Below, in pieces: positions 1 to 64,000 of a stretch of 64,000 bases of DNA. The notes under the pieces were generated by a model that was not told where the DNA came from, searched no databases, and worked only from the letters and a program-made list of their open reading frames with translations. Origin of the DNA: an uncultured Acidobacteriota bacterium (lineage in GTDB: Bacteria; Acidobacteriota; Terriglobia; UBA7540). The stretch lies in the NCBI GenBank assembly GCA_963832915.1, contig CAWHWE010000013.1, forward strand, positions 1,644 to 65,643. Reading direction: 5' to 3'. The translations under genes and the position numbers were made by a program. Within the stretch, counting starts at the first letter, position 1; the number at the start of each line of letters is the position of its first letter.

Positions 1-30
1 AAGCCGCCAGCTACGAGCTGGCTCCGGAAA

Positions 31-423
31 ATGTCCTCCGGGATTGAGCAGCCGGCTCTACGCCGCGCGACCGATGTAGCGCGGACCTCCGTTTTTGAGG
101 TCCGCGGTTCCTCCATAAATTCAGACTTCCGAACCCGAGGGCAGACCCTGTTTTGGAGATTTGCGGTTTTTCCCACTGAGGAACCGCGGACCCCAACGAC
201 GGGGGTCCGCCCTACCCCTCAGCTTCGCGTTTCCGGATCCAAGGGCAAAATGGCCATCCTCAACCCGCAGGCTTCAAAGGCGGACGGCGCATCAGACAAC
301 GAGTTTGATGTCCGGAATGCTTTTTGGCGCAAAACCAACAGATGCTATAGCTCTTTCGGAAAGTACGTGCTTGGCCGGCGCTGGGGCTTGGATTCCCAGG
401 GCTTCGAAGGTGTGAAAAAATAA
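31..423 (+). CDS. Possible 3' portion of, or short, hypothetical ORF; no recognisable family
   Basis: ORF track only; low-complexity Pro/Thr/Arg-rich middle; no motif recognised. Confidence 0.15.
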   Translation: MSSGIEQPALRRATDVARTSVFEVRGSSINSDFRTRGQTLFWRFAVFPTEEPRTPTTGVRPTPQLRVSGSKGKMAILNPQASKADGASDNEFDVRNAFWRKTNRCYSSFGKYVLGRRWGLDSQGFEGVKK

Positions 424-587
424 ACAATCTCACGCAAAGACGCTAAGGCACAAAGACTCGCAAAGAACAACTGCATTGTTTTCTTTGCGCCTTCTGCGAC
501 TTTGCTACTTTGCGTGAAGTGCTTTTGCCCATCCAGGGATTATTTCACGGCTTCTTGCGCCCTGGGCTAAGTTCTATCGCCCGCTAG

Positions 588-762
588 TGTGCTGTAACAT
601 CCAATTCTTGAAAATGGTCGCGGGGCACTGCCTCGTTGTAGGGGTACGGCTTGCCGTACCTTTGTGGATCGGTCGCGCGATAAAAATGAAGAGGGTGCGG
701 CAAGCCGTACCCCTACAACCAGGGCAGCAGCGCCGTTGGCCAATTGTCAAAAGAAATTGCCG
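588..762. repeat. MITE-like dispersed repeat, copy A (core 588-728 is ~90% identical to the reverse complement of 50890-51034). It contains a 26-bp internal hairpin with arms GTTGTAGGGGTACGGCTTGCCGTACC / GGTGCGGCAAGCCGTACCCCTACAAC, and imperfect terminal inverted repeats ~598-625 / ~737-762.
   Basis: Direct sequence comparison of the two copies within this window. Confidence 0.8.
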
Positions 763-775
763 CGCTGAAAACCAC

Positions 776-804
776 TTGACACGAGTAATCTATATATGTA
801 GAGT
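776..804 (+). promoter_or_regulatory. Sigma70-like promoter of the PadR gene: -35 TTGACA (776-781), 17-bp spacer, -10 TAGAGT (799-804). The ATG lies 8 nt downstream, so the mRNA is probably leaderless. The spacer carries the imperfect palindrome TCTATATATGTAGA, a candidate PadR operator.
   Basis: Hexamer match and spacing read from the sequence. Confidence 0.5.
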
Positions 805-811
805 TTCTGGT

Positions 812-1120
812 ATGAAGACGCCGAGAATATCTCCCGAGACTCTCCTGGTTCTGGAAAAGTTTGTTGAGAGCCCCACGGCCTGGCGCTACGGTTACGAGCT
901 GAGCCGCGAAACGGCACTTCCGTCCGGAACGCTTTACCCCATTCTGATACGCCTCGAAAAGCACAAGCTGCTAGTGGCTCGCTGGGTGGTTACGGAGCAA
1001 GGTGTACCTCCGCGGCACACCTACATGTTGACGCCCGACGGATTGGAATTGGCTCGCGCCAAATTGGCTGAGGCTCGCCCGCCCTTGGTGACGCGGCGGC
1101 CCGCCTTGAGCAAAGGATAA
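812..1120 (+). CDS. PadR-family transcriptional regulator (102 aa)
   Basis: Winged-helix motif ...WRYGYELSRETALPSGTLYPILIRLEKHKLL... typical of PadR. The upstream in-frame extension to 587 is encoded by the repeat element and is not credible. Confidence 0.85.
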   Translation: MKTPRISPETLLVLEKFVESPTAWRYGYELSRETALPSGTLYPILIRLEKHKLLVARWVVTEQGVPPRHTYMLTPDGLELARAKLAEARPPLVTRRPALSKG

Positions 1121-1125
1121 CGGTC

Positions 1126-2580
1126 ATGCTTGATGCACACCTGCATCACTCGGCAAGATTGCTCCTTGAAGCCTCGATTCGCATTGCGCCCCGCTGCACC
1201 CGCCACTGGGGCCAGGCGATGCTGGCGGAACTGATGTACGTGGAAGGCCCTTGGGCGGCGCTCGGCTGGGCGCTCGGCGGCGCCGGCGTCCTTGCCAAAC
1301 ACGCCCTCATCTCTCTTTTCATTCCTGGCAACTCCGGGCAGGCCATCACGCCCCAGGGAGGGCTCTTCGCCAAGGAGGTTTCCATGCGCAAGGCTGCCCT
1401 CATCACCACCGGCGGATGCATTCTTGCAGTGCTGCTTCTATTCGTTGCTCCCGCATTTCGCCAGGCGTTTCAACTTTCGCTCGCGCCGTGGCACTGGGTG
1501 TTCCATTTGAGCCCATCGGATGACCAGTCCAGCTTGCGCGATCTCGCCCGGCGGGCTGAGGACAAGCACGATGCGGAGGGGGTAGCCTTCTGCGCCGTGC
1601 GTCTTCGGGATGACCGCGAAAGTGCTCGCTTGGCGGAAGAAGCCGTCCGCCTGAACCCGAACTTTCTTTGGGTCTACGCGGTTGTCGCAGTGCGCCACCC
1701 CACGCTTCCCGAGATCAGCCAGTGGGTCCCCATGCTGGAGCAGCTCGATCCGCAGAATGCCCTCCTCCACATGATTATCGCGGAAAGTAATGACATCCTT
1801 CATGTGGGTCGCGAAGATGTCGCGTCGCACGGAAATGCGAAAGACCCGGCGTGGCTGAGCGCCATGGCGGCCGCGTTCCACTCTGCGAAATTCGACGATT
1901 ATCTAGACCGTATCGAAGCCTTGCAGGGCAAGGTCGTGCCCAGGTACGGTCTGCACGATCCGGGTCAGCTCATGTTGGGAGACGAGCAGTCCGTACCTAC
2001 ATACACTTTCTGGGATTCTCGGAACTACGCAAAATTCCTTATTCAATCCGGGAAAGAGCTCGAAGCCAAAGGTGATAAAAAGGGCGCGATCGAGAAATAT
2101 TGGGGTGTGGCACGTTACGGCCAGGTGATTGATTCTCATTCACACGCCGATATGGAACATTGGCTGGGCACAACCCTACAAAGCACCGCCTACCAGAAAC
2201 TCCAAGAAGTTTCCGAGAGGGACGGGAATCACACCGAGGCCGCGCAATTCACTTACCTTGCGACCAGGTTCGACCCAAGCCGGACACTTCCAGAACGGCT
2301 GTGGCAGGATGTAGGCGCGCAGGATTTTGCCCAATGGGACGCTTTGCTAGTGACTGCATTCGGTGCTGATGATGCTCATCTTCGCGGGGTGCCTGGCGAT
2401 TGCCGCATCCATATTCATCCTGCGGCGGAAGGGCACGGGGCCAAATGGTCTGCGCGCCAAGCGTCTGGCTGCGAGGCTCGTTTTGACGGGCTCGGTGGGT
2501 TTGTTTCTCTCCTCCGCGATGCTCTACGTCACCTACCGCCCTTACGCGGAGATCCTGGATCGCATCCTCAAACTCGATAG
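1126..2580 (+). CDS. Hypothetical protein with an internal TM segment, partner of PadR; the 3' ~200 nt overlap the next ORF and the C-terminal residues look like GC-frame noise
   Basis: Long ORF immediately downstream of padR; TM helix AALITTGGCILAVLLLFVAPAF; no family recognised. Confidence 0.4.
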   Translation: MLDAHLHHSARLLLEASIRIAPRCTRHWGQAMLAELMYVEGPWAALGWALGGAGVLAKHALISLFIPGNSGQAITPQGGLFAKEVSMRKAALITTGGCILAVLLLFVAPAFRQAFQLSLAPWHWVFHLSPSDDQSSLRDLARRAEDKHDAEGVAFCAVRLRDDRESARLAEEAVRLNPNFLWVYAVVAVRHPTLPEISQWVPMLEQLDPQNALLHMIIAESNDILHVGREDVASHGNAKDPAWLSAMAAAFHSAKFDDYLDRIEALQGKVVPRYGLHDPGQLMLGDEQSVPTYTFWDSRNYAKFLIQSGKELEAKGDKKGAIEKYWGVARYGQVIDSHSHADMEHWLGTTLQSTAYQKLQEVSERDGNHTEAAQFTYLATRFDPSRTLPERLWQDVGAQDFAQWDALLVTAFGADDAHLRGVPGDCRIHIHPAAEGHGAKWSARQASGCEARFDGLGGFVSLLRDALRHLPPLRGDPGSHPQTR

Positions 2581-2890
2581 GGACCCCCGCTACGCGGATC
2601 TTTTCGATCGTGTCCTCAAGGGCGATATGAGCGGCCCCTACGCGGAGGATCTCAGTCGCATCGTCAAGGTCAATAGCAGCGGCATTGACAGCCTCCGCAG
2701 CTTTCTAGCTCACACTCACGACCTGCCGGTCGTGCCAAGGCCTCCCGGCTGGGATCCCTACGGGTTTCACCACCCCCTGAACTTTGCATTTTATTTCTGG
2801 CTGGCCGTGATTCTATTCAGTCTAGTCGGGCTCCTCCTCGTGGCGATAAGGCACTTACGCAGCCACACGCGCGCCCGCGTCCCGGCATAA
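2363..2890 (+). CDS. Hypothetical membrane protein (2 TM), possibly the true 3' continuation of the previous gene after a frameshift
   Basis: N- and C-terminal hydrophobic helices; overlaps 1126..2580 by 218 nt in another frame. Confidence 0.35.
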   Translation: MLMMLIFAGCLAIAASIFILRRKGTGPNGLRAKRLAARLVLTGSVGLFLSSAMLYVTYRPYAEILDRILKLDRDPRYADLFDRVLKGDMSGPYAEDLSRIVKVNSSGIDSLRSFLAHTHDLPVVPRPPGWDPYGFHHPLNFAFYFWLAVILFSLVGLLLVAIRHLRSHTRARVPA

Positions 2891-2922
2891 TCCGGATTTC
2901 TCTTTCATACAAGGAGGGTTCA

Positions 2923-3549
2923 ATGAGCTTCTCGACCAAGAGTTTTTTAATGGGTCTCGGGGCAGGGGCAGCAGTGGCGTTGCTTGTTCTGGATATCTGG
3001 GGCAGGCATTACACGAATGAATATTTCCTGAGCTCGCAGCCGCGCCTGCTTCTGCCTTTTCTTCAGCAAGGTTTGGAAAACATCGTGAATTCACAAATGT
3101 CTGCGCACCTGCCGCAGCCCTGGTTGCCCGGACTCAGCAGCGGTCCGCACGACGGCTGGCAGTTGAAGAGCCTTGCCGGAAAGCCCGTAGCGCTCGGTGA
3201 CTTCAAGGGGAAGGTGGTATTTCTCGACTTTTGGGCAACGTACTGCGGCCCTTGCGTTAATGAGATGGCCGGGGTCAAGCGTCTGGCCGACTCACTCCGA
3301 AACGAGAACGTCGCCTTCCTGCTGGCCGCCCGGGATGACGAGGCGCACGTTCGAGAATTCCTCCGCAAGCACCCCATCGATTTGCCCATCTACCTCGCGA
3401 ACGGAGGTGCGCCGGACATGCCCGCCGTCCCCATCCCTGCCAACTACATCCTGGACCGGCAGGGCGTGGTCGTCTTCCAACACATTGGCGCAGCAACATG
3501 GGACACCGATAGCGCCCGAGCTTTTCTGCGCAGCCTCGAAAATCGCTAA
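2923..3549 (+). CDS. TlpA/ResA-like thiol:disulfide oxidoreductase (thioredoxin fold, membrane-anchored)
   Basis: N-terminal TM; FWATYCGPC CxxC motif; AhpC/TSA-like context (KGKVVFLDFWA). Confidence 0.8.
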   Translation: MSFSTKSFLMGLGAGAAVALLVLDIWGRHYTNEYFLSSQPRLLLPFLQQGLENIVNSQMSAHLPQPWLPGLSSGPHDGWQLKSLAGKPVALGDFKGKVVFLDFWATYCGPCVNEMAGVKRLADSLRNENVAFLLAARDDEAHVREFLRKHPIDLPIYLANGGAPDMPAVPIPANYILDRQGVVVFQHIGAATWDTDSARAFLRSLENR

Positions 3550-3586
3550 AAGGAGAGGCGATCCTTCCTCTCGAATCAGGTCTGCC

Positions 3587-4552
3587 CTACGCTTGCTTTT
3601 CCACCTTAAGCTGGCCATGTTCGATCAGCCAGGTGAGTGACTCCCAGACAGCTTCCATCGAGCTGTAACGTGGTTGATAATCAAGCAGCTTTTGGGCCTT
3701 GGCGATGCTGCAATTCGAGCAATGAGTCAGATGGTCCCAGGTATTTTGCGCGTCTTTGGCAGAGACTGTGGCTCGGTACTCCTCCCAAGGGACAAATCGC
3801 AGCCGCGCGGGCTGCCCAAACCATGCGGCCAGAGATTCCGCGTAACCCCGCATCGTCATCGCCGCGGGCGAGACGGAATGGAAGCTCTCGCCCACAGAGG
3901 CATTCCGGTTGGCAATCGCCTTCATGAAGGCTTGCGCCACGTCGTCCGCATGAACGTGATGGAACGTCTCCAGGCCCTGGTGCGGCATCAGCAGTTCTTC
4001 TCCCCGGGCGAGTTTCCCGTACACGTCCAGGCTCCATGTGCCCAATGGGTCCAATGGCACCCAACCCGGTCCCACGATGTGACCGGGGAGCACGGAGGTT
4101 GCCGGGAAACCGTGGACCTGGGCTTCTTCGATGAGATAGGCTTCGAGTTGCGCTTTCTTGATGCCGTAGTCTCCAAACGGACGACGCGGCGAGTCCTCCG
4201 TGATGGCAGCGGTCACGGGATAGCCGTGGACCCAGATGGTACTGCAACTGAGGAAATGGCGCACCTTTCCGCGCAAGGCCTCGACCAACTGCCGGGCGGC
4301 CGCCGGATCAAAACAGATCATGTCAATGACGATGTCGGGCTTGAGCCTGCTCACGCTCAATCCGAACGTCCCTGCCGCATCCTCGGCCTGGCGGTCCATG
4401 GTGACGTGCTGCACTTTCTTCCATGCGGGATCAGGCAGGTATGGCTTGCTTCCTCCTCGGTGGATGCAAACCACCTCGTAGCTCTCGCGAATCAGTCGCG
4501 GAATGAGAAACGTACCCACATGACCCGTCCCACCAATCACCACAACGCGCAT
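3587..4552 (-). CDS. NAD(P)-dependent epimerase/dehydratase family protein (SDR, NmrA-like)
   Basis: MRVVVIGGTGHVGT Rossmann motif at the chosen start (ATG 4552); the ORF-track start at 4702 adds 50 non-conserved residues. Confidence 0.75.
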   Translation of the reverse strand: MRVVVIGGTGHVGTFLIPRLIRESYEVVCIHRGGSKPYLPDPAWKKVQHVTMDRQAEDAAGTFGLSVSRLKPDIVIDMICFDPAAARQLVEALRGKVRHFLSCSTIWVHGYPVTAAITEDSPRRPFGDYGIKKAQLEAYLIEEAQVHGFPATSVLPGHIVGPGWVPLDPLGTWSLDVYGKLARGEELLMPHQGLETFHHVHADDVAQAFMKAIANRNASVGESFHSVSPAAMTMRGYAESLAAWFGQPARLRFVPWEEYRATVSAKDAQNTWDHLTHCSNCSIAKAQKLLDYQPRYSSMEAVWESLTWLIEHGQLKVEKQA

Positions 4553-4934
4553 CGATGTCCTCCCGTTCGTTCCGGATTTCCATTTTCGTTTTCCGACCAA
4601 AAGGTAATATACAAGCGACCACCTCCGCGCGCAATGCTTCAACCCAGCGCGGCCGTTGCCCGCAACCAAGACGAGGCTCTCTGTGTCCTCCGTGCCTTTC
4701 AAGCCTTAACACAGAGCACACGGAGCATCTCAGTGATCCCGTGCCTGCGGGACTCTTCTGGCCACGGAGGACACGGGGGCACTGCTGAGAGGAGGAAAAA
4801 TCTTCGCGGCGCGAAAAGAAATTCGGGATTTGTAGTCCAGCGAGGAAGCACCGCGGACCTCCCGCCAAGGCGGGACGGAGGTTTGCGCTACGCTTGCCGG
4901 CGCCAAACCAGGACACCACCGCGACGACATGTCT

Positions 4935-4963
4935 CTTGACATTCACAAGAAGATAGGCTAGAA
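4935..4963 (+). promoter_or_regulatory. Near-consensus sigma70 promoter: TTGACA (4935-4940), 17-bp spacer, TAGAAT (4958-4963). It points into a ~640-bp ORF-free, repeat-rich region upstream of the MaoC gene.
   Basis: Hexamers and spacing read directly from the sequence. Confidence 0.5.
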
Positions 4964-5087
4964 TACTATGCTCCTTTAGGCTGAATTCAGGGTTCAGGAG
5001 CAAGGAGACGAAAAAACGATGGGCAGGAGAGGCAATTATGGATGGTGAACAGTGGATTCCCTTAGGTCTAAAAAGTGAACGAACGAC

Positions 5088-5210
5088 GCGCGAATGTCTA
5101 TGAAAACAAAGGACCGTTGTAAAACAAATGAGCGCAAAGCGGGAATGTTATAGAAAACAAATATACTTATCGGCTTAAGGCGGGAATGTTGATGAAAAGA
5201 AAGGTAGTTA
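5088..5210. repeat. GGGAATG tri-iteron element, copy A. Three sub-repeats GCG(C/G)GAATGT(C/T)(T/A)ATRGAAAAC start at 5088, 5139 and 5180 (spacing 51 and 41 bp). It is the inverted homologue of 52581-52710.
   Basis: Aligned by eye with the reverse complement of 52581-52710; sub-repeat order and spacing are conserved. Confidence 0.75.
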
Positions 5211-5415
5211 GTAGGTGGTAGGACCAAGGTGTGGGTGGAGCCGCAGCCGAACTTTAATCGTTGCCCGTAGATTTTTAACCCCGTTGGGTCTTGTAGCGCC
5301 GGTCCCGCGCAGCGGGACCGGCTCAGCCCCAATTTGCCGACCCCGCAAGGCGGGGGCCACGCCACGCCAATCTGAGCCACCACCGGATAGATGGTACTGT
5401 CCCAATTTCAGACGT

Positions 5416-5465
5416 AGCGCCGGCTTCCAGCCGGCACCGAGCCGCCAAGATGGCGGCGCTACGTT
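5416..5465. repeat. Nested-hairpin intergenic element of the GTAGCGCCG...CGGCGCTAC family (inner hairpins GCCGGCttccaGCCGGC and GCCGCCaagatGGCGGC). A second hairpin GGTCCCGCGCAGCGGGACC lies at 5301-5320.
   Basis: Palindromes read from the sequence. Confidence 0.6.
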
Positions 5466-5600
5466 CAAATTAGGACAGCACCGGAAAGATTGCCAGCTTG
5501 ATTTGAGGGCCTTCGCTGTGACAAAGTGAGAGGCCAGACTGCTTCATGCGCTGGCGCTTATAGACCGAGGAGCTCAGATTTCATCCCGGAGACTTAACCC

Positions 5601-6113
5601 GTGAATCCCAATCCCGACCCCACCAAGCACTCCGAAATCCCGATCTGGAATGCCGAGAACTGGTTTTACGAAGATTTCGAGATCGGCCACAAGATCCGCT
5701 CCATCCGGCGCACCATCTCGGAAGGCGAAAGCATGCTCTTCAACGCCCTCATCCTCGATATGCACCCTTACGTGGGCGATCAGATCTTCGCCAGCACGGA
5801 AGGGGTGTTTGGCAAACGCCTGGTTGCCGGGGCCATGGTTTTCAGCTACGGGCTGGGACTGGTGGGTACAAATTGTGTGAACGCCTTCAGCTACGGGTAT
5901 GACAAGCTGCGCTTCATACGGCCGGTCTTTATTGGCGACACCATTTACACCATTCGGACCAACCTGGAGAAACGGCCAAAGAACAAAGAGAGGGGCTTGG
6001 TCAGATCCTGTTATGAAGTCTTCAAGAACGAGGGTGAGCTGGCGCTCTATTGCGAGCACCTGCGAACTGTAAAATACCGCGACCCGTCTCGCTGGCAGGG
6101 TCAAGCGGAATAG
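5601..6113 (+). CDS. MaoC-like (R)-specific enoyl-CoA hydratase / hot-dog fold dehydratase
   Basis: 170 aa; hot-dog fold size and conserved MaoC core (…[25 protein letters not shown]…). Confidence 0.7.
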
Positions 6114-6154
6114 TCAAGGTGGAATCAGAGGTTCCGCTAGGGGAAGAAGCCATC

Positions 6155-7324
6155 ATGGAAAGAACAGCAAACTGCAAGGCGAAGTTGGCGCGCATGAACA
6201 AGACGTTGCACCATCAGGAGGTGGATCGGGTCCCCATCAGCGACTTTTTTTGGGGCAGCTTTCTGGCGCGATGGCGTAAGGACCTTGGGCTTGCTCCCGA
6301 CACCGATGTTTATAAGTACTACGATCTCGATTGGGTGGTCACCATCCCCAACCTGGATCCTCACATCAAGCAGTTTGAAGTCCTCAAGGAAAATGAGGAA
6401 GAGGTGGTAGTCCGCACGGGGTTCGAAGCGGTGCTCCAAAAGCGCCTGGCTTATCCCATGCCAGCCTACCTCAGGTTCGATACCGATACGGTCGAAAAGA
6501 TGCAGGCGTTTCAATTCGATGATCCTTGGGATGAGCGGCGCTTCTTCAAAGCCGGTGACAACCAGATTGCAGGCGTCGGTGATGGTTTTGAGCGAAATTC
6601 TCCTGCCTGGATCGACAGTGTGAAGAAGAACTATCCGGATATCCCCGTTTACGGCAGCGTCTGCGAAGGCCAGGAGATGCTGTGGCGCATCCTCGGCACG
6701 GAACATGTGATGCTATGGATTGGGCTGCATCCTGAAGAAGTGGGAAAGTTTGTGGAGAGAATCAATCCCTTCTCCCTGGAACTCCTTAAGGCCCAAATCA
6801 GGGCAGCCGACGGCCTGCTGGACGGAATAGTCATCTGGGGAGACGTGGCCTACAAGCAAGGCCTTTTCTTCTCCCCCAACTATTGGCGCCAGTACTTCAA
6901 ACCCGGCGTGAAAGCCCTGGTGGAGGAATGCCACCTATGCGGGTTGCCGGTGATCTATCACGGCTGCGGAAATGTGCAGAGGATTTTCGAAGACTTTATC
7001 GAAGTGGGCGTGGACGCTTACAACCCGTTGGAGGCCAAGGCCGGTATGGACGTGGTCGAATTGCGGCGGAAATACGGCCACCGCATCGCGTTCTGTGGAA
7101 ACATGGATGTGATCCAGTGGGCGGAGGGAAGCCCGGAAGACCTGAAGCGGACCGTCCTGACCAAGTTGAACGCGGCCAAAGGCGGCGGGTACATCTTCCA
7201 GTCGGACCACTCCGTGCCCAGCAACGTGTCCGGACAGAACTACGACTACGTGGTCAAGCTGGTGCGTGAGTACGGGAAATACCCACTCCGCTTGGGGGAG
7301 TACGACCTTCCCGATTTAAAGTAG
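6155..7324 (+). CDS. Uroporphyrinogen decarboxylase (URO-D/MtaA-like) family protein, paralog 1
   Basis: N-terminal ...HHQEVDRVPISDFFW... (the x-x-DR-x-P signature of PF01208-type proteins); ~390 aa; start chosen at ATG 6155. Confidence 0.7.
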   Translation: MERTANCKAKLARMNKTLHHQEVDRVPISDFFWGSFLARWRKDLGLAPDTDVYKYYDLDWVVTIPNLDPHIKQFEVLKENEEEVVVRTGFEAVLQKRLAYPMPAYLRFDTDTVEKMQAFQFDDPWDERRFFKAGDNQIAGVGDGFERNSPAWIDSVKKNYPDIPVYGSVCEGQEMLWRILGTEHVMLWIGLHPEEVGKFVERINPFSLELLKAQIRAADGLLDGIVIWGDVAYKQGLFFSPNYWRQYFKPGVKALVEECHLCGLPVIYHGCGNVQRIFEDFIEVGVDAYNPLEAKAGMDVVELRRKYGHRIAFCGNMDVIQWAEGSPEDLKRTVLTKLNAAKGGGYIFQSDHSVPSNVSGQNYDYVVKLVREYGKYPLRLGEYDLPDLK

Positions 7325-7480
7325 TGGCGGAAGCGCTTTGGAGTGCGGTCCCGCGTGCGGGACCGCTCTTGTGCCGCGAGCTTGCTCGCGGTCATCTCGG
7401 CACGGAACGTCATCCAGGCCAGCAAGCTGGCCTGCAAGAAAGCGGCAGCAAGCTACCGCACTCCAAAGCTGGAGGTTTTT
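7325..7480. repeat. Structured intergenic element: outer stem GCGCTTTGGAGTGCGG/CCGCACTCCAAAGC enclosing three hairpins (GGTCCCGCGTGCGGGACC, CGCGAGCTTGCTCGCG, GGCCAGCAAGCTGGCC). It starts on the stop codon of the upstream gene.
   Basis: Palindromes read from the sequence. Confidence 0.6.
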
Positions 7481-8599
7481 ATGGATTCTAAAGAAAGACT
7501 CATGACGGCACTTCATAAGGGGAAGCCGGACCGGCTGCCGATTTCAGTCCACCAATGGCAGGCCTACCATCTCAAATACTTCCTGAATGGTATTTCGGCG
7601 CTGGAGGCCTTCCAGAAATTCGGCATGGATGCGCAGATCCAGTATTTCGGCGATGTGGGTCAAAGCGCCCTGGTTGATTATGATTTCACTAAATTCTCCA
7701 CTCCGGAATGGCACGATGAAGTTACCGCGGTCAGCAACGACCCCGACAACCGAATGGCCAATCATGCGATTCAAACCCCGGAGGGGATGCTGACCTATAA
7801 GACTCGTGGCGACCGGAAGACGACCTGGATCACCGAATACATGGTTAAACGCGATGAAGACATCGAGATCATTGACAAGTATTTGCCGGTGGGGAAACTG
7901 GATCTGGCCCCGGTGCAGACCCTCTACGATGAAGTCGGCGACAAGGGCATTCTGCGCGGGTTTGTTTGGGGAGACCAGGGCGGCTGCTGGCAACACGCCT
8001 GTTGCCTCATGGACGTCACCGAACTCATCATGCGCTGTATGGACAAACCGGACTGGGTTCATCGTTTGCTGACTATTCTTCTCCATAAGAAGCTCCGCTT
8101 CATCGAATCGATGAAAGGAGCCAAGTTTGACCTGGTTGAGACGGGCGGTGGAGCGGGTTCGTCCACGGTCATTTCTCCCAAATTGCACAGGGAGTTCTGC
8201 ACGCCTTACGACCGCAAAATGCATGACGCCCTGCACGACCTCGGATTCCTGGTGGCCTACCACACTTGCGGCGGGACGCGAGGAATCGAGGAATTGATTG
8301 TCGCCAATGGCGCGGACATTTCAGAGACGCTGGCCCCGACGAGCATTGGTGGAAATCAGGAACCCTGGGAATTCAAGCAAAAAGTGGGTAACAGGCTCGC
8401 CGTGATTGGCGGGCTTGACCAGTTCAACGTGCTCACCGCAGGGCCGGCCGAAAACATCCGGCAAACCGTGTGCACGCTCTTCGAGAAGGTCGGGCAGGAC
8501 GGAGGCTACGTCTGCTCGGTAAGCGATCACTTCTTCGATACGCCGGTCGAGCATCTCCAGGTGATGGCCGACGCGGCGAAAGAATGCGTCTATAACTGA
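7481..8599 (+). CDS. URO-D/MtaA-like family protein, paralog 2
   Basis: ...HKGKPDRLPISVHQW... signature; GGAGG RBS 8 nt upstream of ATG 7481. Confidence 0.7.
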   Translation: MDSKERLMTALHKGKPDRLPISVHQWQAYHLKYFLNGISALEAFQKFGMDAQIQYFGDVGQSALVDYDFTKFSTPEWHDEVTAVSNDPDNRMANHAIQTPEGMLTYKTRGDRKTTWITEYMVKRDEDIEIIDKYLPVGKLDLAPVQTLYDEVGDKGILRGFVWGDQGGCWQHACCLMDVTELIMRCMDKPDWVHRLLTILLHKKLRFIESMKGAKFDLVETGGGAGSSTVISPKLHREFCTPYDRKMHDALHDLGFLVAYHTCGGTRGIEELIVANGADISETLAPTSIGGNQEPWEFKQKVGNRLAVIGGLDQFNVLTAGPAENIRQTVCTLFEKVGQDGGYVCSVSDHFFDTPVEHLQVMADAAKECVYN

Positions 8600-8600
8600 T

Positions 8601-9710
8601 ATGACTATAAACTCAATAGAGATTCGTGTATGCCACAACACCCGCGCGGCCATGTCCGACTCGGAAATGCGCATGGGAGGAAGATCGACATTTGATTTCC
8701 TCGTCATTTCAATGAAGACCGACACGGGGATCGAGGCGAATTCCTTTGGATTTGCGGGACGCGGCGCCGGGATGGCCGGAGAGATTGCAGCCTCGGCGCT
8801 AAAGCCCTTCTTCCTGGGCAAAGACCCGCTGGCGCGGGAAAAACACTGGCAAGACTTCCGCACGTACGACCGCTGGTGGAACCACGTTCCGATTTATTCT
8901 TACGGCCCCTTTGACATCTGCCTTTACGACATCGCCGCCCAGATGGCGGGGCTGCCACTCTACAAACTGCTTGGCATGTACAGGGACAAGGCGCCCACCT
9001 ACGCGAGCTCCTTCGTGCTGCCGGCGCCCGAAGACTATGCCCGGCAGGCGCTGGAGGTTAAGAACAGGGGCTGGCACGCCTACAAGCTTCATCCCCCTGG
9101 AAAGGTTGACTTCGATCTGAGGGCGTACCGGGCCTGCCGGGAAGCTGTCGGCCCGGATTTCAAGCTGATGGCCGACCCGGTGGCGGCTTACTCCCACGAA
9201 GAGGCTTTGCGGGTGGGGCGCGAGCTCGAGCGGCTCAATTTCTATTGGTTGGAGGAACCCCTCTTCGACGTCGATTTCCACGGACTGCGAATGCTGACTG
9301 CCAAGCTGGACATCCCCATCATCGGCACCGAGGTGCTTGCCGGCTCGCACTACTCCACCGCGGACTGCATCGCCACGGGGGTGGTGGACATGGTCCGCAC
9401 TGATGTGTCCTGGAAGGGGGGTATTACGCCGGTCATGAAGACGGCCCACTTGGCGGAGTCCTTCGGGGTGAAGTGTGAGCTGCACACCGCCATCTACCAC
9501 CCGCTGGAAGTGGTGAACCTGCACTGCTGCTGCGCCATTTCCAACTCCGAGTTCTTCGAACTTTTGTACCCCCTCTCCTATATGGACTTTGGAATGAGAA
9601 GCCCATTGCAGATTGACGCCGAAGGCTACGCGCACCCTCCCGAGACGCCGGGGATCGGGGTTGAGTTCGATTGGAATTTTATCGACAACTGTACCATTAA
9701 GAAGCTGTAG
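8601..9710 (+). CDS. Enolase-superfamily (mandelate racemase/muconate lactonizing enzyme) sugar-acid dehydratase, candidate L-rhamnonate/L-fuconate dehydratase
   Basis: MR/MLE-type barrel segments (…KLHPPGKVDFDLRAYRACREAVGPDFKLMADP…EEPL…) and adjacency to rhaM. Confidence 0.7.
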   Translation: MTINSIEIRVCHNTRAAMSDSEMRMGGRSTFDFLVISMKTDTGIEANSFGFAGRGAGMAGEIAASALKPFFLGKDPLAREKHWQDFRTYDRWWNHVPIYSYGPFDICLYDIAAQMAGLPLYKLLGMYRDKAPTYASSFVLPAPEDYARQALEVKNRGWHAYKLHPPGKVDFDLRAYRACREAVGPDFKLMADPVAAYSHEEALRVGRELERLNFYWLEEPLFDVDFHGLRMLTAKLDIPIIGTEVLAGSHYSTADCIATGVVDMVRTDVSWKGGITPVMKTAHLAESFGVKCELHTAIYHPLEVVNLHCCCAISNSEFFELLYPLSYMDFGMRSPLQIDAEGYAHPPETPGIGVEFDWNFIDNCTIKKL

Positions 9711-9777
9711 CGGCGATTTTATATCGCCATAGCTCGTCCGTTCCCGACGCGGGGTGGCGGCGTAAAGCCGCCGCTAC
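9709..9777. repeat. Nested-hairpin element: TGTAGCGGCG [GGCGATtttataTCGCC] [GGCGGCgtaaaGCCGCC] CGCCGCTACA. It includes the TAG stop of the dehydratase gene.
   Basis: Palindromes read from the sequence. Confidence 0.6.
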
Positions 9778-9797
9778 AAGAAGGAGCCAACAAACTT

Positions 9798-10136
9798 ATG
9801 CAAGCGCCAAAGCTTAAGCGGTATGGACAGATCATCGGACTGAAACCGGGAGCCTACGATATGTACGTTGAGCACCATGCGAAGGTCTGGCCGGGAGTTT
9901 TAAAGACCATCTACGACTGCAACATTCGCAACTACTCAATATTCTACAAAGACAATACGCTCTTTGCTTATTTCGAATATATAGGCGACGCCTTCGAGGC
10001 TGACATGGCGAAGATGGCTGCGGACCCCACGACACAGGAATGGTGGGCTATCATGAAGCCGTTGCAGCAGCCGATCCCCACCCGCGCCGAAGGGGAATGG
10101 TGGGCCGATATGAAAGAGGTGTTCCACGTTGACTGA
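9798..10136 (+). CDS. rhaM: L-rhamnose mutarotase
   Basis: 112 aa; ...YVEHHAKVWPGVL...IRNYSIF... matches the RhaM/YiiL family. Confidence 0.8.
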   Translation: MQAPKLKRYGQIIGLKPGAYDMYVEHHAKVWPGVLKTIYDCNIRNYSIFYKDNTLFAYFEYIGDAFEADMAKMAADPTTQEWWAIMKPLQQPIPTRAEGEWWADMKEVFHVD

Positions 10137-10321
10137 GAGGGCCCAGCCGGGCCTCCGGTACTGACAACGGACTAAGAGAGCCGGATGTGCCGGCCCTCCC
10201 ACATAGACTCCCGCTGTCGCGTCGGCTGGATTGTGAATCGTCAACTCGATCCGCGTGGTGCGGCGGGGCTCGAGAGCGAAGGGAAAGTCCTCCAGCGGGT
10301 CGCGATCACCCCAATTAATGC

Positions 10322-11876
10322 TGTTGTGCCCCGATGATAATGTCCCCTTCTGTCACCGATAGAAATGTCCCCTAAACTCATGGCCTCTGAGGAGGCCACA
10401 GTGAAGAGGACGAGGATGGATGAGCGGGAGTTGAGGCGAGGGGCGGTGTTGTCACAGGTGGCGGGGAAGGGTTGGACTTTGGTGCAAGCTGCCGAGCGCA
10501 TGGGAGTGAGCTATCGGCAGGCGAGGCGATTGTGGAAGCGTTATCGAGTGAAGGGGACAAGGGGGCTGATGCATGGCAACGTGGGGCGGGCGTCGAACCA
10601 TGCCAAGCCGAAGAGTTTGCAGCGACGGGTCTTGGGGCTGATAGGGAAGAAGTACGGTGGAGAGCCCGGCGAGCGTTTCGGTCCCACGCTGGCGGCGGAG
10701 CACTTGGAGCAAGACGATCATGTCGCAATCGGGGTGGAGACGTTGCGGCAGTGGATGCTGGAGGCAGGATTATGGAGCCGGGAGCGGAGAGGGCGAGCGC
10801 ATCGGCGAAGGCGGGAGCGGAAAGCGCATTTTGGGGAGTTGGTGCAGTTGGATGGAAGTTTCCATGATTGGCTAGAAGGGCGAGGTCCGCGGGGTTGTCT
10901 GATGAACATGGTGGATGACGCGACGGGTACGACGCTGTGCCGGATGGGCAAGGAAGAGACGATCTGGGCGGCGGTGGGAGTGTTGGAGGCGTGGATGGAG
11001 TGCTACGGAGTGCCGCAGGCGTTGTACACGGACTGGAAGAACGTGTACGTGCGAGAGCCCAGCGCGCAGGAGCGGATGCGAGGAGAAGAGCCTGTGACGC
11101 AGTTCGGACGCATGTGCCGTCAATTGGGGATTGAGATCATCGCGGCCAGTTCGCCGCAGGCCAAGGGGCGGGTGGAGAGGAACCACGGGACGCATCAGGA
11201 CCGCCTGGTAAAGAAGCTTCGCGTACGAAACATAACGAGCCTAGAGGATGCCAATCGATACTTACAGGAGAAATACTGTGAGGAGCACAACACGCGTTTC
11301 GCGGTACGGCCGGCAGCCCCGCAGGACTTTCACTTGCCCAGCCCTGGGGTGCGGAAACTGGACAGCATTTTCCGGCTGGAGAGGGAGAGAGCGCTGAGCA
11401 ACGATTGGGTGGTACGCGATGAGAACCGCTTCTATCAGGTGGAGCGGCAGCGCCTGCATCACGCGCCAGCAAAGAGCAAGGTGAGGTTATGCGAGTGGGA
11501 GGATGGGAGGATCGAGATTCACTACCGAGGGCAGAAGCTCAGCTGGCAAGAGATCCCAGCACGCCCGCTCCCGAGAAAGCAAGAGGACGAACTTCCAGTG
11601 GCCATGGAGGCGACGAAGAAGAAGTGGAAACCAGGGCCGCACCATCCCTGGCGGATGGGCCCGTGGACTGACCGCACGCCGTTGGTCTCGGCCTCCGCTT
11701 CGCCCTAGACGCTCCGCCCTTCGGGCTCCGCAGGGCTTCGCTCCGGCCGAGACCAACGGCGTAACTCACCACTCCAGCAGAAACAAAGGGAGAGACAAAG
11801 TACGTGAAAGACAAAACCGAAAAAGAGGACATTTCTATTGGGTTAAGGATGGGGACATTTCTATCGGGGCTTGACA
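10322..11876 (+). mobile_element. ISNCY-family insertion sequence (~1555 bp). Its imperfect terminal inverted repeats are TGTTGTGCCCCGATGATAATGTCCCC... / ...GGGGACATTTCTATCGGGGCTTGACA. It is flanked by a 16-bp direct repeat TCACCCCAATTAATGC (10306-10321 and 11877-11892).
   Basis: IRs and direct repeats read from the sequence; the transposase lies inside. Confidence 0.7.
10365..11708 (+). CDS. ISNCY-family transposase (N-terminal HTH plus DDE integrase core)
   Basis: From memory, strong resemblance to proteins annotated 'ISNCY family transposase' (…VSYRQARRLWKRY…, …HRRRRERKAHFGELVQLDGSFHDWLEGRG…); internal start alternatives exist. Confidence 0.7.
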   Translation: MSPKLMASEEATVKRTRMDERELRRGAVLSQVAGKGWTLVQAAERMGVSYRQARRLWKRYRVKGTRGLMHGNVGRASNHAKPKSLQRRVLGLIGKKYGGEPGERFGPTLAAEHLEQDDHVAIGVETLRQWMLEAGLWSRERRGRAHRRRRERKAHFGELVQLDGSFHDWLEGRGPRGCLMNMVDDATGTTLCRMGKEETIWAAVGVLEAWMECYGVPQALYTDWKNVYVREPSAQERMRGEEPVTQFGRMCRQLGIEIIAASSPQAKGRVERNHGTHQDRLVKKLRVRNITSLEDANRYLQEKYCEEHNTRFAVRPAAPQDFHLPSPGVRKLDSIFRLERERALSNDWVVRDENRFYQVERQRLHHAPAKSKVRLCEWEDGRIEIHYRGQKLSWQEIPARPLPRKQEDELPVAMEATKKKWKPGPHHPWRMGPWTDRTPLVSASASP

Positions 11877-12229
11877 TCACCCCAATTAATGCTTGACGCA
11901 CCCCACTTTGTGAGCTAGGCTTTGCGCTTGATTTACGGTGTGCTGTACGGCAGGCGGGAGCAAAGGTAGTCCGAATGGTTGCTCCTCTATCTGACGAAGT
12001 CGATTTTAAACAGTTTGGGGATATCGTTATAGATCAACATTGCAGCATCGGTGACTGCGCGGTTGCGGTCCCTGGGTACGACATACGGATCTTACCTCCG
12101 TCCGGAATCACACAACTGTTCATCAACGAGTTAATAATGCGCGCGGCCGTCGCTGGATGAGCCAGCCGAGTTTTGTGGCGGCGTTTATACTCGCCATAGC
12201 AGTCATTCGGGTATCCGCCGGCAAGCACA

Positions 12230-13453
12230 ATGAAGAAAGGAGAATCTGCGGTGATTTCGATGCAAAAATCAAATTCAATACCTAAGTATTTATCGTTGTA
12301 TTGCTACATGTGGGATGTTCTTGACGAAGGGATTAATTCCTTCGCTCATTTGGTCAAGGATGCGGGATTGAATAACATCTCGATGGCATCAACCTATCAC
12401 GGGGGGAAGTCGCTTAACCCTCACAATCGGAAAAATCACGTATATTTTATCGAAGAGGGGGCAATCTACTTCAAACCTTCGGGTGGATTCTTTGATAAGA
12501 CAAAGATGAAGCCCAGAGTCAGCCGGCTCGTTGCCGAGCGTGATTACTGGAAAGACATCGTGACTGCTTGTGAGAAACGTGGAATAGGGACCACGGCCTG
12601 GAGTGTTTTTCTCCACAATTCGTATTTGGGAGCCACATATCCTGAGTGCACGACGCAAAACGTTTTCGGAGACCACTACCTCCACTCACTGTGTCCTTCA
12701 CAGCCGGCAGTCATGGATTATATGCGTGCCCTGGCTCAGAATCTCGCCGCATACCCCATACAGGCAGTAGAGTTCGAGTGTTTTGACTTCACTCCTTTTC
12801 ACCATTATTCTTTTCTGGAAAAGGAGGGGACGAAGCTGACGCCTTTCGCAGATCTCCTCATGTCCATCTGCTTTTGTCCGGCATGTTTGTTGCAGGCGAA
12901 GCAGCGGCACGTTAAAGGGGGAGCTGTTGCCAAACTAACCAAGGGTTGGATCGAACAATACTTTGATGGGAAACACCGGCAGGAGAGAGCGCTCGAATCC
13001 GAAATTGCCACTATCCCCGGCCTGGCAGAGTATCTCCAGATGCGCTTTGAGGTGCTGGCCAACTGCTTCGCCGAAGTTACTGGGACGCTGAAAGCTCATG
13101 ATAAAAGGGCAATCTATATTGTCATCGATCAAGAGCAGCGGCTGAATTACATGAGGGGGTTGGATTTGCTCCAGGTTGGGTCGCATATGGACGCCATCGA
13201 GGTGTTGTTCTACCACCGTAAGTTGGCCGATGCGCCTGGAATCGTACGGAAGATTCGCCGTGCTACCGGGAATATACCAGAGGTTTACTTTGCGGTGAGA
13301 CCAGGCTATCCCGACGCCGACCGAGCGAAGGAAGTCGTCCGCATGACAGACGCGGTCGTCAACGCGGGGGTGAACGGAATCTCCTATTACAACTTTGGTC
13401 TCCTGGAAAAGTTCCATATGAACTGGGTCAAGCAGGCTATCCGCGCCTTGTAG
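12230..13453 (+). CDS. Hypothetical protein in a low-GC (~43%) segment, probably horizontally acquired; family unrecognised, TIM-barrel-like hydrolase is a guess
   Basis: Clean 407-aa ORF; AT-rich codon usage, a sharp contrast to its neighbours; lies immediately 3' of the IS. Confidence 0.45.
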   Translation: MKKGESAVISMQKSNSIPKYLSLYCYMWDVLDEGINSFAHLVKDAGLNNISMASTYHGGKSLNPHNRKNHVYFIEEGAIYFKPSGGFFDKTKMKPRVSRLVAERDYWKDIVTACEKRGIGTTAWSVFLHNSYLGATYPECTTQNVFGDHYLHSLCPSQPAVMDYMRALAQNLAAYPIQAVEFECFDFTPFHHYSFLEKEGTKLTPFADLLMSICFCPACLLQAKQRHVKGGAVAKLTKGWIEQYFDGKHRQERALESEIATIPGLAEYLQMRFEVLANCFAEVTGTLKAHDKRAIYIVIDQEQRLNYMRGLDLLQVGSHMDAIEVLFYHRKLADAPGIVRKIRRATGNIPEVYFAVRPGYPDADRAKEVVRMTDAVVNAGVNGISYYNFGLLEKFHMNWVKQAIRAL

Positions 13454-13563
13454 GGCCCCGGACGAGGGTACTCACCACAGAGGCCACAGCGTCCGCAGAG
13501 TAGAGCTGAAAGAGTTTTCTCTGTGGTCTCTGTGCGCTCTGTGGTGAAGCTTTTCTTCGTCGC

Positions 13564-14568
13564 ATGAGATTCTTCCTTGGAGATGGCGTCATGAAACCTG
13601 CAGACTTTAATCCGGAAAAGTTCGATCGAGGTGGGAAATACACGCTTTACCTCGAATTGGGGCCGGCCGCCAGTAATATCGAATTGCCGGTTTTGCTGGT
13701 CCGTGGAAGTCGGCCGGGAAAAAGACTTGTGGTATCGGCAGCCGTGCACGGCGACGAATACGAAGGGGTCCGAACCATATATGATGTGTACCACGCACTC
13801 GACCCCGCGAACCTGAGCGGAGACTTCCTTTCCGTGCCCGTGTCAAACCCACCCGCATTCTGGAACGGCACCCGGTCGAGTCCGCTCGACGGCGGCAATC
13901 TCGCACGTGTTTTTCCCGGGAGTTTGGAAGCTGGCCCTACCGCCGCGATTGCGTATCATATGGCGGCTTCGATTATTGCGCATGCCGACCTGTATCTGGA
14001 TCTGCATAGTGCTGGAGTCAAGTTGCTGATGCCCACGATGATCGGTTATGACGCCGGGGATGTGCGTTCTCGGGACGCGGCGTATGCCTTCGGTGCAAAG
14101 GTCCTCTGGGGACATCCCGGAACTGCGCCGGGCCGCACCATAACGTTCGCGGCCCAAAAAAATATCCCTTGGCTGTACACTGAGGCGCATGGGGCGGGCC
14201 GCATCGACCCCGCAGATCTCGAAATATTTGTAGAGGGCGTTTTTAATCTGTTGCGTCATTTAAACATCATATCCGGCCCGCTTCGAACTAACCCGGTAGA
14301 GTGGCATCTATACGGCGCCGGGGACATTGATAAAGGTTTTGTGGCCAGTCAGCGCGGCTTCTTAGTGACATCGGCCACCTTATTCCAAAGGGTCCGCGCT
14401 GGGGACAGGCTGGGGTATCTTTGCGACCTACTAGGGAAAACGATTGAAACCTACCTCGCCCCAACCGACGGAGTAGTCGCGATGATCAGAGCGTTCCCGG
14501 CGGTCGAACCTGGCGAACCCTTGTTCTTATTAACTGACCTGCTGGGGGACAGCTCGCAAACGAGCTAA
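13564..14568 (+). CDS. Succinylglutamate desuccinylase/aspartoacylase (AstE/AspA) family Zn deacylase
   Basis: …SAAVHGDEYEG… (the HGxE zinc motif) and the fold size of the AstE/AspA family. Confidence 0.7.
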   Translation: MRFFLGDGVMKPADFNPEKFDRGGKYTLYLELGPAASNIELPVLLVRGSRPGKRLVVSAAVHGDEYEGVRTIYDVYHALDPANLSGDFLSVPVSNPPAFWNGTRSSPLDGGNLARVFPGSLEAGPTAAIAYHMAASIIAHADLYLDLHSAGVKLLMPTMIGYDAGDVRSRDAAYAFGAKVLWGHPGTAPGRTITFAAQKNIPWLYTEAHGAGRIDPADLEIFVEGVFNLLRHLNIISGPLRTNPVEWHLYGAGDIDKGFVASQRGFLVTSATLFQRVRAGDRLGYLCDLLGKTIETYLAPTDGVVAMIRAFPAVEPGEPLFLLTDLLGDSSQTS

Positions 14569-14649
14569 ACAACAAGCTCCGGGCGCCGATGTCAAAGTAG
14601 ACGCGCCAGCGAGTTTGGAAAACGCGGGTCAGAAACTGAAGGAGTAGCT

Positions 14650-15999
14650 ATGAAACGGTTTGCCATTGTTTGTGTTTTGATTCTCGCCTGCGGCCTCGTA
14701 GTGTGGCGTACCCAGTCGGCCCGCGGCGCAGCGCCGGGCCTCAAGATCGGCGTTGCCAGCGAAACGATCACTCCCTTCTTGGATATACCGTTGGTGGGGT
14801 ATTATTACCCTCGCATGCCGGACGGCGTGCATGATGATCTCCACGCTAAAGCGTTGGTGATCGATGATGGGCACGATCAGATCGTGTTGGTTGCATGCGA
14901 CCTCGTGGGGCTCCCCAGGGAAGCGGCGGAAGAGGCGCGCCGGCAGATCAGCGCCCGCTTTAAAATTCCAGCAGATCATATTCTGATTAGCGCCACGCAC
15001 ACGCATACTGGCCCCGAGCCAGTTCCAAATTACGTCAGCAATTTGGGACATTGGATCGCAGACAGCGTCCTTACTGCGGAAGGCAAGAAGCAGCAAGCGC
15101 TCCTTTGGGTTGCCACCGAGCAGGAACCCGTCCTGGCCCACAATCGCCGCTATCTCATGAAAGACGGCACCGTTCAGACGAATCCCGGGTTTCTGAATCC
15201 CAAAGTTGTGCGGCCGGTCGGTCCTATCGATCCCCGAGTCGGTGTGCTCTTCGCTGAGGACGAAAAGCACAACCCGATGATGACTTGGGTAAATTACGCG
15301 ATGCATTTGGATACTGTCGGTGGGACCTGGATTTCTTCGGACTATGCGTATTACCTGGCCCGGACCCTGGCAGAGGTGAAAGGGGCCGACATGCTTACCA
15401 CTTTCACCATTGGCGCGGCTGGGGACATTAATCACTGGGACGTGCAGCGGCCCGGCCCGCAACGAGGTTTCGAAACTGCGCAGAAGCTGGGAGAAACGCT
15501 GGCAGGTGACGTCGTCAAAGCTTACACGCACCTTCAGGCGCTGGATTCCGTTCGTGTCAAAGCGGTCTCCGAAACCATCCAACTCCCCCTCCACGAGATC
15601 ACGGAGCAAGAGGTGAAAGAATCCGAAAAAATTGTTGCTCAACCTCCTCCTATGGGCGTGGACTTCACGTTGGACCGAGTTAAGGCCGAAAAGGTTATGC
15701 ATGTTTATAAGCGGAAGGGGCAAGCTCTTCAGGCGGAAATACAGGTTTTGACCGTTGGACCGGTTGCCTTCGTGGGTATCCCGGGCGAATATTTCGTCGA
15801 GCTCGGGCTGAGGATTCAGAAAGAGTCTCCGTTCCCATATACTTTCATAGTCGAGCTGGCGAATGGCGAGCTCGGATACATCCCCACCCAGAGGGGTTTC
15901 GAGGAGGGCGGTTACGAACCTACTTCCACGCCCCTTGCCCCGGGCAGCGGCGAAAAGATGGCCGACAAAGCCATCGAGCTCTTGAACCGGTTAAAGTAG
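14650..15999 (+). CDS. Neutral/alkaline ceramidase-like amidohydrolase, secreted
   Basis: Signal peptide; …GYYYPRMPDGVHDDLHAKALV… and SATHTHTGPEP resemble the N-terminal domain of neutral ceramidases. Confidence 0.55.
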   Translation: MKRFAIVCVLILACGLVVWRTQSARGAAPGLKIGVASETITPFLDIPLVGYYYPRMPDGVHDDLHAKALVIDDGHDQIVLVACDLVGLPREAAEEARRQISARFKIPADHILISATHTHTGPEPVPNYVSNLGHWIADSVLTAEGKKQQALLWVATEQEPVLAHNRRYLMKDGTVQTNPGFLNPKVVRPVGPIDPRVGVLFAEDEKHNPMMTWVNYAMHLDTVGGTWISSDYAYYLARTLAEVKGADMLTTFTIGAAGDINHWDVQRPGPQRGFETAQKLGETLAGDVVKAYTHLQALDSVRVKAVSETIQLPLHEITEQEVKESEKIVAQPPPMGVDFTLDRVKAEKVMHVYKRKGQALQAEIQVLTVGPVAFVGIPGEYFVELGLRIQKESPFPYTFIVELANGELGYIPTQRGFEEGGYEPTSTPLAPGSGEKMADKAIELLNRLK

Positions 16000-16014
16000 A
16001 GAAGGAATAAAACG

Positions 16015-17043
16015 GTGGCTCAATCATTCTGGCTGGGGATGGGAACAATATTATTGAGCGGGGTCGCTTATGGAGTCTTTGCAATACCGCTGAAGTATTC
16101 CCGGCGTTGGCGATGGGAGAACACCTGGCTGCTTTATGCGCTTCTTTCGATGGTGATTCTGCCCTGGATGCTGGCGATTGGATTTGTCCCTCAGCTCCGG
16201 GCCCTCTGCTCGGGCACACCGAGCCGGCTCCTTTTGCTTCCCTTGGGTTTCGGTTTCATCTTGGGATTCGCGCAGGTCGCCTACGGCATAGGTATAGTGT
16301 CGGTGGGGATTTCCATCGCAGTTTCCGTGGTGTCGGGCGTCAGTTGTGTTACTGGCGCTCTAGTCCCGCTGTTGGTCTTACAACCTTCGGATCTGCTTCG
16401 CACCAAGGGTATTCTGCTTTTAGTGAGCTTGCCCATCTTGCTTGCAGGCGTTGTTCTTTATGGCATGGCCGGTTACCGGAGAGAAAAAGAGCAGGAGAGG
16501 CTTGCTTCTGAAGCTCATGTCTATCCTTGGGGCTTCGGCACAGGGCTCGCGATCTGCATTTTCACCGGTGTTTTCGGGTCAAGCATCAATCTCGGTTTCG
16601 CTTTCAGTGGTGAAATTATTCGCAAGAGCCTCGCCTTAGGCGGGAGTTCCACGACCTCAACATTTGTGGTCTGGACCCTCGTATTCGGAGCCGGCTTCAT
16701 TCCAAACCTGGTCTATTGCTCCTACCTTCTATTCCGCAATCGCGGCTGGTCACGATTTCTGGCCAAGGGTTGGCCGCGAGAAGCAACGTTCGCGACTGTC
16801 ATGGCGGTGCTTTCGCTCGGAGCCTTCATCGGCTACGGGAGGGGCGCGACGGTCATGGGCAGGTATGGTACATCAGTGGGCTGGGCACTCTTCGTTGCTG
16901 CCACGGTGGTGGCTTCTAACGTGGCAGGCCTCATCATGGGCGAGTGGAGAGACACCTCCCAACACACACGCCGGCTGCTTATTGCAGCAGTGTTCGTGCT
17001 GCTGGCGACAGTCGGTATCCTTAACCTTGGTGGAATACTCTAG
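16015..17043 (+). CDS. rhaT: L-rhamnose-proton symporter
   Basis: 342 aa and ~10 TM; N-terminal KYSRRWRWENTWLLYALLSMVILPWMLA parallels E. coli RhaT [28 protein letters not shown]. Confidence 0.75.
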   Translation: MAQSFWLGMGTILLSGVAYGVFAIPLKYSRRWRWENTWLLYALLSMVILPWMLAIGFVPQLRALCSGTPSRLLLLPLGFGFILGFAQVAYGIGIVSVGISIAVSVVSGVSCVTGALVPLLVLQPSDLLRTKGILLLVSLPILLAGVVLYGMAGYRREKEQERLASEAHVYPWGFGTGLAICIFTGVFGSSINLGFAFSGEIIRKSLALGGSSTTSTFVVWTLVFGAGFIPNLVYCSYLLFRNRGWSRFLAKGWPREATFATVMAVLSLGAFIGYGRGATVMGRYGTSVGWALFVAATVVASNVAGLIMGEWRDTSQHTRRLLIAAVFVLLATVGILNLGGIL

Positions 17044-17204
17044 GCCAGCAGTGAAGAAACAGCCCTCTCCCTTGGGGCAGATCTTTACCCATATCGCTTG
17101 CTGGACACCGGGGGTGGGTGCATTCAGCCCCCGGAGAGAGGGTGTTCCGATGCCGGCGTTTTCACCAGCCCGTCAGCCGACGGGGACGGGTGAGACCCAA
17201 TTCC

Positions 17205-18677
17205 CTACTTGTATCCCACATCTCGTTCGAAGGGGAACATAGGTTTCGGTCTATAGTGATAGATAAAGTTGCCGGAATTTGCCGCCGTGATTCCCGGCGT
17301 ATCAACCTCGATGATATGCGCCGAAACTTCTTCGTAGGCCGCGCGAGGAGCAACCGCTCCCTTTGCCACTAGCACTCGTTTTAATTCCGGCTTGATGCCC
17401 AGACTTCGGACCTGTTCAAGGCTAAAGGGCGCCATGCGCAAAGAAGTAAGAACAATGGTGTCACCTTCAGGGCTCTCGACGACGGCTGTCAAACCTTGGT
17501 TGTTCCGAAGCTTGCCCCCATGTCGCACCTTGTACTCCTCAAAATATCCGTCGTGGAGCAAACGAATGCGACCCGAGATGGGTACCGGCCGGCCGTGTAA
17601 GTTGTCAGTTTTCCCGCCAACCTCGAGTGAGATGTTCTGCCCAACCCCGGCACTGAGGCAGGCCTGAACAGCTTTCGGGTCATACAGGACCACCAGAAAA
17701 TTGTGTATGCCAGCCTTTTGAAGTGCGTCGAGAATCACCGTGCTGTCGCCCGGGCTGCCTCCGCCCACGTTGTCGCCCACATCGAGCAGGGTGGTCGGCG
17801 TCCGTTGTCGCTGCCCTATCTCCTTTACGGTTTCGGAGACCGGCGTCCCTGTTATGTTCCATTCCTCACGTCGTTCCCATGCGCGTAGGGCCAGCGCCCG
17901 CGCTTCCCGGCGTGCCAGTTCCTCATCCCCGTCCGTCACCACCAAGAATGCAGGCCCCATTTCTTCAACATCTGCATAGGCAAACCCGGGAGCGATGCTG
18001 GCCGAGATTATGCCTGGCCGTTTGATCAAGCTCTCCAGATCCCGATACAGTGACGCTAATGGTTCTGCCTGCGTTCTCTGAGCGAGAATGGTTATCAAGA
18101 CGGGCGGCTTCTCAAGGGCCTGGACGGGGCGGATACGTCCTTCCAAAGTCTCTTGCAAAATCCTGGCCGCTTCCCTTCCCCGCTCACGCTGGTCGAGGTG
18201 CGGATTGGTCCGATAGATCATTGTTGCCGTAACACCTGAGATCATGCGGGGAGAGACATTTGCGTGCAGGTCAAGCGTCATGACGATAGGCAGGTCCGGA
18301 CCGACAACACCACGGATCTTTTCCACCGTGTTTCCGTCAGCGTCCCGGATGTGTTGGGCAACCATGGCGCCATGCAAGGCAAGCAGCAGTCCGTCCAGTG
18401 ACTCGCCGGCGAGGCGCGTGAGTATTTCTCCCAGAATCTCCTCATAGACCCCCTGCTCGAGGGGTCCTGCGGGCATGGCCCCGGCACTGACCAACGGTAT
18501 AATTTGCGTTCCCCCGGCGTCCGACTGCTCGATCATGCCCGCTATTTCGTGTTGGGACTGGGACCATTCACGAATGATGTCTTTGCCAAAGAGCACGCCC
18601 CCTTCCTTGAACATTTGACGGGTAGTGGGGTTGGGATTAAAGCTGTTCGATTCGTGGGCAAATGAAACCAGACCTAC
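17205..18677 (-). CDS. M81-family metallopeptidase (MlrC / microcystinase C-like, DUF1485 plus MlrC_C)
   Basis: …VGLVSFAHESNSF… N-terminus typical of MlrC. GTG start at 18677 follows a GGGAG RBS; the ORF-track ATG at 18785 adds 36 unrelated residues. Confidence 0.65.
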   Translation of the reverse strand, partial: VGLVSFAHESNSFNPNPTTRQMFKEGGVLFGKDIIREWSQSQHEIAGMIEQSDAGGTQIIPLVSAGAMPAGPLEQGVYEEILGEILTRLAGESLDGLLLALHGAMVAQHIRDADGNTVEKIRGVVGPDLPIVMTLDLHANVSPRMISGVTATMIYRTNPHLDQRERGREAARILQETLEGRIRPVQALEKPPVLITILAQRTQAEPLASLYRDLESLIKRPGIISASIAPGFAYADVEEMGPAFLVVTDGDEELARREARALALRAWERREEWNITGTPVSETVKEIGQRQRTPTTLLDVGDNVGGGSPGDSTVILDALQKAGIHNFLVVLYDPKAVQACLSAGVGQNISLEVGGKTDNLHGRPVPISGRIRLLHDGYFEEYKVRHGGKLRNNQGLTAVVESPEGDTIVLTSLRMAPFSLEQVRSLGIKPELKRVLVAKGAVAPRAAYEEVSAHIIEVDTPGITAANSGNFIYHYRPKPMFPFERDVGYK

Positions 18678-18884
18678 TTTTTTCACTAGCGAGACTCCCT
18701 TCCAGCAGTAGTTTGTAGTACCTTCGCGGCGCTCGAAGATTTCTCCGTGTGCTCCGTGGCCAAAAGAACCTAACACAGAGATCACTGAGACCCTCCGTGC
18801 TCTCTGTGTTTACGCTTTCCAGGCTCGGAGAACACGGAGAATTGCCTTTTGGTTGCGACCGCGGGCCGCGCTATAGAGTAATGC

Positions 18885-20198
18885 TCAATTCGATCGCCTA
18901 AGCCCATCACAAGCCTTACGCACTGCTGCCAGAGTAACGCCAACGTCAGCTTCAGTATGCACGGCTGAGACGTACCATCGGCCGTCGGGCAACAAATAAA
19001 TCCCTTCCCCGAGCATCCCTTCAATGAATTGGTCCCGCATTCCATCGTCCCGGTTCAGGGTCTCGCGATAGTTGCTCATCTTCTTGGCAGCAGTGAAGCT
19101 GATATGGAATGCAGCCCCGACTCCGTTGATCAAGGCGGGGATGCCTGCTTCAGCCAGAGCAGCTTCAATGCCCTTCTTGAGGTATTCACCCGTTTGTTGG
19201 GTGCGTATTAAAGCGGAGCCACCATCGGCAGACAGAACCTCCAGCGCCGCCTCGGAGGCTGCAAGAGCCAGCGGGTTGCCATTGAAAGTGCCTGCCTGCA
19301 CCACGCGGCCCTTGGGAATCAGTTCCATAATCTCCCTTTTTCCCGCCACCACGCTCAACGGGTAACCAGCGGCGACGGCCTTTCCGAAGGTGGCCAGATC
19401 AGGTGTCACGTTGAAGAGACCCTGTGCTCCTTTTGGATGCACGCGAAATCCTGTTATGACCTCGTCAAAAATCAGAACGATTCCGTACCGCGTCGCCAGC
19501 TCCCGCAAGCTTTCGAGAAAGCCGGGGGAAGGCATCAGGCAGCTACTATTACAAAGGATCGGCTCGGTGATAATCGCGGCAATCTCCTGATAATGTTCAC
19601 GGAGAGTATTTTCAAGTTCTTTAAGGTCATTCCACGGCAGGATGTAAACATCGTCGAGCACGCGCTCGCTCTGCCCCTCGGTGCCCATCTGCTTTGCGTT
19701 GGTTCCGTCTTCTGCCACCTTCGGGTGATAATTTATGAGGATGTTATCGAACCAGCCGTGATAATGGCCCTCGAACTTAATGAACTTCCGCCTCCCCGTA
19801 TGCGCCTTTGCCAGGCGCAAGGCCAGGTGGACTGCTTCCGAGCCCGTGCTGTTAAAGGCCACAAGCTGCGCGCAAGGGACCATTTCACATATCTTGCGCG
19901 CGACGGCGGTTTCCAAGCGATGTTGCGCGCCGATCAGGCAGAACTTCTCGAGCTGGCGCCGGACGGCGGCGATTACTGCGGGATGACTGTGCCCAAGCAT
20001 GAGCGGCCCCCAGGCAAGTCCGTAGTCCAAGTACTGGTTGCCATCCACGTCAACAATTCGGTTCCCCGAAGCGGATTCAAAGAACAGAGGAACCGGCTTG
20101 CAGGCGGCGCGGAGCATGCTGCTGACCCCACCGGCGAGGTAGCGCTTTGACTCGTTAAACATCTCAGCCGAACAGGCATAAGTTCTCATATCAGTCAC
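18885..20198 (-). CDS. Class-III (aspartate aminotransferase family) PLP aminotransferase, glutamate-1-semialdehyde aminomutase-like
   Basis: …LIFDEVITGFR… and …TFGKAVAAGYP… (PLP-lysine region) are class-III hallmarks. Confidence 0.8.
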   Translation of the reverse strand: MTDMRTYACSAEMFNESKRYLAGGVSSMLRAACKPVPLFFESASGNRIVDVDGNQYLDYGLAWGPLMLGHSHPAVIAAVRRQLEKFCLIGAQHRLETAVARKICEMVPCAQLVAFNSTGSEAVHLALRLAKAHTGRRKFIKFEGHYHGWFDNILINYHPKVAEDGTNAKQMGTEGQSERVLDDVYILPWNDLKELENTLREHYQEIAAIITEPILCNSSCLMPSPGFLESLRELATRYGIVLIFDEVITGFRVHPKGAQGLFNVTPDLATFGKAVAAGYPLSVVAGKREIMELIPKGRVVQAGTFNGNPLALAASEAALEVLSADGGSALIRTQQTGEYLKKGIEAALAEAGIPALINGVGAAFHISFTAAKKMSNYRETLNRDDGMRDQFIEGMLGEGIYLLPDGRWYVSAVHTEADVGVTLAAVRKACDGLRRSN

Positions 20199-20595
20199 CC
20201 CCTATAAAGGTCGAACCCCTTGATGACCAAGCTTCGGTATAATCTTCTTACCTGCGAGCAGCCATCAGTATGAATCTAAGCCCTGAGAAAATCTCCGTGT
20301 TCAGGATCTGGTCGTGGTTTCGAATCCCCAGGTTCACGGTTTGCTCAAAACGGCTCAGCAATCATTCCATGGGGGGCGCGCTCGGCAGACCACGGTCGAA
20401 TCTCAGGCGGAGGGTCTTCCAGAGTAAAATGGGCGTTCTTTTTTATAGTCCGCCGCGAACACCACCGATGTCAAGCTTTTTACTAGTTGTCGATTGTGGT
20501 AGCATCTGCTTCCTGACGGGGCGCGTGTCCGAGGGCCTGTGGGCGTTTTTGTGCTTCGGTCCTGGTCGAAATTCAGAGGGAGTGCTCAGATCAAG

Positions 20596-21660
20596 ATGAC
20601 TTCCAGAGAAAGAGTGATGGCTGCCTTCCAACACGAAGAACCCGACCGCGTGCCAGCGTGGTGCGGGTCGTCGATTGAGTTTTGGGAAAAGGCTAAGCGG
20701 ACCTCCGGGCTTCACGACGAAGGACTACGTCTGCGCTTCGGTGATGACTTTCGCCGGGTTTTTCCCGTCTATGCCGGGCCCCAGTTTACCCTGTCCCCTG
20801 GCGCGACTTCCCGAACCCCCTTCGGCATCGAGCGCGAGGGTCTCGGTTACGGGCAACCCAAAAGTCATCCGTTATCCAGCGCCGCTCTGGCGGAAGTTCA
20901 CGCCTATCCCTGGCCCGAGCCGCGGTGGATGGATGTTTCTCACATCCGTGCCGAAGCGGACAAGTACCAAAGGCAGTACGCAATTCTGGGTGGGGATTGG
21001 TCACCCTTCTTCCACGACGCCGTAGACATGCTGGGCATGGATGTTCTGTTCCTTAAAATGTACGACGAACCGGAAGTTGTGGATGCGGTCGTGCAGCACA
21101 TCATGGATTATTATGTGGGCGTCAGCCAGCGAATTTTCGATGCCGCTGCCTCAGCCATCGACATTTTCTTTATTGGAAACGATTTCGGAACTCAGCGGGG
21201 CCCTCTGATGAGCCCGAGTCTCTTCCGGCGGTTCATCCTGCCTCACCTCAAGCGACTGGCTCGCCTGGGCCATGAATATGGATTGAAAGTCATGATGCAT
21301 TGTTGCGGTGGGTACGCTCCTCTCATCCCCCAGATGATCGAGGCTGGACTGGATGGCCTGCATGCGGTCCAGCCGTCTTGTGATGGGATGGATCTGGCGA
21401 CGCTGAAGCGTTCCTTCGGTGACAAGATCCTCTTCAATGGCGGGATCGACTCTCACCATGTGCTGATCCGGGGAACACCCGAGTTCGTCCGCGAAGAAGC
21501 GAGAAAAGTTCTCGACATCATGAAACCGGGTGGAGGCTATGTGGCAGGCGCCAGCCACGACTGGATTCTCGAGGAGACGCCCGTGGAGAACGTTCTGGCC
21601 ATGTTTGACGCGATCTGTGAATTCGGCAGCTACAACTCTGGCGATTCTCGATCGCGTTGA
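20596..21660 (+). CDS. URO-D/MtaA-like family protein, paralog 3
   Basis: …FQHEEPDRVPAW… signature; start chosen at ATG 20596. Confidence 0.7.
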   Translation: MTSRERVMAAFQHEEPDRVPAWCGSSIEFWEKAKRTSGLHDEGLRLRFGDDFRRVFPVYAGPQFTLSPGATSRTPFGIEREGLGYGQPKSHPLSSAALAEVHAYPWPEPRWMDVSHIRAEADKYQRQYAILGGDWSPFFHDAVDMLGMDVLFLKMYDEPEVVDAVVQHIMDYYVGVSQRIFDAAASAIDIFFIGNDFGTQRGPLMSPSLFRRFILPHLKRLARLGHEYGLKVMMHCCGGYAPLIPQMIEAGLDGLHAVQPSCDGMDLATLKRSFGDKILFNGGIDSHHVLIRGTPEFVREEARKVLDIMKPGGGYVAGASHDWILEETPVENVLAMFDAICEFGSYNSGDSRSR

Positions 21661-21739
21661 CCTCTCGAATACGATGAAGATGAAAACCCCTGGGCAACTA
21701 CAGCAAATATTCCGGGGGTTCGTTGTTAGGAGGCAATTG

Positions 21740-22600
21740 ATGTCTGGTTTCCGAGGCCGATCCACTAACCGACGCCTGTTGTTGCTCCTTGGGGCTCTCG
21801 CAGTATTCTTATTCCAAACCACTATATTCGTTTCCTTCTTAGTGGGCAGCGCGCCGGGAAGCATCCACTTGGTTCTTCGGACTCGCGTACAGCCATTCAA
21901 GGGGAGCGGCCAGTGGGTGGAGGTCAACTTCGTCGAGAATCTCCCGCCTAAGGAAACGGCGATTGTAATCTGCGACATGTGGGATAAGCATTGGTGCAAG
22001 GGCGCTACAGGACGAGTGGATGCGCTCGCCCATCGTATGTCACCACTCCTGAAATTGGCTAGAGCGCGGGGCGTGCAGATCGTCCACGCCCCCTCAGACG
22101 TCATGGATTTCTATAAGGATTATCCCCAAAGGCGTCTGATGCAGAGCTTGGCAAAGGTTCAGCCACCGCAGGCCCTCGATCTTTCGGATCCGCCGCTGCC
22201 GATTGATGATTCCGACCGCGGATGCGATACGCCGGGAGATAAGGAGCACCAGGCCTGGAGCCGCCAGCATCCTGCAATTGATATTGAGCCTCAGGACGTA
22301 ATTTCCGACGATGGAAACGAAGTCTATAGCTTTTTGCATGAACGAGGCATCCAATACTTGTTCATAATGGGGGTGCACGCCAACATGTGCGTCTTGGGGC
22401 GATCCTTTGCGATCAGGCAGATGACGCGTTGGGGCATCCACTGCATCTTGGTCCGGGATCTCACGGATGCCATGTATAACCCCGCAATGAAGCCCTATGT
22501 CTCGCACGGGCAAGGTACGCAACTGGTGATTGAGCACATTGAGAAGTACTGGTGCCCATCAATTCTGAGTGCGGACCTGCAAACGGGCCTGAAACCGTAA
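21740..22600 (+). CDS. Isochorismatase-like cysteine hydrolase with an N-terminal membrane anchor
   Basis: …IVICDMWDKHWC… and …MGVHANMCVLGRS… resemble the isochorismatase-family catalytic D/K/C pattern; AGGAGG RBS 6 nt before ATG 21740. Confidence 0.55.
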   Translation: MSGFRGRSTNRRLLLLLGALAVFLFQTTIFVSFLVGSAPGSIHLVLRTRVQPFKGSGQWVEVNFVENLPPKETAIVICDMWDKHWCKGATGRVDALAHRMSPLLKLARARGVQIVHAPSDVMDFYKDYPQRRLMQSLAKVQPPQALDLSDPPLPIDDSDRGCDTPGDKEHQAWSRQHPAIDIEPQDVISDDGNEVYSFLHERGIQYLFIMGVHANMCVLGRSFAIRQMTRWGIHCILVRDLTDAMYNPAMKPYVSHGQGTQLVIEHIEKYWCPSILSADLQTGLKP

Positions 22601-22665
22601 GGGCTGGCGAGAGGAATCGGTCAGATTTCCAGACGAATTGCTAGACACACAAGGGGAGGCGCAAA

Positions 22666-24015
22666 ATGGCAATCAACAGAAGGCGATTTTTGGAAAGGAG
22701 TATTCAGGGAGGATTCGGTGTCGCGGCAGGCGTGTACGGATTACAAGCGGCATCGAAAGCGGCTGCTGCGAGCGACAAGGTTGTCGTGGGGGTGATGGGA
22801 GTGGGAGGCCGAGGGACTTTCCTGACGCAATTGTTCGCCTCCAGGCCGGACGTTGAAATTGCCTACATCTGCGATGTGGATAGCCGGAAGTTCCCGCACG
22901 CAGTAAAGCTTGTGGAAGACATCAAGGGAAGAACCCCCAAGACAGTTGGAAATTTCCAACGCATCCTCGAGGACAAGAATGTTGATGCGATGGTTTGCGC
23001 CACGCCTGACCATTGGCATGCTATGGCCACCGTCCTCGCCTGTCAAGCAGGTAAGGACGTTTACGTCGAAAAACCGGCTTCCCATAACATCTGGGAAGGC
23101 CGGAAGATGGTGGAGGCAGCGCGCAAGTACACGCGAGTGGTACAGGTCGGGATGCAAAATCGGAGCAGCACATCTGGCAAGAGTGCGCGCGAGATGATTC
23201 AGTCCGGAAAGCTGGGTAGTATTCATCTTGTGCGTGTCTACAACATGTTAAACCGGGAGCCTGTGGAGAGAACGCCAAACGCCGCAGCGCCGGAAGGATT
23301 TGATTGGAACATGTGGGTGGGTCCCGGACCACTGGTCCCCTATGACCCCATGTATTTCAAGAGGGTTTTCTGGGATTTTAACGGAGGGCTCATGACTGAC
23401 GATGGAGTTCATCAATTGGACTTGGCTCGCATGGTTATGGGCCTGTCCTATCCCAAGTCCGTTCACCATGCGGGCGGAAAGCTCTTCTTTAATGACATCT
23501 CGGAAACCCCCGACACGACGATTGTGACCTATGAGTATGACAAGCTGCGGCTGGTATTCGAACAGACCGTTTGGACTCCTTATATGAAGAAGACTCCCGA
23601 CAGTATAAGGGAAAGTCTGACCCAGTTTCCCGATTGGTTCCCCTTCAACGCGACCAGAATAGAAATATTCGGACGCAAGGGCCTGATGCTTCTGGGGCGA
23701 CAAGGAGGAGGATGGCAGCTCTACAACGAGGAAGGGAGCGTGATTGCGACGGGCAAGCAGAGGCACTCGGAAATGCAGGCGGGACATGTGGAGAACTTTA
23801 TAAGTTGTATCCATAGCCGGAAGCACCCCAATGCCGACATCGAGGAGGGCCACACTTCCGCCGCGCTATGCCACATGGCAAATATCTCCTATCGGTTGGG
23901 GGACCGAAAGCTGGAATTCGACAGTTCCAAAGAGGCCTTTGTAGATAATAAGGAAGCAAACCATTACTTGAAGCGGTCTTATCGCAATCCCTGGGTGATA
24001 CCCGAGAGCGTGTAG
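22666..24015 (+). CDS. Gfo/Idh/MocA-family oxidoreductase, TAT-exported
   Basis: Twin-arginine signal MAINRRRFLE; Rossmann VGVMGVGGRG; EKP motif VYVEKPASHN. Confidence 0.85.
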   Translation: MAINRRRFLERSIQGGFGVAAGVYGLQAASKAAAASDKVVVGVMGVGGRGTFLTQLFASRPDVEIAYICDVDSRKFPHAVKLVEDIKGRTPKTVGNFQRILEDKNVDAMVCATPDHWHAMATVLACQAGKDVYVEKPASHNIWEGRKMVEAARKYTRVVQVGMQNRSSTSGKSAREMIQSGKLGSIHLVRVYNMLNREPVERTPNAAAPEGFDWNMWVGPGPLVPYDPMYFKRVFWDFNGGLMTDDGVHQLDLARMVMGLSYPKSVHHAGGKLFFNDISETPDTTIVTYEYDKLRLVFEQTVWTPYMKKTPDSIRESLTQFPDWFPFNATRIEIFGRKGLMLLGRQGGGWQLYNEEGSVIATGKQRHSEMQAGHVENFISCIHSRKHPNADIEEGHTSAALCHMANISYRLGDRKLEFDSSKEAFVDNKEANHYLKRSYRNPWVIPESV

Positions 24016-24125
24016 TCTCGGAAAAGGACGAGACCGGAAAGTGCATCGCTTGTGGTTTCGGATCGAGAGGCAACAGGCGCCCTTCTCTCTCGGCACCAAA
24101 CCTGGTAGTGGGTCAGTTTGGTGTT

Positions 24126-24212
24126 GTAGCGGCGATCCCGCAAGGCCGGATCGCCAAATGGCGGCGTCCCGATGAGATCGGGACAGGTTCCGCCGCCTCT
24201 ACATCAAACTGA
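24126..24212. repeat. Nested-hairpin element: ~30-bp outer stem GTAGTGGGTCAGTTTGGTG...CATCAAACTGACCCACTAC around GTAGCGGCG [GGCGATCCgcaaggccGGATCGCC] [GTCCCGATgagATCGGGAC] CGCCGCCTCTAC
   Basis: Palindromes read from the sequence. Confidence 0.6.
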
Positions 24213-24257
24213 CCCACTACTCAAAACTTGAAACCAAAAACAACCACTCGAGGTTTT

Positions 24258-25298
24258 ATGGCCATTGAAGACTATGTCAGTTCTTCGCGTCGGAAGTTCC
24301 TCAGGAGTGTGGCGGGAGCCGGAGCCATGGCCGGCCTGTCGAGCATTCGGTCCAGCGATGCCGAACCGGGCAGAACTCTCAGCCGAGTGCAGACTTGTTA
24401 TTTTTCAAAACACTTGCAATGGCTCAACTGGGATCAAATGGCGGAGACCGCCGCTGAATTGGGGTTTGATGGTATCGATGTGACGGTGCGAGACGGAGGC
24501 CACGTCCTGCCTGAGCGCGTGAAAGAAGACCTGCCCAAAGTCGCGAGAATTGTCAGGAAGGCTGGCTTGGATATCCCGATGATTACGGCTGGAATCGTGG
24601 ACATCCACTCGCCTTATGCGGAAGCCATTATTCGCACGGCCAGCGAGGTTGGTATTCATCGCTACAGGTGGGGTTGGTTTTCCTGGTCGGATACAGCCAA
24701 GGAACCCGATCTGTCAAACTTCCACGCGAGCCTTGGAAAGGCCTCCGCAATCCTTATTGATATCCCTGGCCGGCTCGCCGAGTTGAAAAAGCGTGTTGCG
24801 GAGTTGGCGGAACTGAACCGGAAGTTCAACGTCTGTGCCATGTACCATAACCACTCAGGCTCAATGGTGGGCGCTTCAGTGTGGGATCTTTGGGTGCTGC
24901 TTAAGGACTTCGACCCACGATGGGTGAGTTCCAATTTCGACATTGGCCATGCCACTGTAGAGGGCGGATTGGGCGGATGGATCAATAGCACACGTCTGAT
25001 GACCCCTTTTATTAGGGGGACAGCAATCAAGGATTTCAAATGGGAGAGAAATGCGAAAGGCGTTTGGGAACCCCAGTGGTGTCCGCTTGGGGAAGGGATG
25101 GTGAACTTCCGGGCGTTCTTCGCCATGTTGAAAGAAGGTAACTTCTCCGGCCCTGTGCAGTTGCACACTGAATACCCGCTGGGCGGAGTGGAAAATGGCG
25201 CTCGAACATTAACCTTGGAAAAGGAAACGGTCTTGGCTGCGATCCGCAAAGACCTTGCTGCCTTAAAGGCGTGGATGAGAGAGGCACAATTGGTTTAG
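24258..25298 (+). CDS. Sugar-phosphate isomerase/epimerase (xylose-isomerase-like TIM barrel), TAT-exported
   Basis: TAT motif SSRRKFLRS; AP-endonuclease-2/xylose-isomerase-like TIM signatures (…NFDIGHATVEGG…). Confidence 0.75.
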   Translation: MAIEDYVSSSRRKFLRSVAGAGAMAGLSSIRSSDAEPGRTLSRVQTCYFSKHLQWLNWDQMAETAAELGFDGIDVTVRDGGHVLPERVKEDLPKVARIVRKAGLDIPMITAGIVDIHSPYAEAIIRTASEVGIHRYRWGWFSWSDTAKEPDLSNFHASLGKASAILIDIPGRLAELKKRVAELAELNRKFNVCAMYHNHSGSMVGASVWDLWVLLKDFDPRWVSSNFDIGHATVEGGLGGWINSTRLMTPFIRGTAIKDFKWERNAKGVWEPQWCPLGEGMVNFRAFFAMLKEGNFSGPVQLHTEYPLGGVENGARTLTLEKETVLAAIRKDLAALKAWMREAQLV

Positions 25299-25409
25299 CG
25301 CGGGGGTTGCTTGGTTATATCGGCCCATCTGATCCCTGCTGGCCGTGCAAGTGACCCCTCACCCGGCCCGCGTCCCGATGAAGTGCATCGGGATCGCGGG
25401 CCACCCTCT

Positions 25410-25520
25410 CCCCTTGGGAGTCTGTGTGATAACTCGATATTTCGCCCTTTTCCACAATGCAAGTGACTGATTCTCCGTTGGCGAAAACGCGAAATCAGAG
25501 GTTGTCACACAGACTCCTTG
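25410..25520 (+). promoter_or_regulatory. Long imperfect stem-loop in the 5' leader of URO-D paralog 4 (GGAGTCTGTGTGATAAC ... GTTGTCACACAGACTCC, 17-bp arms ~60 nt apart): candidate attenuator or riboswitch-like leader
   Basis: Inverted repeat read from the sequence; function inferred. Confidence 0.3.
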
Positions 25521-25597
25521 GGAGAGGTCAAAACCCAATTCCCTTCCGCCATTGCGGAGAAATCCCGGCTAGCTTCTTCACATCGGAAGGAGATGAA

Positions 25598-26731
25598 ATG
25601 ATGACTCACCGAGAGCGAATTTTAGCAGCCCTGAAGCACAAGGAGCCAGATCGGGTTCCTCTTGACCTGGGCGCTACGGGAGCCACCACGATATCGGTCA
25701 AGGCCCATGAGCGATTACGGGCCCACCTTGGCCTCCCGTCGGAGCCGCCACCCGCTGTGTTCTCCACCCGCTCCACGACGGTGGTTCCTGACGAAGCTAT
25801 CCTGCGTCGTTTTGACGTCGACGCCCGCCCCCTTTCACTTGGAAATCCAACGGACCGGCCAGAGCGTAAGCTTTCCGAGGATACGTTGTTGGACGAGTGG
25901 GGAGTAACCTGGACAAGGCCTGGTGGCACCCATTACATAAACTCCGACGGCCCTTTCTGCCATCTTGCAGACCCTGCCCTTCAGGACCTCGAGAAGGCCG
26001 ATTGGCCCGACCCGGCAGACGCAGGCCGCTTTGAGGGGCTTCGAGATCGAGCCCGGAGACTGCACAAAGAGACGGATTACGCCGTGATCTTAAACCTCGG
26101 CATAGGCCCCGTCCATGAGTGCCAGTATGTTCGCGGCTATGCGACGTGGCTCGAGGATCTCTTGCTCCGCCCCGTCTTCTCCGAAGCCCTCCTCGACCGG
26201 GTCACCGACATCATGATTCAGATGGCGAATTGCGCCTTGGAAGAGGCGGGCGCGTACGTTGATTTGGTCATGTATGGCGACGATATCGCCACCCAGAATG
26301 CTACCCTGCTCCGACCGGAATTGTATCGGCGGATGATTAAGCCCCGGCATAAGGGGATAGCCAACGCCATAAAGCGTCACGGGAAGCCGATTGTTTTCCA
26401 CTCCTGCGGTTCTGTTTACGCCCTTATCCCAGACCTGATTGAGGTGGGAATCGATGCCCTGAACCCCGTCCAGGTTTCAGCGGCAAATATGGCTACGGAG
26501 CGCCTTAAGCAGGAGTATGGACGTGAATTGGCTTTTTGGGGAGGAATCGACACGCATCGAGTGCTGCCCACCGGAACGCCTGCGGAAGTGCGCGAAGAAG
26601 TGAAGCGCCGCATCGACGATTTGCACGACAATGGCGGTTACGTCCTTTGTGCCGTGCACAACATCCAGCCCGAGGTTCCCCCGGAGAACATCGTGGCGAT
26701 GTATGACGCTGCCCTTGAGTACGGGCGCTAA
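25598..26731 (+). CDS. URO-D/MtaA-like family protein, paralog 4
   Basis: …[13 protein letters not shown]… signature; AAGGAG RBS 6 nt before ATG 25598. Confidence 0.7.
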
Positions 26732-26745
26732 TCAGGGAGGATGCC

Positions 26746-27744
26746 ATGAAGGCCTGTTTGCTCCATTCGCCCGCGCGGGTCGAGACCAATCCACTCGACT
26801 TCACTGACGTGCCGGATCCAGTGGTCCAAGACGATCAGGTGCTGGTCCGGGTTGCCGCCTGCGGGGTCTGCCGGACGGACCTGCACGTGGTCGAGGGAGA
26901 GTTGCCGGCGCGCAAGTCACCCGTGATTCCGGGGCATCAGGTGGTGGGCCGCATTGAGAGGATGGGTCCCGAGGCCAGCCGTTTCCACCTCGGCGACCGG
27001 GTTGGCATCCCCTGGCTTCATCACACCTGTGGGGTCTGCGAGTATTGCCGCGCGGGGAAGGAGAACCTCTGCGACGCACCCACATTCACGGGATACGTCG
27101 TGGACGGCGGCTATGCGGAGTATGCGCTGGCAGCAGAGAAATTCGTCTACCCCATTCCCGAGGGCCTCGCGGACGAGCAGGCAGCGCCGCTACTCTGCGC
27201 CGGGATTATCGGCTTCCGCTCGCTGCGCCTCTCGGGCATCGAGCCACGCGGCAGGCTGGGTTTATACGGCTTCGGGGCGGCGGCCCACCTGGCCATCCAG
27301 GTAGCTCGGCACTGGAACGTCGCCGTCTACGCCATGACCCGCGACGTGCGCCACCAAAAGCTGGCGCTCGAGTTAGGAGCTGTGTGGGCAGGCGGGACGG
27401 TCGAGGAACCGCCTGCAAAACTCGATGCCGCTATTATCTTTGCGCCTGCCGGTGAAATTGTGCCCGCGGCCTTGAAGGCTCTGAAGAAAGGTGGAACCCT
27501 CGCGCTGGGCGGCATCCACATGAGCCCCATCCCGCCACTCGATTACAACTTGCTCTACGGCGAGCGTGTCCTGCGCAGCGTCGCCAATAACACTCGCCAG
27601 GACGGCGAGGATTTCCTCCGCCTCGCCGCCGAAATCCCCATTCATAGCGAGATCGAGGTATTCCCGCTGCGCGAGGCCAATCGGGCGCTGAATTCACTCA
27701 AGAACGACGCTATCCGCGGCGCCGCCGTGCTGCGGGTCAACTGA
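26746..27744 (+). CDS. Zn-dependent alcohol dehydrogenase (MDR superfamily)
   Basis: …[14 protein letters not shown]…, GHQVVG and structural-zinc cysteines [15 protein letters not shown]. Confidence 0.85.
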
Positions 27745-27770
27745 CTGTCCCCTTACAGTCAGGGGGTTCC
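27741..27770 (+). terminator. Hairpin CTGACTG-tcccctta-CAGTCAG overlapping the ADH stop codon
   Basis: Palindrome read from the sequence. Confidence 0.4.
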
Positions 27771-27794
27771 TTGGCGGGGTGCGCTACCCGTGTT

Positions 27795-27824
27795 TCTGAG
27801 TGTCCAACATTCTGAGTGTCCAAC
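27795..27824 (+). promoter_or_regulatory. Two tandem 14-bp direct repeats TCTGAGTGTCCAAC (27795-27808, 27811-27824) ~50 bp upstream of the antitoxin start: candidate ParD operator
   Basis: Exact direct repeats read from the sequence. Confidence 0.5.
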
Positions 27825-27873
27825 TGACAAGGATAGACAGAGCTGGTATTCTCCACTTGAAGGACCAGGAGGA

Positions 27874-28151
27874 ATGCCCGTGAACGTTCACCTTACGCCC
27901 GAGCTGGAAATGCTCGTTCAAAAAAAGTAAAGACCGGCCGCTACAACTCGGCGAGCGAAGTGGTCCGCGAGGCACTGCGGCTTTTCGAAGAGAGGGACCG
28001 CATTCGGGGGCTCCAGATTCAGGATCTCCGAAGGAAAATCAACCAGGGCTGGGCTTCTCTCGAACACGGCGAGGGAGTGGACGGAGAAGAATTTTTCAGG
28101 ACTCTCGAGCGAGAAGAACGAGAATTGGCGCGAAGGCGCAAACCGGCATGA
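27874..28151 (+). pseudogene. parD: ParD-family (ribbon-helix-helix) antitoxin gene disrupted by a frameshift in an A7 homopolymer (27920-27926). Frame 1 gives MPVNVHLTPELEMLVQKK*; the next frame continues …VKTGRYNSASEVVREALRLFEERD…RRRKPA.
   Basis: The GRYNSASEVVREALRLFEE motif is characteristic of ParD. AGGAGG RBS before ATG 27874. One extra A would restore a ~92-aa ORF. Stop TGA overlaps the toxin ATG (ATGA). Confidence 0.65.
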
Positions 28152-28411
28152 AGCGCTTCAAACTTTCCCCTGAAGCCGCCCAGGACATTCGGGAAATCTG
28201 GGCCTACATCGCAGCCGACAGTATCAAAGCCGCCCGCCGTCTTCGCCTCCAGATTTTTGATGCATGCCGGAGGATTGCCGACAACCCAGGAATTGGAAAC
28301 AGCCGAGAGGACCTCACAGACAAGCCCGTGCTCTTCTGGCCGGCGGGCTCATACCTGATTATTTACACCGACCGAAAGCCGGCCCCGATTATAGCGCAAT
28401 CGGAGTTGTAG
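28148..28411 (+). CDS. parE: ParE/RelE-family toxin (87 aa); the C-terminal ~15 residues diverge from the usual ...VEILRVLHG... ending
   Basis: MKRFKLSPEAAQDIREIWAYIA... typical ParE N-terminus; translationally coupled to the antitoxin. Confidence 0.7.
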   Translation: MKRFKLSPEAAQDIREIWAYIAADSIKAARRLRLQIFDACRRIADNPGIGNSREDLTDKPVLFWPAGSYLIIYTDRKPAPIIAQSEL

Positions 28412-28469
28412 GTTTATTTCAACAACTGTCGCACACATGTCAGACGCCGTAAATCCGACACATAACGCC

Positions 28470-29315
28470 TCACGGCTGGCCATGTACCGCTGCCATAAAC
28501 GCCCGTAGCGTGGCAAAGTTGTAACCGCGCTTCTTGAGCTCGGGGATGAGCCGCGACAGCAAATCTACCGATTGCGGCAGCTCATGGAACACAAGGATGT
28601 GCTGGTCAACGCCCTGGCGCTCGCGCTGTTCGATGCTGCGCAGAACGTAGTCATAGTCCGAGGGCTTGGGGCACTTGGCCAAGTCATGGCCGGCGCAAAA
28701 GTAATCTTCGGAGTCAACGTCGCGCAGGGCGGCCGGCACGGTTCTGGACTTTGTCATGACGTGGTAACCGCGCGCCTCGATCTTTTTCTCGAGCTCGGGC
28801 CAAATGGTCCAGTCCGGGGGACGCAGATAAGCGGGTTTGTCGCCGGTAATGGCCTGGATGAAGGTTGAGGCCCTGTCAATGTCGTTCAGCACCCATTCTT
28901 TACCATATCGCTTTGTCATCAGCCGGAAGTCGCCGTGACCGTAAGTATGATTCTCGATCTCGTGACCGCGCCGGTGCTCTTCCTGGGCCGCCTCCCGGCA
29001 AACCCCACCGTCGACTTTGCGGCATGTCTGGTCCGCGTTCTTCGAGAGCCGCCAGCCCATCACAAAGAAAGTTGCCTTAATCCCCTGCTGATCCAGCAGG
29101 CCCAGCAAACTCTGGGACGCGGTTCCTTTCCCCGATCGAGTTCCCATCAGCACGTAAGGCTTGGGTCCATCATCGAAGGTCAGTGCGATGAGCTTGGCAC
29201 TACGGGTCGCTGGTGCCCTCGCGCCGGCGTTTCCTGGAGCAGACGGGTTCTGGACTGGAACGGCTGGGGCGGCGAGCGCGATCAGTAGCATGCAAAGAGT
29301 GGTTGTTTGTGACAT
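28470..29315 (-). CDS. Polysaccharide deacetylase (CE4 / NodB homology domain), secreted
   Basis: Signal peptide; LTFDDGP motif; HTYGHGD. Confidence 0.8.
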   Translation of the reverse strand: MSQTTTLCMLLIALAAPAVPVQNPSAPGNAGARAPATRSAKLIALTFDDGPKPYVLMGTRSGKGTASQSLLGLLDQQGIKATFFVMGWRLSKNADQTCRKVDGGVCREAAQEEHRRGHEIENHTYGHGDFRLMTKRYGKEWVLNDIDRASTFIQAITGDKPAYLRPPDWTIWPELEKKIEARGYHVMTKSRTVPAALRDVDSEDYFCAGHDLAKCPKPSDYDYVLRSIEQRERQGVDQHILVFHELPQSVDLLSRLIPELKKRGYNFATLRAFMAAVHGQP

Positions 29316-29588
29316 GACGTCTCATTATGCCCCCACTCCGCCGGCGTCCGCCAGCAATGCTGCCGCGAAACAGCGATTCCTTCAAAGTCGGCCAAAAGCG
29401 GCTCTGCCGCCTGGTGTGCGGAAAGCCTCTGAAGCTGTGAAAGAATCGCGTTTTGCCATCGCGCCGTAGGGGTCCCGCAGGCGCGGGATGGTTGCTCCCG
29501 CCCTGGCGGGACGGCCACAAGGGCCGCCCCTACAACTCGGTTTTTTTACAGCTTCTCTGGCTTTCCCGCGCAACCCGCCCCCTTTTAT

Positions 29589-29633
29589 CCCTTCTCTCGG
29601 CTGGAAGGCTCAGCCTTCCAGCCGAGAGAAGGG
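29589..29633. repeat. Perfect 21-bp-arm palindrome CCCTTCTCTCGGCTGGAAGGC-tca-GCCTTCCAGCCGAGAGAAGGG in a 525-bp noncoding gap
   Basis: Read from the sequence. Confidence 0.8.
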
Positions 29634-29840
29634 GGTTAGTCACGGCCCAGGCCCTCGGAAAGGCGAAGCCTTTCCGCACGGCAGGCGGCAGAGCCGCTTT
29701 GGGATCTTAACCATCGGGGACGTTGACACGACAAGGTATATACTTACAGGCTCGCCGTTGGTGAGGGTCGAACCACTTCCTTCGATCCGGCGAGTTGAGA
29801 TACCCGCGAAATGTCCACACGAATTGGGTGGAGGTAGGCA

Positions 29841-30596
29841 ATGAGTCCTGAGCTTTCGCGAAGACTGGTGATTCTCTCCGGGCCATCCTGTGTCGGTAAA
29901 AGTCCACTGGAAAAGGCCCTTGCCAAGTTCCATCCGGAGTTGCGCCATGCCCTGCGGAAACTTGTTCTTCACAACAGCCGTGCCCCACGACCCGGTGAGC
30001 AGGAGGGGGTCGACTACCATTTCCGCACCCGGCCTCAGATCGAGGCGTTGCGAGCCGAATCCCGCTATACCGTCTTGGACGTGCGAGGAGACCTGCAAGC
30101 CCTGGATCTCGAAGCGTTGCGGGCCTTGTTAAAAGAAAGCAACGCATTCTTCGAGGGAAACCCTTTTGTGGGGCGAGCCCTCCTGACGCATCCCGGCTTG
30201 GCTGGCATTCATCGGCTTAGCATTTTTCTTTCCCCTATTTCGAAGGAAGAGGTTATCTACCTCAAGGCCCCGGAGCGCAATGTCTGCCTTCCGGATCTGC
30301 TCACCGAGATCATGAGGCGCAAACTGCTGCGCCGTACGCGCCGCCAGAAGTTGGAGCTTTCGGCAGAAGATCTCGAGAATATTGAGGCGCGCGCTACCAG
30401 CGCGTTTCGTGAGCTGAAGGAAGCCTGGCATTTCGATTACGTGATCCCCAACCATGACGGGGAAGACAGCGACAACTGGGAGGCCTTTTATTATCCAATT
30501 GGAGAGGCTCGAAAAGCGCTGAGCGCGTTTGCGGGACTGCTGGAAGGTATGGTCTCACCGCACATAGAGAAATGGGAGGAAGATCTGATTCCTTAA
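29841..30596 (+). CDS. Guanylate kinase-like P-loop protein (251 aa, longer than canonical Gmk)
   Basis: LVILSGPSCVGKSPL (Gmk P-loop), …SRAPRPGEQEGVDYHF… (GMP-binding region), DYVIPNHD near the C-terminus. The middle is divergent with a ~45-aa extension. Confidence 0.6.
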   Translation: MSPELSRRLVILSGPSCVGKSPLEKALAKFHPELRHALRKLVLHNSRAPRPGEQEGVDYHFRTRPQIEALRAESRYTVLDVRGDLQALDLEALRALLKESNAFFEGNPFVGRALLTHPGLAGIHRLSIFLSPISKEEVIYLKAPERNVCLPDLLTEIMRRKLLRRTRRQKLELSAEDLENIEARATSAFRELKEAWHFDYVIPNHDGEDSDNWEAFYYPIGEARKALSAFAGLLEGMVSPHIEKWEEDLIP

Positions 30597-31057
30597 GGCG
30601 CCAGGAACTCGATCTTTCCCTCCTCTTTTCCGTCCCAAGCGGCAAAATACACCTCCACCCTGATCTGAGGGAAATCTTTTCCCAGAGCCTGTCCCAACTT
30701 TCGCAGGTCCTCTTCCTGGCGCTGGCGCGGTTCGGAAGAAGAGTGGAGATGCAGGGGAAGGCTTTTGTACCAGGCGCAGTCCTGGTGCTGGATCAGGATT
30801 AACCGCCCGATATCGTGGTTCTCCACGAAGAAGCGGAACCACCTCCAACTTGCCCAGGAGAATTTCGGCAGATACTCGACAAGCGTCAAGCTTTGGGGTC
30901 CGCCGGGGATGGCCAACAGGTCGTAGTTGCCCTCCAGCCCCAGATGCCGGTTCAAGAACTCGTGAAAAGCCGCCTGGAAGCGATGATCGCCGCAATGCAC
31001 AACGAGGGCGCGAGGCGCCTCGCTCAGGAGTTTGGAGCCGACTTGATAGGCAGGCAT
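30593..31057 (-). CDS. Hypothetical protein with a Cys/Asp/Arg...His/Cys pattern (HCGDHR ... IQHQDC) reminiscent of beta-carbonic-anhydrase zinc ligands
   Basis: ORF convergent with and overlapping the Gmk-like gene by 4 nt; motif resemblance only. Confidence 0.35.
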   Translation of the reverse strand: MPAYQVGSKLLSEAPRALVVHCGDHRFQAAFHEFLNRHLGLEGNYDLLAIPGGPQSLTLVEYLPKFSWASWRWFRFFVENHDIGRLILIQHQDCAWYKSLPLHLHSSSEPRQRQEEDLRKLGQALGKDFPQIRVEVYFAAWDGKEEGKIEFLAP

Positions 31058-31063
31058 AACCAG

Positions 31064-32668
31064 TTATCCTTGCTTCCCCTCTGCTGGCGCTGGCTGCACA
31101 GGCGTCTTGGGTTCGGCCGCTTGCGTTTCCTTGCCCGCGGTGAGTCTGCCGCCGTCGACGCCCAGTTGCGAGAGCACGGCAGGCAAGTCGAGGCCCAACG
31201 CTTGCAACTGTTGGAGCAAGCTGAACACCAGCGCCGGGCCGGTTTGGGCGATGCGACCAATGCCTCCCGTCCCGTCGCCCGCCGCACTGTTTCCTTGGTC
31301 AATAACCACCACTCGATCGATGTTACCTAGCGGGGCAGCAACCGCTCCGAAAATACTTGCTGAGGCTTGGAGGACAGCAGGCAACTTTTCGAGTATGGTC
31401 TGGAGCTTGGCGGCCTCGTTGAATTGCTTCCACGCTTCCGCCTTCTTCAGGATGGCCTGTGCCTCGGCAACGCCCTGCGCCTCGATGGCACGCGCCTGGG
31501 CCAGACCCACTGCTTCCACCTTGGAGGCCTCGGCGCGGCCCTGCGCCTCGGTGGCTGCGGCTTGGCCCAGACCTTCCTGCCGGAATTTCTCTTGCGCGGC
31601 TTCGGCCATAGCGATCTGAGCGGCCTTACTGCCCTCTGCTTCCAGAATGGCAGCCTGCTTCTTGGCTTCCGCACGCAAAATGGCCGCCTGCCGGTCCGCC
31701 TCGGCGGCCTTGATGACCGTGGCCTCCAGTTCTTTCTGCTTGCGTTGTACCTCCTGTTCCTGGACGGCAATCTGCTCCTGGGTGCGCACCCTCTCCACCC
31801 GCACCTCTTCCATGACCACGGCCTGCTTGGCCTTGGCCTGCGACAGCGGACCGGCTTGCGCGGCCGTAGCCTTTTGCGTTTCCACTTCGGCCAGGAACTG
31901 GGCCTGCTTTACCTGAAAGTCGCGCTGCGCCGCAGCAATGTTGGCGTCCGCGTCGAACTTTGCCTTCTCGCCTTCCTGCATGGCCAAGGCGGACTTGATC
32001 TTCGCATCCCGCATGGCCTCGGCCTCGCCAATGGTCCCATCGCGTTTCACCTCCGCCGTGCGCTTCTTGCCCAGGGCGTCCAAGTAACCTTCTTCGTCGG
32101 ATATGTCCTGGATGGTGAGCACGTCCACACCAATGCCCATTCTCTCCAGGTCCACGGTGGCTTCCGAGGTCAGCTTCTGGGCGAAGCTCTGGCGGTCGCT
32201 GTTCACCTCTTCCACGGTCAGGGTGCCGAGGATCGATCGCAGGTGGCCTTCCAGCGTCTGAAAGATGACCCGTTGTATCTCTTCGTGCGACATGCCGAGA
32301 AAGCGCTCAGCAGCGGCGCTGAGGGACATGTCATCGCCTTTGATCTTGACGTTGGCGACCGCCTTCACCGAAATGGGCACGCCTTTAAAGGTGTAGGCGC
32401 GCTTGATTTCCAGCGGAATCGTGAAGACGTTTAAGGAAAGGTAGTCCACCTGTTCCAGGAGCGGGAAACGGAAGGCCGCACCGCCCTTGATCATGCGGTA
32501 GCCCACGATTTTGCCGTCCGGGGTCCTCCGCTTCCGTCCGCTGAAGACGGCCACGGCATTGGGTGGCACTTTCAGATAGTTCCGGCTGAAAAGAGCCATG
32601 GCCACAATGAGAGCCAAAACGACAAAGACCACAATGATGGGAACGAAGAACTGGGTAATCACATTCAT
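31064..32668 (-). CDS. Flotillin / SPFH (band-7) domain protein, YqiK-like
   Basis: N-terminal TM then SPFH domain and a long Ala/Glu/Gln-rich coiled coil (…AEAKKQAAILEAEG…). Start chosen at ATG 32668; the ORF-track start at 33001 runs through the repeat array. Confidence 0.8.
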   Translation of the reverse strand: MNVITQFFVPIIVVFVVLALIVAMALFSRNYLKVPPNAVAVFSGRKRRTPDGKIVGYRMIKGGAAFRFPLLEQVDYLSLNVFTIPLEIKRAYTFKGVPISVKAVANVKIKGDDMSLSAAAERFLGMSHEEIQRVIFQTLEGHLRSILGTLTVEEVNSDRQSFAQKLTSEATVDLERMGIGVDVLTIQDISDEEGYLDALGKKRTAEVKRDGTIGEAEAMRDAKIKSALAMQEGEKAKFDADANIAAAQRDFQVKQAQFLAEVETQKATAAQAGPLSQAKAKQAVVMEEVRVERVRTQEQIAVQEQEVQRKQKELEATVIKAAEADRQAAILRAEAKKQAAILEAEGSKAAQIAMAEAAQEKFRQEGLGQAAATEAQGRAEASKVEAVGLAQARAIEAQGVAEAQAILKKAEAWKQFNEAAKLQTILEKLPAVLQASASIFGAVAAPLGNIDRVVVIDQGNSAAGDGTGGIGRIAQTGPALVFSLLQQLQALGLDLPAVLSQLGVDGGRLTAGKETQAAEPKTPVQPAPAEGKQG

Positions 32669-32683
32669 GACTTCCCCCCGGCA

Positions 32684-32722
32684 CTGGAAAATGAAAACTC
32701 GAAAATCGAAAATCGAAAATGG
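32684..32722. repeat. Short array of ~5 heptamers NNCGAAA (…CTCGAAAATCGAAAATCGAAAAT…), inverse orientation to the array at 34571-34661
   Basis: Read from the sequence. Confidence 0.7.
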
Positions 32723-32769
32723 AGAGTGGTTAGTCTGGCGGGTTGCTGCGCTCTTCTGACCACCCACTT

Positions 32770-33409
32770 CCAAACGCAGCGTCCTAAATAGTTGCGCATC
32801 CTTAGACGCAGTAGCCGCATTAATGGCTTTGGCCGTCGACCCGGATGCGAGCTTATTTATTGCCTCGAGTTTAGATAGCTCTATAGAAGCGGCTATTCCA
32901 ATAGTGCCACATCTGGCGTGTTGACAGGGCCATGTCATAGTGATCGTTACTCTTGTCTGTGAACCGTCTAGGTGCGCACGATCTACCGTTGTCACTGGCA
33001 TTCAACTCGCCTGCCCAGAGTCCCGCACCCGGCGCAGGATGACTTTCTTCAATAAATAGCGCCGGACAAGGAAGATCCCAATCAACGCGCCGGTGGTTCG
33101 CCATATCAAATCGTTTATGTACTCAGCGACCGAAAGCGGCATCCCCAACACATGCGCGCATAGGAAATAGCAAAAAAATGGGAATAGCATTGCTTCCACC
33201 AAGTACTGGGAAATCAACGGCACAATGATCGCCAGAGCCCAAACGCTCGCTGTAGCTGCCCTAGACAGTTTCTGACCGGACCGCTTTGCGTCCCCGGCGG
33301 AGTAGAAGGCACCTACGATAACCACCACAAACGGCACCACACTCAGAAGCTCGAACATCTTCTCCTCCCAGGTGTAAGGATACGCAACTATTTATGACGC
33401 TGCGTCTAG
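32770..33409. mobile_element. ~640-bp low-GC cassette bounded by 32-bp imperfect inverted repeats (CCAAACGCAGCGTCCTAAATAGTTGCGCATCC at 32770-32801; GGATACGCAACTATTTATGACGCTGCGTCTAG at 33378-33409, 28/32 complementary); carries one small membrane-protein ORF; MITE/cargo-like
   Basis: IRs compared by eye; the AT-rich interior contrasts with the flanks. Confidence 0.5.
33002..33358 (-). CDS. Hypothetical small membrane protein (118 aa, 3-4 TM) carried by the IR-bounded cassette
   Basis: Hydrophobic segments; lower GC; no family recognised. Confidence 0.4.
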   Translation of the reverse strand: MFELLSVVPFVVVIVGAFYSAGDAKRSGQKLSRAATASVWALAIIVPLISQYLVEAMLFPFFCYFLCAHVLGMPLSVAEYINDLIWRTTGALIGIFLVRRYLLKKVILRRVRDSGQAS

Positions 33410-34494
33410 TGTCCTGAGTCAGAAGTTCGTTTGCAAAACCTTGCGACGGCCTCCAGGATTTGGTCAGCGGTTTTGGTCCATACGAAAGGCCGGGGGTCTT
33501 GGTTATAGGTTTCCACATAATGGTGCAGAGCCGCCTCCAGTTCTTGGGTGCTGCGATGAGCGCTACGGCGCAGTTGGCGCTCCGTCAGGGTGGCGAACCA
33601 ACGCTCGACCAGATTGATCCAGGACGAACCGGTGGGAGTGAAGTGCAAATGATAGCGAGGATGGCGCACCAGCCAACGCTGAATCATCGCAGTCTTGTGC
33701 GTGCCGTAGTTATCCAGAATCAAATGCACGTCCAGGTCCGCGGGAGTGGCGGTATGGACCGTCTCCAGAAACCGGCGGAACTCGAGGGCGCGATGCCGAC
33801 GATGACACTCGCCAATGACTTTGCCGCTGGCCATCTCCAGAGCTGCAAACAGCAACGTCGTGCCGTGACGTTCGTAATCGTGAGTTCGCCGCTCGATTTG
33901 TCCGGGGCGCATCGGCAGCAGCGGTTGGGTTCGGTCCAAGGCTTGGATCTGGGCCTTTTCATCCACGCACAGCACCAAGGCTTGGTCGGGCGGGTTCAGG
34001 TAGAGTCCCACGATGTCCCGGACTTTCTCGATAAACAGTGGGTCGCGCGACAACTTGAAGGTTTCGCTGCGATGCGGCTGCAAGGCGAACGCCCGCCAGA
34101 TGCGGCTGATGGCCGTCTGGCTCATGCCGCAACGGCGTGCCAGCAGTCGCGTGCTCCAGTGCGTCGCATTGCACGGCATTGATTCCAGGGTCAGGGTCAA
34201 CACCCGTTCCACCTCCGCATCGCCGATGCGGCGCGGCGCTCCGGGGCGTGGTTCGTCCAGCAACCCCTCCAGACGCTGGACGACGAATCGTCCTCGCCAC
34301 TTGCCCACGGTGGGTTTACACACGTGCAGGGCAGCGCTCACCGCCGTGTTGTTTTTTCCCTCTGCGCAGGCCAGCACGATGCGGGCGCGCAACGCCAGGG
34401 CTTGAGCGGTTTTGCGCCGCTGCGCCCAGCCCTGCAAGGTTTCTCGCTCTTCAGCACTCAAGGTCAATTCCGGTGTAGGGCGTCCTCGTCGCAT
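33406..34494 (-). CDS. IS630-family transposase (362 aa)
   Basis: N-terminal HTH (…[42 protein letters not shown]…), DDE region (…[11 protein letters not shown]…[16 protein letters not shown]…). The stop codon is formed at the TIR/TA junction. Confidence 0.85.
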
Positions 34495-34567
34495 TGGTGT
34501 CCTCCTTCTTATAAACCCAATGCACGAGAACTTCCATTTATTAAACGAACTTCTGACTCAGGACACT
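33409..34567 (-). mobile_element. IS630-family insertion sequence (1159 bp) with perfect 24-bp TIRs GTGTCCTGAGTCAGAAGTTCGTTT / AAACGAACTTCTGACTCAGGACAC, inserted into CTAG with TA duplication (33407-33408 and 34568-34569)
   Basis: TIRs and target read from the sequence. The junctions reconstruct C-TA-[IS]-TA-G, the hallmark of IS630-family insertion. Confidence 0.85.
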
Positions 34568-34570
34568 AGT

Positions 34571-34661
34571 TTCCAGTTTCGCTTTTCGCTTTTCGAATTT
34601 CGCTTTTCGAATTTCCAGTTTCGCTTTTCGAGTTTCGATTTTCGAATTTCGAATTTCGAGT
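34571..34661. repeat. Array of 13 tandem heptamers TTTCGNN (tttccag tttcgct tttcgct tttcgaa tttcgct tttcgaa tttccag tttcgct tttcgag tttcgat tttcgaa tttcgaa tttcgag), abutting the nfeD stop codon
   Basis: Parsed by eye from the sequence. Confidence 0.8.
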
Positions 34662-34666
34662 TCCCG

Positions 34667-35227
34667 CTACTCTGCCCGTCGCACCACAACGGTCTCGCCC
34701 ACGACAGCTTCGATCTTCACCAGAGTATTGAGGGGAATCTGTTCGCCGTCTTGCGACCGGGCAATCTTCTCCACCACGCTCTCCCCAATCGTGCACCGGA
34801 CTTGTCCCACTCCAGCTCTCGGGATGGCCACGCTGACCTGGGCTATGCTCCCTGCCAGATCGCTAATCCGAATTTCGCTGGAGGCCTGCTGGCTGAAAAG
34901 GAAACTGGCGAAGAGGTAAATGATGGTCCCGAAGACCAAGCCGCCAGCCACCCCTATAACGGTGCTCACCTCCGTGCTATAACCAAGGTGGATACCAATA
35001 GCCCCGAAGCCGCCAAACGCGGTTATGAAAACACTGAGGATGCGACTGCTGAGGATGCTGACGCCCGCCTCCCCGTGCACGTCGCCGTGAAAATCCGATT
35101 CATGGCCCGCCAAGTCGCCATGCTCGAACAATTCCCCGGACACGAAACTCACCACCAGGATTAAGAACCCGATGGACGCAATACCTAGAAATACTGCAAA
35201 CGCTGAGAACCCGGCAAAGGTCAACAT
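34667..35227 (-). CDS. NfeD-like (YqiJ-type) membrane protein with a C-terminal OB-fold, partner of flotillin
   Basis: N-terminal TM helices, His-rich linker (EHGDLAGHESDFHGDVHGEAG) and C-terminal beta-rich domain typical of NfeD short forms. Same strand as, and upstream of, the flotillin gene. Confidence 0.65.
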   Translation of the reverse strand: MLTFAGFSAFAVFLGIASIGFLILVVSFVSGELFEHGDLAGHESDFHGDVHGEAGVSILSSRILSVFITAFGGFGAIGIHLGYSTEVSTVIGVAGGLVFGTIIYLFASFLFSQQASSEIRISDLAGSIAQVSVAIPRAGVGQVRCTIGESVVEKIARSQDGEQIPLNTLVKIEAVVGETVVVRRAE

Positions 35228-35396
35228 GAGTCAGCCTCGCAGTATCGAGGGAGATTAGGGCTTCCCAAGCACTCCCAGGACGCATGCATAGAATCAGTCA
35301 CGCCTAACTCTAGAACCGACCCGTGCCGAAGTCAAGGCAACCAGCACACTCACCCTCCCTGCGCTTTCAGGTATTGGTGTCATTTGCGAGACCCAG

Positions 35397-35422
35397 TCAT
35401 TCCCGCGAAAGCGGGAATGACC
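35397..35422. repeat. Perfect palindrome GTCATTCCCGC-gaaa-GCGGGAATGAC (related copies at 47401-47424 and 47463-47486; same GGGAATG core as the tri-iteron elements)
   Basis: Read from the sequence. Confidence 0.75.
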
Positions 35423-35469
35423 GGCGGTTCCCGTGGATCCCCATTCAAAACAACACCAGCGCTCTGAGA

Positions 35470-35498
35470 GCCTTTCGCGTTGCGTTTCCGTTTTAGTC
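35470..35498 (+). promoter_or_regulatory. Promoter of the ankyrin gene: -35 TTGCGT, 17-bp spacer, -10 TAGAAT; GGAGG RBS at 35519
   Basis: Hexamers and spacing read from the sequence. Confidence 0.45.
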
Positions 35499-35527
35499 TG
35501 TATAGAATCAAGCCAATCGGAGGAACC

Positions 35528-36763
35528 ATGAACGCGCACTCTTTGTTTAGCCCATCGTACCACTTCCCGTTCTCCCGACGCGCCGTCGTCACGCTTCTGG
35601 CGCTGGTCGCGCTGGTTTGGATCCGCCCCGCCTTCTGCGACGAGATTCTTGACGCGGCCCGGGACGGCGATGTGAAAAAGGTGCAAGCCCTGATTAACGG
35701 CAATCCAGACCTGGTTTTGAGCAAAGACGGCAACGGCTTGACGGCTTTGCACTGGGCGGCGGGAAGGGGCCATCGGGAGCTGGTGGAACTGCTCATGGCC
35801 AGCAAGGCCGATGTCAATGCCAAGTCCGGCAATGGCTCGACCCCTTTGCATCTCGCGGCGTTTAACGGCCACAAGGACGTGGCAGAGCTGCTGCTGGCCA
35901 ATCACGCGGAGGTTAATGCCAAGAACAACGACGGCTGGACGCCATTGCACGGGGCGACGCGTTATGACCACCTAGACGTGGCGGAACTGCTGGTGGCCAA
36001 TGGGGCCGATGTCAATGCCAAGGTAAACAATGGCTCGACCCCTTTGCATATGGCGGCTGCTTTGGGCTACAAGGGCTTGGCGGAATTGCTGTTGGACCAC
36101 CAAGCCGACGTTAATGTCAAGGAGAGCCACGGATTTACACCCTTGCAACTGGCGGAGTCTAATAGCCAACCGGACGTGGCGGAGTTGCTCCGCCAGCACA
36201 TCGGCCAGGGCGCCTCCACGCCCACGCAGGCCGCGCCGACCACGTCCGCACAGGGTGACAAACATGGCGCAGAAGCGCTCGCCCACGAGATTCAGGAACG
36301 CCCCGCGAACGCTGGCGAGATAAAGGAAATGATTGCGGAGATTTCTCGTCGGATAACACCGTTCAATCTGTTGGATGCGCAGGACGGATTCAAGGGACAG
36401 CTGGAAAGCAGCGATAATGTTCTGAGGTCCTCTTTTGCGATTGGTGAGATGACGACGTCGACTATCGCAAGACAGCGGCCAATGGGCGACAGGACTTCTG
36501 TTGAGATCCTTCGGAGGAATGGGAGTCTCGTTGCGATATCATTCAAGAATGTTGCGGGCAACTCTGGATTTTCCGAGATCTGGGCGGCAAAACCGGCAGT
36601 GATTCTTAGCGATCCAACCACTGCAAGTACCTCAGGTGGCGTCGGATTCAACCGAGTCGCCCTCCTCAATGGCGGGGTTGCGACAGAATATCGAATTGTT
36701 GGACCGAACGTCTGGTCTGTATCGACCCATCCCGATCAAGAATATATTAATAGTGTCGAGTGA
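35528..36763 (+). CDS. Secreted ankyrin-repeat protein: signal peptide, ~6 ANK repeats (res ~60-250), Ala/Pro/Thr linker, ~170-aa C-terminal domain of unknown function
   Basis: Repeated …DGNGLTALHWAAGRGHRELVELLMASKADVNAK… units; N-terminal hydrophobic signal ending AFC. Confidence 0.85.
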   Translation: MNAHSLFSPSYHFPFSRRAVVTLLALVALVWIRPAFCDEILDAARDGDVKKVQALINGNPDLVLSKDGNGLTALHWAAGRGHRELVELLMASKADVNAKSGNGSTPLHLAAFNGHKDVAELLLANHAEVNAKNNDGWTPLHGATRYDHLDVAELLVANGADVNAKVNNGSTPLHMAAALGYKGLAELLLDHQADVNVKESHGFTPLQLAESNSQPDVAELLRQHIGQGASTPTQAAPTTSAQGDKHGAEALAHEIQERPANAGEIKEMIAEISRRITPFNLLDAQDGFKGQLESSDNVLRSSFAIGEMTTSTIARQRPMGDRTSVEILRRNGSLVAISFKNVAGNSGFSEIWAAKPAVILSDPTTASTSGGVGFNRVALLNGGVATEYRIVGPNVWSVSTHPDQEYINSVE

Positions 36764-37210
36764 TTTCCGCCAGGCTGGCGCATGGCGGTCTGAGGCGATT
36801 GGAGACCGGGGACAAGTGGGGCATTTTCTGGTAAATGCGTCGCCCGTGGCTCGATTGCCCCGAGTGGTCGTTGCGGACGCTGTGCACCATGTGACTACGT
36901 GCATCGCCGGAGCCACACCGGTTGCAATTTTTTCCCCAGCGTGAACCTTCGTCGGCGCTTCCGCCGGTTTAGCGAATCGGAATATGGCTTTCACGGGCTC
37001 TTGACATGAGTAATGAAAGGTGGTGGAATCAAGCCCCTCGCAAAAGGACCTGAAGCTCTTTGCCAAAGTGCATATTGTCGTGCCCTACGCCGCCTCTTGG
37101 GAAAACGCCAAGAGTCGCCTCACGAGGTGGTGTACGGCAAATCTGGCAATGCACGAGGGACTCTTAAACCGTTGCATAGGCCATCACATATCCCAAGGAG
37201 CCATCAAAAT

Positions 37211-37681
37211 ATGAAGTCAAAATCCGAGGTACTCGAAGTCCTTGCCGGGGCGCTGACTGAGGAATTGGGCGCCGTGGTTCAATACATTTTGCACGCCGAA
37301 ATGTGCGATAATTGGGGCTATAAATCACTCAGCGGTTTCACGAAAAAGCGCGCCATCGAAGAGATGCAGCACGCCGAGAAGTTGATTGAACGCATTCTCT
37401 TCCTGGAAGGCGCGCCGGACTTGCAGGCGTTACCAAAAATCGAAGCGGGCAAGGACGTCGAGGATCAATTCGCGATTGATCTGAAGGGTGAGCAGACGGC
37501 CATCGTCAGCTACAACCAGGGAATCGGCACCTGCGCAAAGTCCGGCGACCAGGGCAGCGCTGATCTGCTGCTGGCGAATTTGCACGACGAAGAACGCCAC
37601 GCCGACTACCTCGAAACCCAACTGGGCCTTATCAAGGAACTCGGCTTGGCAAATTATCTGGCCCAACAACTGGCAGAGTGA
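37211..37681 (+). CDS. bfr: Bacterioferritin
   Basis: 156 aa; …LTEELGAVVQYILHAEMCDNWGY…EEMQHAEKLIERILFLEG… matches the Bfr di-iron and heme-Met region; AAGGAG RBS. Confidence 0.85.
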   Translation: MKSKSEVLEVLAGALTEELGAVVQYILHAEMCDNWGYKSLSGFTKKRAIEEMQHAEKLIERILFLEGAPDLQALPKIEAGKDVEDQFAIDLKGEQTAIVSYNQGIGTCAKSGDQGSADLLLANLHDEERHADYLETQLGLIKELGLANYLAQQLAE

Positions 37682-37712
37682 ATCCTGGCTGACTCTTAAA
37701 AAGCCTCGGCTC

Positions 37713-38303
37713 TTACTTATCGAAAAGCTCCAGTTCAGCAATCTGGGATAGAATGTGCCCGATAAGGGCGTGTGCTTCCTGGATGCGGGGAGTTGAATCT
37801 GCCGGGACGCAAATGCAGCAACGCGCCACCTCTTTCAGCATTTTTCCGTCTCTTCCTGTGAGGGCAATGGTGACCAAGCCCTTGGCTTTCGCCGTTGCCA
37901 GCGCCTTCAGCACATTGGGAGACTTTCCGCTGGTTGAAATGCCCACCGCAATGTCTCCTTCTCCTCCCAAGGCTTCCACCTGCCGGGCGAATACGTTCTC
38001 ATAGCCGTAATCGTTGCCTATTCCGGTGAGTGCAGAGGTGTTGACCGTCAGCGCGAGAGCGGGGAGAGGGGTTCGCTCCAACTGGAATCTTCCCACAAAT
38101 TCCGCGGCAATGTGTTGAGCGTCGGCGGCACTCCCGCCGTTTCCGAAGAGGAGGATCTTGTGCCCCTCGCTCAAGGCCGACACGAATTCCTCTGACACCG
38201 TGGCGATAAGGCTCAGGATGTCTGTGTCGTCGAGTAAGGCTTGTTTCACTTTCAGACTTTCCCGGATCGAAGTAGTCACCAGGAGTGCGATGTCATGGCT
38301 CAT
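37713..38303 (-). CDS. gmhA: D-sedoheptulose-7-phosphate isomerase (SIS domain)
   Basis: …LLFGNGGSAADAQHIAAEF… and …VGISTSGKSPNVL… are GmhA/SIS hallmarks. Confidence 0.8.
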   Translation of the reverse strand: MSHDIALLVTTSIRESLKVKQALLDDTDILSLIATVSEEFVSALSEGHKILLFGNGGSAADAQHIAAEFVGRFQLERTPLPALALTVNTSALTGIGNDYGYENVFARQVEALGGEGDIAVGISTSGKSPNVLKALATAKAKGLVTIALTGRDGKMLKEVARCCICVPADSTPRIQEAHALIGHILSQIAELELFDK

Positions 38304-38534
38304 ATAAATTCCTTCTGTGAAGGAGTAAGTAGCTCGTTGTCCGTAGTCCGTCGAAAAAGGGGCTGGGGGCTAGGGCAATTCTGAATTGTGAATTCTGAAT
38401 CGTGAATTGGAGAAGCGCAGCGGTCAGAGGTCCTTGGCTCAGCGCCCAAATCAAGCTCTGAATCCCCAATTCACGATTCGCCATTCACTATGCACAATAC
38501 GCCTCACACCTGACACCCGAAACCTGCCCCTGCT

Positions 38535-39512
38535 TCAGAAACCCATGGCGACACAAAGGGCCGCCACGTCGCCGATGCGTTCGTCGAGCGCCGCTGGAAC
38601 TATTTCGCAGCTTGCCACGGCAGGGGCCAGCGCTTCTCGGCGCATGACTGAACGCGCCGGATCGAGCAGCAAGTCGCCCAGCCGCATGGCGAGGCCTCCG
38701 ATCACGATTCGTTCCGGGTTTAACAGGTCAACAAGAATGGCAAGCACGGCACCCAGCCGCCGGCCCGTTGATTGGAGAATCCCGAGGGCCACGCGGTCTC
38801 CTTCCTGGGCGGCCAAGCCCACGTCTCGCGCGGTGAGCGCCGTACCGGACTGAAGAAGTTGAGTGAGCGCGGTTCTTTGCTTTTTCTTGGCGGCCCTGAC
38901 AACCGCCCGGGCGGCTAACTGGGCCATGCCGCCGCCGCTCGCCCATCCTTCGGCGGAGCCCGCTTTGTTATGTCCCACCGGTCCAGCACGCGTCAGCCGA
39001 ATGTGGCCGACTTCTCCCGCCAGGTCGTTCGTGCCGTGATAAAGGTGGCCATCCGTGATGATCCCCGCACCGAGTCCTGTCCCCATGGTTAGGAAGACCA
39101 TATTTTGTGCTCCCTGGCCGGCGCCAAAACGGTGCTCCGCCACAGCGCCTGCGTTGGCGTCATTCTCCACCTGGCACTCAGCGCCAAATTCTTCCTCCAT
39201 AATCGCCTTGATTGGGACGTTATCCCAGGTTGGAAGATTGGGAGGCGATTGGATTACGCCTTGGATTCGATCCAGCGGGCCGCCGCAACTGACGCCAATC
39301 CGCTTGATGGCGGATGTCTCGAGTCCTTGCTGAGCAAGCAAGTCGCGAATGCCTTCCTTGGCCAGCTTAAGAGCCCGATCCGCGCCTTTAGCCGGAAGAG
39401 TGGCAAATGCCGTTCGGCCCAGAACTGCCGGCGGGTTCGCAGATATTACGATCGCTGTCTTGGTTCCACCCACATCTATCCCTATCCAGACTTTTTCATT
39501 CATGTTCAGCAC
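38535..39512 (-). CDS. ROK-family sugar kinase/regulator-like protein (glucokinase / N-acetylglucosamine kinase-like)
   Basis: …IGIDVGGTKTA… ATP-binding N-terminus and …MGTGLGAGIITDG…EVGH… ROK signatures; no zinc-cysteine motif. Confidence 0.75.
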   Translation of the reverse strand: MLNMNEKVWIGIDVGGTKTAIVISANPPAVLGRTAFATLPAKGADRALKLAKEGIRDLLAQQGLETSAIKRIGVSCGGPLDRIQGVIQSPPNLPTWDNVPIKAIMEEEFGAECQVENDANAGAVAEHRFGAGQGAQNMVFLTMGTGLGAGIITDGHLYHGTNDLAGEVGHIRLTRAGPVGHNKAGSAEGWASGGGMAQLAARAVVRAAKKKQRTALTQLLQSGTALTARDVGLAAQEGDRVALGILQSTGRRLGAVLAILVDLLNPERIVIGGLAMRLGDLLLDPARSVMRREALAPAVASCEIVPAALDERIGDVAALCVAMGF

Positions 39513-40227
39513 CAGACTCTTTTGTTAACAACTCTTCTAAGTTGACAAAAGTAAAGCCGGCTTTCATGGCCCTGTCAAGGATGGCGGGCAGCGCTTTCAC
39601 GGTTTGTGATCGATCCACAGTTTCCGGGGGACAGGCGTTGCGGCCATCGTGGAGGAGGATGATGGATCCTGGGGCCAGATTCTTGAGTGCTTCGCGCACG
39701 ATCCCTTCCGTCCCGAGCTTCCAGTCGTACGCGGTTTCCGACCAGTTCACCAAGCACAGGCCCCGCGCCTTCAACACGGGGTGAAGCCCCAGCCAGCGCG
39801 CACCGAAGGGTGGTCGAAATAACTTGGGGCGTTTCCCCGTTACTTTTTCAATTGCTTCCTGGGTAAGGTCAATCTGGCGCGCAAAGAAGGCACGGCTGTG
39901 GAAAAAAGGAAACGGGTGGGAGTAGCCATGGTTCCCGATGGTGTGACCCTCGGCCTGGACGCGCCGGAGAATCTCAGGGCTGCGCTCGACGTTCCGGCCG
40001 CAAACGAAAAATGTGGCTTTCACATCACGGCTGCGCAGAATGTCGAGGATCTGCTCCGTGAAGCCTGCGCAGGGGCCGTCGTCGAAGGTAAGGGCGATTC
40101 GATTGCTGTTGCCAGGTCCGCGCAGGATAGCCGGCCCGAACAGTTGCAGGCTGGGGATACTCCAGACGTAGATATAAAGGCCAACCAGGCATATTGCGCA
40201 GATTAAGATTATCCAGATATCGTTCAT
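39496..40227 (-). CDS. Polysaccharide deacetylase (CE4 / NodB domain), membrane-anchored, paralog 2
   Basis: N-terminal TM; LTFDDGP; HTIGNHGYSH. Confidence 0.8.
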   Translation of the reverse strand: MNDIWIILICAICLVGLYIYVWSIPSLQLFGPAILRGPGNSNRIALTFDDGPCAGFTEQILDILRSRDVKATFFVCGRNVERSPEILRRVQAEGHTIGNHGYSHPFPFFHSRAFFARQIDLTQEAIEKVTGKRPKLFRPPFGARWLGLHPVLKARGLCLVNWSETAYDWKLGTEGIVREALKNLAPGSIILLHDGRNACPPETVDRSQTVKALPAILDRAMKAGFTFVNLEELLTKESGAEHE

Positions 40228-40757
40228 TTCGTATCGTCACACTTCAGTGAAAAACGATGAGGCCCAACCGCATTGGTCCCCCCGCAGGTTGCGGGGTCTC
40301 CCCAGATGCGAAAGGAAATTGTATCATCAGCTTAACTCCGCGAGGGGCGGAAGAATTTCACCCAGGACGCAAGTCGCCATGTACCAGCGGCTTTTCGCGT
40401 CTGACGACTGTGGAGGTAACACAGAAGATACTTATCTTGACATTGCCACACGGCGCATTACATCAAAGGGCGTCGAAGGCGGTGCGCGCGGCACTCCTGG
40501 AAATTCAGCCGGGCATCGCCGTCGAGGTCGTGGACTCCCTCGGGCGTTGCACACCTTGGTTCCGGACCTACTCAATTCCTATCAAATTCCGTTGCGCTAA
40601 TGGCCGAGCCTATGAGGAAGGGAATTGATGAACTGGCTCCCCTCCTTGGTAAGGAGGGGGCAGGGGGTGGTTGTGGTAAAGAATTAGCCGGGACTCCACA
40701 CCAGGTCGGAGGCACGCCGTCTCTTGTCTTCTGCCTACTGCTCTATGACTCTTACCG

Positions 40758-41690
40758 TTAGACCAAAACCAAGTCGGGGTGGTAAACGCTGCCCTCCACC
40801 TGGCGAGCGATGGCGATGAGCCGTCGCTCGGGATTCAGGATTTTCAGTAAAGCGGTAACCGGCACACGGCCGGCATTGACGCCTGGGCCTACGCGCGTGG
40901 ATTGGGCCAATTCGAAGGCGAGTCCGTGCCGGATGCCCACCTCCTGGCGTCCGCGAACCAGCAGTTCCGGAAATTCCGGCAGGAGGGCTTCGAGCCGCAC
41001 CAAGCAGTCTTCTATCTTCTTTTCCTTGACCGCTTCGGCGAGCCGGTCGAGCGTCACGGCTTGGCTCTCTTTGAACTCCGCCACGCCCGTTCGCCGCAGA
41101 TCGGCCAAGTACGCTCCACAGCCGATCTTTCGGCCCAAATCGTGGGCCAATGACCGGACATACGTTCCGCCGGAACACTCCACGGCGAACCGGACGTCCT
41201 GCTTCTCAATTCCCAGCAGCTCGAGCGCATAGATTTCCACTTCAACCGGCGCCAACGATACGGGCTTTCGCTGGCGGGCCAATTCATAGGCGCGCACGCC
41301 TCCTACATGTTTAGCGGAAAAAGGCGGCGGCGTCTGCATTAAACGGCCAGTAAATTCCCGGAAAATTCTTTCCAGATTTTCCCCATCCAGCGCCACGGGC
41401 AAGCTTTCCGAGGTCGGCTGACCCGTAGTGTCATAGGTATCGGTTGAAAACCCGAACCGCATGGTCCCTTCGTAGGCTTTCCGCGACTTCAGATAGAATT
41501 GTGCAAAGCGCGTCGCCTTTCCCACCGAAACTGGAAGCACTCCGGTGGCAAAAGGGTCTAGCGTGCCGAAGTGCCCCACTTGGCGAATGCCCAGAATCCG
41601 GCGTACGTGCGCTACGACGTCGTGCGAGGTGAGCCCGGCGGGCTTGTCAATAACGAGGACACCTGAGACTTCAGGATGGGGATCGACCAT
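40758..41690 (-). CDS. truB: tRNA pseudouridine(55) synthase
   Basis: …GVLVIDKPAGLTSHDVV…GHFGTLDPFATGVLPV… catalytic-Asp motif. Confidence 0.9.
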   Translation of the reverse strand: MVDPHPEVSGVLVIDKPAGLTSHDVVAHVRRILGIRQVGHFGTLDPFATGVLPVSVGKATRFAQFYLKSRKAYEGTMRFGFSTDTYDTTGQPTSESLPVALDGENLERIFREFTGRLMQTPPPFSAKHVGGVRAYELARQRKPVSLAPVEVEIYALELLGIEKQDVRFAVECSGGTYVRSLAHDLGRKIGCGAYLADLRRTGVAEFKESQAVTLDRLAEAVKEKKIEDCLVRLEALLPEFPELLVRGRQEVGIRHGLAFELAQSTRVGPGVNAGRVPVTALLKILNPERRLIAIARQVEGSVYHPDLVLV

Positions 41691-41839
41691 AGGTCAGTTG
41701 CGGGCACCGGGCGTCCAATGACGCAGTACGCCACTTGTCCGTCGTCAGTGGTCCGTTGTCTCTCCTAACCGAGTCCGGATTTCGTTTAACGGACGCCGGA
41801 CGACGGACAAGCCTCAGACCAAAGAGGGAAACGAATTGC

Positions 41840-42121
41840 TCAGAAGAATTCCACGAAATGATTCGCCACGTCCTCACCCAGGATTTTTTCCGACTCGGCC
41901 AATACCTGGCGGAAGACAGATTCCAGCAGCGACTGGCTGTCCGAGATTGATGCCACGCCCAACGTGGCGCGCTGCCAAACGTCCTCGTGGTTCAACTCGG
42001 CAACGGCCACGTTGAAACGCGACCGGAGCCTATCGCGCATCTTTCGCAAGACGGCTCGTCTTTCCTTGAGGGAGTGGGCGTAAGGAAGCTGGATCTCCAG
42101 GGTCAGTAGACCGACGGGCAT
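41840..42121 (-). CDS. DUF503 (YlxP-like) protein
   Basis: ~93 aa; …LEIQLPYAHSLKERRAVLRKM… typical of the DUF503 family found in infB operons. Confidence 0.6.
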   Translation of the reverse strand: MPVGLLTLEIQLPYAHSLKERRAVLRKMRDRLRSRFNVAVAELNHEDVWQRATLGVASISDSQSLLESVFRQVLAESEKILGEDVANHFVEFF

Positions 42122-42242
42122 CGCATTCACCCCTGCGGTTCTGTCGCGAAACAACTGCTACAGCTACTGTTCGAACCCCTCAGACCGTCGGCGGGCGGGA
42201 TGGAACAGTTATTCCCTGACAACCCCTCCGCACTACCGGGCG

Positions 42243-45020
42243 TCAGGCCATTGCAGGTTCGGGAACCCTTTCCTTCACGAATGCCTCGATCACGTCGCCG
42301 ACCTTCACGTCGTTATAATTCTCCAGCGCGATCCCGCATTCCATCCCGGACCTTACCTCGGCCACATCTTCCTTAAACCGGCGCAGGGACCTTACACGGC
42401 CCTGGAAAACCACCACGCTATCGCGGAGCAGGCGGATGGGCGCCTCGCGAGTGATCTTACCGTCCTGGAGGTAACAACCCGCCACCGTCCCGACGTTGGA
42501 GATCCGGAAAGTGTCCCGCACTTCTGCCCGGCCCAAGGTCGTCTCCTTGAAAACCACCGCAAGGAGGCCTGTCATCGCTTTTTTGATTTCGTCGGTGACG
42601 TTGTAAATGATGGTGTGCAAGCGGATATCCACCTGTTCAAGCTGGGCGAGTTCAGTCGCTTTCCGCTCCGGCCGGACATTGAAGCCGATGACCACCGCAT
42701 TGGAAGCCGAGGCCAGCAACACGTCCGTCTCAGTGACTGCGCCGACGCCGGCATGGATGACCCTCACTTTGACTCTATCCGTGCTCAACCTATTCAGCGT
42801 GTCCGCCAAGACCTCCACCGACCCTTGAACATCCGCCTTGATGATCAACGGTAATTCTTTCACGTCGCCGGCGGCAAGTTGCTCGTGCAACTGCTCGAGT
42901 GTCAGGCGGGCGCTCTTGGCCAGCGCGGCCTCACGCTGTTTGGCTTGGCGATGAAGGGCAATCTGCCGGGCCTTGAGAGTATCGTCAATCACCTGCAACC
43001 GGTCACCGGCCTGTGGGACATCCTCCAGGCCCAGCACTTCCACCGGGGTGGAGGGCAGGGCTTCAATCACCGGCCGCCCACGGTAGTCGAACATGGCGCG
43101 CACTTTGCCGTAGATCGCGCCGATAATGAAGGAATCGCCCACTTGCAAAGTCCCATTCTGAACCAGGAGCGTGGCCACCGGGCCCCGGCCTCGATCCAGT
43201 TTAGCTTCCAACACTGTCCCAGTGGCCAGTCGTTTCGGATTGGCCTTCAGTTGCTGGAGATCGGCGACCAGGAGAATCATCTCCAGAAGCAAATCCAGAT
43301 TCTTTCGCTGCTTGGCAGAGACCTCCACGGTTACGGTTTGCCCGCCCCACTCCTCCGGCATCAAACCGTTCTCCGTCAGTTGCCGCTTGACGCGTTCCGG
43401 CTGTGCGTCGGCTTTGTCAATCTTGTTGACGGCCGCCACGATGGGAACATTAGCTGCCCGGGCGTGGTTGATAGCTTCCAGCGTCTGGGGCATCACCCCA
43501 TCATCGGCGGCGACTACCAGCACCACCACGTCCGTGACTCGCGCCCCGCGGGCACGCATCATGGTGAAGGCCTCGTGACCAGGGGTGTCGATGAAAGTCA
43601 ACTTGCGCCCTTGTGCTTCCACCTGGTAGGCGCCAATGCTCTGGGTGATTCCACCGGCTTCGTGCGCCGCAACATTAGTTTGACGGATGGCATCAAGCAG
43701 GGATGTCTTGCCGTGATCGACATGCCCCATGACAGTGACGACAGGGGCGCGGCTCTGGAGGTCTTCCAGTCGATCGGTTACCAACTCCTCCTGCAAGACT
43801 TCCTCTTCGTAGCTCACCACATTCGCTTCCGCGCCGAACCCGCGCGCAACCTCGACCGCCGTCTGACCATCGAGCGTTTGGTTGATGGTCGCGAAGATGC
43901 CTTTGTCCAAAAGCCGCTTGATCACGTCCTTGGCACGAACTCCCAGCTTCTCAGAAAGCTCTTTGATGGCTATGCCCTCGGTAATCGTGATCTTGCGCGT
44001 GGTTGGAATTTCTTCCAGGGGAACCGGTTTGGGTGGAAGCGGTGGGGACACAGCCGCAGGACGCTGGGGGAACGCCACGGGTCGCACCGCGGGAGGCCGA
44101 GCCGATGGAACGCCACCCGTGGCGACAGCGCCTGCCGCCGCGCTTGCTGCCGGCCGAGCCGAAGTGGGGTGCATTGGCCGTGGCTCGCCGGGCCTCCTGG
44201 AAACCGCAGGGCGCACAGGCGCCACTTTAGGTTTCACTGCGTGGGGGTAGATCGGCTGGCTGGCCGAGGGGTCGCGACGTACCACTCGGGCCGCGCGCGT
44301 TGGTTTGCCGTGCGCGATGGCACTGGCTGCCAGGTGCGAGAATTCGGGAGTCTTAGGTGGGGCCGGTGGGGCTTCCCTCACCGCGCCGCCACGCGCCACC
44401 GCAGACGTAGGCATTTCCGCTTCAACCCTCACCGCCGGTCCCGCGGCTGGAGATGCCGGGGGACCAACCACCACCCGTGCAGAAGGCACCTGGGCCGGGG
44501 CGGGCGCCACTTGGCCCCCTATGGCTGGAGGTGGAGCGGCAAGCGGGCCAGTAGGAGGGAGAAGCACAGGGGGAGATGGCACGGGCCTTACCACGGGCGG
44601 CGCTGGCTTCGGCACTGCTTGAACCGGCTGCGCCGGAGCTTCGGGGAAGTGAACCCCTCTTGGAGGTGGCGGCGTAGTCACCACCCGCCGCGCCGCGTTC
44701 TTTATCTCTTCCAAGGAGCGCGTCAAGGGATGTTGTAGCTCAGCCTTGATAATGTCGGGGAGCTTGCGGGGTTCCACGACTGCCGCAGGGGGCTCTTTGC
44801 TCACTACAGGAGTCGGCGGGGGCGGAGTGGGAGCTTCCTCAGCAACCTCTCCCCCTTCAACCAAGACACGGAAATGTTCCCGAACCTTGTCGGCAATCTC
44901 GTCGTCAAGCGCACTGGAATGAGACTTTTTCTCCACCCCGAGCACGGTAAGATAATCCAGGATGAGGTGGCTCTTGACCTCGAGTTCACGCGCCAAAACG
45001 TTGATTCTTATGTTGCCCAT
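42243..45020 (-). CDS. infB: Translation initiation factor IF-2
   Basis: 925 aa; Pro/Ala-rich N-terminal region; GTPase domain (…[17 protein letters not shown]…DTPGHEAF…NKIDK…). Confidence 0.95.
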
Positions 45021-45118
45021 TCTGTCTTCTTAATTACTCTCCCTTGTTTCCCGCTCGTCGGCTGACGGGCAGGCGGAAATCTGCGGGTTGAAGCACCTAC
45101 TACCCTGACAGTCTTATC

Positions 45119-46627
45119 TCATTCCTCCTTTCCTCCTTTCTCTCCCGCTGATCCCTCTCCTTCGCTGGATTCAGCTTGCTCAGCCGCCGCTTCGACGTCA
45201 CCCGTCTGAACAGAAGCCTCCGCTGCGGCGCCTTCGGCACTTGATTTCTCTTCCGGGATTTCCTCCGCCGCCGTCTCGAGGGGAGCAGGATGCTCAACAA
45301 GGGGTTCATCAACCTTCACGGATTCTGCTTCTGCGTCAGCGGGCAAGGCTTCGGAGGATCCTTCGTTTTGCTCGAAGTAATCCGTTACTACGCGCCGGAT
45401 CTTCTCCACCGTCTTTTCCCCAATACCCGGTATTTGGGTCAGGTCATCGGGAGTCATCTGGGCCAGTTGCTCCACGGTCTCAACGCCCTTTTCCGCCAAG
45501 CGTTGCAGAGTCTTGTCGCCGAGGCCGTGAAGCTCCGAAATGGAGGCCCCGCGCAAAGCCATGGCAGCCATCTGGGATTCGATTTCCTGGCGCTTCTCCT
45601 CTTCGCTCTTAATATCGACATGCCAGCCGAGGAGCTTTGCCGCCAACCTTACGTTCTGCCCTTTTTTCCCGATCGCCAGGGACAACTGCGTGTCATCCAC
45701 GATTACTTCCAGGTGCTTCTGGTCCAATTCCAGAATCGAGACATGGTTGATCTTGGCCGGGCTGAGTGAGTTCGCCGCGAAAGCCAGCGGGTCATCATTG
45801 TATTCGATGATGTCGATTTTCTCCCCGCGGAGCTCTCGAATGATGGACTGTACTCGCATCCCCTTCATACCGACGCAGGCGCCCACGCAATCCACATCCG
45901 GGTCCTTGGAAAAGACAGCGACTTTGGTCCTGTCACCCGCCTCCCGCGCGATCGCCTTGATCACCACCGTGCCGTCGTAGATTTCGGGGACTTCCATCTC
46001 GAAGAGCTTCTGTACCAGCATCGCGTCGGCGCGCGAGACCACCACCTGCGGGCCGCGCGCGGCACGGTCCACTTGCGTGATCACCGCCCGTATACGATCG
46101 CCGATCTGGTAGGTCTCCAAGCGCGATTGCTCCTTGCGGGGCATGCGGGCCTCCGTCCGGCCCAGGTCGACAATAATGTCCGGCCCCTCCACCCGCTTCA
46201 CGGTGCAATTCACCAGTTCGCCCACGCGCTGGTTGTACTCCGCGTACACGGTATCGCGCTCCGCTTCCCGGACCTTCTGAAAAATCACTTGTTTCGCAGC
46301 CTGCGCCGCAATCCTCCCCAGCACATCCGTGGCTTTGGGAATTCGTACCTCGCCCTCCACCACCGCCAGCGAATCGATCTTCAGCGCCTGTTCCAGCCCG
46401 ATCTCATGATCAGGATCCTGGACGACCTCCACAACCTTCTTGACCGCGTGCACCTCAACCAGCCCCGTCAGCTTATTGAAACGCGATTGGAGCTCCTCGG
46501 AAGACTTGTAGTATTTTCGCGTGGCCACCAGGACGGCGTCCTCTACCGCCGCAATAATGATTTGCGAGTCAATACCCTTCTCGCGGCTCAACTGGTCAAT
46601 TGTTTGGAACAAAAGACTTGTCGTCAC
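45119..46627 (-). CDS. nusA: Transcription termination/antitermination factor NusA
   Basis: S1 and KH domain motifs plus an acidic C-terminal tail; position upstream of infB. Confidence 0.9.
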   Translation of the reverse strand: MTTSLLFQTIDQLSREKGIDSQIIIAAVEDAVLVATRKYYKSSEELQSRFNKLTGLVEVHAVKKVVEVVQDPDHEIGLEQALKIDSLAVVEGEVRIPKATDVLGRIAAQAAKQVIFQKVREAERDTVYAEYNQRVGELVNCTVKRVEGPDIIVDLGRTEARMPRKEQSRLETYQIGDRIRAVITQVDRAARGPQVVVSRADAMLVQKLFEMEVPEIYDGTVVIKAIAREAGDRTKVAVFSKDPDVDCVGACVGMKGMRVQSIIRELRGEKIDIIEYNDDPLAFAANSLSPAKINHVSILELDQKHLEVIVDDTQLSLAIGKKGQNVRLAAKLLGWHVDIKSEEEKRQEIESQMAAMALRGASISELHGLGDKTLQRLAEKGVETVEQLAQMTPDDLTQIPGIGEKTVEKIRRVVTDYFEQNEGSSEALPADAEAESVKVDEPLVEHPAPLETAAEEIPEEKSSAEGAAAEASVQTGDVEAAAEQAESSEGEGSAGEKGGKEE

Positions 46628-46733
46628 CGGTGTCCTCCCACCTACTTGGAACCTGGGATTGGGGACAAGCAGCCAAGGATTACCACCCCCGGGGGACTTC
46701 CCTCGCCCCTACCCTCCAGTCCCTAATCCCCAT

Positions 46734-47195
46734 TCAGATTTCCACCACGAGCCGAGCCTTTTGAATGTTGGAGAGTTCGAGCTCCTTGAGGCCAGCGTCT
46801 CCCAAGTCCAGCCGAACACGACCCGCTTCAAAGCCCGCCAAGCGTCCTTCCAGGACCTTTTGATTGTCCACTGGCTCGCGCACCACCACCCGCGCCTTCC
46901 GTCCCGTAAAATGCGTAAAGTCGCTGGCCTTGACCAACTGCCTGTCGAGACCCGGAGATGATACCTCCAACGTATAGCTACCCGGAAAAGGGTCTTCCAC
47001 ATCCAGCATGACGCTCAACTGCTCGCTCACGAGTTGACAATCCGCATGGGAAATTCCTCCCGGCTTGTCGATGTACACCCGCAGGAGCTGGCTTCCCCGC
47101 CCCCCCTTGAGTTGCACGTCAACTAGCGTCAACCCTTCCGAGACCGCGACTCGCTGGGCCATCTCCGTGATCTTCTCCAGGTCAGCCTCGAGCAT
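46734..47195 (-). CDS. rimP: Ribosome maturation factor RimP
   Basis: …LVDVQLKGGRGSQLLRVYIDKPGGISHADC… RimP core; start chosen at the internal Met; the 5' extension of the track ORF is not conserved. Confidence 0.8.
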   Translation of the reverse strand: MLEADLEKITEMAQRVAVSEGLTLVDVQLKGGRGSQLLRVYIDKPGGISHADCQLVSEQLSVMLDVEDPFPGSYTLEVSSPGLDRQLVKASDFTHFTGRKARVVVREPVDNQKVLEGRLAGFEAGRVRLDLGDAGLKELELSNIQKARLVVEI

Positions 47196-47694
47196 CGCCG
47201 TGCGCCTTGCACTCCTCTCCCGTTGCAAATCCGATGGGGGGAAACCCCGACAAGATTCGCGACCTATAAAAAAAGTGGGCTTTCGCCCACTAAGCGCGTT
47301 CGCCATGATTAGTATAGACCTTGAAAGCGACAAATAGCAAGGCCGCCTAAAACCTGTTACTGGGGAGTCACTTGGAATGGGGATACAATCGAGCCGCTGG
47401 TCATTCCCACTAAAGCGGGAATCCAGTCAATCCACAGGAAATTTCCGAAGGTTTGCAGAGTGGATTCCCGCTTTCGCGGGAATGACCGCGTTTCGTAAGG
47501 GATTTTGGACCTTTAGGTAAGGCACAGGAGGAGTTACCGTGCCAAAATCCTTTCGTTATGCCTTGCAGGCTCTTAAAAAGGGAAACAATGCCAGCCCCTT
47601 CCTAAGTCCTCCGGTTTTGCGCTAAGATGGCGCGTCCAAGGCTGAATGGGGCGGACTCGTTCTGCCGAGCAGGTGGCAATTCAGGACCCGTCCC

Positions 47695-48639
47695 GTGCGC
47701 AGCCACAGATTCGTCAACAGTCTTTGCCGACCCGAACCCGACCGAGGAATTGTGGAATCATCACCCAAGGAAAGACTTTACGCTTTCAAACCCCAACACT
47801 CATTTTTTGTTGGCATTGATTCGGATGGTTGTGTTTTTGACAGCATGGAAATCAAGGTCAAAGAGTGCGTCATCCCCAACCTCATCAAATACTGGAAACT
47901 GCAAGCCATCTCGAAATACGCGCGTGCCGCGGCCGAATTCGTCAACCTCTATTCAAAGTGGAGGGGTGTCAACCGCTTCCCTGCCCTGACCAAAACCTTC
48001 GAACTGTTAGGCGACTGGCCCGAAGCGATGCGGCGTGAGGCGCCGATTCCCGATGTCACTAGTCTTCAGGCCTGGATCGATTCCGGCGCGGCACTCGGAA
48101 ACCAGGCACTTGAATCGGAGGTTGCCAAAACGGGCGACCGGGAGCTGAAGCAGGCCCTGGAATGGAGCAAAGCCATCAATCGTTCGATCGCCGATATGGT
48201 TGAGGGAGTGCCCCCCTTCCCCTGGTTCCGCGAGTGCGCGGAGAAACTTGCGCGGCAGGCTGACGTGATCTGCATCTCAGTTACCTCCGGCGAAGCGCTG
48301 CAGCGCGAGTGGCAGGAGCACGACATCGCAAAGTACGCTGCCGTCATAGCGGGCCAGGAAATGGGCAGCAAGAAGGAACACCTGAAGATTGCAGCGGGAG
48401 GCAGGTACCCGAAGGAATGCACCCTCATGATGGGCGATGCGCCAGGTGACCTTGCCGCCGCGCGTGCCAATAGCGCCCTGTTCTTCCCCATCAACCCTGG
48501 GCACGAGGAGCATTCCTGGGAAAGGTTCTACCGCGAGGGCATCGACCGCTTCTTCAATCTTACCTATGCAGGCGACTACGAAGCCTCGTTGATCGATGAG
48601 TTCGAAAGGTTGCTCCCCGAGAAGCCACCGTGGAAATGA
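47695..48639 (+). CDS. HAD-superfamily hydrolase-like protein; start uncertain
   Basis: …FFVGIDSDGCVF… (motif I DxDG) and …MMGDAPGDLAAA… (motif IV). Confidence 0.5.
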   Translation: MRSHRFVNSLCRPEPDRGIVESSPKERLYAFKPQHSFFVGIDSDGCVFDSMEIKVKECVIPNLIKYWKLQAISKYARAAAEFVNLYSKWRGVNRFPALTKTFELLGDWPEAMRREAPIPDVTSLQAWIDSGAALGNQALESEVAKTGDRELKQALEWSKAINRSIADMVEGVPPFPWFRECAEKLARQADVICISVTSGEALQREWQEHDIAKYAAVIAGQEMGSKKEHLKIAAGGRYPKECTLMMGDAPGDLAAARANSALFFPINPGHEEHSWERFYREGIDRFFNLTYAGDYEASLIDEFERLLPEKPPWK

Positions 48640-48757
48640 TGGAATTGGCTTAGGGGTTGATCAATTCTATTTCTGAAGTGTGAAGTGTAAAGTACGATGT
48701 CCCTCGCGAACCCATGGCTCTTGACTCCTGAATCCTGGCTCCTGATTCATGTCTTTC

Positions 48758-49522
48758 TCAGGGCTCCATGTCGCCGATGGTCTTGACAATCCGTGTCGGC
48801 TGGTAGGGGAAGCGCCGTACGTCCTCCTCGCGGGTGACTCCGGTCAGAACCAGTATCGTCTCCATCCCGGACTCAATCCCGGTCACGATATCGGTGTCCA
48901 TGCGATCGCCGATCATCACGGTATTCTCGGAGTGAGCGCCCAGGTAATTCAACGCCAGCCGCGTCATGAGCGGGTTTGGCTTGCCAACAAAGAAGGGGCT
49001 GACTCCGCTCGCCCTCTCGATAAGCGCTGCCATGGCTCCGCAGGCGGGCACGAGGCCGTCTTCCGCCGGGCCCGCTGGGTCGGGATTGGTGGCGATAAAG
49101 TGTGCGCCCTGGCAAACCAACCGGATGGCCTTGGTGATTTGCTCAAAATCGATGCTGTTGCTCTCGCCCAGAACCACGTATTCCGGGTCGTGATCCGTAA
49201 TGATGTAACCCACATCATGGATGGCATCTGTCAGTCCGCTCTCGCCGATCACAAAAGCTGTACTACGGGGGCGCTGCGCATTTAGAAACCGGGCCGTGGC
49301 CAGTGCCGAGGTGAAGATGAGCTCGGGGGGCACGTCAAGTCCGATCCATTGCAGCCGGTGGGCGAGGTCAACGGGCGTGTAGCGCGGGTTGTTGGTCAAC
49401 ACCAGGTACTTGGCGCCGCTCTCCTTCAACCGGGCGATGAACTTGTCAGCGCCCGGGACGATGTTCGTACCGGTAACCAGCACTCCGTCCATGTCCATTA
49501 AATAACTCATGGCTGGCTCCAT
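48758..49522 (-). CDS. HAD-IIA family hydrolase (NagD/TIGR01460-like sugar-phosphatase)
   Basis: …[10 protein letters not shown]… motif I, …LTNN… , …GKP… and …GDRMDTDI… motif IV. Confidence 0.8.
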
Positions 49523-49663
49523 ATCGGCTCCATCGAGAGATTCCGGTTTCAGGTGTCAGGTTCCAGGCGCCATGGGCTCGGTGCTGGGGACCAGGGAGAG
49601 GCAGGCTACCAACGCGCAACCCCGGTTTTTGTAGCCCTCGGCTCACTGCTTGCTGCCTACTGC

Positions 49664-50764
49664 CTACTGCCTTCCGTTCTTCACGGGGGCCCGCCGCAGC
49701 GCCGACTGCATCATCAGAAACTCCCCCACGTTGTCGGTGGTGAGCATTCCAACAAGTTGGCCGTCATGGACAACCGGTAAGGAACGGGACTTACTATCGT
49801 GCAGAACCACAAGGGCGCGTTCCAGCATGTCGTGCGAGTCAACGGCTTGAAACTCACGCTTCATAGCATCGCGAACCAGGGTATCAGAACCGTGTTGAGC
49901 GATGGTACGGAATACATCTTCCCGAGAGAGCACACCCAGGACACGGTCGCCAAATACAACCGGAAAATCCTGCTGCCCCCCGGCGAGGGTATGATCGATG
50001 GCGGTCTGGAGCGGGTCGTCCGGGTTGATGGTGCGAAATTCCGTGAGCATAGCCCGCTGCACCGGGATGCCCCCGAGGGAGGCGTGCACCTGCACCATCG
50101 CGGCTTCCTGTTCAGCCCCCATCCAAACGAACAAAGCGATGAAAAGAAGGAAAGGGTCTGTAAACAGGCCCACGAAACCAAAAACATAGGCGATAGCTTG
50201 GCCGATGCGCGAGGCAAGGACCGTGGCTCGTGTGTATTCCAAGCGAGTGGCAAGAATGGCGCGCAGCACGCGCCCACCATCCATGGGGAAGGCGGGGATG
50301 AGGTTAAAGGCGAGCAACCAGAGGTTGACCACCATCAGCCTGTTCAGGAAATTTCCTCCCAACCAATGGAACGGCTGAACCTGAGGGGAAATACCGGCGA
50401 AAAGCTCCCCTGCATATAGCGCGCCCGCAATCACCGCGTTCACGGCCGGCCCCGCCAGCGCCACCCAAAGCTCCTGGATCGGCACGTCCGGCATACGCTC
50501 CAGGCGCGCCAATCCCCCGATCGGTAACAACGTAATATCGCGCGTCTGTATGCCGTACTTGCGCGCGGCCAGCGCGTGGCCCAGCTCGTGCAGCACGATG
50601 CAAGCAAAGATGACCAGTATAAACAACGTGCCCGCAAGCGCGCCCTCCATGGTGCGACCCTGATGCAAATACACGCCGAGTATGAAAAGGATGAGCAGGA
50701 CAAAGGTGGCATGCACGTACACGCCTATGCCGGCGATTGTTCCGATTCTCCAGGACCAGCGCAT
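49664..50764 (-). CDS. Site-2 protease family (M50) zinc metalloprotease with a CBS-domain pair
   Basis: HELGHALAARKYG (HExxH in a TM helix) and a C-terminal CBS-like region. Confidence 0.8.
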   Translation of the reverse strand: MRWSWRIGTIAGIGVYVHATFVLLILFILGVYLHQGRTMEGALAGTLFILVIFACIVLHELGHALAARKYGIQTRDITLLPIGGLARLERMPDVPIQELWVALAGPAVNAVIAGALYAGELFAGISPQVQPFHWLGGNFLNRLMVVNLWLLAFNLIPAFPMDGGRVLRAILATRLEYTRATVLASRIGQAIAYVFGFVGLFTDPFLLFIALFVWMGAEQEAAMVQVHASLGGIPVQRAMLTEFRTINPDDPLQTAIDHTLAGGQQDFPVVFGDRVLGVLSREDVFRTIAQHGSDTLVRDAMKREFQAVDSHDMLERALVVLHDSKSRSLPVVHDGQLVGMLTTDNVGEFLMMQSALRRAPVKNGRQ

Positions 50765-50889
50765 AATTCACTCCCCCCGCTCAGGTGCGCGCCTCGCCAA
50801 CCGTAGTGGACCAGTCTGAGCAAGAGGCGCTTGAAGCCACCACAAGCGAAGGTAACACTGCTCGCATGGCGCCTGCAAGCTTCAGCTCC

Positions 50890-51034
50890 GCCGCCCTGGT
50901 TGTAGGGGTACGGCTTGCCGTACCCTTTTCATTCTTATCGCGTGACCGTACCAAGAGGGTACGGCAAGCCGTACCCCTACAACCAGGAAGTGCCCCGCGG
51001 CCATTGTCAAGAATTGGATGTTCCAGCACACTTG
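50890..51034. repeat. MITE-like dispersed repeat, copy B (inverted relative to copy A; one end truncated), followed by the inverted repeat CCATTGTCAA...TTGACAATGG (51001-51065)
   Basis: ~90% identity to the reverse complement of 588-728. Confidence 0.8.
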
Positions 51035-51220
51035 TGTCATGTAACACTGTATTGTTGACAATGGTATCACTTGACCGTTGCTAAAGCCGGGATCCTGAGG
51101 GTGACTGTTTTTCATCCGGCTGTGCGACAACCAGGAGAATCCTCAGGCCGATTCCTGGACGCGACGGAAGCGGAGTGTGCCCGACTTTGAAGAATCGCCC
51201 GCCATCATAAGGAGAATGGG

Positions 51221-51904
51221 ATGGATTACACCTACGATGACATTGCCAAGATGATTGACCACTCTTTGCTGAACCCTAACCTGACCGACAAAGAACTCGA
51301 GAGGGGATGCCGACAGGGCGTGGATTACAACTGCGCCAGCGTCTGTATCATGCCGTATTACTTAAAGCGCTGTGCGGAGATTCTGCGCGGCAGCACGGTC
51401 AGGGCTAGCACCACGGTAGCCTTCCCGCACGGCGGCCACACCACGGCCATTAAACTCGCGGAGGCCAAACAGGCCCTCGACAACGGCGGTGAAGAACTGG
51501 ACATGGTTGTCAACATCAGCAAAGTTCTCAGCGGCGACTGGGATTACGTGCGCCAAGACCTCAAAGCGGTCATTGACCTCACCCACGACCGCGGCCAAAA
51601 GGTCAAGGTCATCTTTGAGAACTGCTACCTGAAAAACGAGCACAAGATCCGCCTCTGTGAAATCTGCGGCGAGTTGCGAGCCGATTGGGTGAAAACTTCC
51701 ACCGGCTATGGTAGCGGGGGGGCGACCATCGAGGATCTGAAACTAATGAGGGCGCATTCACCAGCACACGTTCAGGTGAAGGCGGCGGGCGGGGTGCGCG
51801 ATCTCGACAAGCTGCTCGCGGTCCGCGCCCTCGGTGTGACACGCGTCGGCGCCAGTCGAACCGCCGACATTCTCGAGGAATATAAGCGCCGGCTTACGTT
51901 GTGA
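51221..51904 (+). CDS. deoC: Deoxyribose-phosphate aldolase
   Basis: …KVIFENCYL… and …VKTSTGYG… (Schiff-base lysine region); 227 aa. Confidence 0.85.
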   Translation: MDYTYDDIAKMIDHSLLNPNLTDKELERGCRQGVDYNCASVCIMPYYLKRCAEILRGSTVRASTTVAFPHGGHTTAIKLAEAKQALDNGGEELDMVVNISKVLSGDWDYVRQDLKAVIDLTHDRGQKVKVIFENCYLKNEHKIRLCEICGELRADWVKTSTGYGSGGATIEDLKLMRAHSPAHVQVKAAGGVRDLDKLLAVRALGVTRVGASRTADILEEYKRRLTL

Positions 51905-51966
51905 AAGGCAGGCGCCCGGGGAGCAGGAAGCGCCGAGCCCCACTCTGTCCGGGGGGGGTCTTCAAA

Positions 51967-52419
51967 TTACTTCTTGGCCGCGTCCTTCAACCTCTTGCGC
52001 AGAGAATCCAGAGCCTCCGGGGCGCGCGTCGCCATCCATTGTTCATATTTGCGCGCCAGCGTCTCCAAGCTTTTCCAGGCAAGAGGATTCTTGCGTGCCT
52101 CACGCAGGGCAGGCGCCAGGTGTTTCACCTTTTCCCAGATCAGCCAGAACTCCGCGGTGTTTTCAAAAAACAGATCCGCTTTAAGCAGGCCGTGGTTCAC
52201 AAGGGAAGCAGCCATGTCCCAATAACTTAGAGTCATGCGAAAGAACGCGTTCTCTTCCGACCCCTGGGGCAGTTGCCTGCCCAGCTCCTCAATTGAGTCG
52301 ACCTGGAATTTCTCGATCATCCACTGGCGCGCCCGGCGCAATTTCTCCTCACGGCGCAGTTCGTAAAGACGCAGCAACAGGTCGGCATCGAAATGATCCA
52401 TACTTTCTCGCACGCGCAC
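51967..52419 (-). CDS. Hypothetical protein (150 aa, helical, Lys/Arg/Glu-rich)
   Basis: Clean ORF with a GGGAGG RBS; no family recognised. Confidence 0.5.
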   Translation of the reverse strand: MRVRESMDHFDADLLLRLYELRREEKLRRARQWMIEKFQVDSIEELGRQLPQGSEENAFFRMTLSYWDMAASLVNHGLLKADLFFENTAEFWLIWEKVKHLAPALREARKNPLAWKSLETLARKYEQWMATRAPEALDSLRKRLKDAAKK

Positions 52420-52580
52420 CTCCCTAGATCGCCCCCTTGATCACTCCAATCGTCTGACCGCTTCATGTCAAAGGGCGCCAAGCCCATTATTTCGCGGGCA
52501 GCCATGATACCACGAGACCGCTGGTCGGATTCAGCGACCTAGGCAAGTAAATGCCCGAGCCTTCTGACTAACATGCTTTA

Positions 52581-52710
52581 TTTTCAACGACATTCCCACT
52601 CCTAACACGTAACTATATTTGTTTTCTATGACATTCCCGCTTTCTATCGGGCCGTGAAATTGTTGCCCTTTGTTTTCATAGACATTCCCGCGTCATTCCC
52701 TCATTTCTTA
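52581..52710. repeat. GGGAATG tri-iteron element, copy B (reverse orientation; sub-repeats at 52581-52599, 52621-52640 and 52671-52690, plus an extra GTCATTCCC at 52691-52699), ~150 bp upstream of the gene at 52419
   Basis: Aligned with copy A at 5088-5210. Confidence 0.75.
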
Positions 52711-52939
52711 GCAACCACGCTTTTCCTTCTTTCACGTACGCGGGCATGTTGTCCACATGAAACGAGCAGAGTTTTCGCGTTTTGGGCTTGGCTTGGGGCA
52801 CCTTCGGGTGTGAATCGGAGCGCCGGCGTCGCATGGCGGACAAGTGGTTCCCGAAGGCCATGACCGCGTCCATGGCCCAGACCTAGAATCCTAGCCTATC
52901 TCTCTCCACTTGTCAAGAGACACCGTGTCCGCCTCACGC

Positions 52940-54592
52940 CTATGGGGTGGCCGGGACGCTGCGCCATTCCAGGTAACTGCCGCTTTGGATGACGTCGCGT
53001 GGCAACCTCAGCGCAAACTCCCGCAGACATTGAATCAGGTGCGAAACTTCCGAAGGATCCAGCGCGTAAAACGAGACCGTATCTCCACCCGCAATGACGT
53101 TGTTTCGGATCGTCCACCGGCCCACCCGGACCCATTCCGCAGGCAGGCCGCCCTCCCCCCCTGTAAACCAAGAATCGTAAACGATCGCGACTCGCGCTCC
53201 GGCTTGTTTGGAAAGGCGGGCGATGTCCCTGGTAAGATAGTTATGCGCTCGCTTCAACACAGTTATATCGCGATTGGCCAATCCCCAGAGATCAAGGCAA
53301 TGGATATCCGCCAGAAAGTTGACCGCGCCAACGTCATTCAGCGCGACGACTGAGCCTTGGTAATACTGACGGAGGAAAGACCCCATTTGATACTGTTGTT
53401 CGAAGATGTTGGCCGTGCACTGGGGGAGAAACCAGAGCAGCCGCGTGCCTTTCACGGCCAAAGGGAAGAAGAGCAGGAGCGCCAGCGCACCGGTGGCAAG
53501 GTATTTGGGAATCGACTCGCTGCTGAAAGAGGTCCGAGGTGGGAAGTCGGGCATTATGATAGGGAATTGCGAGGCGATGAAAACAACGCCCAGCACGAAG
53601 AGATAAGCGTCGTACCGGAAGAGCGGACTGACCTGCACAAATTCCACGTGGGGAATAGCCGTCACCAGCAAAATTGCGCCCATGACTTGGCGGCTATCAA
53701 AAACCCCGCGTCCCTTCCCACAGGCCAAAACGTAAAAGAGTAGAACCGCTATCAATAGCACGAACACGTGCAGGCCCAGGTGAAGATTGACAAATGCGTT
53801 GATCGCCAGGGAGAGGAATAAACCGCTCAGGGATCTCAGGTCCGGCGTCACGCCCTTCAATAGAACGGAACTCGGAAGCCAGAACCAGCCGTGCGACACC
53901 GAGATGATCCCGTAAATGACCACGGGAAGAAATCCGCAAACCACGAATGCGAGGGCGTAAAACCACCGTTTGCGAAGAAGAAGAAGGCCGCATATGGCAA
54001 GGATCAGGAACATTCCCTCGAAACGCACGGCCGTAACCAAAGGCGCCAGCACGAGAAGCAGGGTTGAATCGCGAGCGGCGGTACTCGGCGCTTCACCGGA
54101 GAGCACGCGCGCGGCGAGAAAAGTCCCCAGCAGGGCAAGAAGTGTCTGGAGGTTTTGTTCCATTCCGGAAAGTATCAAGGCAGGAAGCGGGATCAAGAAG
54201 ATAATCGCCAGAAGCGCTGCCAACTTCAGCGCCGGCGCCAGTTTGTAATGGGTAAGGATGGCATAGGCGACCCACAAAACAAGGACCGCGAAGAGCAGAT
54301 TCCACAGCAGAGGCGCAATCTGGCTCACTCCGAACAAGTAATACGTAAAACTTAGAAGGAGTGTCCATAGTATGGAGGAGGAAGAAGAGGCGAATCCATA
54401 TCGAGTGATGCCCCAGACCCCATAGAGGGAGAAATTCCTGGCCATGGCCATGTGAATGTACGCGTCATCAAGCGCGTAAACGAGATGCCCCTGGTTCTGG
54501 TAAAAGGAAGTGGCCGAGAGCAGCCCAAATAGAAGAGAGAGAATTAGAACCGATACGTAAAGCGGCCAGTGTTGCAGCAATTTTGTTTTCAA
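52940..54592 (-). CDS. Polytopic membrane protein (~14 TM), GT-C-like (ArnT/PMT-family) glycosyltransferase candidate
   Basis: 550 aa; many TM helices; early …ALDDAYIHMAMA… loop resembles the GT-C DxD/DE catalytic loop; assignment tentative. Confidence 0.45.
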   Translation of the reverse strand: MKTKLLQHWPLYVSVLILSLLFGLLSATSFYQNQGHLVYALDDAYIHMAMARNFSLYGVWGITRYGFASSSSSILWTLLLSFTYYLFGVSQIAPLLWNLLFAVLVLWVAYAILTHYKLAPALKLAALLAIIFLIPLPALILSGMEQNLQTLLALLGTFLAARVLSGEAPSTAARDSTLLLVLAPLVTAVRFEGMFLILAICGLLLLRKRWFYALAFVVCGFLPVVIYGIISVSHGWFWLPSSVLLKGVTPDLRSLSGLFLSLAINAFVNLHLGLHVFVLLIAVLLFYVLACGKGRGVFDSRQVMGAILLVTAIPHVEFVQVSPLFRYDAYLFVLGVVFIASQFPIIMPDFPPRTSFSSESIPKYLATGALALLLFFPLAVKGTRLLWFLPQCTANIFEQQYQMGSFLRQYYQGSVVALNDVGAVNFLADIHCLDLWGLANRDITVLKRAHNYLTRDIARLSKQAGARVAIVYDSWFTGGEGGLPAEWVRVGRWTIRNNVIAGGDTVSFYALDPSEVSHLIQCLREFALRLPRDVIQSGSYLEWRSVPATP

Positions 54593-54793
54593 TCGCCACT
54601 CCTCTCCTCAAAACGAGGGCAAAAGCGCGCGTCGTCCTTGCCCCCACGATCACAGAGGACTATACGCCAGCCTGGAAGATGTGTGCAGCCTTCGCGGTAA
54701 GAAAACGGCGTGAAAAGCGTGAGGAATCCAGTGCGATCATCCGCCCCGATGCGTCAATGGGTCAATAATGCAATGGATCAATAATCAGATGAG

Positions 54794-55378
54794 TCAATGG
54801 TCCAATTTCTTTCTGAAGTACCGATGGACGGTTTCGTCCTCAGTCAGTTCAGGATGGAAAGTTGCCGCAAGGATGCGGCCCTGCTCCACCAGCACCGGAA
54901 GTCCATCGCAGCGCCCCAGCACCCGCACCCCTTCCCCCACCCGGCGGATGATCGGCGCCCGGATAAAAACCATCTCCAGCGGGCGGGGCGAGAGTTCGGG
55001 ACATTCACCCAGGCGCACCGAGCTGTCAACTTGCCTGCCGTAGGCGTTGCGTTCGATGCTGATGTCCAGAAGGCCCAGACGCCCCTGGGAGGGACTCAAG
55101 ACTTCCTTCGCCAGCAGGATTGCGCCGGCGCATGTCCCGAACACGGGCTTACCAGCCGTCACGAATGCCTTGATCGCCTCGCCCATGCCTTCGTTGGAGA
55201 AAAACTTCAACATGGTGGTGCTCTCGCCGCCAGGCATGATCAAGCCGCCAACCTCCGCAAGCTCCGAAGCGTGTTTCACCAGCGTATAAGGCGCGCCGAT
55301 GCGCTCCAGCATTTTGGCGTGCATGGCAAAATCGCCTTGAATGGCGAGTACCCCGATGGGTTTGTGTCCGTTGTTCAT
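54794..55378 (-). CDS. pdxT: Pyridoxal 5'-phosphate synthase glutaminase subunit
   Basis: …IGVLAIQGDFAMH… and …GTCAGAILLA… (catalytic Cys) match PdxT. Confidence 0.9.
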   Translation of the reverse strand: MNNGHKPIGVLAIQGDFAMHAKMLERIGAPYTLVKHASELAEVGGLIMPGGESTTMLKFFSNEGMGEAIKAFVTAGKPVFGTCAGAILLAKEVLSPSQGRLGLLDISIERNAYGRQVDSSVRLGECPELSPRPLEMVFIRAPIIRRVGEGVRVLGRCDGLPVLVEQGRILAATFHPELTEDETVHRYFRKKLDH

Positions 55379-55669
55379 GGTCAGTAGTCAGTTCTCAGTG
55401 GTCAGTTGCCAGTAGTCCGTTGTTCGTAGTCCGTGGTCAGTCGTCCGTTCCAGCAACCGCCCCGCTCGACAGAAAGTAGCCCCCTCCCCCTTGAAGGCTG
55501 AGCGTCTCCCACACCTTTGACTGGATACCGGGGCCGAAGTGAATGAACCGCCCTCTCCCTTGGAGAGAGGGTGTCCAGCGACGGCGCTTTCTCCAGCCGT
55601 CGCCGGACGGGTGAGGGGGCATCGACCTTGCTTCGCCTCGTGCCGCCCGCTCTAGTGTAGAATACTTTC

Positions 55670-55897
55670 ATGGCTCAAACCCGCCCATTCCTTGTCAACC
55701 TGATCTTCGACCCCGAGTACGACGGCTACGTCGCTGACGTGCCGCAACTCCCTGGCTGCATGTCGCAAGGTAAAACCGTTGAGGCTGCGCTGAAAAACGT
55801 TCGCAAGGCTATCACCGCCTACCTTAAGGTGGCCGGGCAGCAAGAAATCACCGCGCTCCCCGAAGTGCTCACCAGCCAAGTCGAGGTCCGAGTTTGA
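55670..55897 (+). CDS. HicB-family antitoxin-like protein (orphan, 75 aa)
   Basis: …YDGYVADVPQLPGCMSQGKTVEAALKNVRKAI… the UPF0150/HicB N-domain pattern. Confidence 0.65.
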   Translation: MAQTRPFLVNLIFDPEYDGYVADVPQLPGCMSQGKTVEAALKNVRKAITAYLKVAGQQEITALPEVLTSQVEVRV

Positions 55898-55920
55898 CAC
55901 TCCTGGCCGACAGAGCCCTT

Positions 55921-56130
55921 TCAAACCTGTACATACTCGGTCGTCGAGGCCGGCTCCGGCACGGGATCGCCTTGTTCCCGCAGGCTGGAGACATGGAGCT
56001 CCACGGCCTCGCGAATTAGTCGCAAAGCCTCTTGGCGCGTTTCCCCCACAACGGCGCAGCCGGGTAGGTCCGGCACGTAGGCTCCGAAGCTGTTTCCACC
56101 TTTTTCGATAACAACAAGGTATTTCATCAA
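55921..56130 (-). CDS. hicB: HicB-family antitoxin (69 aa)
   Basis: …GGNSFGAYVPDLPGCAVVGETRQEALRLIREAVELHV… HicB pattern; overlaps hicA by ATGA. Confidence 0.75.
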   Translation of the reverse strand: MMKYLVVIEKGGNSFGAYVPDLPGCAVVGETRQEALRLIREAVELHVSSLREQGDPVPEPASTTEYVQV

Positions 56131-56333
56131 GGCTGTTGTCCTTTCAATCCGGCTTGCTTGAGGATGCTGTTCAGAGTGCCCGGCGGCACATCCAGGTTTG
56201 GCTTGCCGGCAACTGTTACTGTTCCAGGCTTAGTCGGATGTTTGTACTGCTGATGACTGCCCGTTGTTCTAACCAGCCTCCAATCGTCCTGCTCAATCAT
56301 CCTAATTACGTCGCGAAATTTCACATTCGCCAT
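56127..56333 (-). CDS. hicA: HicA-family mRNA interferase toxin (68 aa)
   Basis: …DWRLVRTTGSHQQYKHPTKPGTVTVAGKPNLDVPPGTLNSILKQAGL… matches HicA/YcfA. Confidence 0.8.
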   Translation of the reverse strand: MANVKFRDVIRMIEQDDWRLVRTTGSHQQYKHPTKPGTVTVAGKPNLDVPPGTLNSILKQAGLKGQQP

Positions 56334-56402
56334 CCAGTAGAATCAATTCACTATTCACTCGGCTTGCCCCCAACCTATGCGCCTGCCGCCGAGACGGCGG
56401 CG

Positions 56403-57290
56403 CTACCACCCCCGCGTTTGCAGCAATTCTTTCGGGTCGAGTTTGGCTACGTCGAGGCCGCGCATGGCTTCGCCGACCTCGGCGGAGCATTCCGCCACCA
56501 CTTGGGGCTCATTGTAATGCGTGGTGGCGCGGACGATCGCTTTGGCGCGATTATCGGGATCGGATGATTTGAAGATGCCCGAGCCGACGAACACCGCCTC
56601 GGCGCCGAGCTGCATCACGAGCGAGGCGTCGGCCGGCGTGGCGATTCCGCCCGCGCTGAAGTTGGGCACGGGCAGCTTGCCGTTTTGGCTCACCCACTTC
56701 ACCAGGTCGTAGGGCGCGCCGAGTTCTTTCGCCTTGGCCATCAACTCTTCTTCCCGCAGCGTGGTGAGCTGCCGGATTTCGCTGGTGATGGCGCGCAGGT
56801 GGCGGACCGCCTCGACGATGTCGCCGGAGCCGGCTTCGCCCTTAGTGCGGATCATCGCGGCGCCCTCACCGATGCGCCGTAGCGCTTCGCCCAGATTTCG
56901 GGCACCACAAACGAAAGGCACCTTGTACGGCCACTTGTTGATGTGATGCTCCTCGTCAGCAGGCGTCAACACTTCGCTTTCGTCGATGTAATCGACGCCC
57001 ACTGCCTCGAGCACCTGGGCCTCCGCGAAATGGCCGATGCGCGCTTTGGCCATCACCGGAATGGTCACCACTTCCATGATCTTCTTGATGATTTTGATGG
57101 AGGCCATGCGGGCCACTCCACCTTCCTTACGGATGTCCGCAGGTACGCGTTCGAGCGCCATCACCGCCACCGCTCCAGCGTCCTCGGCAATCTTAGCCTG
57201 CTCGGCGGTCGTGACGTCCATGATGACGCCGCCTTTCAGCATTTCCGCCAAGCCGACTTTCAATTTCATTTGTTGATCGTATTCCCACAT
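56403..57290 (-). CDS. pdxS: Pyridoxal 5'-phosphate synthase lyase subunit
   Basis: …[23 protein letters not shown]…[11 protein letters not shown]… highly conserved PdxS/Pdx1 sequence. Confidence 0.95.
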
Positions 57291-57405
57291 GGATGCACTC
57301 CTTAAGAAATTTTCAGCAATCAGCCCTCAGCTCTCAACAAGCGTCCCATTCCCCTGCATTCCAGATTACTCGCTGACGGCTGAAAGTTGATGGCTGACGG
57401 CTATT

Positions 57406-58926
57406 TTACACCAACGCTACTCCGGCTCCCTCCGTGGAGCGTTTCCGGCCCGTCTTGGCCTTCCGGATCTCCGCCTTCAACAGGTCTCCAAGAATGGTAA
57501 TTCCCTTTTCAATTTGTCCGTCCGTGAGGCCGCTGAAACACAAACGAAAGGCATTGTGCTTCGGGTTTTGGAAATAGAAATACCTCGAGGGCGCGAAGAT
57601 CACGCCTCGCTCCCGAGCTTTCATCAGAAGTTCCGCAGTGTCGAACTGGGGCGGCAACTCCGCCCAGACGGACATCCCACCTTCAGGAAAAACCAACCGG
57701 ACAGCTTCCGGAAAGTGGCGCCCGGCGGCCTGCCGCAGGACCTCCAGCTTATGCTCGTATACCTTACAGGTTCGCCGAATCCACTTGTCGAGCCAGCCGC
57801 GCCTTCCCAGTTCCTCCAGGACCGCCTGTCCCAGCAGGTTAGTGTGGAGATCGGCCCGCTGTTTGGCCCGGCGCAGGCGATCGATCACACGGCGCGAAGC
57901 CGCGATCCAACCCACCCGCAGTCCCGGGAACCCGACTTTTGAAAAACTGTTCAAATGAATCACCAGCCCGGTGGTATCGAGAGATTTCAAGGGGGGCAAC
58001 TGCCGCCCGCTGTAACGCAGGGCCCCGTAGATATCATCCTCGACGACCGGAACCTGGAAGCGCACGGCAAGCTCCAGCAGCCTCTTTCGCGCCGCCAGCG
58101 GCATGGTATGGCCCGTCGGGTTCTGAAAATTGGGGCTAGCCAGAATCAGCCTCACCTTGGTTTGCTCCAGCATCGCTGCCAGGAAGTCCAGGTCCATCCC
58201 TTCCGCCGTCACGGGAATGCCAATCAAGCGGGTGCCCGGCGACTCGAAGACATTCCAGAGTCCCGTATAAGTGGGGTTCTCCGAGACCACGGCATCACCG
58301 GGGGCAACCAGGGTGCGGCGGATGAGATCAATCGACTGTTGGCACCCGTTCGTGATCACAAGTTCGTCCAGTTCCACGGGGATTCCGTCGCGCTGCAGGC
58401 GCGCCCGCAAATACTCCTTGAGCGGCAGGTAGCCATCGCTTGAACCGTATTGGAGAACCCTGCCACCCTCGCGGCGGAGCACGGAGTCCGTGGCGCGCCG
58501 AACGAAATCATGAGGCGTCATCTCATCGGCGCCGTGCGCGGCCGCAAAGGAGATGACTCCCGCCTCGTAAGCGCTGGCCATCAACCGTCCCAGGGAGTCG
58601 TCGCGCGGGTCCTCGGGAAAATAACTCTCCCAGAACACGTCGTTGCCTGCCGGGCGCGGAGCGCGGACAGCGGACCGCTGCGTTTCCGCCAAAGTCGTGA
58701 CATACGTTCCCCGGCCAACCGTCCCCTGGATAAGTCCCTCAGCTTCCAGTTCGGCGTAAGCGTTGCCAACCGTCGTGCGATGCACCTCCAGGCGCTTCGC
58801 CAGCTCGCGGCTGGGTTCCAGCCGGTCCCCCGGCTTCAAGGCTCCGGAAACGATCCGCTCGCGCAATTGCTCGCGAATCTGAATATAAAGAGGCTTGGGC
58901 AAGCTGGAATCAAGAGTCACAAGCAT
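57406..58926 (-). CDS. pdxR: MocR/GntR-family regulator with a fold-type-I aminotransferase domain (PdxR-like)
   Basis: N-terminal GntR HTH (…LPSSRELAKRLEVHRTTV…) plus a ~380-aa aminotransferase-like C-domain; adjacent to pdxS. Confidence 0.75.
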   Translation of the reverse strand: MLVTLDSSLPKPLYIQIREQLRERIVSGALKPGDRLEPSRELAKRLEVHRTTVGNAYAELEAEGLIQGTVGRGTYVTTLAETQRSAVRAPRPAGNDVFWESYFPEDPRDDSLGRLMASAYEAGVISFAAAHGADEMTPHDFVRRATDSVLRREGGRVLQYGSSDGYLPLKEYLRARLQRDGIPVELDELVITNGCQQSIDLIRRTLVAPGDAVVSENPTYTGLWNVFESPGTRLIGIPVTAEGMDLDFLAAMLEQTKVRLILASPNFQNPTGHTMPLAARKRLLELAVRFQVPVVEDDIYGALRYSGRQLPPLKSLDTTGLVIHLNSFSKVGFPGLRVGWIAASRRVIDRLRRAKQRADLHTNLLGQAVLEELGRRGWLDKWIRRTCKVYEHKLEVLRQAAGRHFPEAVRLVFPEGGMSVWAELPPQFDTAELLMKARERGVIFAPSRYFYFQNPKHNAFRLCFSGLTDGQIEKGITILGDLLKAEIRKAKTGRKRSTEGAGVALV

Positions 58927-59249
58927 GACGGCCAGATCTCCAGTCCGACGGTACCAGACCAGATTAGGCCACTTTCAGCGACCTGTAAAGAGCCAAGTGA
59001 GCCAATGTGAGAATAGGCCAATGGGGAGAAAGTCAGGGGCTGGGTAAGAACAGTGCGCAGTTGGCAGAGCGGAAAAACGAGGGCTGGGGACGGAGGGAGG
59101 ACGGTAAGCAGTCGCCAGCCGGCAGTGGACCATAGGACCGGAAACTGGTGTTGGTAATCTGCTGTTCCCTGGTCCCCAGCCCCGAGCCCCGTTCTTGGCC
59201 GGGGCCAATTCAAAATCCAAAATCTAAAATCCAAAATTGCCCTACGCCC

Positions 59250-59897
59250 CTAGTCCGAGCCACGCTCGTCCTGCAGGTAGGGGTTTGTTTCCCGCTCCTC
59301 GCCAATCACGGTTGGAGGTCCATGCCCGGGGAAAACCGGCGTTTCATCGGGGAAAATCAGCAGCCGGTTGTGAATGGAGCGCAGGATTTCCTCGTAAGAC
59401 CCGCCCCACAGGTCCGTACGGCCGATGCTTCCCTGGAACAGGGTATCGCCACTGAAAATCTTTTGGTGCTCGCCCGGAAGGTGGAGCGAGAGGCTGCCGG
59501 GAGAATGTCCGGGCGTGTGCAGAACCTCCAGGACATGCGGCCCGAAGCGCAGAGCGTCACCCTCTTTCAGGAATTGATCCACATCCACAACGCCAGGAGG
59601 GAGGAGGCCCAGCCATTCCGCCTGCACGGCCAGGTTCTGGTAGAGAGGCAGATCGCTCGCATGCATCAAGACAGCGGCGCCCGTGGCGCGTTTCAACTCC
59701 TCGAGGCCACCCACATGGTCGATATGCGCGTGCGTGGCGACGATGTACTTGGCCCGTAGCTTGTGCTGGGCCAGCACTTCCTGGACACGTTCAATCTCGT
59801 CCCCCGGGTCAATGACGATCGCCTCCCCGGTCTCCTCATCACCGATGATGGAACAGTTACAAACCAACATTCCCACGGGAAGAATCTCGTGAATCAT
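59250..59897 (-). CDS. MBL-fold metallo-hydrolase (hydroxyacylglutathione-hydrolase-like)
   Basis: THAHIDHVGG (HxHxDH) motif and the later His/Asp ligands. Confidence 0.85.
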   Translation of the reverse strand: MIHEILPVGMLVCNCSIIGDEETGEAIVIDPGDEIERVQEVLAQHKLRAKYIVATHAHIDHVGGLEELKRATGAAVLMHASDLPLYQNLAVQAEWLGLLPPGVVDVDQFLKEGDALRFGPHVLEVLHTPGHSPGSLSLHLPGEHQKIFSGDTLFQGSIGRTDLWGGSYEEILRSIHNRLLIFPDETPVFPGHGPPTVIGEERETNPYLQDERGSD

Positions 59898-60005
59898 CCT
59901 CGGTTATCCTTCCTTTCGCCCCCCACCATTGTACTCGATTTCGTTGACTCGCCTGCAAGGCTCTTCTATACTTGCTTCCATCGCGAGCAGGGTGTGCGGC
60001 AACAA

Positions 60006-60659
60006 ATGAATTTGGTGGTGGTGGGCGGGCAGGCGCGGAAGGTCGGCAAGACCTCGGTGGTTGCCGGTTTAATTCGGGGGTTGAATACGCTTCACTGGAC
60101 GGCAGTGAAGATCAGCCATCACGGCGGTGATGCCGACTCGCAGGATACCCCGTCGGCGGACGACCTCCCGGCGCATCTCGAGTTCTTATGCAGCGAAGAA
60201 GTGGACCCTCAAGCACTCCGCGACACGTCCCGGTTCCTCGCGGCGGGGGCACGGCGCGCGCTGTGGATGCGCGTGCGAAGAGGAAGCCTTGCTGAAGCGC
60301 TGCCTGGATTACTCGAAGCTTTGGAGGGCGACGAGCACGTGATCATGGAAAGCAACAGCATACTCACCTTGCTCAAACCCGCGGTCTTTCTGTTCGTAAT
60401 TGATGAATCGCGGCGGGAATTGAAAGCGTCAGCAAGGCAATTCCTCCCCCGCGCGGACGCATTGGTCAGGGTGAGACCTGAGCTCAATGCGCCCGTCGGG
60501 CCGGGAATATCCCTCCCCATGCTCGAAGACAAGCCAGTCTTCCCGGTGTCGGCGGGTGGGTGGCCGGATCCCGCACTCAGCCGCTTCGTTCGAGAACGGC
60601 TGGCATTGGCGGGGAAACAGGAGATACTCGCCGGCCCTTCATTCCCAACAGGAGAATAG
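60006..60659 (+). CDS. MobB-like P-loop protein (molybdopterin-guanine dinucleotide biosynthesis adapter-like)
   Basis: …LVVVGGQARKVGKTSVVAGLI…TAVKISHHGGD… parallels MobB (GxxGSGKTTL…VIKHTHH); tentative. Confidence 0.45.
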   Translation: MNLVVVGGQARKVGKTSVVAGLIRGLNTLHWTAVKISHHGGDADSQDTPSADDLPAHLEFLCSEEVDPQALRDTSRFLAAGARRALWMRVRRGSLAEALPGLLEALEGDEHVIMESNSILTLLKPAVFLFVIDESRRELKASARQFLPRADALVRVRPELNAPVGPGISLPMLEDKPVFPVSAGGWPDPALSRFVRERLALAGKQEILAGPSFPTGE

Positions 60660-60667
60660 GAGCTATC

Positions 60668-60955
60668 ATGGCAGCACTGAGCAAAACGGAAATTCGGGAA
60701 AGGCTGATGAATATGCCGGAGTGGTCGCTCATCGACAGTGCGATCTACAAGAAGTTTACATTCAAATCCTTCCTCCCGGCCATCGCCTTTGTGAATAAGA
60801 TCGCCGAAGCCGCCGAACAGGCCAACCACCACCCCGACATCACCATCAATTACAACCAGGTGGGCATCAGCCTTTCAACGCACAGCCAGTCCGGAGTCAC
60901 GCCAAAGGACTTTCAACTGGCAGAGGCTATCGACAACATCTACTCTCAAGCGTAG
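60668..60955 (+). CDS. 4a-hydroxytetrahydrobiopterin dehydratase (PCD/DCoH)
   Basis: 95 aa; …HHPDITINYNQV… matches the PCD signature E-H-H-P. Confidence 0.8.
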   Translation: MAALSKTEIRERLMNMPEWSLIDSAIYKKFTFKSFLPAIAFVNKIAEAAEQANHHPDITINYNQVGISLSTHSQSGVTPKDFQLAEAIDNIYSQA

Positions 60956-61226
60956 CGCCCCGCTGGGAGCCTTGGTGAAGGTTTTGGGTGAGGAACCGCT
61001 CTCAATCCCCGCGCCACAAGAACGGCGAGCCTTGGCTGGCGCAGGCTGCCGGGCAGCTTGGCGAAAGATGCGCCCCGGCATGTCGTTTTGATCCTTCAAT
61101 CAAACTGCCTCGCGGCACCAAATCAGAAATCCCGCATTGACCACAATGGTAATAATCGCTTGTATCTTGTCCTTTGAGGGCGAAAGCGAATAGAATCGTG
61201 CCCATGCTTTCGTCAGGAAGAAACTG

Positions 61227-61649
61227 ATGTCCACACTCGTGCAATGGATCCATGTGACGGCCGCCGTCATCGGGGTGGGAGGGATGGCGTTCCTGCTTTT
61301 CATCCTGATCCCCTCCCTAGGAGCCTTGGACCCCGAGCCGCGCGCACTGCTCGCTAAACGGGTCATGGACCGTTTCCGATGGGTGAGCTGGTCGGTAATT
61401 TTCTTACTACTCGTTTCGGGGCTCTATAGCATTCGCCAGTATTACTGGGAAATGGCCTGGGGCAAGTCCTGGGCGTTTTTGACTGTAAAGATCGTTCTCG
61501 CCTTCATCGTTTTCGTCATCGTGTTGGCCCTGACGCTGCCCTTGAAACTCTGCGACCGCGTCCGGGCCCGGCGGAAAATCTGGCTCGCCATCGCCTTCGG
61601 CGTGGCAGTGGTCGTCATCTGCATTTCCGCCTATCTACGCCGTGGGTAA
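61227..61649 (+). CDS. Hypothetical integral membrane protein (4 TM; DUF4149/CopD-like small form)
   Basis: Hydrophobicity pattern only. Confidence 0.5.
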   Translation: MSTLVQWIHVTAAVIGVGGMAFLLFILIPSLGALDPEPRALLAKRVMDRFRWVSWSVIFLLLVSGLYSIRQYYWEMAWGKSWAFLTVKIVLAFIVFVIVLALTLPLKLCDRVRARRKIWLAIAFGVAVVVICISAYLRRG

Positions 61650-61670
61650 ATCGTTCACGGAGGCGCTCTT

Positions 61671-61985
61671 ATGGGATCGATCTCAGTCGCATGTTGCAAG
61701 CCGAAGCCCGGTTGCGAGGAAGCGCTGCTTGAGTTGGTTCGCAACCATCTCCCACCGCTACGCGCCCAGGGTCTCGTAACTGAACGCGCGTCGATCGCGA
61801 TGCGCACTGCGGATGGAACTATCGTCGAGATTTTCGAGTGGGTTTCTCAGGAAGCAATCGCGGGCGCCCACAAGAATCCTGCCGTCCTCGATTTATGGAA
61901 ACGTTTCGAGGCGGTATGTTGGTATGAGACACCTTCCAACCTGCCAGAATTCCAGAACATGTTCGCGCACTTCGAGGCAATTTAA
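61671..61985 (+). CDS. Antibiotic-biosynthesis-monooxygenase (ABM)/Dabb-like small protein
   Basis: ~100 aa ferredoxin-like fold size; weak motif resemblance. Confidence 0.4.
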   Translation: MGSISVACCKPKPGCEEALLELVRNHLPPLRAQGLVTERASIAMRTADGTIVEIFEWVSQEAIAGAHKNPAVLDLWKRFEAVCWYETPSNLPEFQNMFAHFEAI

Positions 61986-62356
61986 GCGAGAGCTGTTAGA
62001 GTCCTGTAACTGAAGTTCGTTGCATAAATGCCGTACTCTGAGAACGGCTCTACAGCCCCGATAGGGGCGGTAGAACTTAGCCCACGGCGTGAGCCTTGGG
62101 TAGGCGAGCCCTCCCTCACCCCCATCCCCTCTCCCGCCCGCGCGGGAGAGGGGTGCGGAAGGCGGGGAGTGGGTCGTCTTTCCCAGGGCTTGCGCCCTGG
62201 GCTACAATCTTCCGCCCCTGTCGGGGCTGGGAAGCGAATCCCTCGCCGGGCAGACTTCATGAATGAACTTACATTACACGACACTAGAGGATACGAATCC
62301 CTTTTTCGACCTTGGCTTTTCCACTTTCTAATTTCCAGTTTCCGAGCGGGCGGGCG

Positions 62357-62857
62357 CTATTTCATGTGGAGGACGGCCTCTTTGAAGGTTCCTCGCTCCC
62401 GCATAATTTTCTTTTGCAGGAGGATGATGGCCTGAAGGAGCATTTCAGGCCGCGGCGGGCATCCGGGAACGTACACATCCACAGGAATGAACTGGTTTAT
62501 GCCCTGGACGATCGCATAGTTATTGAAAACGCCACCGGAGGTTGCGCAAGCGCCCATGGAGATCACCCATTTGGGCTCCGGCATCTGCGCGTAGAGCTGC
62601 TTGATCACGGGAACCATCTTTTGCGCCACGCGGCCGGCGACAATCATCAAGTCCGATTGGCGCGGTGAGCCGCGGAAGACCTCCGCTCCAAAGCGCGCGA
62701 TATCAAAGCGTGAGGCCCCGGTGGACATCATCTCGATGGCGCAGCATGCCAGACCAAAGCTCATGGGCCAGATGGAGGACTTGCGCGCCCAGTTCACCGC
62801 CTGGTCCAGCTTGCTGAAAATCAAACCTTCAAATCCCGAGGATTCGTTCGCTTCCAT
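62357..62857 (-). CDS. nuoB: NADH-quinone oxidoreductase subunit B (NuoB/Nqo6-like, [4Fe-4S])
   Basis: …[11 protein letters not shown]… and …GACATSGG…VPGCPP… cluster-N2 cysteine motifs. Confidence 0.9.
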
Positions 62858-62924
62858 AAATTGCGAGCCCCTTCAAAGATTATTATGCCACCTCAGGAAT
62901 GTGATTTCAATTGCGGCTCGCTGC

Positions 62925-63224
62925 TCACACGCCCCCTTGGCGAACGAGGGCTTGAATTTGGGGCGCTCCGAGATAAAGGCCTGCAGCGACCGGCGACCAC
63001 CGCGCGCGGTAGACATCGTGATCGCTCACGCTTTGAAACCGGCCGCTGTAGGACTTGGCGTCGTTCAGCACCGCCCGCATTTCCTGGCCAGTCACCAGTT
63101 GCTTGAGGCTCTCCCAATTGTCTTGGGTCGATTTGGGCTTCGTTGCGCTGACGGAAGCGACCTCGATGAAACCGAGCGTGAGGACCATCATCCCTATTGC
63201 GAAATGTTGTGTTCGACAATTCAT
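62925..63224 (-). CDS. Hypothetical small secreted protein (99 aa), in the position where nuoA would be expected
   Basis: Signal-peptide-like N-terminus; no NuoA-like TM triplet. Confidence 0.3.
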   Translation of the reverse strand: MNCRTQHFAIGMMVLTLGFIEVASVSATKPKSTQDNWESLKQLVTGQEMRAVLNDAKSYSGRFQSVSDHDVYRARWSPVAAGLYLGAPQIQALVRQGGV

Positions 63225-63493
63225 ATTTCACCTCCTGGAGTTTCAGTTTCCTCTGCTGACACGCACGACCTTGGCGCGCACGACGGATTCCTCGCTCTCG
63301 CCGAACTCTACCGAGATGGCTTCACCAGAAAGAGAACCGGGAGACCTCAGGGACGCCTGTTGGGAACGAGGACAACAGGCCGACGGGGGAAGGCTTATGC
63401 CGTACGGCCCGTACGCACGTCTCCGAGGAGTCGCACAGTGGCATAGAACCGATGAACCAATCGAACGATGATGGTTTTCCGTGGAAATCGAGG

Positions 63494-63979
63494 CTAGTGG
63501 ACGTTATTCGCAAACCAAACGGCGACAACAGTGATCGCCACGGCAACTCCCACAAGCACGCCCAAAGCGATCCAACTGCCCCGGCTCATGTTTGGCCCCA
63601 TCTGCTGCACGTTGTTGTATGCGATCTGGACCGGTACGGCCGTGTGGTCGGGCAGCACGGCGAAGCTCTCAGCCGCGATGGCCACGATATTGCCGTGGTA
63701 CTCCTTCGCTTCCGACGTTTTCACCATAATGTGGCGGGCCACACCTAGTTCCGCCACCACGCGCCTTACCGCGACGGAATCCGGCTGGCCCGTCGCCTTG
63801 TAGGTGTTCTTTGCCAGACTCAGTTGCGTGACATTGCCGTAGGGAACCCGCGTTGGTGGGCCGGCTTTGGCCACAGCCAGCAGGAATCCACCGTCCTCGA
63901 TGGAATGAATTGATCCTTTGAACTTCTTGCCGTTGGTAAGTTCGACTTTCACTTTCGCGCCCACTCCGAATTGATCCAC
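63494..63979 (-). CDS. Hypothetical protein with a C-terminal TM anchor (161 aa)
   Basis: ORF with C-terminal hydrophobic helix; no family recognised. Confidence 0.4.
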   Translation of the reverse strand: MDQFGVGAKVKVELTNGKKFKGSIHSIEDGGFLLAVAKAGPPTRVPYGNVTQLSLAKNTYKATGQPDSVAVRRVVAELGVARHIMVKTSEAKEYHGNIVAIAAESFAVLPDHTAVPVQIAYNNVQQMGPNMSRGSWIALGVLVGVAVAITVVAVWFANNVH

Positions 63980-64000
63980 CCGCTGCCTGGTCAGGCTCGG

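Follow-up and report, generated by a model that had tools for sequence, protein, structure and literature searches.

The locus described here raises the question of what a near-consensus sigma-70 promoter is doing in front of about 640 bp of DNA in which no credible open reading frame (ORF) follows. Acidobacteria are among the most abundant bacteria of soil, and to our knowledge almost nothing is known about their non-coding DNA. The window, that is the whole stretch of 64,000 nucleotides analysed, comes from an uncultured member of this group. An earlier reading of it made from the sequence alone (the sequence-only reading) had noticed the promoter and a triple repeat behind it, and had proposed a structured non-coding RNA, a leader of the MaoC/URO-D operon, or an iteron-like array for a regulator shared by two loci. 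Comparison with related genomes indicated that the promoter and the triple repeat do not form a control element dedicated to the adjacent operon, since they are the two ends of a dispersed unit. The window holds two copies of it, unit A (4922-5212, + strand) and unit B (52930-52567, - strand). Both were found to be ORF-less copies of what sequence comparison presents as an old, dispersed and modular transcription unit of a clade of uncultured Terriglobia, composed of a sigma-70-type promoter box, a replaceable middle and an A-rich, C-poor and apparently unstructured core of about 145 nt.

The promoter of unit A consists of TTGACA at 4936-4941 and TAGAAT at 4959-4964 on the + strand with a 17-nt spacer, and matches the consensus at 11 of 12 positions. 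It was thus present as described in the sequence-only reading, one base away from the 4935-4963 given there. The complete box occupies 4922-4964 (+) and includes a half-palindrome, GACGACATGTCTC, upstream of the -35 element; transcription would start near 4971. The box of unit B is situated at 52888-52930 (-) and contains GGACACGGTGTCTC, TTGACA at 52916-52911, a 17-nt spacer and TAGGAT at 52893-52888, with agreement at 10 of 12 consensus positions. Sites of the form TTGACA-N16-18-TAnnnT occur four times on both strands of the 64-kb window, where 0.5 are expected, and two of the four are the promoters of units A and B. A 35-bp box, TGTCTCTTGACA-N11-ATAGGCTAGRAT, was found within the window only at 4930-4964 (+) and 52922-52888 (-), with 0 expected. 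The recurrence at 52922-52888 had been overlooked in the first reading, and the promoter itself is part of the repeat. Among related cores with full flanks, 53 of 68 have a same-strand TTGACA-N16-18-TAnnnT site not more than 500 nt upstream, so the unit promoter is very probably real; the 15 cores lacking it are ORF-carrying or tandem copies. The promoter of related cores is usually preceded by GGAC(A/T)-N3-TGTCTC.

The core is defined by a 25-nt motif, GCGGGAATGT-N4-GAAAAYAAAGG, present in three copies. In unit A (core 5066-5212, +) the three sub-repeats R1, R2 and R3 are positioned at 5088-5112, 5139-5163 and 5180-5204, which confirms the spacing of 51 and 41 nt from start to start reported earlier. 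In unit B (core 52567-52712, -) they lie at 52691-52667, 52640-52616 and 52599-52575. The inverted recurrence near 52.6 kb therefore holds as claimed, with order and spacing kept and with the core ending 148 bp before the start of gene 51967-52419. A core profile built from related copies matched the window only at these two places (E 2e-37 for A, 7e-32 for B), and all five occurrences of the motif with up to 3 mismatches fall within the two blocks, 0.5 being expected. The unit A core matches at least 70 loci in Terriglobia metagenome-assembled genomes (MAGs) with 71-85% identity. Across copies the conserved span, about 145-165 nt in length, extends from TTTAAAAAnTGAAcGAACGA via R3 to GTTAG; within it the motifs hardly vary, the spacers are only 35-60% conserved and the 51/41 spacing is constant throughout. 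The sense strand of the core has 36-41% A and 12-14% C (41% and 13% in unit A) compared with 21% A and 29% C in the window. A DnaA-box-like TTTTCCACA in the R1-R2 spacer was considered and set aside; it is seen in many copies, in either orientation and not consistently.

The segment between box and core is replaceable. It measures 104 nt in unit A and 177 nt in unit B, and the two are not homologous. The short middle of unit A (4965-5066, +) contains the heptamer-like GAATTCAGGGTTCAGGAG and ATGGTGAACAGTG and resembles the heptamer-rich middles of the related loci L002, L034, L088 and L098. The middle of unit B (52713-52887, -), termed subfamily 1, carries a near-palindrome, GGACAACATGCCC, about 45 nt before the core, and a profile of it identified 16 full-length relatives among the fetched loci. 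Alternative modules thus stand between promoter and core, and homology within a type rises toward the core. A conserved peptide in the subfamily-1 middle was rejected, as its ATG was not conserved on inspection by eye.

One genome per species was scanned with a pattern of two exact motifs 15-45 nt apart. At least 116 loci matched. Some, in Paenibacillus and a few others, were tandem repeats with no relation to the unit; the remaining matches listed fall in a handful of Terriglobia MAGs: at least 15 loci each in MFD01299.bin.2.212 and SPRUCE 586, at least 12 in SPRUCE 387, at least 11 in MFD02755, at least 10 in SPRUCE 281 and at least 7 in SPRUCE 311. These per-genome numbers are lower bounds, since the pattern demanded exact matches and the counts were taken from the matches listed. 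More divergent versions are found in other Acidobacteriota MAGs, including a Bryobacterales MAG. The copies are almost always intergenic, only five ORF-related cases overlapping a called gene; they sit in variable regions and near tRNA genes, and most of the 8-kb related loci contain a single copy in one orientation. The search of genomes for further triplets, suggested by the first reading, thus yielded many more loci, all with the 51/41 spacing, and a regulator that controls just two loci does not agree with at least 7 to at least 15 loci per genome in several MAGs. The same reading had held that it would fall if no transcript began at 4970 and the triplet belonged to a larger degenerate mobile element scattered in dozens of copies without positional bias. 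The triplet does belong to a larger many-copy unit; no sign of a degenerate mobile element was seen, and its position is non-random. We conclude from these comparisons that the unit is a repeated, putatively transcribed element dispersed over the genomes of certain uncultured Acidobacteria of soil.

In being dispersed, mostly intergenic, present in many copies and assembled from interchangeable modules, the unit is similar to pneumococcal BOX, enterobacterial REP/BIME and ERIC, and neisserial Correia elements, the last of which carry promoter activity. It differs from them in its non-palindromic core with neither hairpin nor inverted ends, in its complete sigma-70 promoter, its three direct repeats and its ORF-carrying version, and in the age of its copies, which are constrained in place. 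No description of this element was found in the literature searched.

The readings tied to the neighbourhood, in which the DNA is a MaoC/URO-D leader, a two-locus control site or a structured non-coding RNA, draw on the observation that the promoter faces MaoC in unit A and DUF4760 in unit B with no gene in between. The genes next to the window copies are epimerase, MaoC and DUF4760 genes. Three MaoC homologues (L131, L132, L133; 82-91% identity) possess neither core nor promoter box and lie in different neighbourhoods. The genes downstream of the copies are unrelated to each other, and by the calls of a home-made codon-usage gene caller, which was used for all orientation counts and for rejecting genes, the downstream gene is co-oriented in 46 and opposed in 30 of 76 copies, and on the upstream side 42 copies have a divergent gene and 24 a co-oriented one. 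On this count 40% of the copies face a convergent gene. In addition, GCA_052139915.1 (L118) is 99.9% identical to the window from 5070 onward, and there the 3' end of an insertion sequence (IS) transposase gene abuts the core at 5069/5070, which is between promoter and core. The unit is better described, as far as comparison of loci can tell, as a stand-alone element. Together with the lack of any RNA structure signal described below, these data largely refute the locus-specific readings, which we consider highly improbable.

A structured RNA found no support. The covariance search recommended in the first reading was run and gave nothing relevant: at the gathering threshold the 4227 Rfam families matched only Acido-Lenti-1 at 62 kb in the whole window, region 4800-5700 gave only noise at E up to 10, and 18 related loci gave only tRNAs and Acido-Lenti-1. 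RNAalifold predicted 0 pairs for 79 aligned cores. For 16 subfamily-1 middles it gave a weak consensus of -4.5 kcal/mol, with compensatory changes in 3 of 11 predicted pairs; two local G+C-rich hairpins seen by eye change register from copy to copy and were not taken as covariation. For A and B, the predicted transcripts have folds less stable than those of dinucleotide shuffles (z +1.74 and +1.32), and neither core in the window is followed by an intrinsic terminator. The use of short-contig ends as a proxy for transcript ends was abandoned, such ends coinciding with repeat boundaries or with the -10 box. Likewise, a sigma-54 promoter after the core was dropped, a loose match having been seen by eye in B only and none in A.

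Conservation of a peptide was equally disfavoured. The R1-R2 frame is open in some copies, but the point at which it breaks differs, from 2 to 137 codons, and in the two window copies the core frame is closed by early stops, so a small protein from the core was rejected. Where R2 is translated its reading frame varies even among close homologues: P0001 and P0019 read SGNVIENK, P0004 and P0047 GEAGMSMKT. Homologues at 25-35% protein identity keep one ATGTnGTTGAAAAnAAAG module, preceded by GTTAAAAnTG..CGAA, which makes the single module old; in L129 and L130 a 2-nt indel shifts the frame of this module, so that it reads VVENKG or MSLKTK. The triplication of the motif is, judging from these homologues, specific to the clade of the window. 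The alignments show that the motif is conserved at the level of the nucleic acid and not at that of a peptide or a helix.

The homologues just mentioned are of the protein family encoded by full-length units, in which the same two ends bracket an ORF of 390-440 amino acids that both window copies lack. In L072, L031, L062, L105 and L120-L128 the order is promoter box, 5' UTR with AGGAGG, ATG, ORF and core, and the ORF runs into R1, which is read there as ..KMNEQCGNVxENKG. Loci L097 and L005 retain only the first ~40 codons and the core. The protein is predicted to form a helical bundle or coiled coil, with a basic N-terminal STGPR..GK..NALKHG and a disordered tail. Its close relatives number at least 875, every one of them labelled hypothetical and derived from Terriglobia or from metagenomes; a profile search collected 698 cluster representatives at E <=1e-10, and about 200 truncated ORF fragments were found, some of them on long contigs. 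No match was obtained in Pfam, NCBIfam, PADLOC or PHROG, and structure comparison returned only generic coiled-coil or helical-bundle matches, the model having no recognisable DNA-binding fold. In view of these results nothing in the protein points to a transposase, recombinase or nuclease. It was also absent from IMG/VR and its family from viral contigs; two pattern matches in IMG/VR were unrelated AT-rich duplications, and a viral origin was rejected.

An ORF-carrying unit with ORF-less derivatives suggests a further explanation, in which the window copies are decaying internal-deletion derivatives of a selfish or mobile 1.4-kb autonomous unit that once spread, and have no present function, the conservation of the motif reflecting past mobilisation needs or gene conversion. 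In agreement with it, the copies are numerous per genome, conserved at the ends and variable in between, L097 and L005 hold the first codons only, truncated ORF fragments number about 200, copies occur in variable regions and near tRNA genes, and IS ends adjoin cores in L118 and L025. Against it, the limits of homology lie about 30-50 bp before the -35 element and about 20 nt beyond R3 and show no terminal inverted repeats, the two ends being unrelated to each other, and no target-site duplication was seen. Copies at different loci are at best 75-87% identical, and there has consequently been no recent transposition. No autonomous partner encoding a transposase or recombinase was found, the ORF having neither a family match nor such a fold, and viral contigs lack the family. 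The search of syntenic loci for an empty site revealed unit-adjacent indels (L036 vs L083, L081 vs L088) and no clean presence/absence.

Constraint at orthologous loci also speaks against a functionless relic. Several copies are orthologous between MAGs. Unit B has an ortholog in SPRUCE 311 (L027) within a syntenic block of 81-89% identity, and by eye its sub-repeats are kept while the spacers have diverged. Across the orthologous pairs, identity is 90% at the constant motif positions (227/252), compared with 68% in the spacers and 69-74% in the flanks; one pair entered the count twice, and the values are about 90% vs 67% with the duplicate removed. This difference between motif and spacer indicates that selection or biased gene conversion acts on the motifs in situ. 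With orthologous copies retained under such motif-specific constraint, a functionless relic is the less likely explanation, and we regard it as improbable.

Like the ends Tn7-L and Mu L1-L3, the core has three TGT-containing sites of ~22-25 bp within ~150 bp; those ends are paired, inverted and enclose transposition genes, whereas copies of the unit are solitary elsewhere, lack a transposase and a target duplication and include none of recent origin. The copies in the window are inverted relative to each other, as paired transposon ends would be. A composite transposon bounded by them was rejected, because copies elsewhere are solitary and the 47-kb interval is ordinary DNA, with metabolic genes, uniform G+C and piecewise synteny with other MAGs. 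Another likeness is to the SINE/LINE partnership, where non-autonomous copies have the 3' tail of a coding partner. Here the ORF-less copies have both promoter and 3' tail in common with an ORF-carrying unit, and homology rises toward the 3' end. In contrast to SINEs and LINEs, no reverse transcriptase is present, and the promoter is upstream of the transcript and would not be copied through RNA.

The explanation that we favour, with moderate confidence, is that of a dispersed ORF-less unit which is self-transcribed and whose three single-stranded motifs serve as a binding platform. The unit would be transcribed from its own promoter, and the three motifs in the A-rich, single-stranded tail would form a multivalent platform acting as tag or sponge. 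Candidates for the partner are RNA-binding components of the host, for instance the 30S subunit/S1, Hfq or a CsrA-like protein, and the protein of the unit itself. In its layout each motif is reminiscent of a translation-initiation region, with a Shine-Dalgarno-like GGGAA, 5-6 nt, a start-like NTG and an A-tract; NTG precedes GAAAA in 77 of 78 R1 and 72 of 78 R3 sequences, and R2 is split between TAG and ATG. About six GGA were counted by eye in the consensus core. In having its own promoter, several purine-rich GGA motifs and no coding function, the unit is similar to the sponges CsrB, RsmY and RsmZ. It departs from them in that its motifs lie outside hairpin loops, no terminator was found and its genes are far more numerous per genome; the GGA context fits the CsrA consensus poorly beyond GGA itself, and CsrA is a candidate binder.

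The main rival to binding on RNA is an array at the DNA level, in which the three 25-bp direct repeats would be bound cooperatively on double-stranded DNA by a nucleoid-associated protein, a regulator or the helical protein of the unit itself, and would serve as roadblock, insulator or architectural element downstream of the promoter. The spacings of 51 and 41 bp correspond to 5 and 4 helical turns, are constant over variable spacer sequence and fit an array of DNA-bound proteins equally well. The motifs are bipartite (GGAATGT-N4-GAAAAC), their GAA half-sites lying at a distance of 10 bp, GGACA-N3-TGTC near-palindromes stand beside the -35 element and about 45 nt before the core, and neither terminator nor RNA structure was found. 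The array component of the first interpretation survives to this extent, as the motifs hardly vary and keep fixed distances over spacers that do vary, which is the behaviour of a conserved binding array; the locus-specific parts of that interpretation do not survive. The sub-repeats are phased direct repeats in the size range (~17-25 bp) of iterons and partition-site arrays, and like the arrays of plasmid origins and ParR-parC the unit has ~20-25-bp direct repeats in helical phase beside a promoter. Those arrays occur at few loci next to a Rep or ParR gene, whereas the unit has many chromosomal copies, no adjacent rep or par gene, strong strand asymmetry and a motif embedded in the 3' end of a gene. 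Binding on double-stranded DNA also leaves the A-rich, C-poor asymmetry and the worse-than-random folding, which suggest selection on a single strand, without a ready account; in the 64 kb no solitary motif is found near another promoter, the orientation of the core relative to the promoter is invariant, and the protein model has no recognisable DNA-binding fold. We consider such an array rather unlikely. Four observations lead us to prefer the platform on RNA: the two strands differ strongly in composition, the predicted transcripts fold worse than random, the core always has the same orientation behind a conserved promoter, and in the full-length version the motif is located at the 3' end of the mRNA. 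The fixed orientation could, however, reflect common descent and not function, and conservation of the motif could have been helped by gene conversion among copies.

A wider arrangement is put forward more tentatively, namely an undescribed system of Terriglobia in which a very large family of helical proteins, whose genes would end in a deeply conserved cis-acting motif, and numerous self-promoted, ORF-less transcripts with three copies of it, serving as decoys, sponges or tags, share a partner. If true, this would amount to a ribonucleoprotein or regulatory network of a new type, or to a selfish element of a new kind with no recognisable transposase. The unit also ties the motif to a protein family whose uncharacterised members number in the thousands. 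Taken together, the conserved promoter, a motif that resists drift at the nucleic-acid level and the in-place constraint on ORF-less copies argue for a real and testable interaction and not for junk DNA. Such units will also seed false calls of regulatory regions or iterons and break assemblies in these genomes.

The remainder of the 640-bp stretch is a mosaic of other repeat families. It had been described as free of credible ORFs; none passes the codon-usage gene call, which upholds the description, although mechanical ORFs do exist at 5215-5529 (+, 104 amino acids) and 5036-5383 (-, 115 amino acids). In the same intergenic region, before unit A, another dispersed repeat family is represented at 4645-4817, with an inverted copy at 18743-18872 and BLAST matches of 75-85% in L058, L085 and L107. 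The hairpins reported downstream of the core were present at 5293-5330 and 5414-5462. They fall in a series of GTAG-tagged, REP-like palindromic repeats at 5293-5482, including GTAGCGCCGGTCCCGCGCAGCGGGACCGGC and GTAGCGCCGG...GGCGGCGCTAC, and a GTAG tag is a hallmark of REPs (PMC3733652). These palindromes are separate repeat families outside the promoter-core unit: 5393-5482 is 91-92% identical to L033 and L041, 5318-5385 matches L013, and GTAGCGCNG occurs six times in the window.

The spacer between the first two sub-repeats of the core, R1 and R2, falls into two main types in many cores, with either CTGTGGAAAA or its reverse complement TTTCCACAG. One orientation is found, for example, in loci L033, L043 and L074, and the reverse one in others such as L111 and L114. 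The opposite strand of CTGTGGAAAA fits the relaxed DnaA-box TTWTNCACA. In the related assembly GCA_052139915.1 (L118:1-126), an IS transposase gene has its 3' end (...AYGFRTFRAAEIALYHTLGALPEPEATHKFC up to the stop, then ...GAAGAACC) directly against the core of unit A at window position 5069/5070, and this strain is otherwise 99.9% identical to the window. The same type of IS is also present in the MAG SPRUCE 424 (L025), where it ends about 100 nt ahead of a core-like element. The position of IS ends near cores in these two loci could be target preference or coincidence.

A 550-aa ORF on the minus strand (52940-54592), upstream of unit B, scores as coding by codon usage and had no match in Pfam, NCBIfam, PADLOC or PHROG. 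Another ORF, of 421 aa on the plus strand (3674-4939), probably just shadows the epimerase gene, which is encoded on the opposite strand.

The intergenic regions of these genomes commonly contain tandem arrays with a 7-nt repeat unit, the sequence of which varies among the arrays. In the window they are situated at 32687-32720, 34577-34659, 38377-38408, 49645-49672, 55380-55445 and 59207-59237. They often occur in inverted pairs, which makes long hairpins possible, and in the fetched loci they flank many units, frequently directly 5' of the promoter box and 3' of R3. One long hairpin of the window has period-7 arrays as arms (32680-32729 and 34554-34672) and an IS inside its loop (33406-34569). 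This IS is bounded by perfect terminal inverted repeats of 27 bp and has a minus-strand ORF of 362 aa. In a related locus of SPRUCE 586 (L107), the hairpin is present and the IS insertion is absent. Upstream of the MaoC homologue in MFD01299 (L131:2400-2450), repeats of the heptamer AGGATTC separate a TTGACA from a downstream TATACT. From its sequence this site looks like a promoter with a period-7 array as spacer, and the length of that spacer could be variable.

Further repeats were also observed. An inverted pair of 148 nt with 89% complementarity (586-733 and 50885-51032) is a further repeat family, each arm of which is itself a hairpin with a perfect stem of 30-35 nt (CCTGGTTGTAGGGGTACGGCTTGCCGTACCC...). 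The ATTCCCGCnnnnGCGGGAATGACCG palindromes at 35399-35423, 47403-47427 and 47464-47488 have the string GCGGGAATG in common with the core sub-repeats.

Two Acido-Lenti-1 RNA motifs (RF01687) are placed in facing orientation at 62054-62100 (minus strand, 42.9 bits) and 62182-62228 (plus strand, 46.1 bits). A facing pair is also found in L031 and L075 and a lone motif in L043, and each of these three loci also carries a unit. Several units have a tRNA gene at a distance of no more than a few hundred bases (L034:3175-3248, L114:7323-7409 and L091:1579-1652; also in L002, L043 and L106). The unit-holding loci gave 5 tRNA matches in 133 kb, which is more than expected from typical tRNA density.

Follow-up and report, generated by a model that had tools for sequence, protein, structure and literature searches.

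The stretch of DNA analysed here (the window; 64,000 nucleotides) originates from an uncultured peat/soil acidobacterium of the lineage Terriglobia (Acidobacteriota) and carries a genuine grouping of sugar-related genes of approximately 22 kb (positions 5601-27744). Domains were assigned by Pfam and NCBIfam profile searches with the NCBIfam equivalog cut-offs as thresholds, and the gene content listed in a preliminary description (a MaoC dehydratase, four URO-D-like proteins, an enolase-superfamily protein, RhaM, RhaT, several hydrolases, an aminotransferase, a Gfo/Idh/MocA plus TIM-barrel pair and a Zn-dependent alcohol dehydrogenase) was reproduced in full. The GC content of the block (54-57%, falling to 48.9% at 12-13 kb) is slightly lower than that of its flanks (58-62%), and neither tRNA nor integrase genes were detected. 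Predicted exported proteins (the ceramidase-like, Gfo/Idh/MocA, TIM-barrel and isochorismatase-like ones) are intermixed with cytoplasmic ones. Most of the genes are separated by short gaps and lie on the plus strand, to which all coordinates below refer unless otherwise indicated; this arrangement would also be expected of a single large functional unit and counts against reading the block as a patchwork.

The block would occupy a variable chromosomal slot, bordered on the left by the conserved gene of a MaoC-like (R)-hydratase (5601-6113; PF01575, 44.5 bits) and on the right by a conserved backbone comprising a Zn-dependent alcohol dehydrogenase (26746-27744; TIGR02822, 381 versus a cut-off of 283.5) and polysaccharide deacetylase, guanylate-kinase-like and flotillin genes. 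Its content may be divided into at least four separable cassettes (A-D). Cassette A would encode: (i) URO-D1 (6119-7324; 401 aa, YHGCGN motif; PF01208, 75.9 bits; MtaA/CmuA profile 40 versus a cut-off of 235), whose start codon was adopted from the gene call in L001 and L178; (ii) URO-D2 (7355-8599; about 414 aa, YHTCGG motif; PF01208, 74 bits); (iii) an enolase-superfamily acid-sugar dehydratase (8601-9710; MR_MLE_C, 167.8 bits); and (iv) a RhaM-family mutarotase (9798-10136; PF05336, 114.6 bits; TIGR02625, 47 versus 99.6).

Cassettes A and B are separated by an ISNCY insertion sequence (10323-11875), overlooked in the preliminary description, which appears to have landed there in this strain only. 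Typically for the family, its transposase (10365-11708) scores above the equivalog cut-off (NF033594, 390.6 versus 250 bits), and the element has terminal inverted repeats (a perfect 17-bp pair at 10356-10372 and 11851-11867, present in one copy only in the window) and a long target duplication (the flanking 17-bp direct repeat ATCACCCCAATTAATGCT). It is a simple single-gene IS without passenger genes or any unusual feature. Since it has its own target duplication and the site is empty in the sibling strain L178, the IS did not carry the neighbouring genes. A contig of a second assembly ends at this IS. Another transposase gene, of the IS630 type, is located at 33406-34494.

Cassette B would begin with an equally overlooked ORF (12230-13453; 381-407 aa, according to which start codon is used) encoding a GHL10-like putative glycosidase. 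The protein itself produced no Pfam or PDB match; the call is made at family level, where 14 of 26 aligned members (1422 representatives in total) match PF02638 GHL10 (best E 2.5e-7) and the family profile weakly matches Cwp19 (5OQ2). The ORF lies in the low-GC (48.9%) stretch, and its AF2 single-sequence model has a pLDDT of 33. It is followed by genes encoding a DoeB-like Zn deacylase of the AstE/AspA family (13564-14568; PF24827, 101 bits; TIGR02994, 100 versus 403), a secreted protein resembling, in its N-terminal part only, the N-terminal domain of neutral ceramidases (14650-15999; PF04734, 40 bits; PDB 4WGK, E 3.6e-5), with an ATHTH motif that does not vary among the aligned sequences, and a RhaT-family permease (16015-17043; PF06379, 65.5 bits; NF010022, 226 versus 369). 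Two convergent genes on the minus strand complete the cassette and encode an MlrC/M81-family metallopeptidase-like protein (17205-18785; PF07364, 314.8 bits; PF07171, 164.4 bits) and a class-III aminotransferase that resembles glutamate-1-semialdehyde aminomutase and GntE (18885-20198; PF00202, 223 bits; NF000818, 391 versus 398). Judging by the protein families, cassette B may represent a strain-level set of scavenging genes without conserved linkage.

The putative cassette C consists of genes encoding URO-D3 (20617-21660; 347-373 aa, MHCCGG motif; PF01208, 106.6 bits) and an isochorismatase-like hydrolase that carries a hydrophobic anchor at its N-terminus (about 21677-22600; weak PF00857 match, 29.7 bits), whose start codon is uncertain (the L178 call gives 207 aa). 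Cassette D would encode a TAT-type Gfo/Idh/MocA oxidoreductase related to glycoside 3-dehydrogenases (22666-24015; Pfam; N-terminus MAINRRRFL), a TAT-type xylose-isomerase-like TIM-barrel protein (24228-25298; PF01261, 78.6 bits; TIGR01409, 17.7 versus 16.7), for which a PDB search identified no close solved relative, and the predicted cytoplasmic URO-D4 (25601-26731; 376 aa, FHSCGS motif; PF01208, 115.5 bits).

The rhaM, RhaT and enolase genes had been described as hallmarks of a non-phosphorylative L-rhamnose route. None of the three is identified beyond the family level, and all fall short of their NCBIfam equivalog cut-offs; the enolase scores best against the talarate/galactarate dehydratase equivalog (136 versus 500), the L-rhamnonate dehydratase (YfaW/RhamD) equivalog reaches 77 versus 393 bits, and the best solved relative is 1RVK/4HCD (215 bits). 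In 86 enolase-anchored loci rhaM is found at +1.2 kb, in many cases directly 3' of the enolase gene, or a divergent RhaT gene at -0.2 kb, and enolase orthologs of 78-92% identity are linked to one or the other. The surroundings of these orthologs (SDR, FAH hydrolase, GD_AH dehydratase, IclR, Amidohydro_2, RraA-like, GH29 fucosidase and SusC/D genes) mark the enolase with rhaM or RhaT as a genuine conserved module of deoxy-hexose type. They agree with the non-phosphorylating L-fucose/L-rhamnose routes (the LRA1-6 and FucA-H systems), whose steps run from a FucM/RhaM mutarotase through a dehydrogenase, a cog3618 lactonase and an acid-sugar dehydratase to either an aldolase or the combination of an SDR and an FAH hydrolase (PMC11199699). 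The enolase is thus probably a dehydratase for a 6-deoxy-hexonate of the L-fuconate or L-rhamnonate type, and it and RhaM would perform the cytoplasmic dehydratase and mutarotase steps of such a route. Unlike in these pathways, the dehydratase corresponds to no named equivalog, is flanked by URO-D-like genes and is dispensable in one sibling strain. The reported absence of a rhamnose dehydrogenase, lactonase, aldolase and regulator was confirmed (the block holds no SDR, lactonase, aldolase, regulator or hydrolase of that route), and judging from the relatives the dehydrogenase, lactonase and cleavage steps would have to be encoded elsewhere.

The Gfo/TIM pair has a different set of known counterparts. 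In oxidative glycoside cleavage, a Gfo/Idh/MocA glycoside 3-dehydrogenase acts together with a xylose-isomerase-like TIM lyase, as in the BT_2158/2159-type pairs, the C-glycoside system DgpA/B/C and the levoglucosan system LgdA/B. The adjacent TAT-signal proteins of cassette D resemble such pairs; the best NCBIfam match of the Gfo protein is the BT_2158_fam glycoside 3-dehydrogenase (NF058561), albeit far under the family cut-off (139 versus 750), and its best PDB matches are 8TDF/8TDH, followed by DgpA. This resemblance and the gene adjacency suggest C3 oxidation followed by beta-elimination. Next to the pair comes a URO-D-like gene, which no described system is known to include.

Comparison with related sequences showed that the full gene order is confined to one species. 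Four independent JGI contigs from four metagenomes (95-98% nucleotide sequence identity) preserve an identical order over about 20 kb, with the IS missing and the enolase gene largely deleted, and the order of accessions in a second assembly at NCBI is concordant with that of the block; the order is therefore not an assembly artefact. In the sibling strain L178 (97% identity) most of the enolase gene has been lost, while all the other genes are kept. Outside the species, subsets of these genes occupy the same chromosomal slot. In L090 (about 90% identity), a URO-D2-type gene, the enolase and rhaM, the URO-D3 ortholog (89%) and the alcohol dehydrogenase follow in direct succession, so that window segments 8607-10160, 20548-21670 and 26736-27122 become contiguous; URO-D2 lies upstream of the enolase also in L091, and both are short metagenome contigs (3.5-4.8 kb) for which chimerism is conceivable. 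In L170/L171, URO-D2 (85%) directly precedes the Gfo gene in the order URO-D2-Gfo-TIM-URO-D4-ADH. In L003, the MaoC ortholog (88%) abuts the Gfo gene in the order MaoC-Gfo-TIM-URO-D4-ADH, and synteny of the backbone runs on to 37.6 kb of the window. Downstream of the alcohol dehydrogenase orthologs of L003 and L170 (88%) come the genes that also lie there in the window. URO-D1 orthologs (70-73%) are located on the opposite strand, 5-9 kb from the enolase gene, in five further loci (L084, L092, L094, L096 and L101).

These comparisons make it likely that the whole 22 kb is a species-specific patchwork of small cassettes, otherwise combined in relatives, which would serve mosaic sugar scavenging rather than a single new pathway. 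The stable order within the species speaks against this reading. Two linkages within it are conserved: that of the enolase with rhaM or RhaT, and that of the TIM gene (often with Gfo) beside URO-D4. In five of the seven informative contexts outside the species (L003, L170, L172, L175 and L182) the TIM gene is found within 5 kb of a URO-D4-type gene; it adjoins the URO-D4 ortholog in the first three of these, overlapping it in L172, and a URO-D-like gene in the Chloroflexota locus L175.

The four URO-D-like paralogs (PF01208, 74-116 bits) share merely 22-29% mutual identity and are therefore old paralogs rather than recent duplicates. Their clustering (four in 21 kb, versus none in 1.23 Mb and six in 1.01 Mb of comparison loci) is beyond chance. 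The AF2 model of URO-D4, a protein with more than 4800 homologs, typically of 376 aa, has a pLDDT of 91 and most closely matches MtaA in fold (4AY7; TM 0.68-0.75), followed by HemE structures. The H-x-C motif of URO-D4 aligns with H-I-C of MtaA, and this motif and a C-terminal His, at the positions of the MtaA Zn ligands, are kept in all four paralogs, which share an MtaA-like TIM-barrel fold with a probable His/Cys/His metal site. They differ from the MtaA/CmuA methylcobamide:CoM methyltransferases and HemE in their low scores (TIGR01463, 40-89 versus a cut-off of 235; hemE, 23-30 versus 303) and in their context of carbohydrate catabolism instead of methanogenesis, acetogenesis or haem synthesis; furthermore, profile searches revealed no corrinoid protein encoded in the 64-kb window. 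The Cys is replaced by Asp in a Chloroflexota homolog and two Subdoligranulum homologs, which makes a shared thiolate-Zn chemistry doubtful.

A less probable reading places the URO-D-like proteins at the functional core of the slot, as metal-dependent enzymes of a new class that modify sugars (e.g., ether-cleaving, demethylating or keto-sugar-processing), to which the enolase/RhaM and Gfo/TIM proteins would be alternative partners supplying the substrate or taking the product. The density and metal site of the paralogs fit this proposal, as does the retention in each slot variant of at least one URO-D-like gene beside sugar genes (URO-D2-enolase-rhaM-URO-D3 in L090, URO-D2-Gfo-TIM-URO-D4 in L170 and Gfo-TIM-URO-D4 in L003). 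The overlap of the TIM gene with URO-D4 in L172 and the Chloroflexota and Subdoligranulum loci described below also favour it. It is weakened by the missing corrinoid protein and the Cys replacement, by about 70 of 80 enolase-anchored metagenome loci, including the entire RhaT-linked clade, that have no URO-D-like gene within 10 kb, and by two URO-D4 homologs (L173 and L183) with unrelated neighbours.

The block had originally been interpreted as a single catabolic island that degrades an amide- or ester-substituted deoxy-sugar conjugate, such as an acylated or amino-acid-linked rhamnoside, in which hydrolases strip the substituents, RhaT imports the sugar, and the enolase and RhaM feed a modified non-phosphorylating route. 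We consider this improbable. Its gene content, the order kept in the four same-species contigs, the mixture of exported and cytoplasmic proteins, which a full system for uptake and degradation would show, and the occurrence of URO-D-like genes beside a GH78 alpha-L-rhamnosidase gene in Subdoligranulum are all compatible with it. However, relatives at about 90% and 75-85% nucleotide identity hold subsets joined precisely at gene borders, the IS lies in the middle of the block, the sibling strain dispenses with most of the enolase, and neither a regulator nor a dehydrogenase, lactonase or aldolase unites the parts. The RhaT of the block shares 32-36% identity with the enolase-linked RhaT of other Acidobacteriota and represents another paralog. 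No conserved partner accompanies the ceramidase-like gene: of 80 loci anchored on it in GTDB genomes (three at 80-85% identity), not one has an AstE, RhaT, MlrC, URO-D-like, enolase or rhaM gene within 10 kb, one has a class-III aminotransferase gene, and the commonest recurrent neighbour family occurs in six. With its genes thus scattered in related genomes, the single-pathway reading is not supported. In agreement with the earlier statement that no characterised pathway with this gene set is known, none that includes URO-D-like proteins was found.

Delivery in one piece, whether by horizontal acquisition of a genomic island or within a composite transposon mobilised by IS elements, is very unlikely: the internal IS, the IS630-type transposase, the lower GC content and the variable presence of parts among relatives could point to it, but the IS represents a simple insertion, its inverted repeat pair occurs only once in the window, integrase, tRNA and flanking direct repeats are lacking, and cassette orthologs of 70-90% identity reside in the same slot in related Acidobacteriota, which argues for a vertical history with gain and loss. 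A point against the preferred patchwork is that this history may also be that of an ancestral large cluster decaying in relatives instead of gain in the present lineage.

The URO-D-like genes are linked non-randomly to sugar genes, also beyond the Acidobacteriota. In Subdoligranulum variabile (OY725838) and Chloroflexota ZRK35 (CP069395), several URO-D-like paralogs, 24-34% identical to those of the window, are located among GH2, GH78, GH38, sugar ABC transporter, ROK, Gfo and TIM genes, arranged as GH2-U-U-ROK-U-GH78 and U-sugar ABC-U-GH38-U (U, URO-D-like) in the former and as ROK-TIM-Gfo divergent to a URO-D-like gene in the latter. These loci of different phyla, none of them characterised, lack the enolase and rhaM and use ABC transport, versus the RhaT and TAT systems of the window. 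Within the patchwork, the four URO-D-like proteins would be the recurrent element of the slot in relatives, most likely cytoplasmic and acting on sugar-derived substrates. The lasting interest of the locus lies in these enzymes, which are also found in the sugar gene clusters of other phyla.

Every domain assignment that the preliminary description had made between 5.6 and 27.7 kb of the window was reproduced by ORF mapping and by Pfam and NCBIfam searches, and two components that it had overlooked, an insertion sequence and an ORF encoding 407 aa, were added. The 22-kb block (5601-27744) contains, from left to right: (i) genes of a MaoC dehydratase (5601-6113), two URO-D-like proteins (URO-D1, 6119-7324; URO-D2, 7355-8599), an enolase-superfamily protein and RhaM, all on the forward strand; (ii) on the same strand, an ISNCY transposase gene followed by the 407-aa ORF (12230-13453), which has no Pfam match; (iii) forward-strand genes encoding AstE/AspA-like, ceramidase-N-like and RhaT proteins; (iv) a reverse-strand pair encoding an MlrC/M81 protein and a class-III aminotransferase; (v) again on the forward strand, URO-D3 (20617-21660) and a gene with a weak isochorismatase-like match; and (vi) forward-strand genes of a Gfo/Idh/MocA protein, a xylose-isomerase-like TIM protein, URO-D4 (25601-26731) and a Zn-ADH (26746-27744). 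No regulator, SDR, lactonase or aldolase was found in the block with Pfam and NCBIfam, in agreement with the earlier account. A scan for promoters and terminators as operon limits gave counts no higher than the shuffled expectation and was hence uninformative. The remainder of the window is composed of housekeeping genes (nusA-infB-truB, rimP, pdxS, ferritin and similar genes). Amid these lies a forward-strand gene (35480-36763) for a 427-aa protein with scarcely any sequence other than ankyrin repeats. A MocR-type regulator (GntR-aminotransferase fusion; 56403-58926, reverse strand), unrelated to the block, is encoded beside pdxS (SOR_SNZ), in the usual PdxR-pdxS arrangement.

The arrangement of the block is real, since independent assemblies agree with its order. 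Four JGI metagenome contigs of the same species (L178-L181) share 95-98% nucleotide sequence identity with window positions 3.9-26.2 kb and have an identical gene order, and the order of accessions on a 13.8-kb contig of a second NCBI assembly is that of the window over the stretch bounded by the ceramidase-like and Gfo genes, so that an assembly chimera is ruled out. In two of these contigs, representing a sibling strain (L178/L179; 97% nucleotide sequence identity), two internal deletions (window 8604-9263 and 9504-9697) have reduced the enolase gene to a remnant of 71 aa (positions 6412-6660 of L178/L179); the flanking URO-D1, URO-D2 and rhaM genes are intact, as are all genes other than the enolase, and the insertion sequence is missing, its site being empty. 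Two further differences were observed. Between the NAD-epimerase gene and MaoC, contig L178 carries an extra gene of approximately 2 kb (776-2826; 521 aa, with a faint PGAP1 match), which is missing from its counterpart in the window (4642-4920) and marks a further indel at the left margin of the MaoC-to-ADH interval. The TIM gene and URO-D4 are separated in the window by a segment of about 277 bp (25293-25568) that is missing in L178 and L180.

The insertion sequence (10323-11875; 1.55 kb) encodes a transposase that scores 390.6 bits against NF033594 (cut-off 250), and is bordered by perfect 17-bp terminal inverted repeats and a 17-bp target-site duplication, ATCACCCCAATTAATGCT. Every feature looked for in an ISNCY element was present. 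The element does not occur in the same-species contigs, L178 retains the empty site, and the NCBI assembly of this MAG has a contig break at the element. The possibility that cassette B (the genes from the 407-aa ORF to the aminotransferase) was delivered by an insertion sequence or a composite transposon is ruled out by the presence of a single element with its own target duplication and by the empty site in the sibling strain. Scans of the window for marks of a horizontally acquired island found no tRNA gene and no integrase; the GC content of the block is 54-57%, vs. 58-62% in the flanks, and is clearly low only at 12-13 kb (48.9%), the kilobase in which the 407-aa ORF is located. A second transposase gene, outside the block (33406-34494, reverse strand), encodes a DDE_3 protein with HTH_32/28/29 domains and is IS630-like, unlike the ISNCY type; the related locus L003 aligns on either side of it (window 32725 and 34668) and does not contain that segment.

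The preliminary description had interpreted the whole block as one catabolic island, dedicated to an amide- or ester-substituted deoxy-sugar conjugate such as an acylated rhamnoside. This single pathway is not supported, as co-location of the complete 22 kb was seen only in the same-species contigs, and the scattering of the same genes in related genomes, which that description had named as grounds for refutation, was borne out, because relatives hold subsets of them and loci anchored on the ceramidase-like gene share no neighbors with the block. In the relative L090 (approximately 90% nucleotide sequence identity), window segments 8607-10160 (enolase and rhaM), 20548-21670 (URO-D3) and 26736-27122 (ADH) are contiguous, and its gene order is therefore URO-D2'-enolase-rhaM-URO-D3-ADH, without the 10.4 kb of insertion sequence and cassette B, and without the isochorismatase-like, Gfo, TIM and URO-D4 genes. 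Its companion L091 leaves the homology with the window after rhaM and runs into a multihaem cytochrome gene. In L170/L171 a GH123 gene is followed by URO-D2 (85%), Gfo, TIM, URO-D4 and ADH, and downstream of ADH by polysaccharide deacetylase, guanylate-kinase-like and flotillin genes, as in the window. In L003 the MaoC gene (88%) is followed directly by Gfo, TIM, URO-D4 and ADH, with the same downstream backbone as in the window. The second comparison comprised 80 ceramidase-anchored loci with 10-kb flanks from GTDB species representatives (Acidobacteriota, Verrucomicrobiota, Planctomycetota and others; 40-85% identity). AstE, RhaT, MlrC, URO-D, enolase and rhaM genes were found in none of the 80, and an aminotransferase gene in one; all-versus-all clustering of the neighbors revealed no recurrent partner of the ceramidase-like gene, no family being present in more than six loci. 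The MaoC-to-ADH interval is thus a slot whose content varies and consists of separable cassettes, of which the window has the largest combination seen, and its status as an island fails beyond the species level. The block itself was confirmed as an observation, and the interpretation given to it is partly supported.

The part that stands concerns the enolase and its neighbors. The "rhamnose" labels hold at the family level: RhaM and RhaT pass the Pfam family thresholds, and all three proteins are well under the curated equivalog cut-offs, with 47.1 bits for RhaM (TIGR02625; cut-off 99.6), 226 bits for RhaT (NF010022; cut-off 369) and 77.5 bits for the enolase against L-rhamnonate dehydratase (RhamD/YfaW, NF011968; cut-off 393). 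Among all NCBIfam families the best match of the enolase is talarate/galactarate dehydratase (136 bits vs. a cut-off of 500), and its nearest solved structure is 1RVK/4HCD (215 bits). Orthologs of this enolase occur in 80 metagenome loci (78-92% identity) and in marine Bacteroidota (69%). In about 30 of the loci rhaM lies directly downstream, the two genes adjoining also in the window, and in a separate clade of about 45 loci the enolase adjoins a divergently transcribed RhaT-family gene, to whose product the RhaT of the block is only 32-36% identical. The wider contexts of the orthologs are those of the non-phosphorylating L-fucose/L-rhamnose routes, which consist of a mutarotase, a dehydrogenase, a cog3618 lactonase, a dehydratase and then an aldolase or an SDR with an FAH hydrolase (PMC11199699; see also PMC10444878). 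One locus, L133, contains genes of MFS, SDR, GD_AH dehydratase, IclR, FAH hydrolase and RhaT proteins alongside the enolase, another, L084, contains Amidohydro_2 and LacI genes, and a polysaccharide utilization locus of Bacteroidota comprises SusC/D, GH29 fucosidase, GH35, RraA-like, Amidohydro_2, enolase, SSF transporter, rhaM and Gfo genes. This match of contexts makes 6-deoxy-hexonate dehydratase the most likely activity of the enolase, which would represent a lineage that NCBIfam does not yet name. The non-phosphorylating route proposed earlier is therefore upheld in the linkage of dehydratase with mutarotase or permease, and not in its remaining steps: no sugar 1-dehydrogenase, lactonase, aldolase or SDR with FAH hydrolase was found at 5.6-27.7 kb with Pfam and NCBIfam, and the enolase stands without the rest of the deoxy-hexose route, the missing genes of which do occur near its orthologs in L084, L086 and L133. 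Cassette A (URO-D1, URO-D2, enolase and rhaM) would supply the mutarotase and dehydratase steps.

Two other features of the enolase-anchored loci were noted. A large multihaem cytochrome gene (Paired_CXXCH_1), often accompanied by a TPR protein gene, lies immediately past enolase-rhaM in L084 (11722-13977), L085 (4606-6861), L133 (11182-15250) and L091 (2221-4497), downstream in the first three and convergent on the opposite strand in the last; the window has no counterpart. A MaoC paralog (71-74%) is located 2.6 kb upstream of the enolase in L084 (5655-8465), L092, L094, L096 and L101 (enolase identity 88-89%). In L084, the only such locus with Pfam gene calls, it lies between two CoA_transf_3 genes and beside an SBP_bac_8 gene, unlike the MaoC gene of the window, which stands alone.

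To judge by the names of their families alone, the genes of cassette B, among them one for a secreted ceramidase-like amidase, resemble a set for scavenging N-acylated or peptide-linked glycans; outside the species they were not found linked to one another. The family that includes the 407-aa ORF has at least 1422 cluster representatives. A single-sequence AF2 model of the protein was unusable (pLDDT 33), and the family profile, used instead, points to GHL10 (PF02638): the protein itself does not match this family, whereas 14 of 26 aligned members do (best E-value 2.5e-7). The profile also matches the peptidoglycan hydrolase Cwp19 weakly. Cassette B and cassette C (URO-D3 and the isochorismatase-like gene) may represent independent sets for hydrolysis and uptake. 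Four paralogs of the ceramidase-like protein, 29-60% identical to that of the window, are encoded within 12 kb on a Bryobacteraceae contig (L049; 3632-15528), beside a Gfo/Idh/MocA gene.

Cassette D (Gfo, TIM and URO-D4) is found again, whole or in part, in several other loci. The Gfo/Idh/MocA protein resembles glycoside 3-dehydrogenases (BT_2158_fam, PDB 8TDF/8TDH and DgpA), its score for BT_2158_fam (NF058561) being 139 bits vs. a cut-off of 750. Its gene adjoins the TIM gene, the pair is kept in L003 and L170, and both proteins have twin-arginine-type N-termini (RRRFL in Gfo and a TIGR01409 match in TIM), as expected of the exported pair described previously. The Gfo-TIM-URO-D4 triad is complete in L003 and L170. 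Elsewhere among loci with URO-D4 homologs, the TIM gene overlaps URO-D4 (L172), lies together with an FGGY kinase gene 1.5-4 kb from it (L182) or, on a Chloroflexota replicon, forms a ROK-TIM-Gfo group divergent to a URO-D-like gene; the neighbors are unrelated in L173 and L183. Linkage of URO-D4 with TIM, often together with Gfo, is thus conserved. Judging by family resemblance and adjacency, this cassette may perform periplasmic C3 oxidation of glycosides followed by elimination, and a cytoplasmic step would then be carried out by URO-D4 and possibly the ADH.

The four URO-D-like proteins are ancient paralogs, because they are only 22-29% identical to one another. They score 40, 69.6, 88.7 and 84.2 bits against MtaA/CmuA (TIGR01463; cut-off 235.4), and 23-30 bits or no match against HemE (TIGR01464; cut-off 303). 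The closest solved sequence to URO-D4 is MtaA (4AY7; E-value 8e-9), and a fold search with its AF2 model (pLDDT 91) returned only MtaA (TM 0.68-0.75) and HemE structures, none closer. In the alignment with MtaA, the H-S-C of URO-D4 corresponds to H-I-C, while its C-terminal His corresponds to the Cys of the PGCG motif. H-x-C-G and the C-terminal His are kept in all four paralogs, forming a predicted metal site whose third position is His rather than Cys. In some homologs Asp takes the place of the Cys of H-x-C-G (H-S-D-G in the Chloroflexota protein and D-S-D-G in two Subdoligranulum proteins), a variation more in keeping with a general site for divalent metals than with methyl transfer at an obligatory thiolate-Zn site. 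A reading of these proteins as corrinoid-dependent O-demethylases was down-weighted because no B12-binding (corrinoid) domain was detected in the ORFs scanned over the 64-kb window and the Cys is not conserved in homologs.

As regards gene neighborhood, four URO-D genes occur in 21 kb of the window, none in 1.23 Mb of ceramidase-anchored DNA, and six in 1.01 Mb of enolase-anchored DNA, each of the latter from a near relative. PF01208 is very large as a family: a search with URO-D4 alone retrieved more than 4800 homologs. A search of a plasmid collection with URO-D2 gave no match. Six URO-D-like genes (U) are present on one unannotated 110-kb replicon of Subdoligranulum variabile (OY725838.1), in two loci (L176, 85-104 kb; L177, 60-80 kb) with AraC-type two-component regulators: one is organized as AraC-GH2-U-U-ROK-U-GH78 (alpha-L-rhamnosidase), and the other as U-sugar ABC-U-GH38-U-two-component. 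The association of URO-D-like genes with carbohydrate genes is real but patchy. Searches of 7.7 million PMC papers and of bioRxiv returned no paper linking the URO-D family to rhamnose or glycoside-hydrolase terms, to Acidobacteria, to MocA with xylose isomerase, or to polysaccharide utilization; haem synthesis and methyl-corrinoid chemistry are, to our knowledge, the sole roles established for PF01208. A speculative and rather improbable reading is that the URO-D-like proteins constitute a hitherto uncharacterised class of corrinoid-independent, metal-dependent TIM-barrel enzymes dedicated to carbohydrate catabolism. Such enzymes might remove ether-linked (e.g., O-methyl) substituents from deoxy-sugars or process the keto-sugars made by Gfo/TIM, and in Acidobacteriota, Chloroflexota and gut Firmicutes their partners would be cassettes for 6-deoxy-hexonate dehydratase and glycoside-3-dehydrogenase.

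The block is a variant of a variable carbohydrate-catabolic locus, with the URO-D-like paralogs as its one unexplained component. Taken as a whole, it is an ordinary case of soil and peat Acidobacteriota shuffling small sugar-scavenging cassettes in variable slots, and its annotation as a new rhamnoside pathway is not warranted. Its value is that of a pointer to a PF01208 branch that, in at least three phyla, occupies carbohydrate loci and has no corrinoid partner. If the URO-D-like proteins do modify sugars, a large branch of PF01208 would gain a sugar function, the label "uroporphyrinogen decarboxylase family" would have to be reconsidered for many genes of environmental and gut genomes, and a gap in the degradation of decorated glycans might be closed.

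Follow-up and report, generated by a model that had tools for sequence, protein, structure and literature searches.

Four divergent URO-D-fold paralogs in a deoxyhexose-utilisation region of an Acidobacteriota genome as possible corrinoid-dependent sugar demethylases

The window, i.e., the whole 64-kb stretch of DNA analysed here, contains four open reading frames of the uroporphyrinogen decarboxylase (URO-D) superfamily, all on the + strand: UROD1 (6155–7324, 389 aa), UROD2 (7481–8599, 372 aa), UROD3 (20596–21660, 354 aa) and UROD4 (25598–26731, 377 aa). All match PF01208 (URO-D) in Pfam with 76.3, 74.7, 106.9 and 116.1 bits, respectively (gathering score 23.9 bits), and E-values of about 3e-21 to 2e-33. 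The URO-D/MtaA-family assignment made in a first-pass annotation therefore stands for all four under the HMM search, while the length of ∼370–390 aa given there fits UROD1, UROD2 and UROD4 but not UROD3. UROD1 and UROD2 lie in tandem with a gap of 156 bp, and the identity between any two of the four is 20–26%, in agreement with the tandem pair and strong divergence described earlier.

UROD1 and UROD2 are part of a co-directional run with the order MaoC-UROD1-UROD2-MR_MLE-RhaM. It begins with a MaoC-like dehydratase gene (5601–6113, +; PF01575), and the stop codon of UROD2 abuts the start of an enolase-superfamily (MR_MLE) gene resembling acid-sugar dehydratases (8601–9710, +; PF13378 and PF02746), for which the best NCBIfam model is L-talarate/galactarate dehydratase (136 bits, cutoff 500). 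The RhaM-like mutarotase-family gene (9798–10136, +) has 114.6 bits against PF05336 and 47 bits against the YiiL_rotase equivalog (cutoff 99.6), and the RhaT-family sugar:proton symporter (16015–17043, +; PF06379) has 226 bits against the NCBIfam RhaT model (cutoff 369). A GFO/IDH/MocA oxidoreductase (22666–24015, +; Pfam) and a xylose-isomerase-like TIM-barrel (AP_endonuc_2) protein (24228–25298, +; PF01261) lie between UROD3 and UROD4. The N-termini of both, NRRRFLERS and SSRRKFLRSVAGAGA, respectively, represent twin-arginine signals, and the oxidoreductase is predicted from its signal to be periplasmic. A zinc alcohol dehydrogenase-family gene (Zn-ADH; 26746–27744, +; ADH_N and ADH_zinc_N) starts 15 bp after UROD4, and its product scores above the TIGR02822 cutoff (381 vs. 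283.5 bits). The 64-kb window was found to contain neither a corrinoid protein, an activase or an MT2 nor a cobalamin riboswitch, and no haem gene was found among the ORFs scanned at positions 1–49.5 kb.

Each paralog belongs to a separate orthologous group that is widely conserved, at 60–79% identity across phyla, and has full-length members at 60–95% identity in many lineages. Orthologues at 90–95% identity span 98–100% of UROD1, UROD3 and UROD4, those of UROD2 reach 93–96% identity, and all four genes are intact and full length, with no pseudogene among them. The UROD1 group holds >120 clusters at ≥74% identity, nearly all of 389 aa, and the UROD2 family is smaller (80 representatives at E ≤ 1e-30). 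UROD1, UROD2, UROD3 and the RhaM-like mutarotase form a recurring module on Chloroflexota-like, Planctomycetota and Spirochaetota contigs. RhaM orthologues (56–78% identity) are found immediately upstream of UROD1 in many loci; RhaM is within 3 kb of UROD1 in 39/85 loci and adjoins it in 21 of the 43 loci for which at least 8 kb of flanking sequence is available. UROD3 orthologues (59–67% identity) build UROD3-RhaM-UROD1 modules, directly upstream of RhaM-UROD1, UROD2 orthologues adjoin UROD1 and RhaM in L088–L094, L142 and L155, and some operons hold three to five URO-D paralogs. As the same orthologous groups occur together in unrelated lineages, their grouping is not due to chance, and our best explanation includes that the four are ancient paralogs.

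The N-terminal DR-(V/L)-P signature noticed in the first-pass annotation is present in UROD1–4 as HHQEVDRVP, HKGKPDRLP, QHEEPDRVP and KHKEPDRVP, which line up with GEPVDKVP of MtaA. The zinc-binding H-x-C motif of MtaA (4ay7) is kept in all four paralogs, while the second Cys, the third zinc ligand, is replaced by an invariant His. The predicted site is thus His-Cys-His, and the MtaA ligands His-Cys-Cys, about which the first-pass annotation had asked, are retained as far as the His and the first Cys. UROD1 has His269-x-Cys271...His352, UROD2 HTCG...SDH, UROD3 HCCG...SHD and UROD4 HSCG...VHN; in the last two the 4ay7 alignment places the His on the third-ligand Cys of MtaA, and the H-x-C of UROD4 is likewise aligned. 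H269, C271 and H352 (UROD1 numbering) are unchanged across all four families. The triad is present in 115–120 of about 120 homologues in each of families 1, 3, and 4 (120/120 for UROD1), and also in corrinoid-linked homologues such as L033. His-Cys-His sites occur in hydrolases and isomerases too. Within the superfamily, S-methyltransferases have His-Cys-Cys, and in O-methyltransferases another residue stands in for one Cys or for both (PMC10418091).

The best NCBIfam models for all four proteins are mtaA_cmuA or methylcobalamin:CoM methyltransferase, with 43–88 bits, and all four score (40–88 bits) far below the MtaA/CmuA cutoffs of 235–244 bits. MtaA (4ay7) is the closest PDB sequence for UROD3 and UROD4 (E = 7e-9 for UROD4), and UROD3 has 33.6 bits against MtaA and 22.9 bits against CdmB. 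For UROD1 it is HemE rather than MtaA that comes closest in the PDB, both in sequence and in fold; the AF2 model of UROD1 (pLDDT 86.6) has the URO-D fold, and the top Foldseek matches were HemE with TM 0.62–0.70. Judged by these comparisons, UROD1–4 are URO-D/MtaA-fold proteins and none is HemE. It is extremely improbable that one copy is the true HemE and the rest decaying duplicates, or that the URO-D assignment is spurious, even though homologues are annotated as “uroporphyrinogen decarboxylase” in source records and the His of the conserved C-terminal GHG motif of HemE aligns with a His in all four. The hemE equivalog (TIGR01464) gives 23–30 bits, about one tenth of its cutoff of 303 bits, and no match for UROD2, HemE is without the H-x-C motif, and no haem context was seen in the scanned region. 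The Pfam match begins at profile position ∼95–152 and ends at 346, so it leaves out the N-terminal third of HemE, where the substrate is bound. The Pfam matches, the hemE scores and the intact orthologues together refute the combination of one HemE with pseudogenes that had been considered in the first-pass annotation.

Across loci the UROD1–3 module adjoins GH29/GH95/GH78 fucosidases and rhamnosidases, RhaT or ABC (ABC/SBP) sugar transporters and LacI regulators, and GH141-like, sulfatase and deacetylase genes are also found as neighbours. UROD4-type genes in Planctomycetota and Verrucomicrobiota come directly after RhaT-like transporters, and a RhaT-like gene flanks UROD3 in L166. The order RhaM, UROD1 and an SDR above the glucose 1-dehydrogenase subfamily cutoff is seen in L084 (with RhaA near the UROD1 locus), L085 and L170. 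In L083 UROD1 is adjoined by a FAH-family gene with 2,4-didehydro-3-deoxy-L-rhamnonate hydrolase as best match, and no canonical lactonase gene was found in these RhaM/URO-D clusters. As the RhaM-like mutarotase, RhaT and GH29/GH95/GH78 indicate 6-deoxyhexoses and their glycans and not specifically sugar acids, utilisation of deoxyhexose (L-rhamnose/L-fucose-type) glycans by a soil Acidobacterium is the best explanation for the region. The uncharacterised function and sugar-utilisation setting of the first-pass annotation are both supported, but its sugar-derived acids have to give way to 6-deoxyhexoses.

Several homologues are linked to corrinoid proteins (CoP). The operon of a UROD4 orthologue (L008, 73% identity) comprises RACo, CoP, two URO-D genes, a Hcy S-methyltransferase and DUF1638, and that of a UROD4 homologue from Desulfofustis glycolicus (L033, 42% identity) comprises URO-D, CoP and Pterin_bind, i.e., an MT1-CP-MT2 operon; neither contains sugar genes. 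A CoP gene lies within 3 kb of a UROD4-type gene in 12/68 loci, and CoP-URO-D pairs are found in L026 (Bathyarchaeia) and L073 (Methanomassiliicoccales). The L111 operon has the order LacI, URO-D, CoP, UROD3 (63%), RhaM, UROD1 (76%), creatininase-like, ABC transporter and URO-D, with the UROD3 orthologue overlapping the CoP gene; L079 has a CoP gene as well, as do the operons of L099 and L113. Most RhaM-URO-D loci are, like the window, without a corrinoid protein, which is seen in only 4 of the 43 UROD1 loci flanked by at least 8 kb of sequence and in 0/7 Pfam-annotated UROD1 contexts.

The MtaA-type N-terminal motif, the H-x-C motif and MtaA as best NCBIfam and PDB match of three of the four proteins favour methyl transfer over decarboxylation, and so do those orthologues whose operons also encode a corrinoid protein, an activase and an MT2. 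From the earlier choice of a decarboxylase or a methyl-/acyl-transferase, methyl transfer is thus retained, and nothing was found for acyl transfer. The four proteins are best explained as metal-dependent enzymes of the cytoplasm that belong to the corrinoid-methyltransferase branch of the URO-D superfamily. Building on the established family membership, ligand pattern, conserved module, sugar context and corrinoid operons of UROD4 and UROD3 orthologues, we tentatively propose, at somewhat less than an even chance, that they are corrinoid-dependent methyltransferases demethylating O-methylated deoxyhexoses. We infer the O-methylated deoxyhexose as substrate, as well as corrinoid dependence in the host organism and for UROD1 and UROD2.

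Decorated 6-deoxyhexoses would be freed by glycoside hydrolases, imported via RhaT-type or ABC transporters and their anomers equilibrated by the RhaM-like mutarotase. The His-Cys-His-bound zinc of the URO-D paralogs might then polarise the sugar O-methyl ether, and the methyl group would be accepted by a corrinoid protein in the Co(I) state, with the URO-D paralog as MT1, and move on to tetrahydrofolate or homocysteine through an MT2, while the demethylated sugar would enter ordinary catabolism. The paralogs could differ in the methylated sugar or the position that they serve; alternatively, the MT2 role could fall to one of them. To our knowledge, no B12-linked enzyme of URO-D type is known for sugar demethylation, and we know of no characterised case, methanol apart, in which Co(I) cleaves the aliphatic methyl ether of a sugar. 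If true, methyl-stripping from sugars would be a chemistry without a known enzyme of URO-D type, and our literature search found no paper on sugar-locus URO-D paralogs of this kind. Corrinoid methyltransferase systems typically have clusters with many paralogs (PMC10418091). The CoP-free window, the rarity of CoP at UROD1 loci, the scores below the MtaA/CmuA cutoffs, the proximity of UROD1 to HemE and the use of His-Cys-His sites by other enzyme classes speak against the proposal, and the glucose-1-dehydrogenase-type SDR, MR_MLE and FAH-family neighbours fit a non-phosphorylative rhamnose/fucose pathway instead.

The main alternative is that UROD1–3 are metalloenzymes that need no corrinoid and carry out an ordinary, as yet unassigned reaction of L-rhamnose/L-fucose catabolism, with the free sugar or its lactone as substrate, for example as an L-rhamnono-/L-fucono-lactonase, an isomerase/epimerase or a decarboxylase. 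Such an activity would be a novelty for the URO-D fold. A RhaM gene immediately preceding UROD1 in roughly half of the loci, the RhaM-UROD1-SDR order, the MR_MLE gene abutting UROD2, the FAH-family gene of L083, the clusters without a canonical lactonase gene, the CoP-free majority of loci and the HemE-like structure of UROD1 would all agree with this. We nevertheless regard it as unlikely, since the superfamily is not known to include a hydrolase or isomerase, its listed activities being decarboxylase and alkyl/methyl transfer only (PMC10418091), and one pathway step hardly explains three to five paralogs per operon. The dehydrogenase, dehydratase and hydrolase neighbours also differ from locus to locus, other decoration-removing genes (sulfatase, deacetylase) appear beside them, the nearby RhaA makes an isomerase role redundant in L084, and three such operons have embedded CoP genes.

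Corrinoid methyltransferases acting on non-sugar donors or acceptors (methoxylated aromatics from lignin/peat, methanol, methylated thiols/selenides or methylamines), with sugar genes as neighbours by chance or island formation, are a quite doubtful alternative. Speaking for it are the substrates of characterised enzymes (aryl methyl ethers and methyl halides for URO-D-family MT1s, thiols or selenide for SCMTs and Mlps; PMC13222342, PMC10418091), the sugar-free L008 and L033 operons, the archaeal CoP-URO-D pairs of L026 and L073 and the position of UROD4 in the window, apart from RhaM and beside Zn-ADH. Yet UROD1–3 occur with RhaM, GH29/GH95/GH78, LacI and ABC/RhaT across phyla and within single operons, UROD4-type genes directly follow RhaT-like transporters, the site is unlike the His-Cys-Cys of S/Se-methyltransferases (PMC10418091), and MtaA is a closer match than CdmB, an MT1 for aryl/halide substrates.

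The statement that the fold has almost no assigned chemistry is roughly right but leaves out known members, namely O-, S- and halide-demethylases, MetE and epoxyalkane:CoM transferase (PMC10418091, PMC13222342). MtvB, OdmB, VdmB, MtoB and CdmB are URO-D-fold substrate:corrinoid methyltransferases (MT1s) of O-demethylase/dehalogenase systems, in which a corrinoid protein, MT2 and activating enzyme are the partners (three components) and many paralogs are found, as here (PMC13222342). The L033 and L008 operons have this architecture, and the UROD1 model shares with CdmB an insertion after the first strands (PMC13222342). However, sugars are not among the known MT1 substrates, which comprise aryl methyl ethers or methyl halides (PMC13222342), and the metal sites differ from those of the paralogs, with none in CdmB and carboxylates in other MT1s. 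Type 1 mlp clusters likewise hold several divergent MtaA-like paralogs, each in its own clade, in many lineages without fixed synteny (Kountz & Balskus, PMC10418091). Unlike the present loci, where CoP is usually not adjacent, they always contain a corrinoid protein and RACE activase; they have His-Cys-Cys sites, are tied to sulfur/selenium genes rather than deoxyhexose glycans and are restricted to obligate anaerobes, mostly Firmicutes (PMC10418091). MtaA/MtbA/MtsA (soluble methylcobamide:coenzyme M methyltransferases, TIGR01463) share with the four paralogs the TIM-barrel, the D-(R/K)-V-P N-terminus and an H-x-C-G zinc motif on the same strand, but differ in the third ligand and in the family scores, and the present host is a bacterium without coenzyme M metabolism whose genes lie in a CoP-free sugar-utilisation context. 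A cytochrome P450 6-O-methyl-D-galactose demethylase of marine Bacteroidetes was reportedly described by Reisky and co-workers in 2018. It also removes a sugar methyl ether after release from the polysaccharide and is encoded in a glycan-utilisation locus, but has an unrelated fold and works by oxygen-dependent oxidation, whereas the proposed URO-D system would transfer the methyl group without any need for oxygen.

A cassette of GFO, AP_endonuc_2, URO-D and Zn-ADH genes, with the GFO gene first, is conserved in Acidobacteriota (L002–L005), and in the relatives L003 and L005 the MaoC-like gene directly adjoins the GFO gene. UROD1–3 lie in a 16.5-kb block that is missing from related Acidobacteriota MAGs, which have UROD4 only. 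The cluster of four, although its genes are real, is therefore partly a lineage-specific juxtaposition. UROD1 follows the MaoC-like gene in L086–L088 and L092 as in the window, the MR_MLE gene varies among close relatives (present in L092, missing from L088), and Zn-ADH follows RhaM or UROD3 in L090, L091 and L094. The MaoC-like gene lies at the left boundary of the variable block, whose interior contains a transposase-like ORF with HTH domains only (10365–11708, +; HTH_29, HTH_28, HTH_23 and LZ_Tnp_IS481).

Four open reading frames of the uroporphyrinogen decarboxylase (URO-D) family lie on the + strand of the window, as the first-pass annotation had proposed: UROD1 (6155–7324, 389 aa), UROD2 (7481–8599, 372 aa), UROD3 (20596–21660, 354 aa) and UROD4 (25598–26731, 377 aa), with a gap of 156 bp between the first two. 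They score 76.3, 74.7, 106.9 and 116.1 bits, respectively, on Pfam PF01208 (E-values from 3e-21 to 2e-33), far above the gathering threshold of 23.9 bits, and their membership of the URO-D superfamily thus survives the HMM search that might have overturned it. The N-terminal DR-(V/L)-P signature by which they had been recognized is real and reads …VDRVP in UROD1, …PDRLP in UROD2 and …PDRVP in both UROD3 and UROD4; in the HMMER alignment to PDB 4ay7 it pairs with …VDKVP at the N-terminus of MtaA. The expected length of ~370–390 aa applies to UROD1, UROD2 and UROD4, but UROD3 is shorter.

All four proteins have their best NCBIfam matches in the MtaA/CmuA and methylcobalamin:CoM methyltransferase models (TIGR01463 and NF004889). 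The better of the two gives 43.5, 69.9, 86.9 and 88.2 bits for UROD1, UROD2, UROD3 and UROD4, all far under the subfamily cutoffs of 235–244 bits. MtaA (4ay7) is the top PDB sequence match for UROD3 (E 2e-7) and UROD4 (E 7e-9), and the chloromethane methyltransferase (MT1) CdmB (9rui) was matched by UROD3 alone (E 3e-4). UROD1 matched only HemE, weakly. A confident AlphaFold2 model of UROD1 (pLDDT 86.6, pTM 0.89) was closest in Foldseek to HemE (TM 0.62–0.70) and MtaA (0.58–0.70), followed by MetE. An exact-sequence lookup with UROD4 returned no identical entry.

None of the four proteins can be taken for HemE. The cutoff of the hemE equivalog TIGR01464 is 302.95 bits, against which UROD1, UROD3 and UROD4 reach 23.5, 26.8 and 30.2 bits (NCBIfam), while UROD2 gave no match. 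A haem context is also missing, since the ORFs scanned at positions 1–49.5 kb include no haem gene, with housekeeping genes at 40–47 kb (e.g., those for IF-2, NusA and TruB), and the URO-D genes are present in four copies as opposed to the single copy expected of HemE. The PF01208 matches begin at profile positions 95–152 and cover the C-terminal two thirds only, so the substrate-binding N-terminal region of HemE, with residues corresponding to human Arg37, Arg41 and Asp86, is not recognizable. A Tyr of UROD4 falls opposite the HemE Tyr (human Tyr164) in a low-confidence alignment. The genes are not pseudogenes either: UROD1, UROD3 and UROD4 have 90–95% identical orthologues spanning 98–100% of their length, and UROD2 has orthologues at 93–96% identity. 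The combination of one true HemE copy among other haem genes with three decayed relatives, which had been considered from the outset, is thereby removed, and the automatic annotation of genes of these types as haem enzymes is wrong whichever reading of their function holds.

The four paralogs share a putative metal site. An H-x-C-G motif (HGCG in UROD1, HTCG in UROD2, HCCG in UROD3 and HSCG in UROD4) falls on the His-x-Cys zinc ligands in the MtaA alignments, and the His of a C-terminal GG(Y)…H segment aligns exactly with the third zinc ligand of MtaA, a Cys, and also with the histidine of the HemE GHG motif. In an alignment of 34 sequences, H269, C271 and H352 (UROD1 numbering) are invariant across the four families, as are R13, D24, R25, D223 and R245. 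The triad is kept in 120 of 120 UROD1 homologues, 119–120 of 120 UROD3 homologues and 115–118 of 119 UROD4 homologues, including members that adjoin corrinoid proteins. Of the His-Cys-Cys ligand set of MtaA/CmuA, which the paralogs had been suggested to be compared with, the His and the first Cys are thus retained, whereas an invariant His stands in place of the second Cys. Judged from these alignments, the predicted His-Cys-His site resembles the zinc site of MtaA without being identical to it. S-methyltransferases of the URO-D superfamily use His-Cys-Cys, while its O-methyltransferases have one or both cysteines swapped out (PMC10418091); His-Cys-His would therefore be a distinct, harder site.

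UROD1–4 are four old orthologous groups and not the result of local duplication. The strong divergence noted at first pass was borne out, as any two of them share only 20–26% identity, compared to 60–79% with orthologues in other phyla, which argues against recent duplication. More than 5,500 homologues were returned for each of three queries (UROD1, UROD3 and UROD4). Clusters at ≥74% identity to UROD1 number more than 120, nearly all of 389 aa and one of them from a Chloroflexi MAG, with further orthologues at 61–63% identity in a Treponemataceae MAG and an assembled 7.2-Mb chromosome; a tblastn search of the PLSDB plasmids with UROD1 gave distant matches only (24–27% identity). For UROD3, the clusters at ≥71% likewise exceed 120 and come from Planctomycetota, Sedimentisphaerales and Sumerlaeota, and for UROD4 more than 120 reach ≥60% identity. 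Relatives of UROD4 at 40–48% occur in Planctomycetota, Verrucomicrobiota, Chloroflexota, Caldatribacterium, Desulfobacterota, Bathyarchaeia and Methanomassiliicoccales; the MT1 described for Bathyarchaeia is an unrelated protein of ~300 aa (PMC10989822). The UROD2 family is smaller than the other three. As to the host, the window comes from a Terriglobia-like genome of the Acidobacteriota: its best named relatives show 76–81% identity, and Acido-Lenti-1 RNAs are encoded in it.

In the window, UROD1 and UROD2 belong to a co-directional run that starts with a MaoC gene (5601–6113) and continues with an MR_MLE gene, beginning 2 bp beyond the stop of UROD2, and a RhaM-like mutarotase-family gene (9798–10136, +), followed by an HTH-only transposase-like ORF (10365–11708, +). 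UROD3 sits 10 kb farther along. UROD4 is part of a cassette of a GFO/IDH/MocA gene and an AP_endonuc_2 gene, both encoding TAT signals, UROD4 itself and a Zn-ADH gene 15 bp downstream, and this cassette is common to four Acidobacteriota MAGs (L002–L005). In two of these (L003 and L005) MaoC adjoins GFO and the block at 6114–22665 is absent; the 16.5 kb carrying UROD1–3 is therefore a lineage-specific block. Among the closest relatives (L086–L094, 90–98% identity) at least four gene orders are found, e.g., UROD1-RhaM-ZnADH and UROD3-ZnADH. Promoter and terminator scans performed no better than on shuffled sequences, and hence no operon boundaries were drawn.

The contexts of UROD1 were compared in 80 metagenome loci fetched with this protein together with annotated contigs. 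In 39 of 85 cases a RhaM-family gene lies within 3 kb of UROD1, mostly as its immediate upstream neighbour, and among the 43 loci with flanks of 8 kb or more 21 have one. Eight loci (L096, L099, L100, L103, L105, L108, L111 and L142) share the order [UROD2-like]-UROD3-RhaM-UROD1, and the same module genes are found in a different order in L076, L079 and L167. Ten UROD3 loci have long flanks; nine of them contain RhaM and eight contain at least three URO-D genes, and the co-occurrence seen in the window is therefore functional and not due to chance. The RhaM-like gene of the window matches the Pfam rhaM family over its full length (114.6 bits). On the L-rhamnose mutarotase equivalog TIGR02625 (RhaM/YiiL, cutoff 99.6 bits), however, it and its counterpart in L084 (9664–9987) score 47–50 bits (47.1 for the window gene). 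The partner is thus a rhaM family member whose sugar specificity may differ from that of L-rhamnose mutarotase.

Other neighbours of the URO-D genes point to glycans. GH29 alpha-L-fucosidases were confirmed by a second check in nine loci and are also found in L079, L166, L167 and L168, genes of the GH95, GH78 and GH63-like types share one operon with RhaM-UROD1-SDR, and a GH141-like protein is present as well. In L169 (10001–14711) a sulfatase gene begins so close to a UROD1 orthologue (77%) that it overlaps the stop codon of the latter. Also found nearby are genes for polysaccharide deacetylases, for regulators of the LacI type and for sugar uptake by ABC transporters or RhaT-type symporters, and UROD4-type genes of Planctomycetota and Verrucomicrobiota directly follow RhaT-like genes. 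The proposal of an uncharacterised, sugar-linked activity therefore holds up, whereas neither a decarboxylase nor specificity for sugar acids is supported.

Corrinoid methyl-transfer systems combine a methyltransferase MT1, a corrinoid protein (CP), a second methyltransferase MT2 and an activase (AE; RACo or RACE). In the contig L008 (73% identity to UROD4) an operon at 7383–13834 encodes a RACo-type activase, a corrinoid protein, the UROD4 orthologue and a second URO-D protein, and continues with a homocysteine S-methyltransferase (PF02574), which takes the place of a pterin-binding MT2, and DUF1638. The operon resembles a MetH-like methionine synthase in split form, supplied by an unknown methyl donor, and L006 and L007 are similar, both with a corrinoid protein. 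In Desulfofustis glycolicus DSM 9705 (L033, 42% identity to UROD4, His-Cys-His kept) the gene order is URO-D, corrinoid protein, pterin-binding protein, which matches the MT1-CP-MT2 arrangement canonical for bacteria and puts the URO-D protein where MT1 would stand. Of 68 UROD4-type genes, 12 have a corrinoid protein encoded within 3 kb. UROD3 and UROD1 have such a neighbour in L111, where LacI, a URO-D gene (412 aa), a corrinoid protein, UROD3 (63%), RhaM and UROD1 (76%) are followed by a creatininase-like gene, an SBP, two permeases and another URO-D gene (362 aa); the corrinoid protein contains B12-binding_2 and B12-binding domains and its gene overlaps that of the UROD3 orthologue. Corrinoid-protein genes also occur within RhaM-module operons in L113 and L099, and ~12 kb away in L079.

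The three-component architecture (MT1, CP, MT2, AE) seen for the homologues in L033 and L008 is not present in the window, where no corrinoid protein, activase (RACo/RACE) or MT2 was found and an Rfam scan detected no cobalamin riboswitch. Only 4 of the 43 long-flank UROD1 loci have a corrinoid protein, and none was found in seven Pfam-annotated UROD1 contexts (L083, L084, L085, L167, L169, L170 and L171).

The best-supported mechanism, to which we give slightly less than an even chance, is a predicted zinc-assisted, corrinoid-dependent methyl transfer that removes methyl ethers from glycan-derived 6-deoxyhexoses; UROD4 and UROD3 have the strongest support for corrinoid methyl transfer, UROD1 and UROD2 the weakest. 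As corrinoid proteins are rare or absent and several neighbours suit a non-phosphorylative route, a serious rival is that UROD1–3 act as a lactonase or in another new metal-dependent step of rhamnose or fucose breakdown. An SDR scoring above the glucose 1-dehydrogenase subfamily cutoff directly follows UROD1, the MR_MLE gene abutting UROD2 in the window is dehydratase-like, and a FAH-family gene has 2,4-didehydro-3-deoxy-L-rhamnonate hydrolase as its best match. Yet these neighbours vary between loci, L084 already has RhaA, three to five URO-D paralogs per operon would be superfluous for a single step, and the other partners found throughout are transporters and enzymes that strip decorations. 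An unlikely proposal is that UROD1, together with UROD3 and the RhaM-like protein, does no corrinoid methyl transfer and is instead a URO-D-fold His-Cys-His metalloenzyme with a new reaction directly on free L-rhamnose- or L-fucose-type sugars, for which lactone hydrolysis, isomerisation and ether cleavage without a cofactor are examples. The fold would then gain its first reaction outside decarboxylation and alkyl transfer, and deoxyhexose catabolism a missing, widely distributed step; a lactonase or similar step would likewise be new to the fold and close a gap in the rhamnose and fucose pathways.

Methyl-ether decorations are found on many sugars and block their ordinary catabolism. Rhamnogalacturonan II carries 2-O-methyl-fucose and 2-O-methyl-xylose, mosses and algae contain 3-O-methyl-rhamnose, and methylated deoxyhexoses occur in bacterial and cyanobacterial polysaccharides. 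The sole enzyme known to us to strip methyl ethers from sugars is an oxygen-dependent P450 acting on 6-O-methyl-galactose. Corrinoid-dependent demethylation would explain the use of methylated sugars by anaerobes of sediment, peat and gut, provide a new sugar-derived methyl source for C1 and methionine metabolism, and give a function to thousands of genes labelled "uroporphyrinogen decarboxylase". In the literature searched, no paper was found that ties the URO-D family or corrinoid demethylation to rhamnose or its mutarotase, to fucose, fucosidases or fucoidan, or to methylated sugars, methyl-deoxyhexoses included. The closest described concept is that of the S/Se-linked multi-Mlp clusters of Firmicutes, from which the UROD set differs in ligand set, context and host (PMC10418091). 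Nor is it a type 1 mlp cluster, as the window lacks a corrinoid protein and RACE, the ligands are His-Cys-His and the host belongs to the Acidobacteriota (PMC10418091).

Some further features were observed. In L111 (9070–9849), L099, L108, L110, L114, L116, L118, L140, L155, L159 and L171, the gene immediately downstream of UROD1 is of the creatininase family, with matches to creatininase and to the 3-dehydro-scyllo-inosose hydrolase IolN that are both under the NCBIfam cutoff. A 745-aa gene call in L171 (6691–8928) joins LacI-family and URO-D domains and is probably a merged call or a frameshift and not a true fusion. The sulfatase of L169 is followed by a 728-aa protein weakly similar to the heparin/heparan-sulfate lyase HepB.

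Within the window, the sub-block at 12230–20198 holds unrelated-looking genes, for an unknown 407-aa protein, an AstE/AspA (DoeB-like) deacylase, a ceramidase-like protein, RhaT, an M81/MlrC peptidase and a class-III aminotransferase, and the GC content is 0.52 at 12–14 kb against 0.54–0.62 in every other 2-kb window. An ORF at 20270–20599 (109 aa) overlaps the UROD3 start, in the same place as the corrinoid-protein gene of L111; it was rejected as a degraded copy of such a gene, having no Pfam match and no similarity to corrinoid proteins, and is unlikely to be a gene at all. The GFO/IDH/MocA and xylose-isomerase-like TIM-barrel proteins at 22666–25298, both with twin-arginine signals, suggest a periplasmic pair for oxidative glycoside cleavage; the best NCBIfam match of the former is the glycoside 3-dehydrogenase BT_2158 family (139 bits, cutoff 750). 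An IS630-type DDE_3 transposase is encoded farther along (33406–34494, −). Finally, two copies of the Acido-Lenti-1 sRNA motif (RF01687, gathering score 37) lie ~80 nt apart on opposite strands, at 62054–62100 (−) and 62182–62228 (+), with scores of 42.9 and 46.1 bits.
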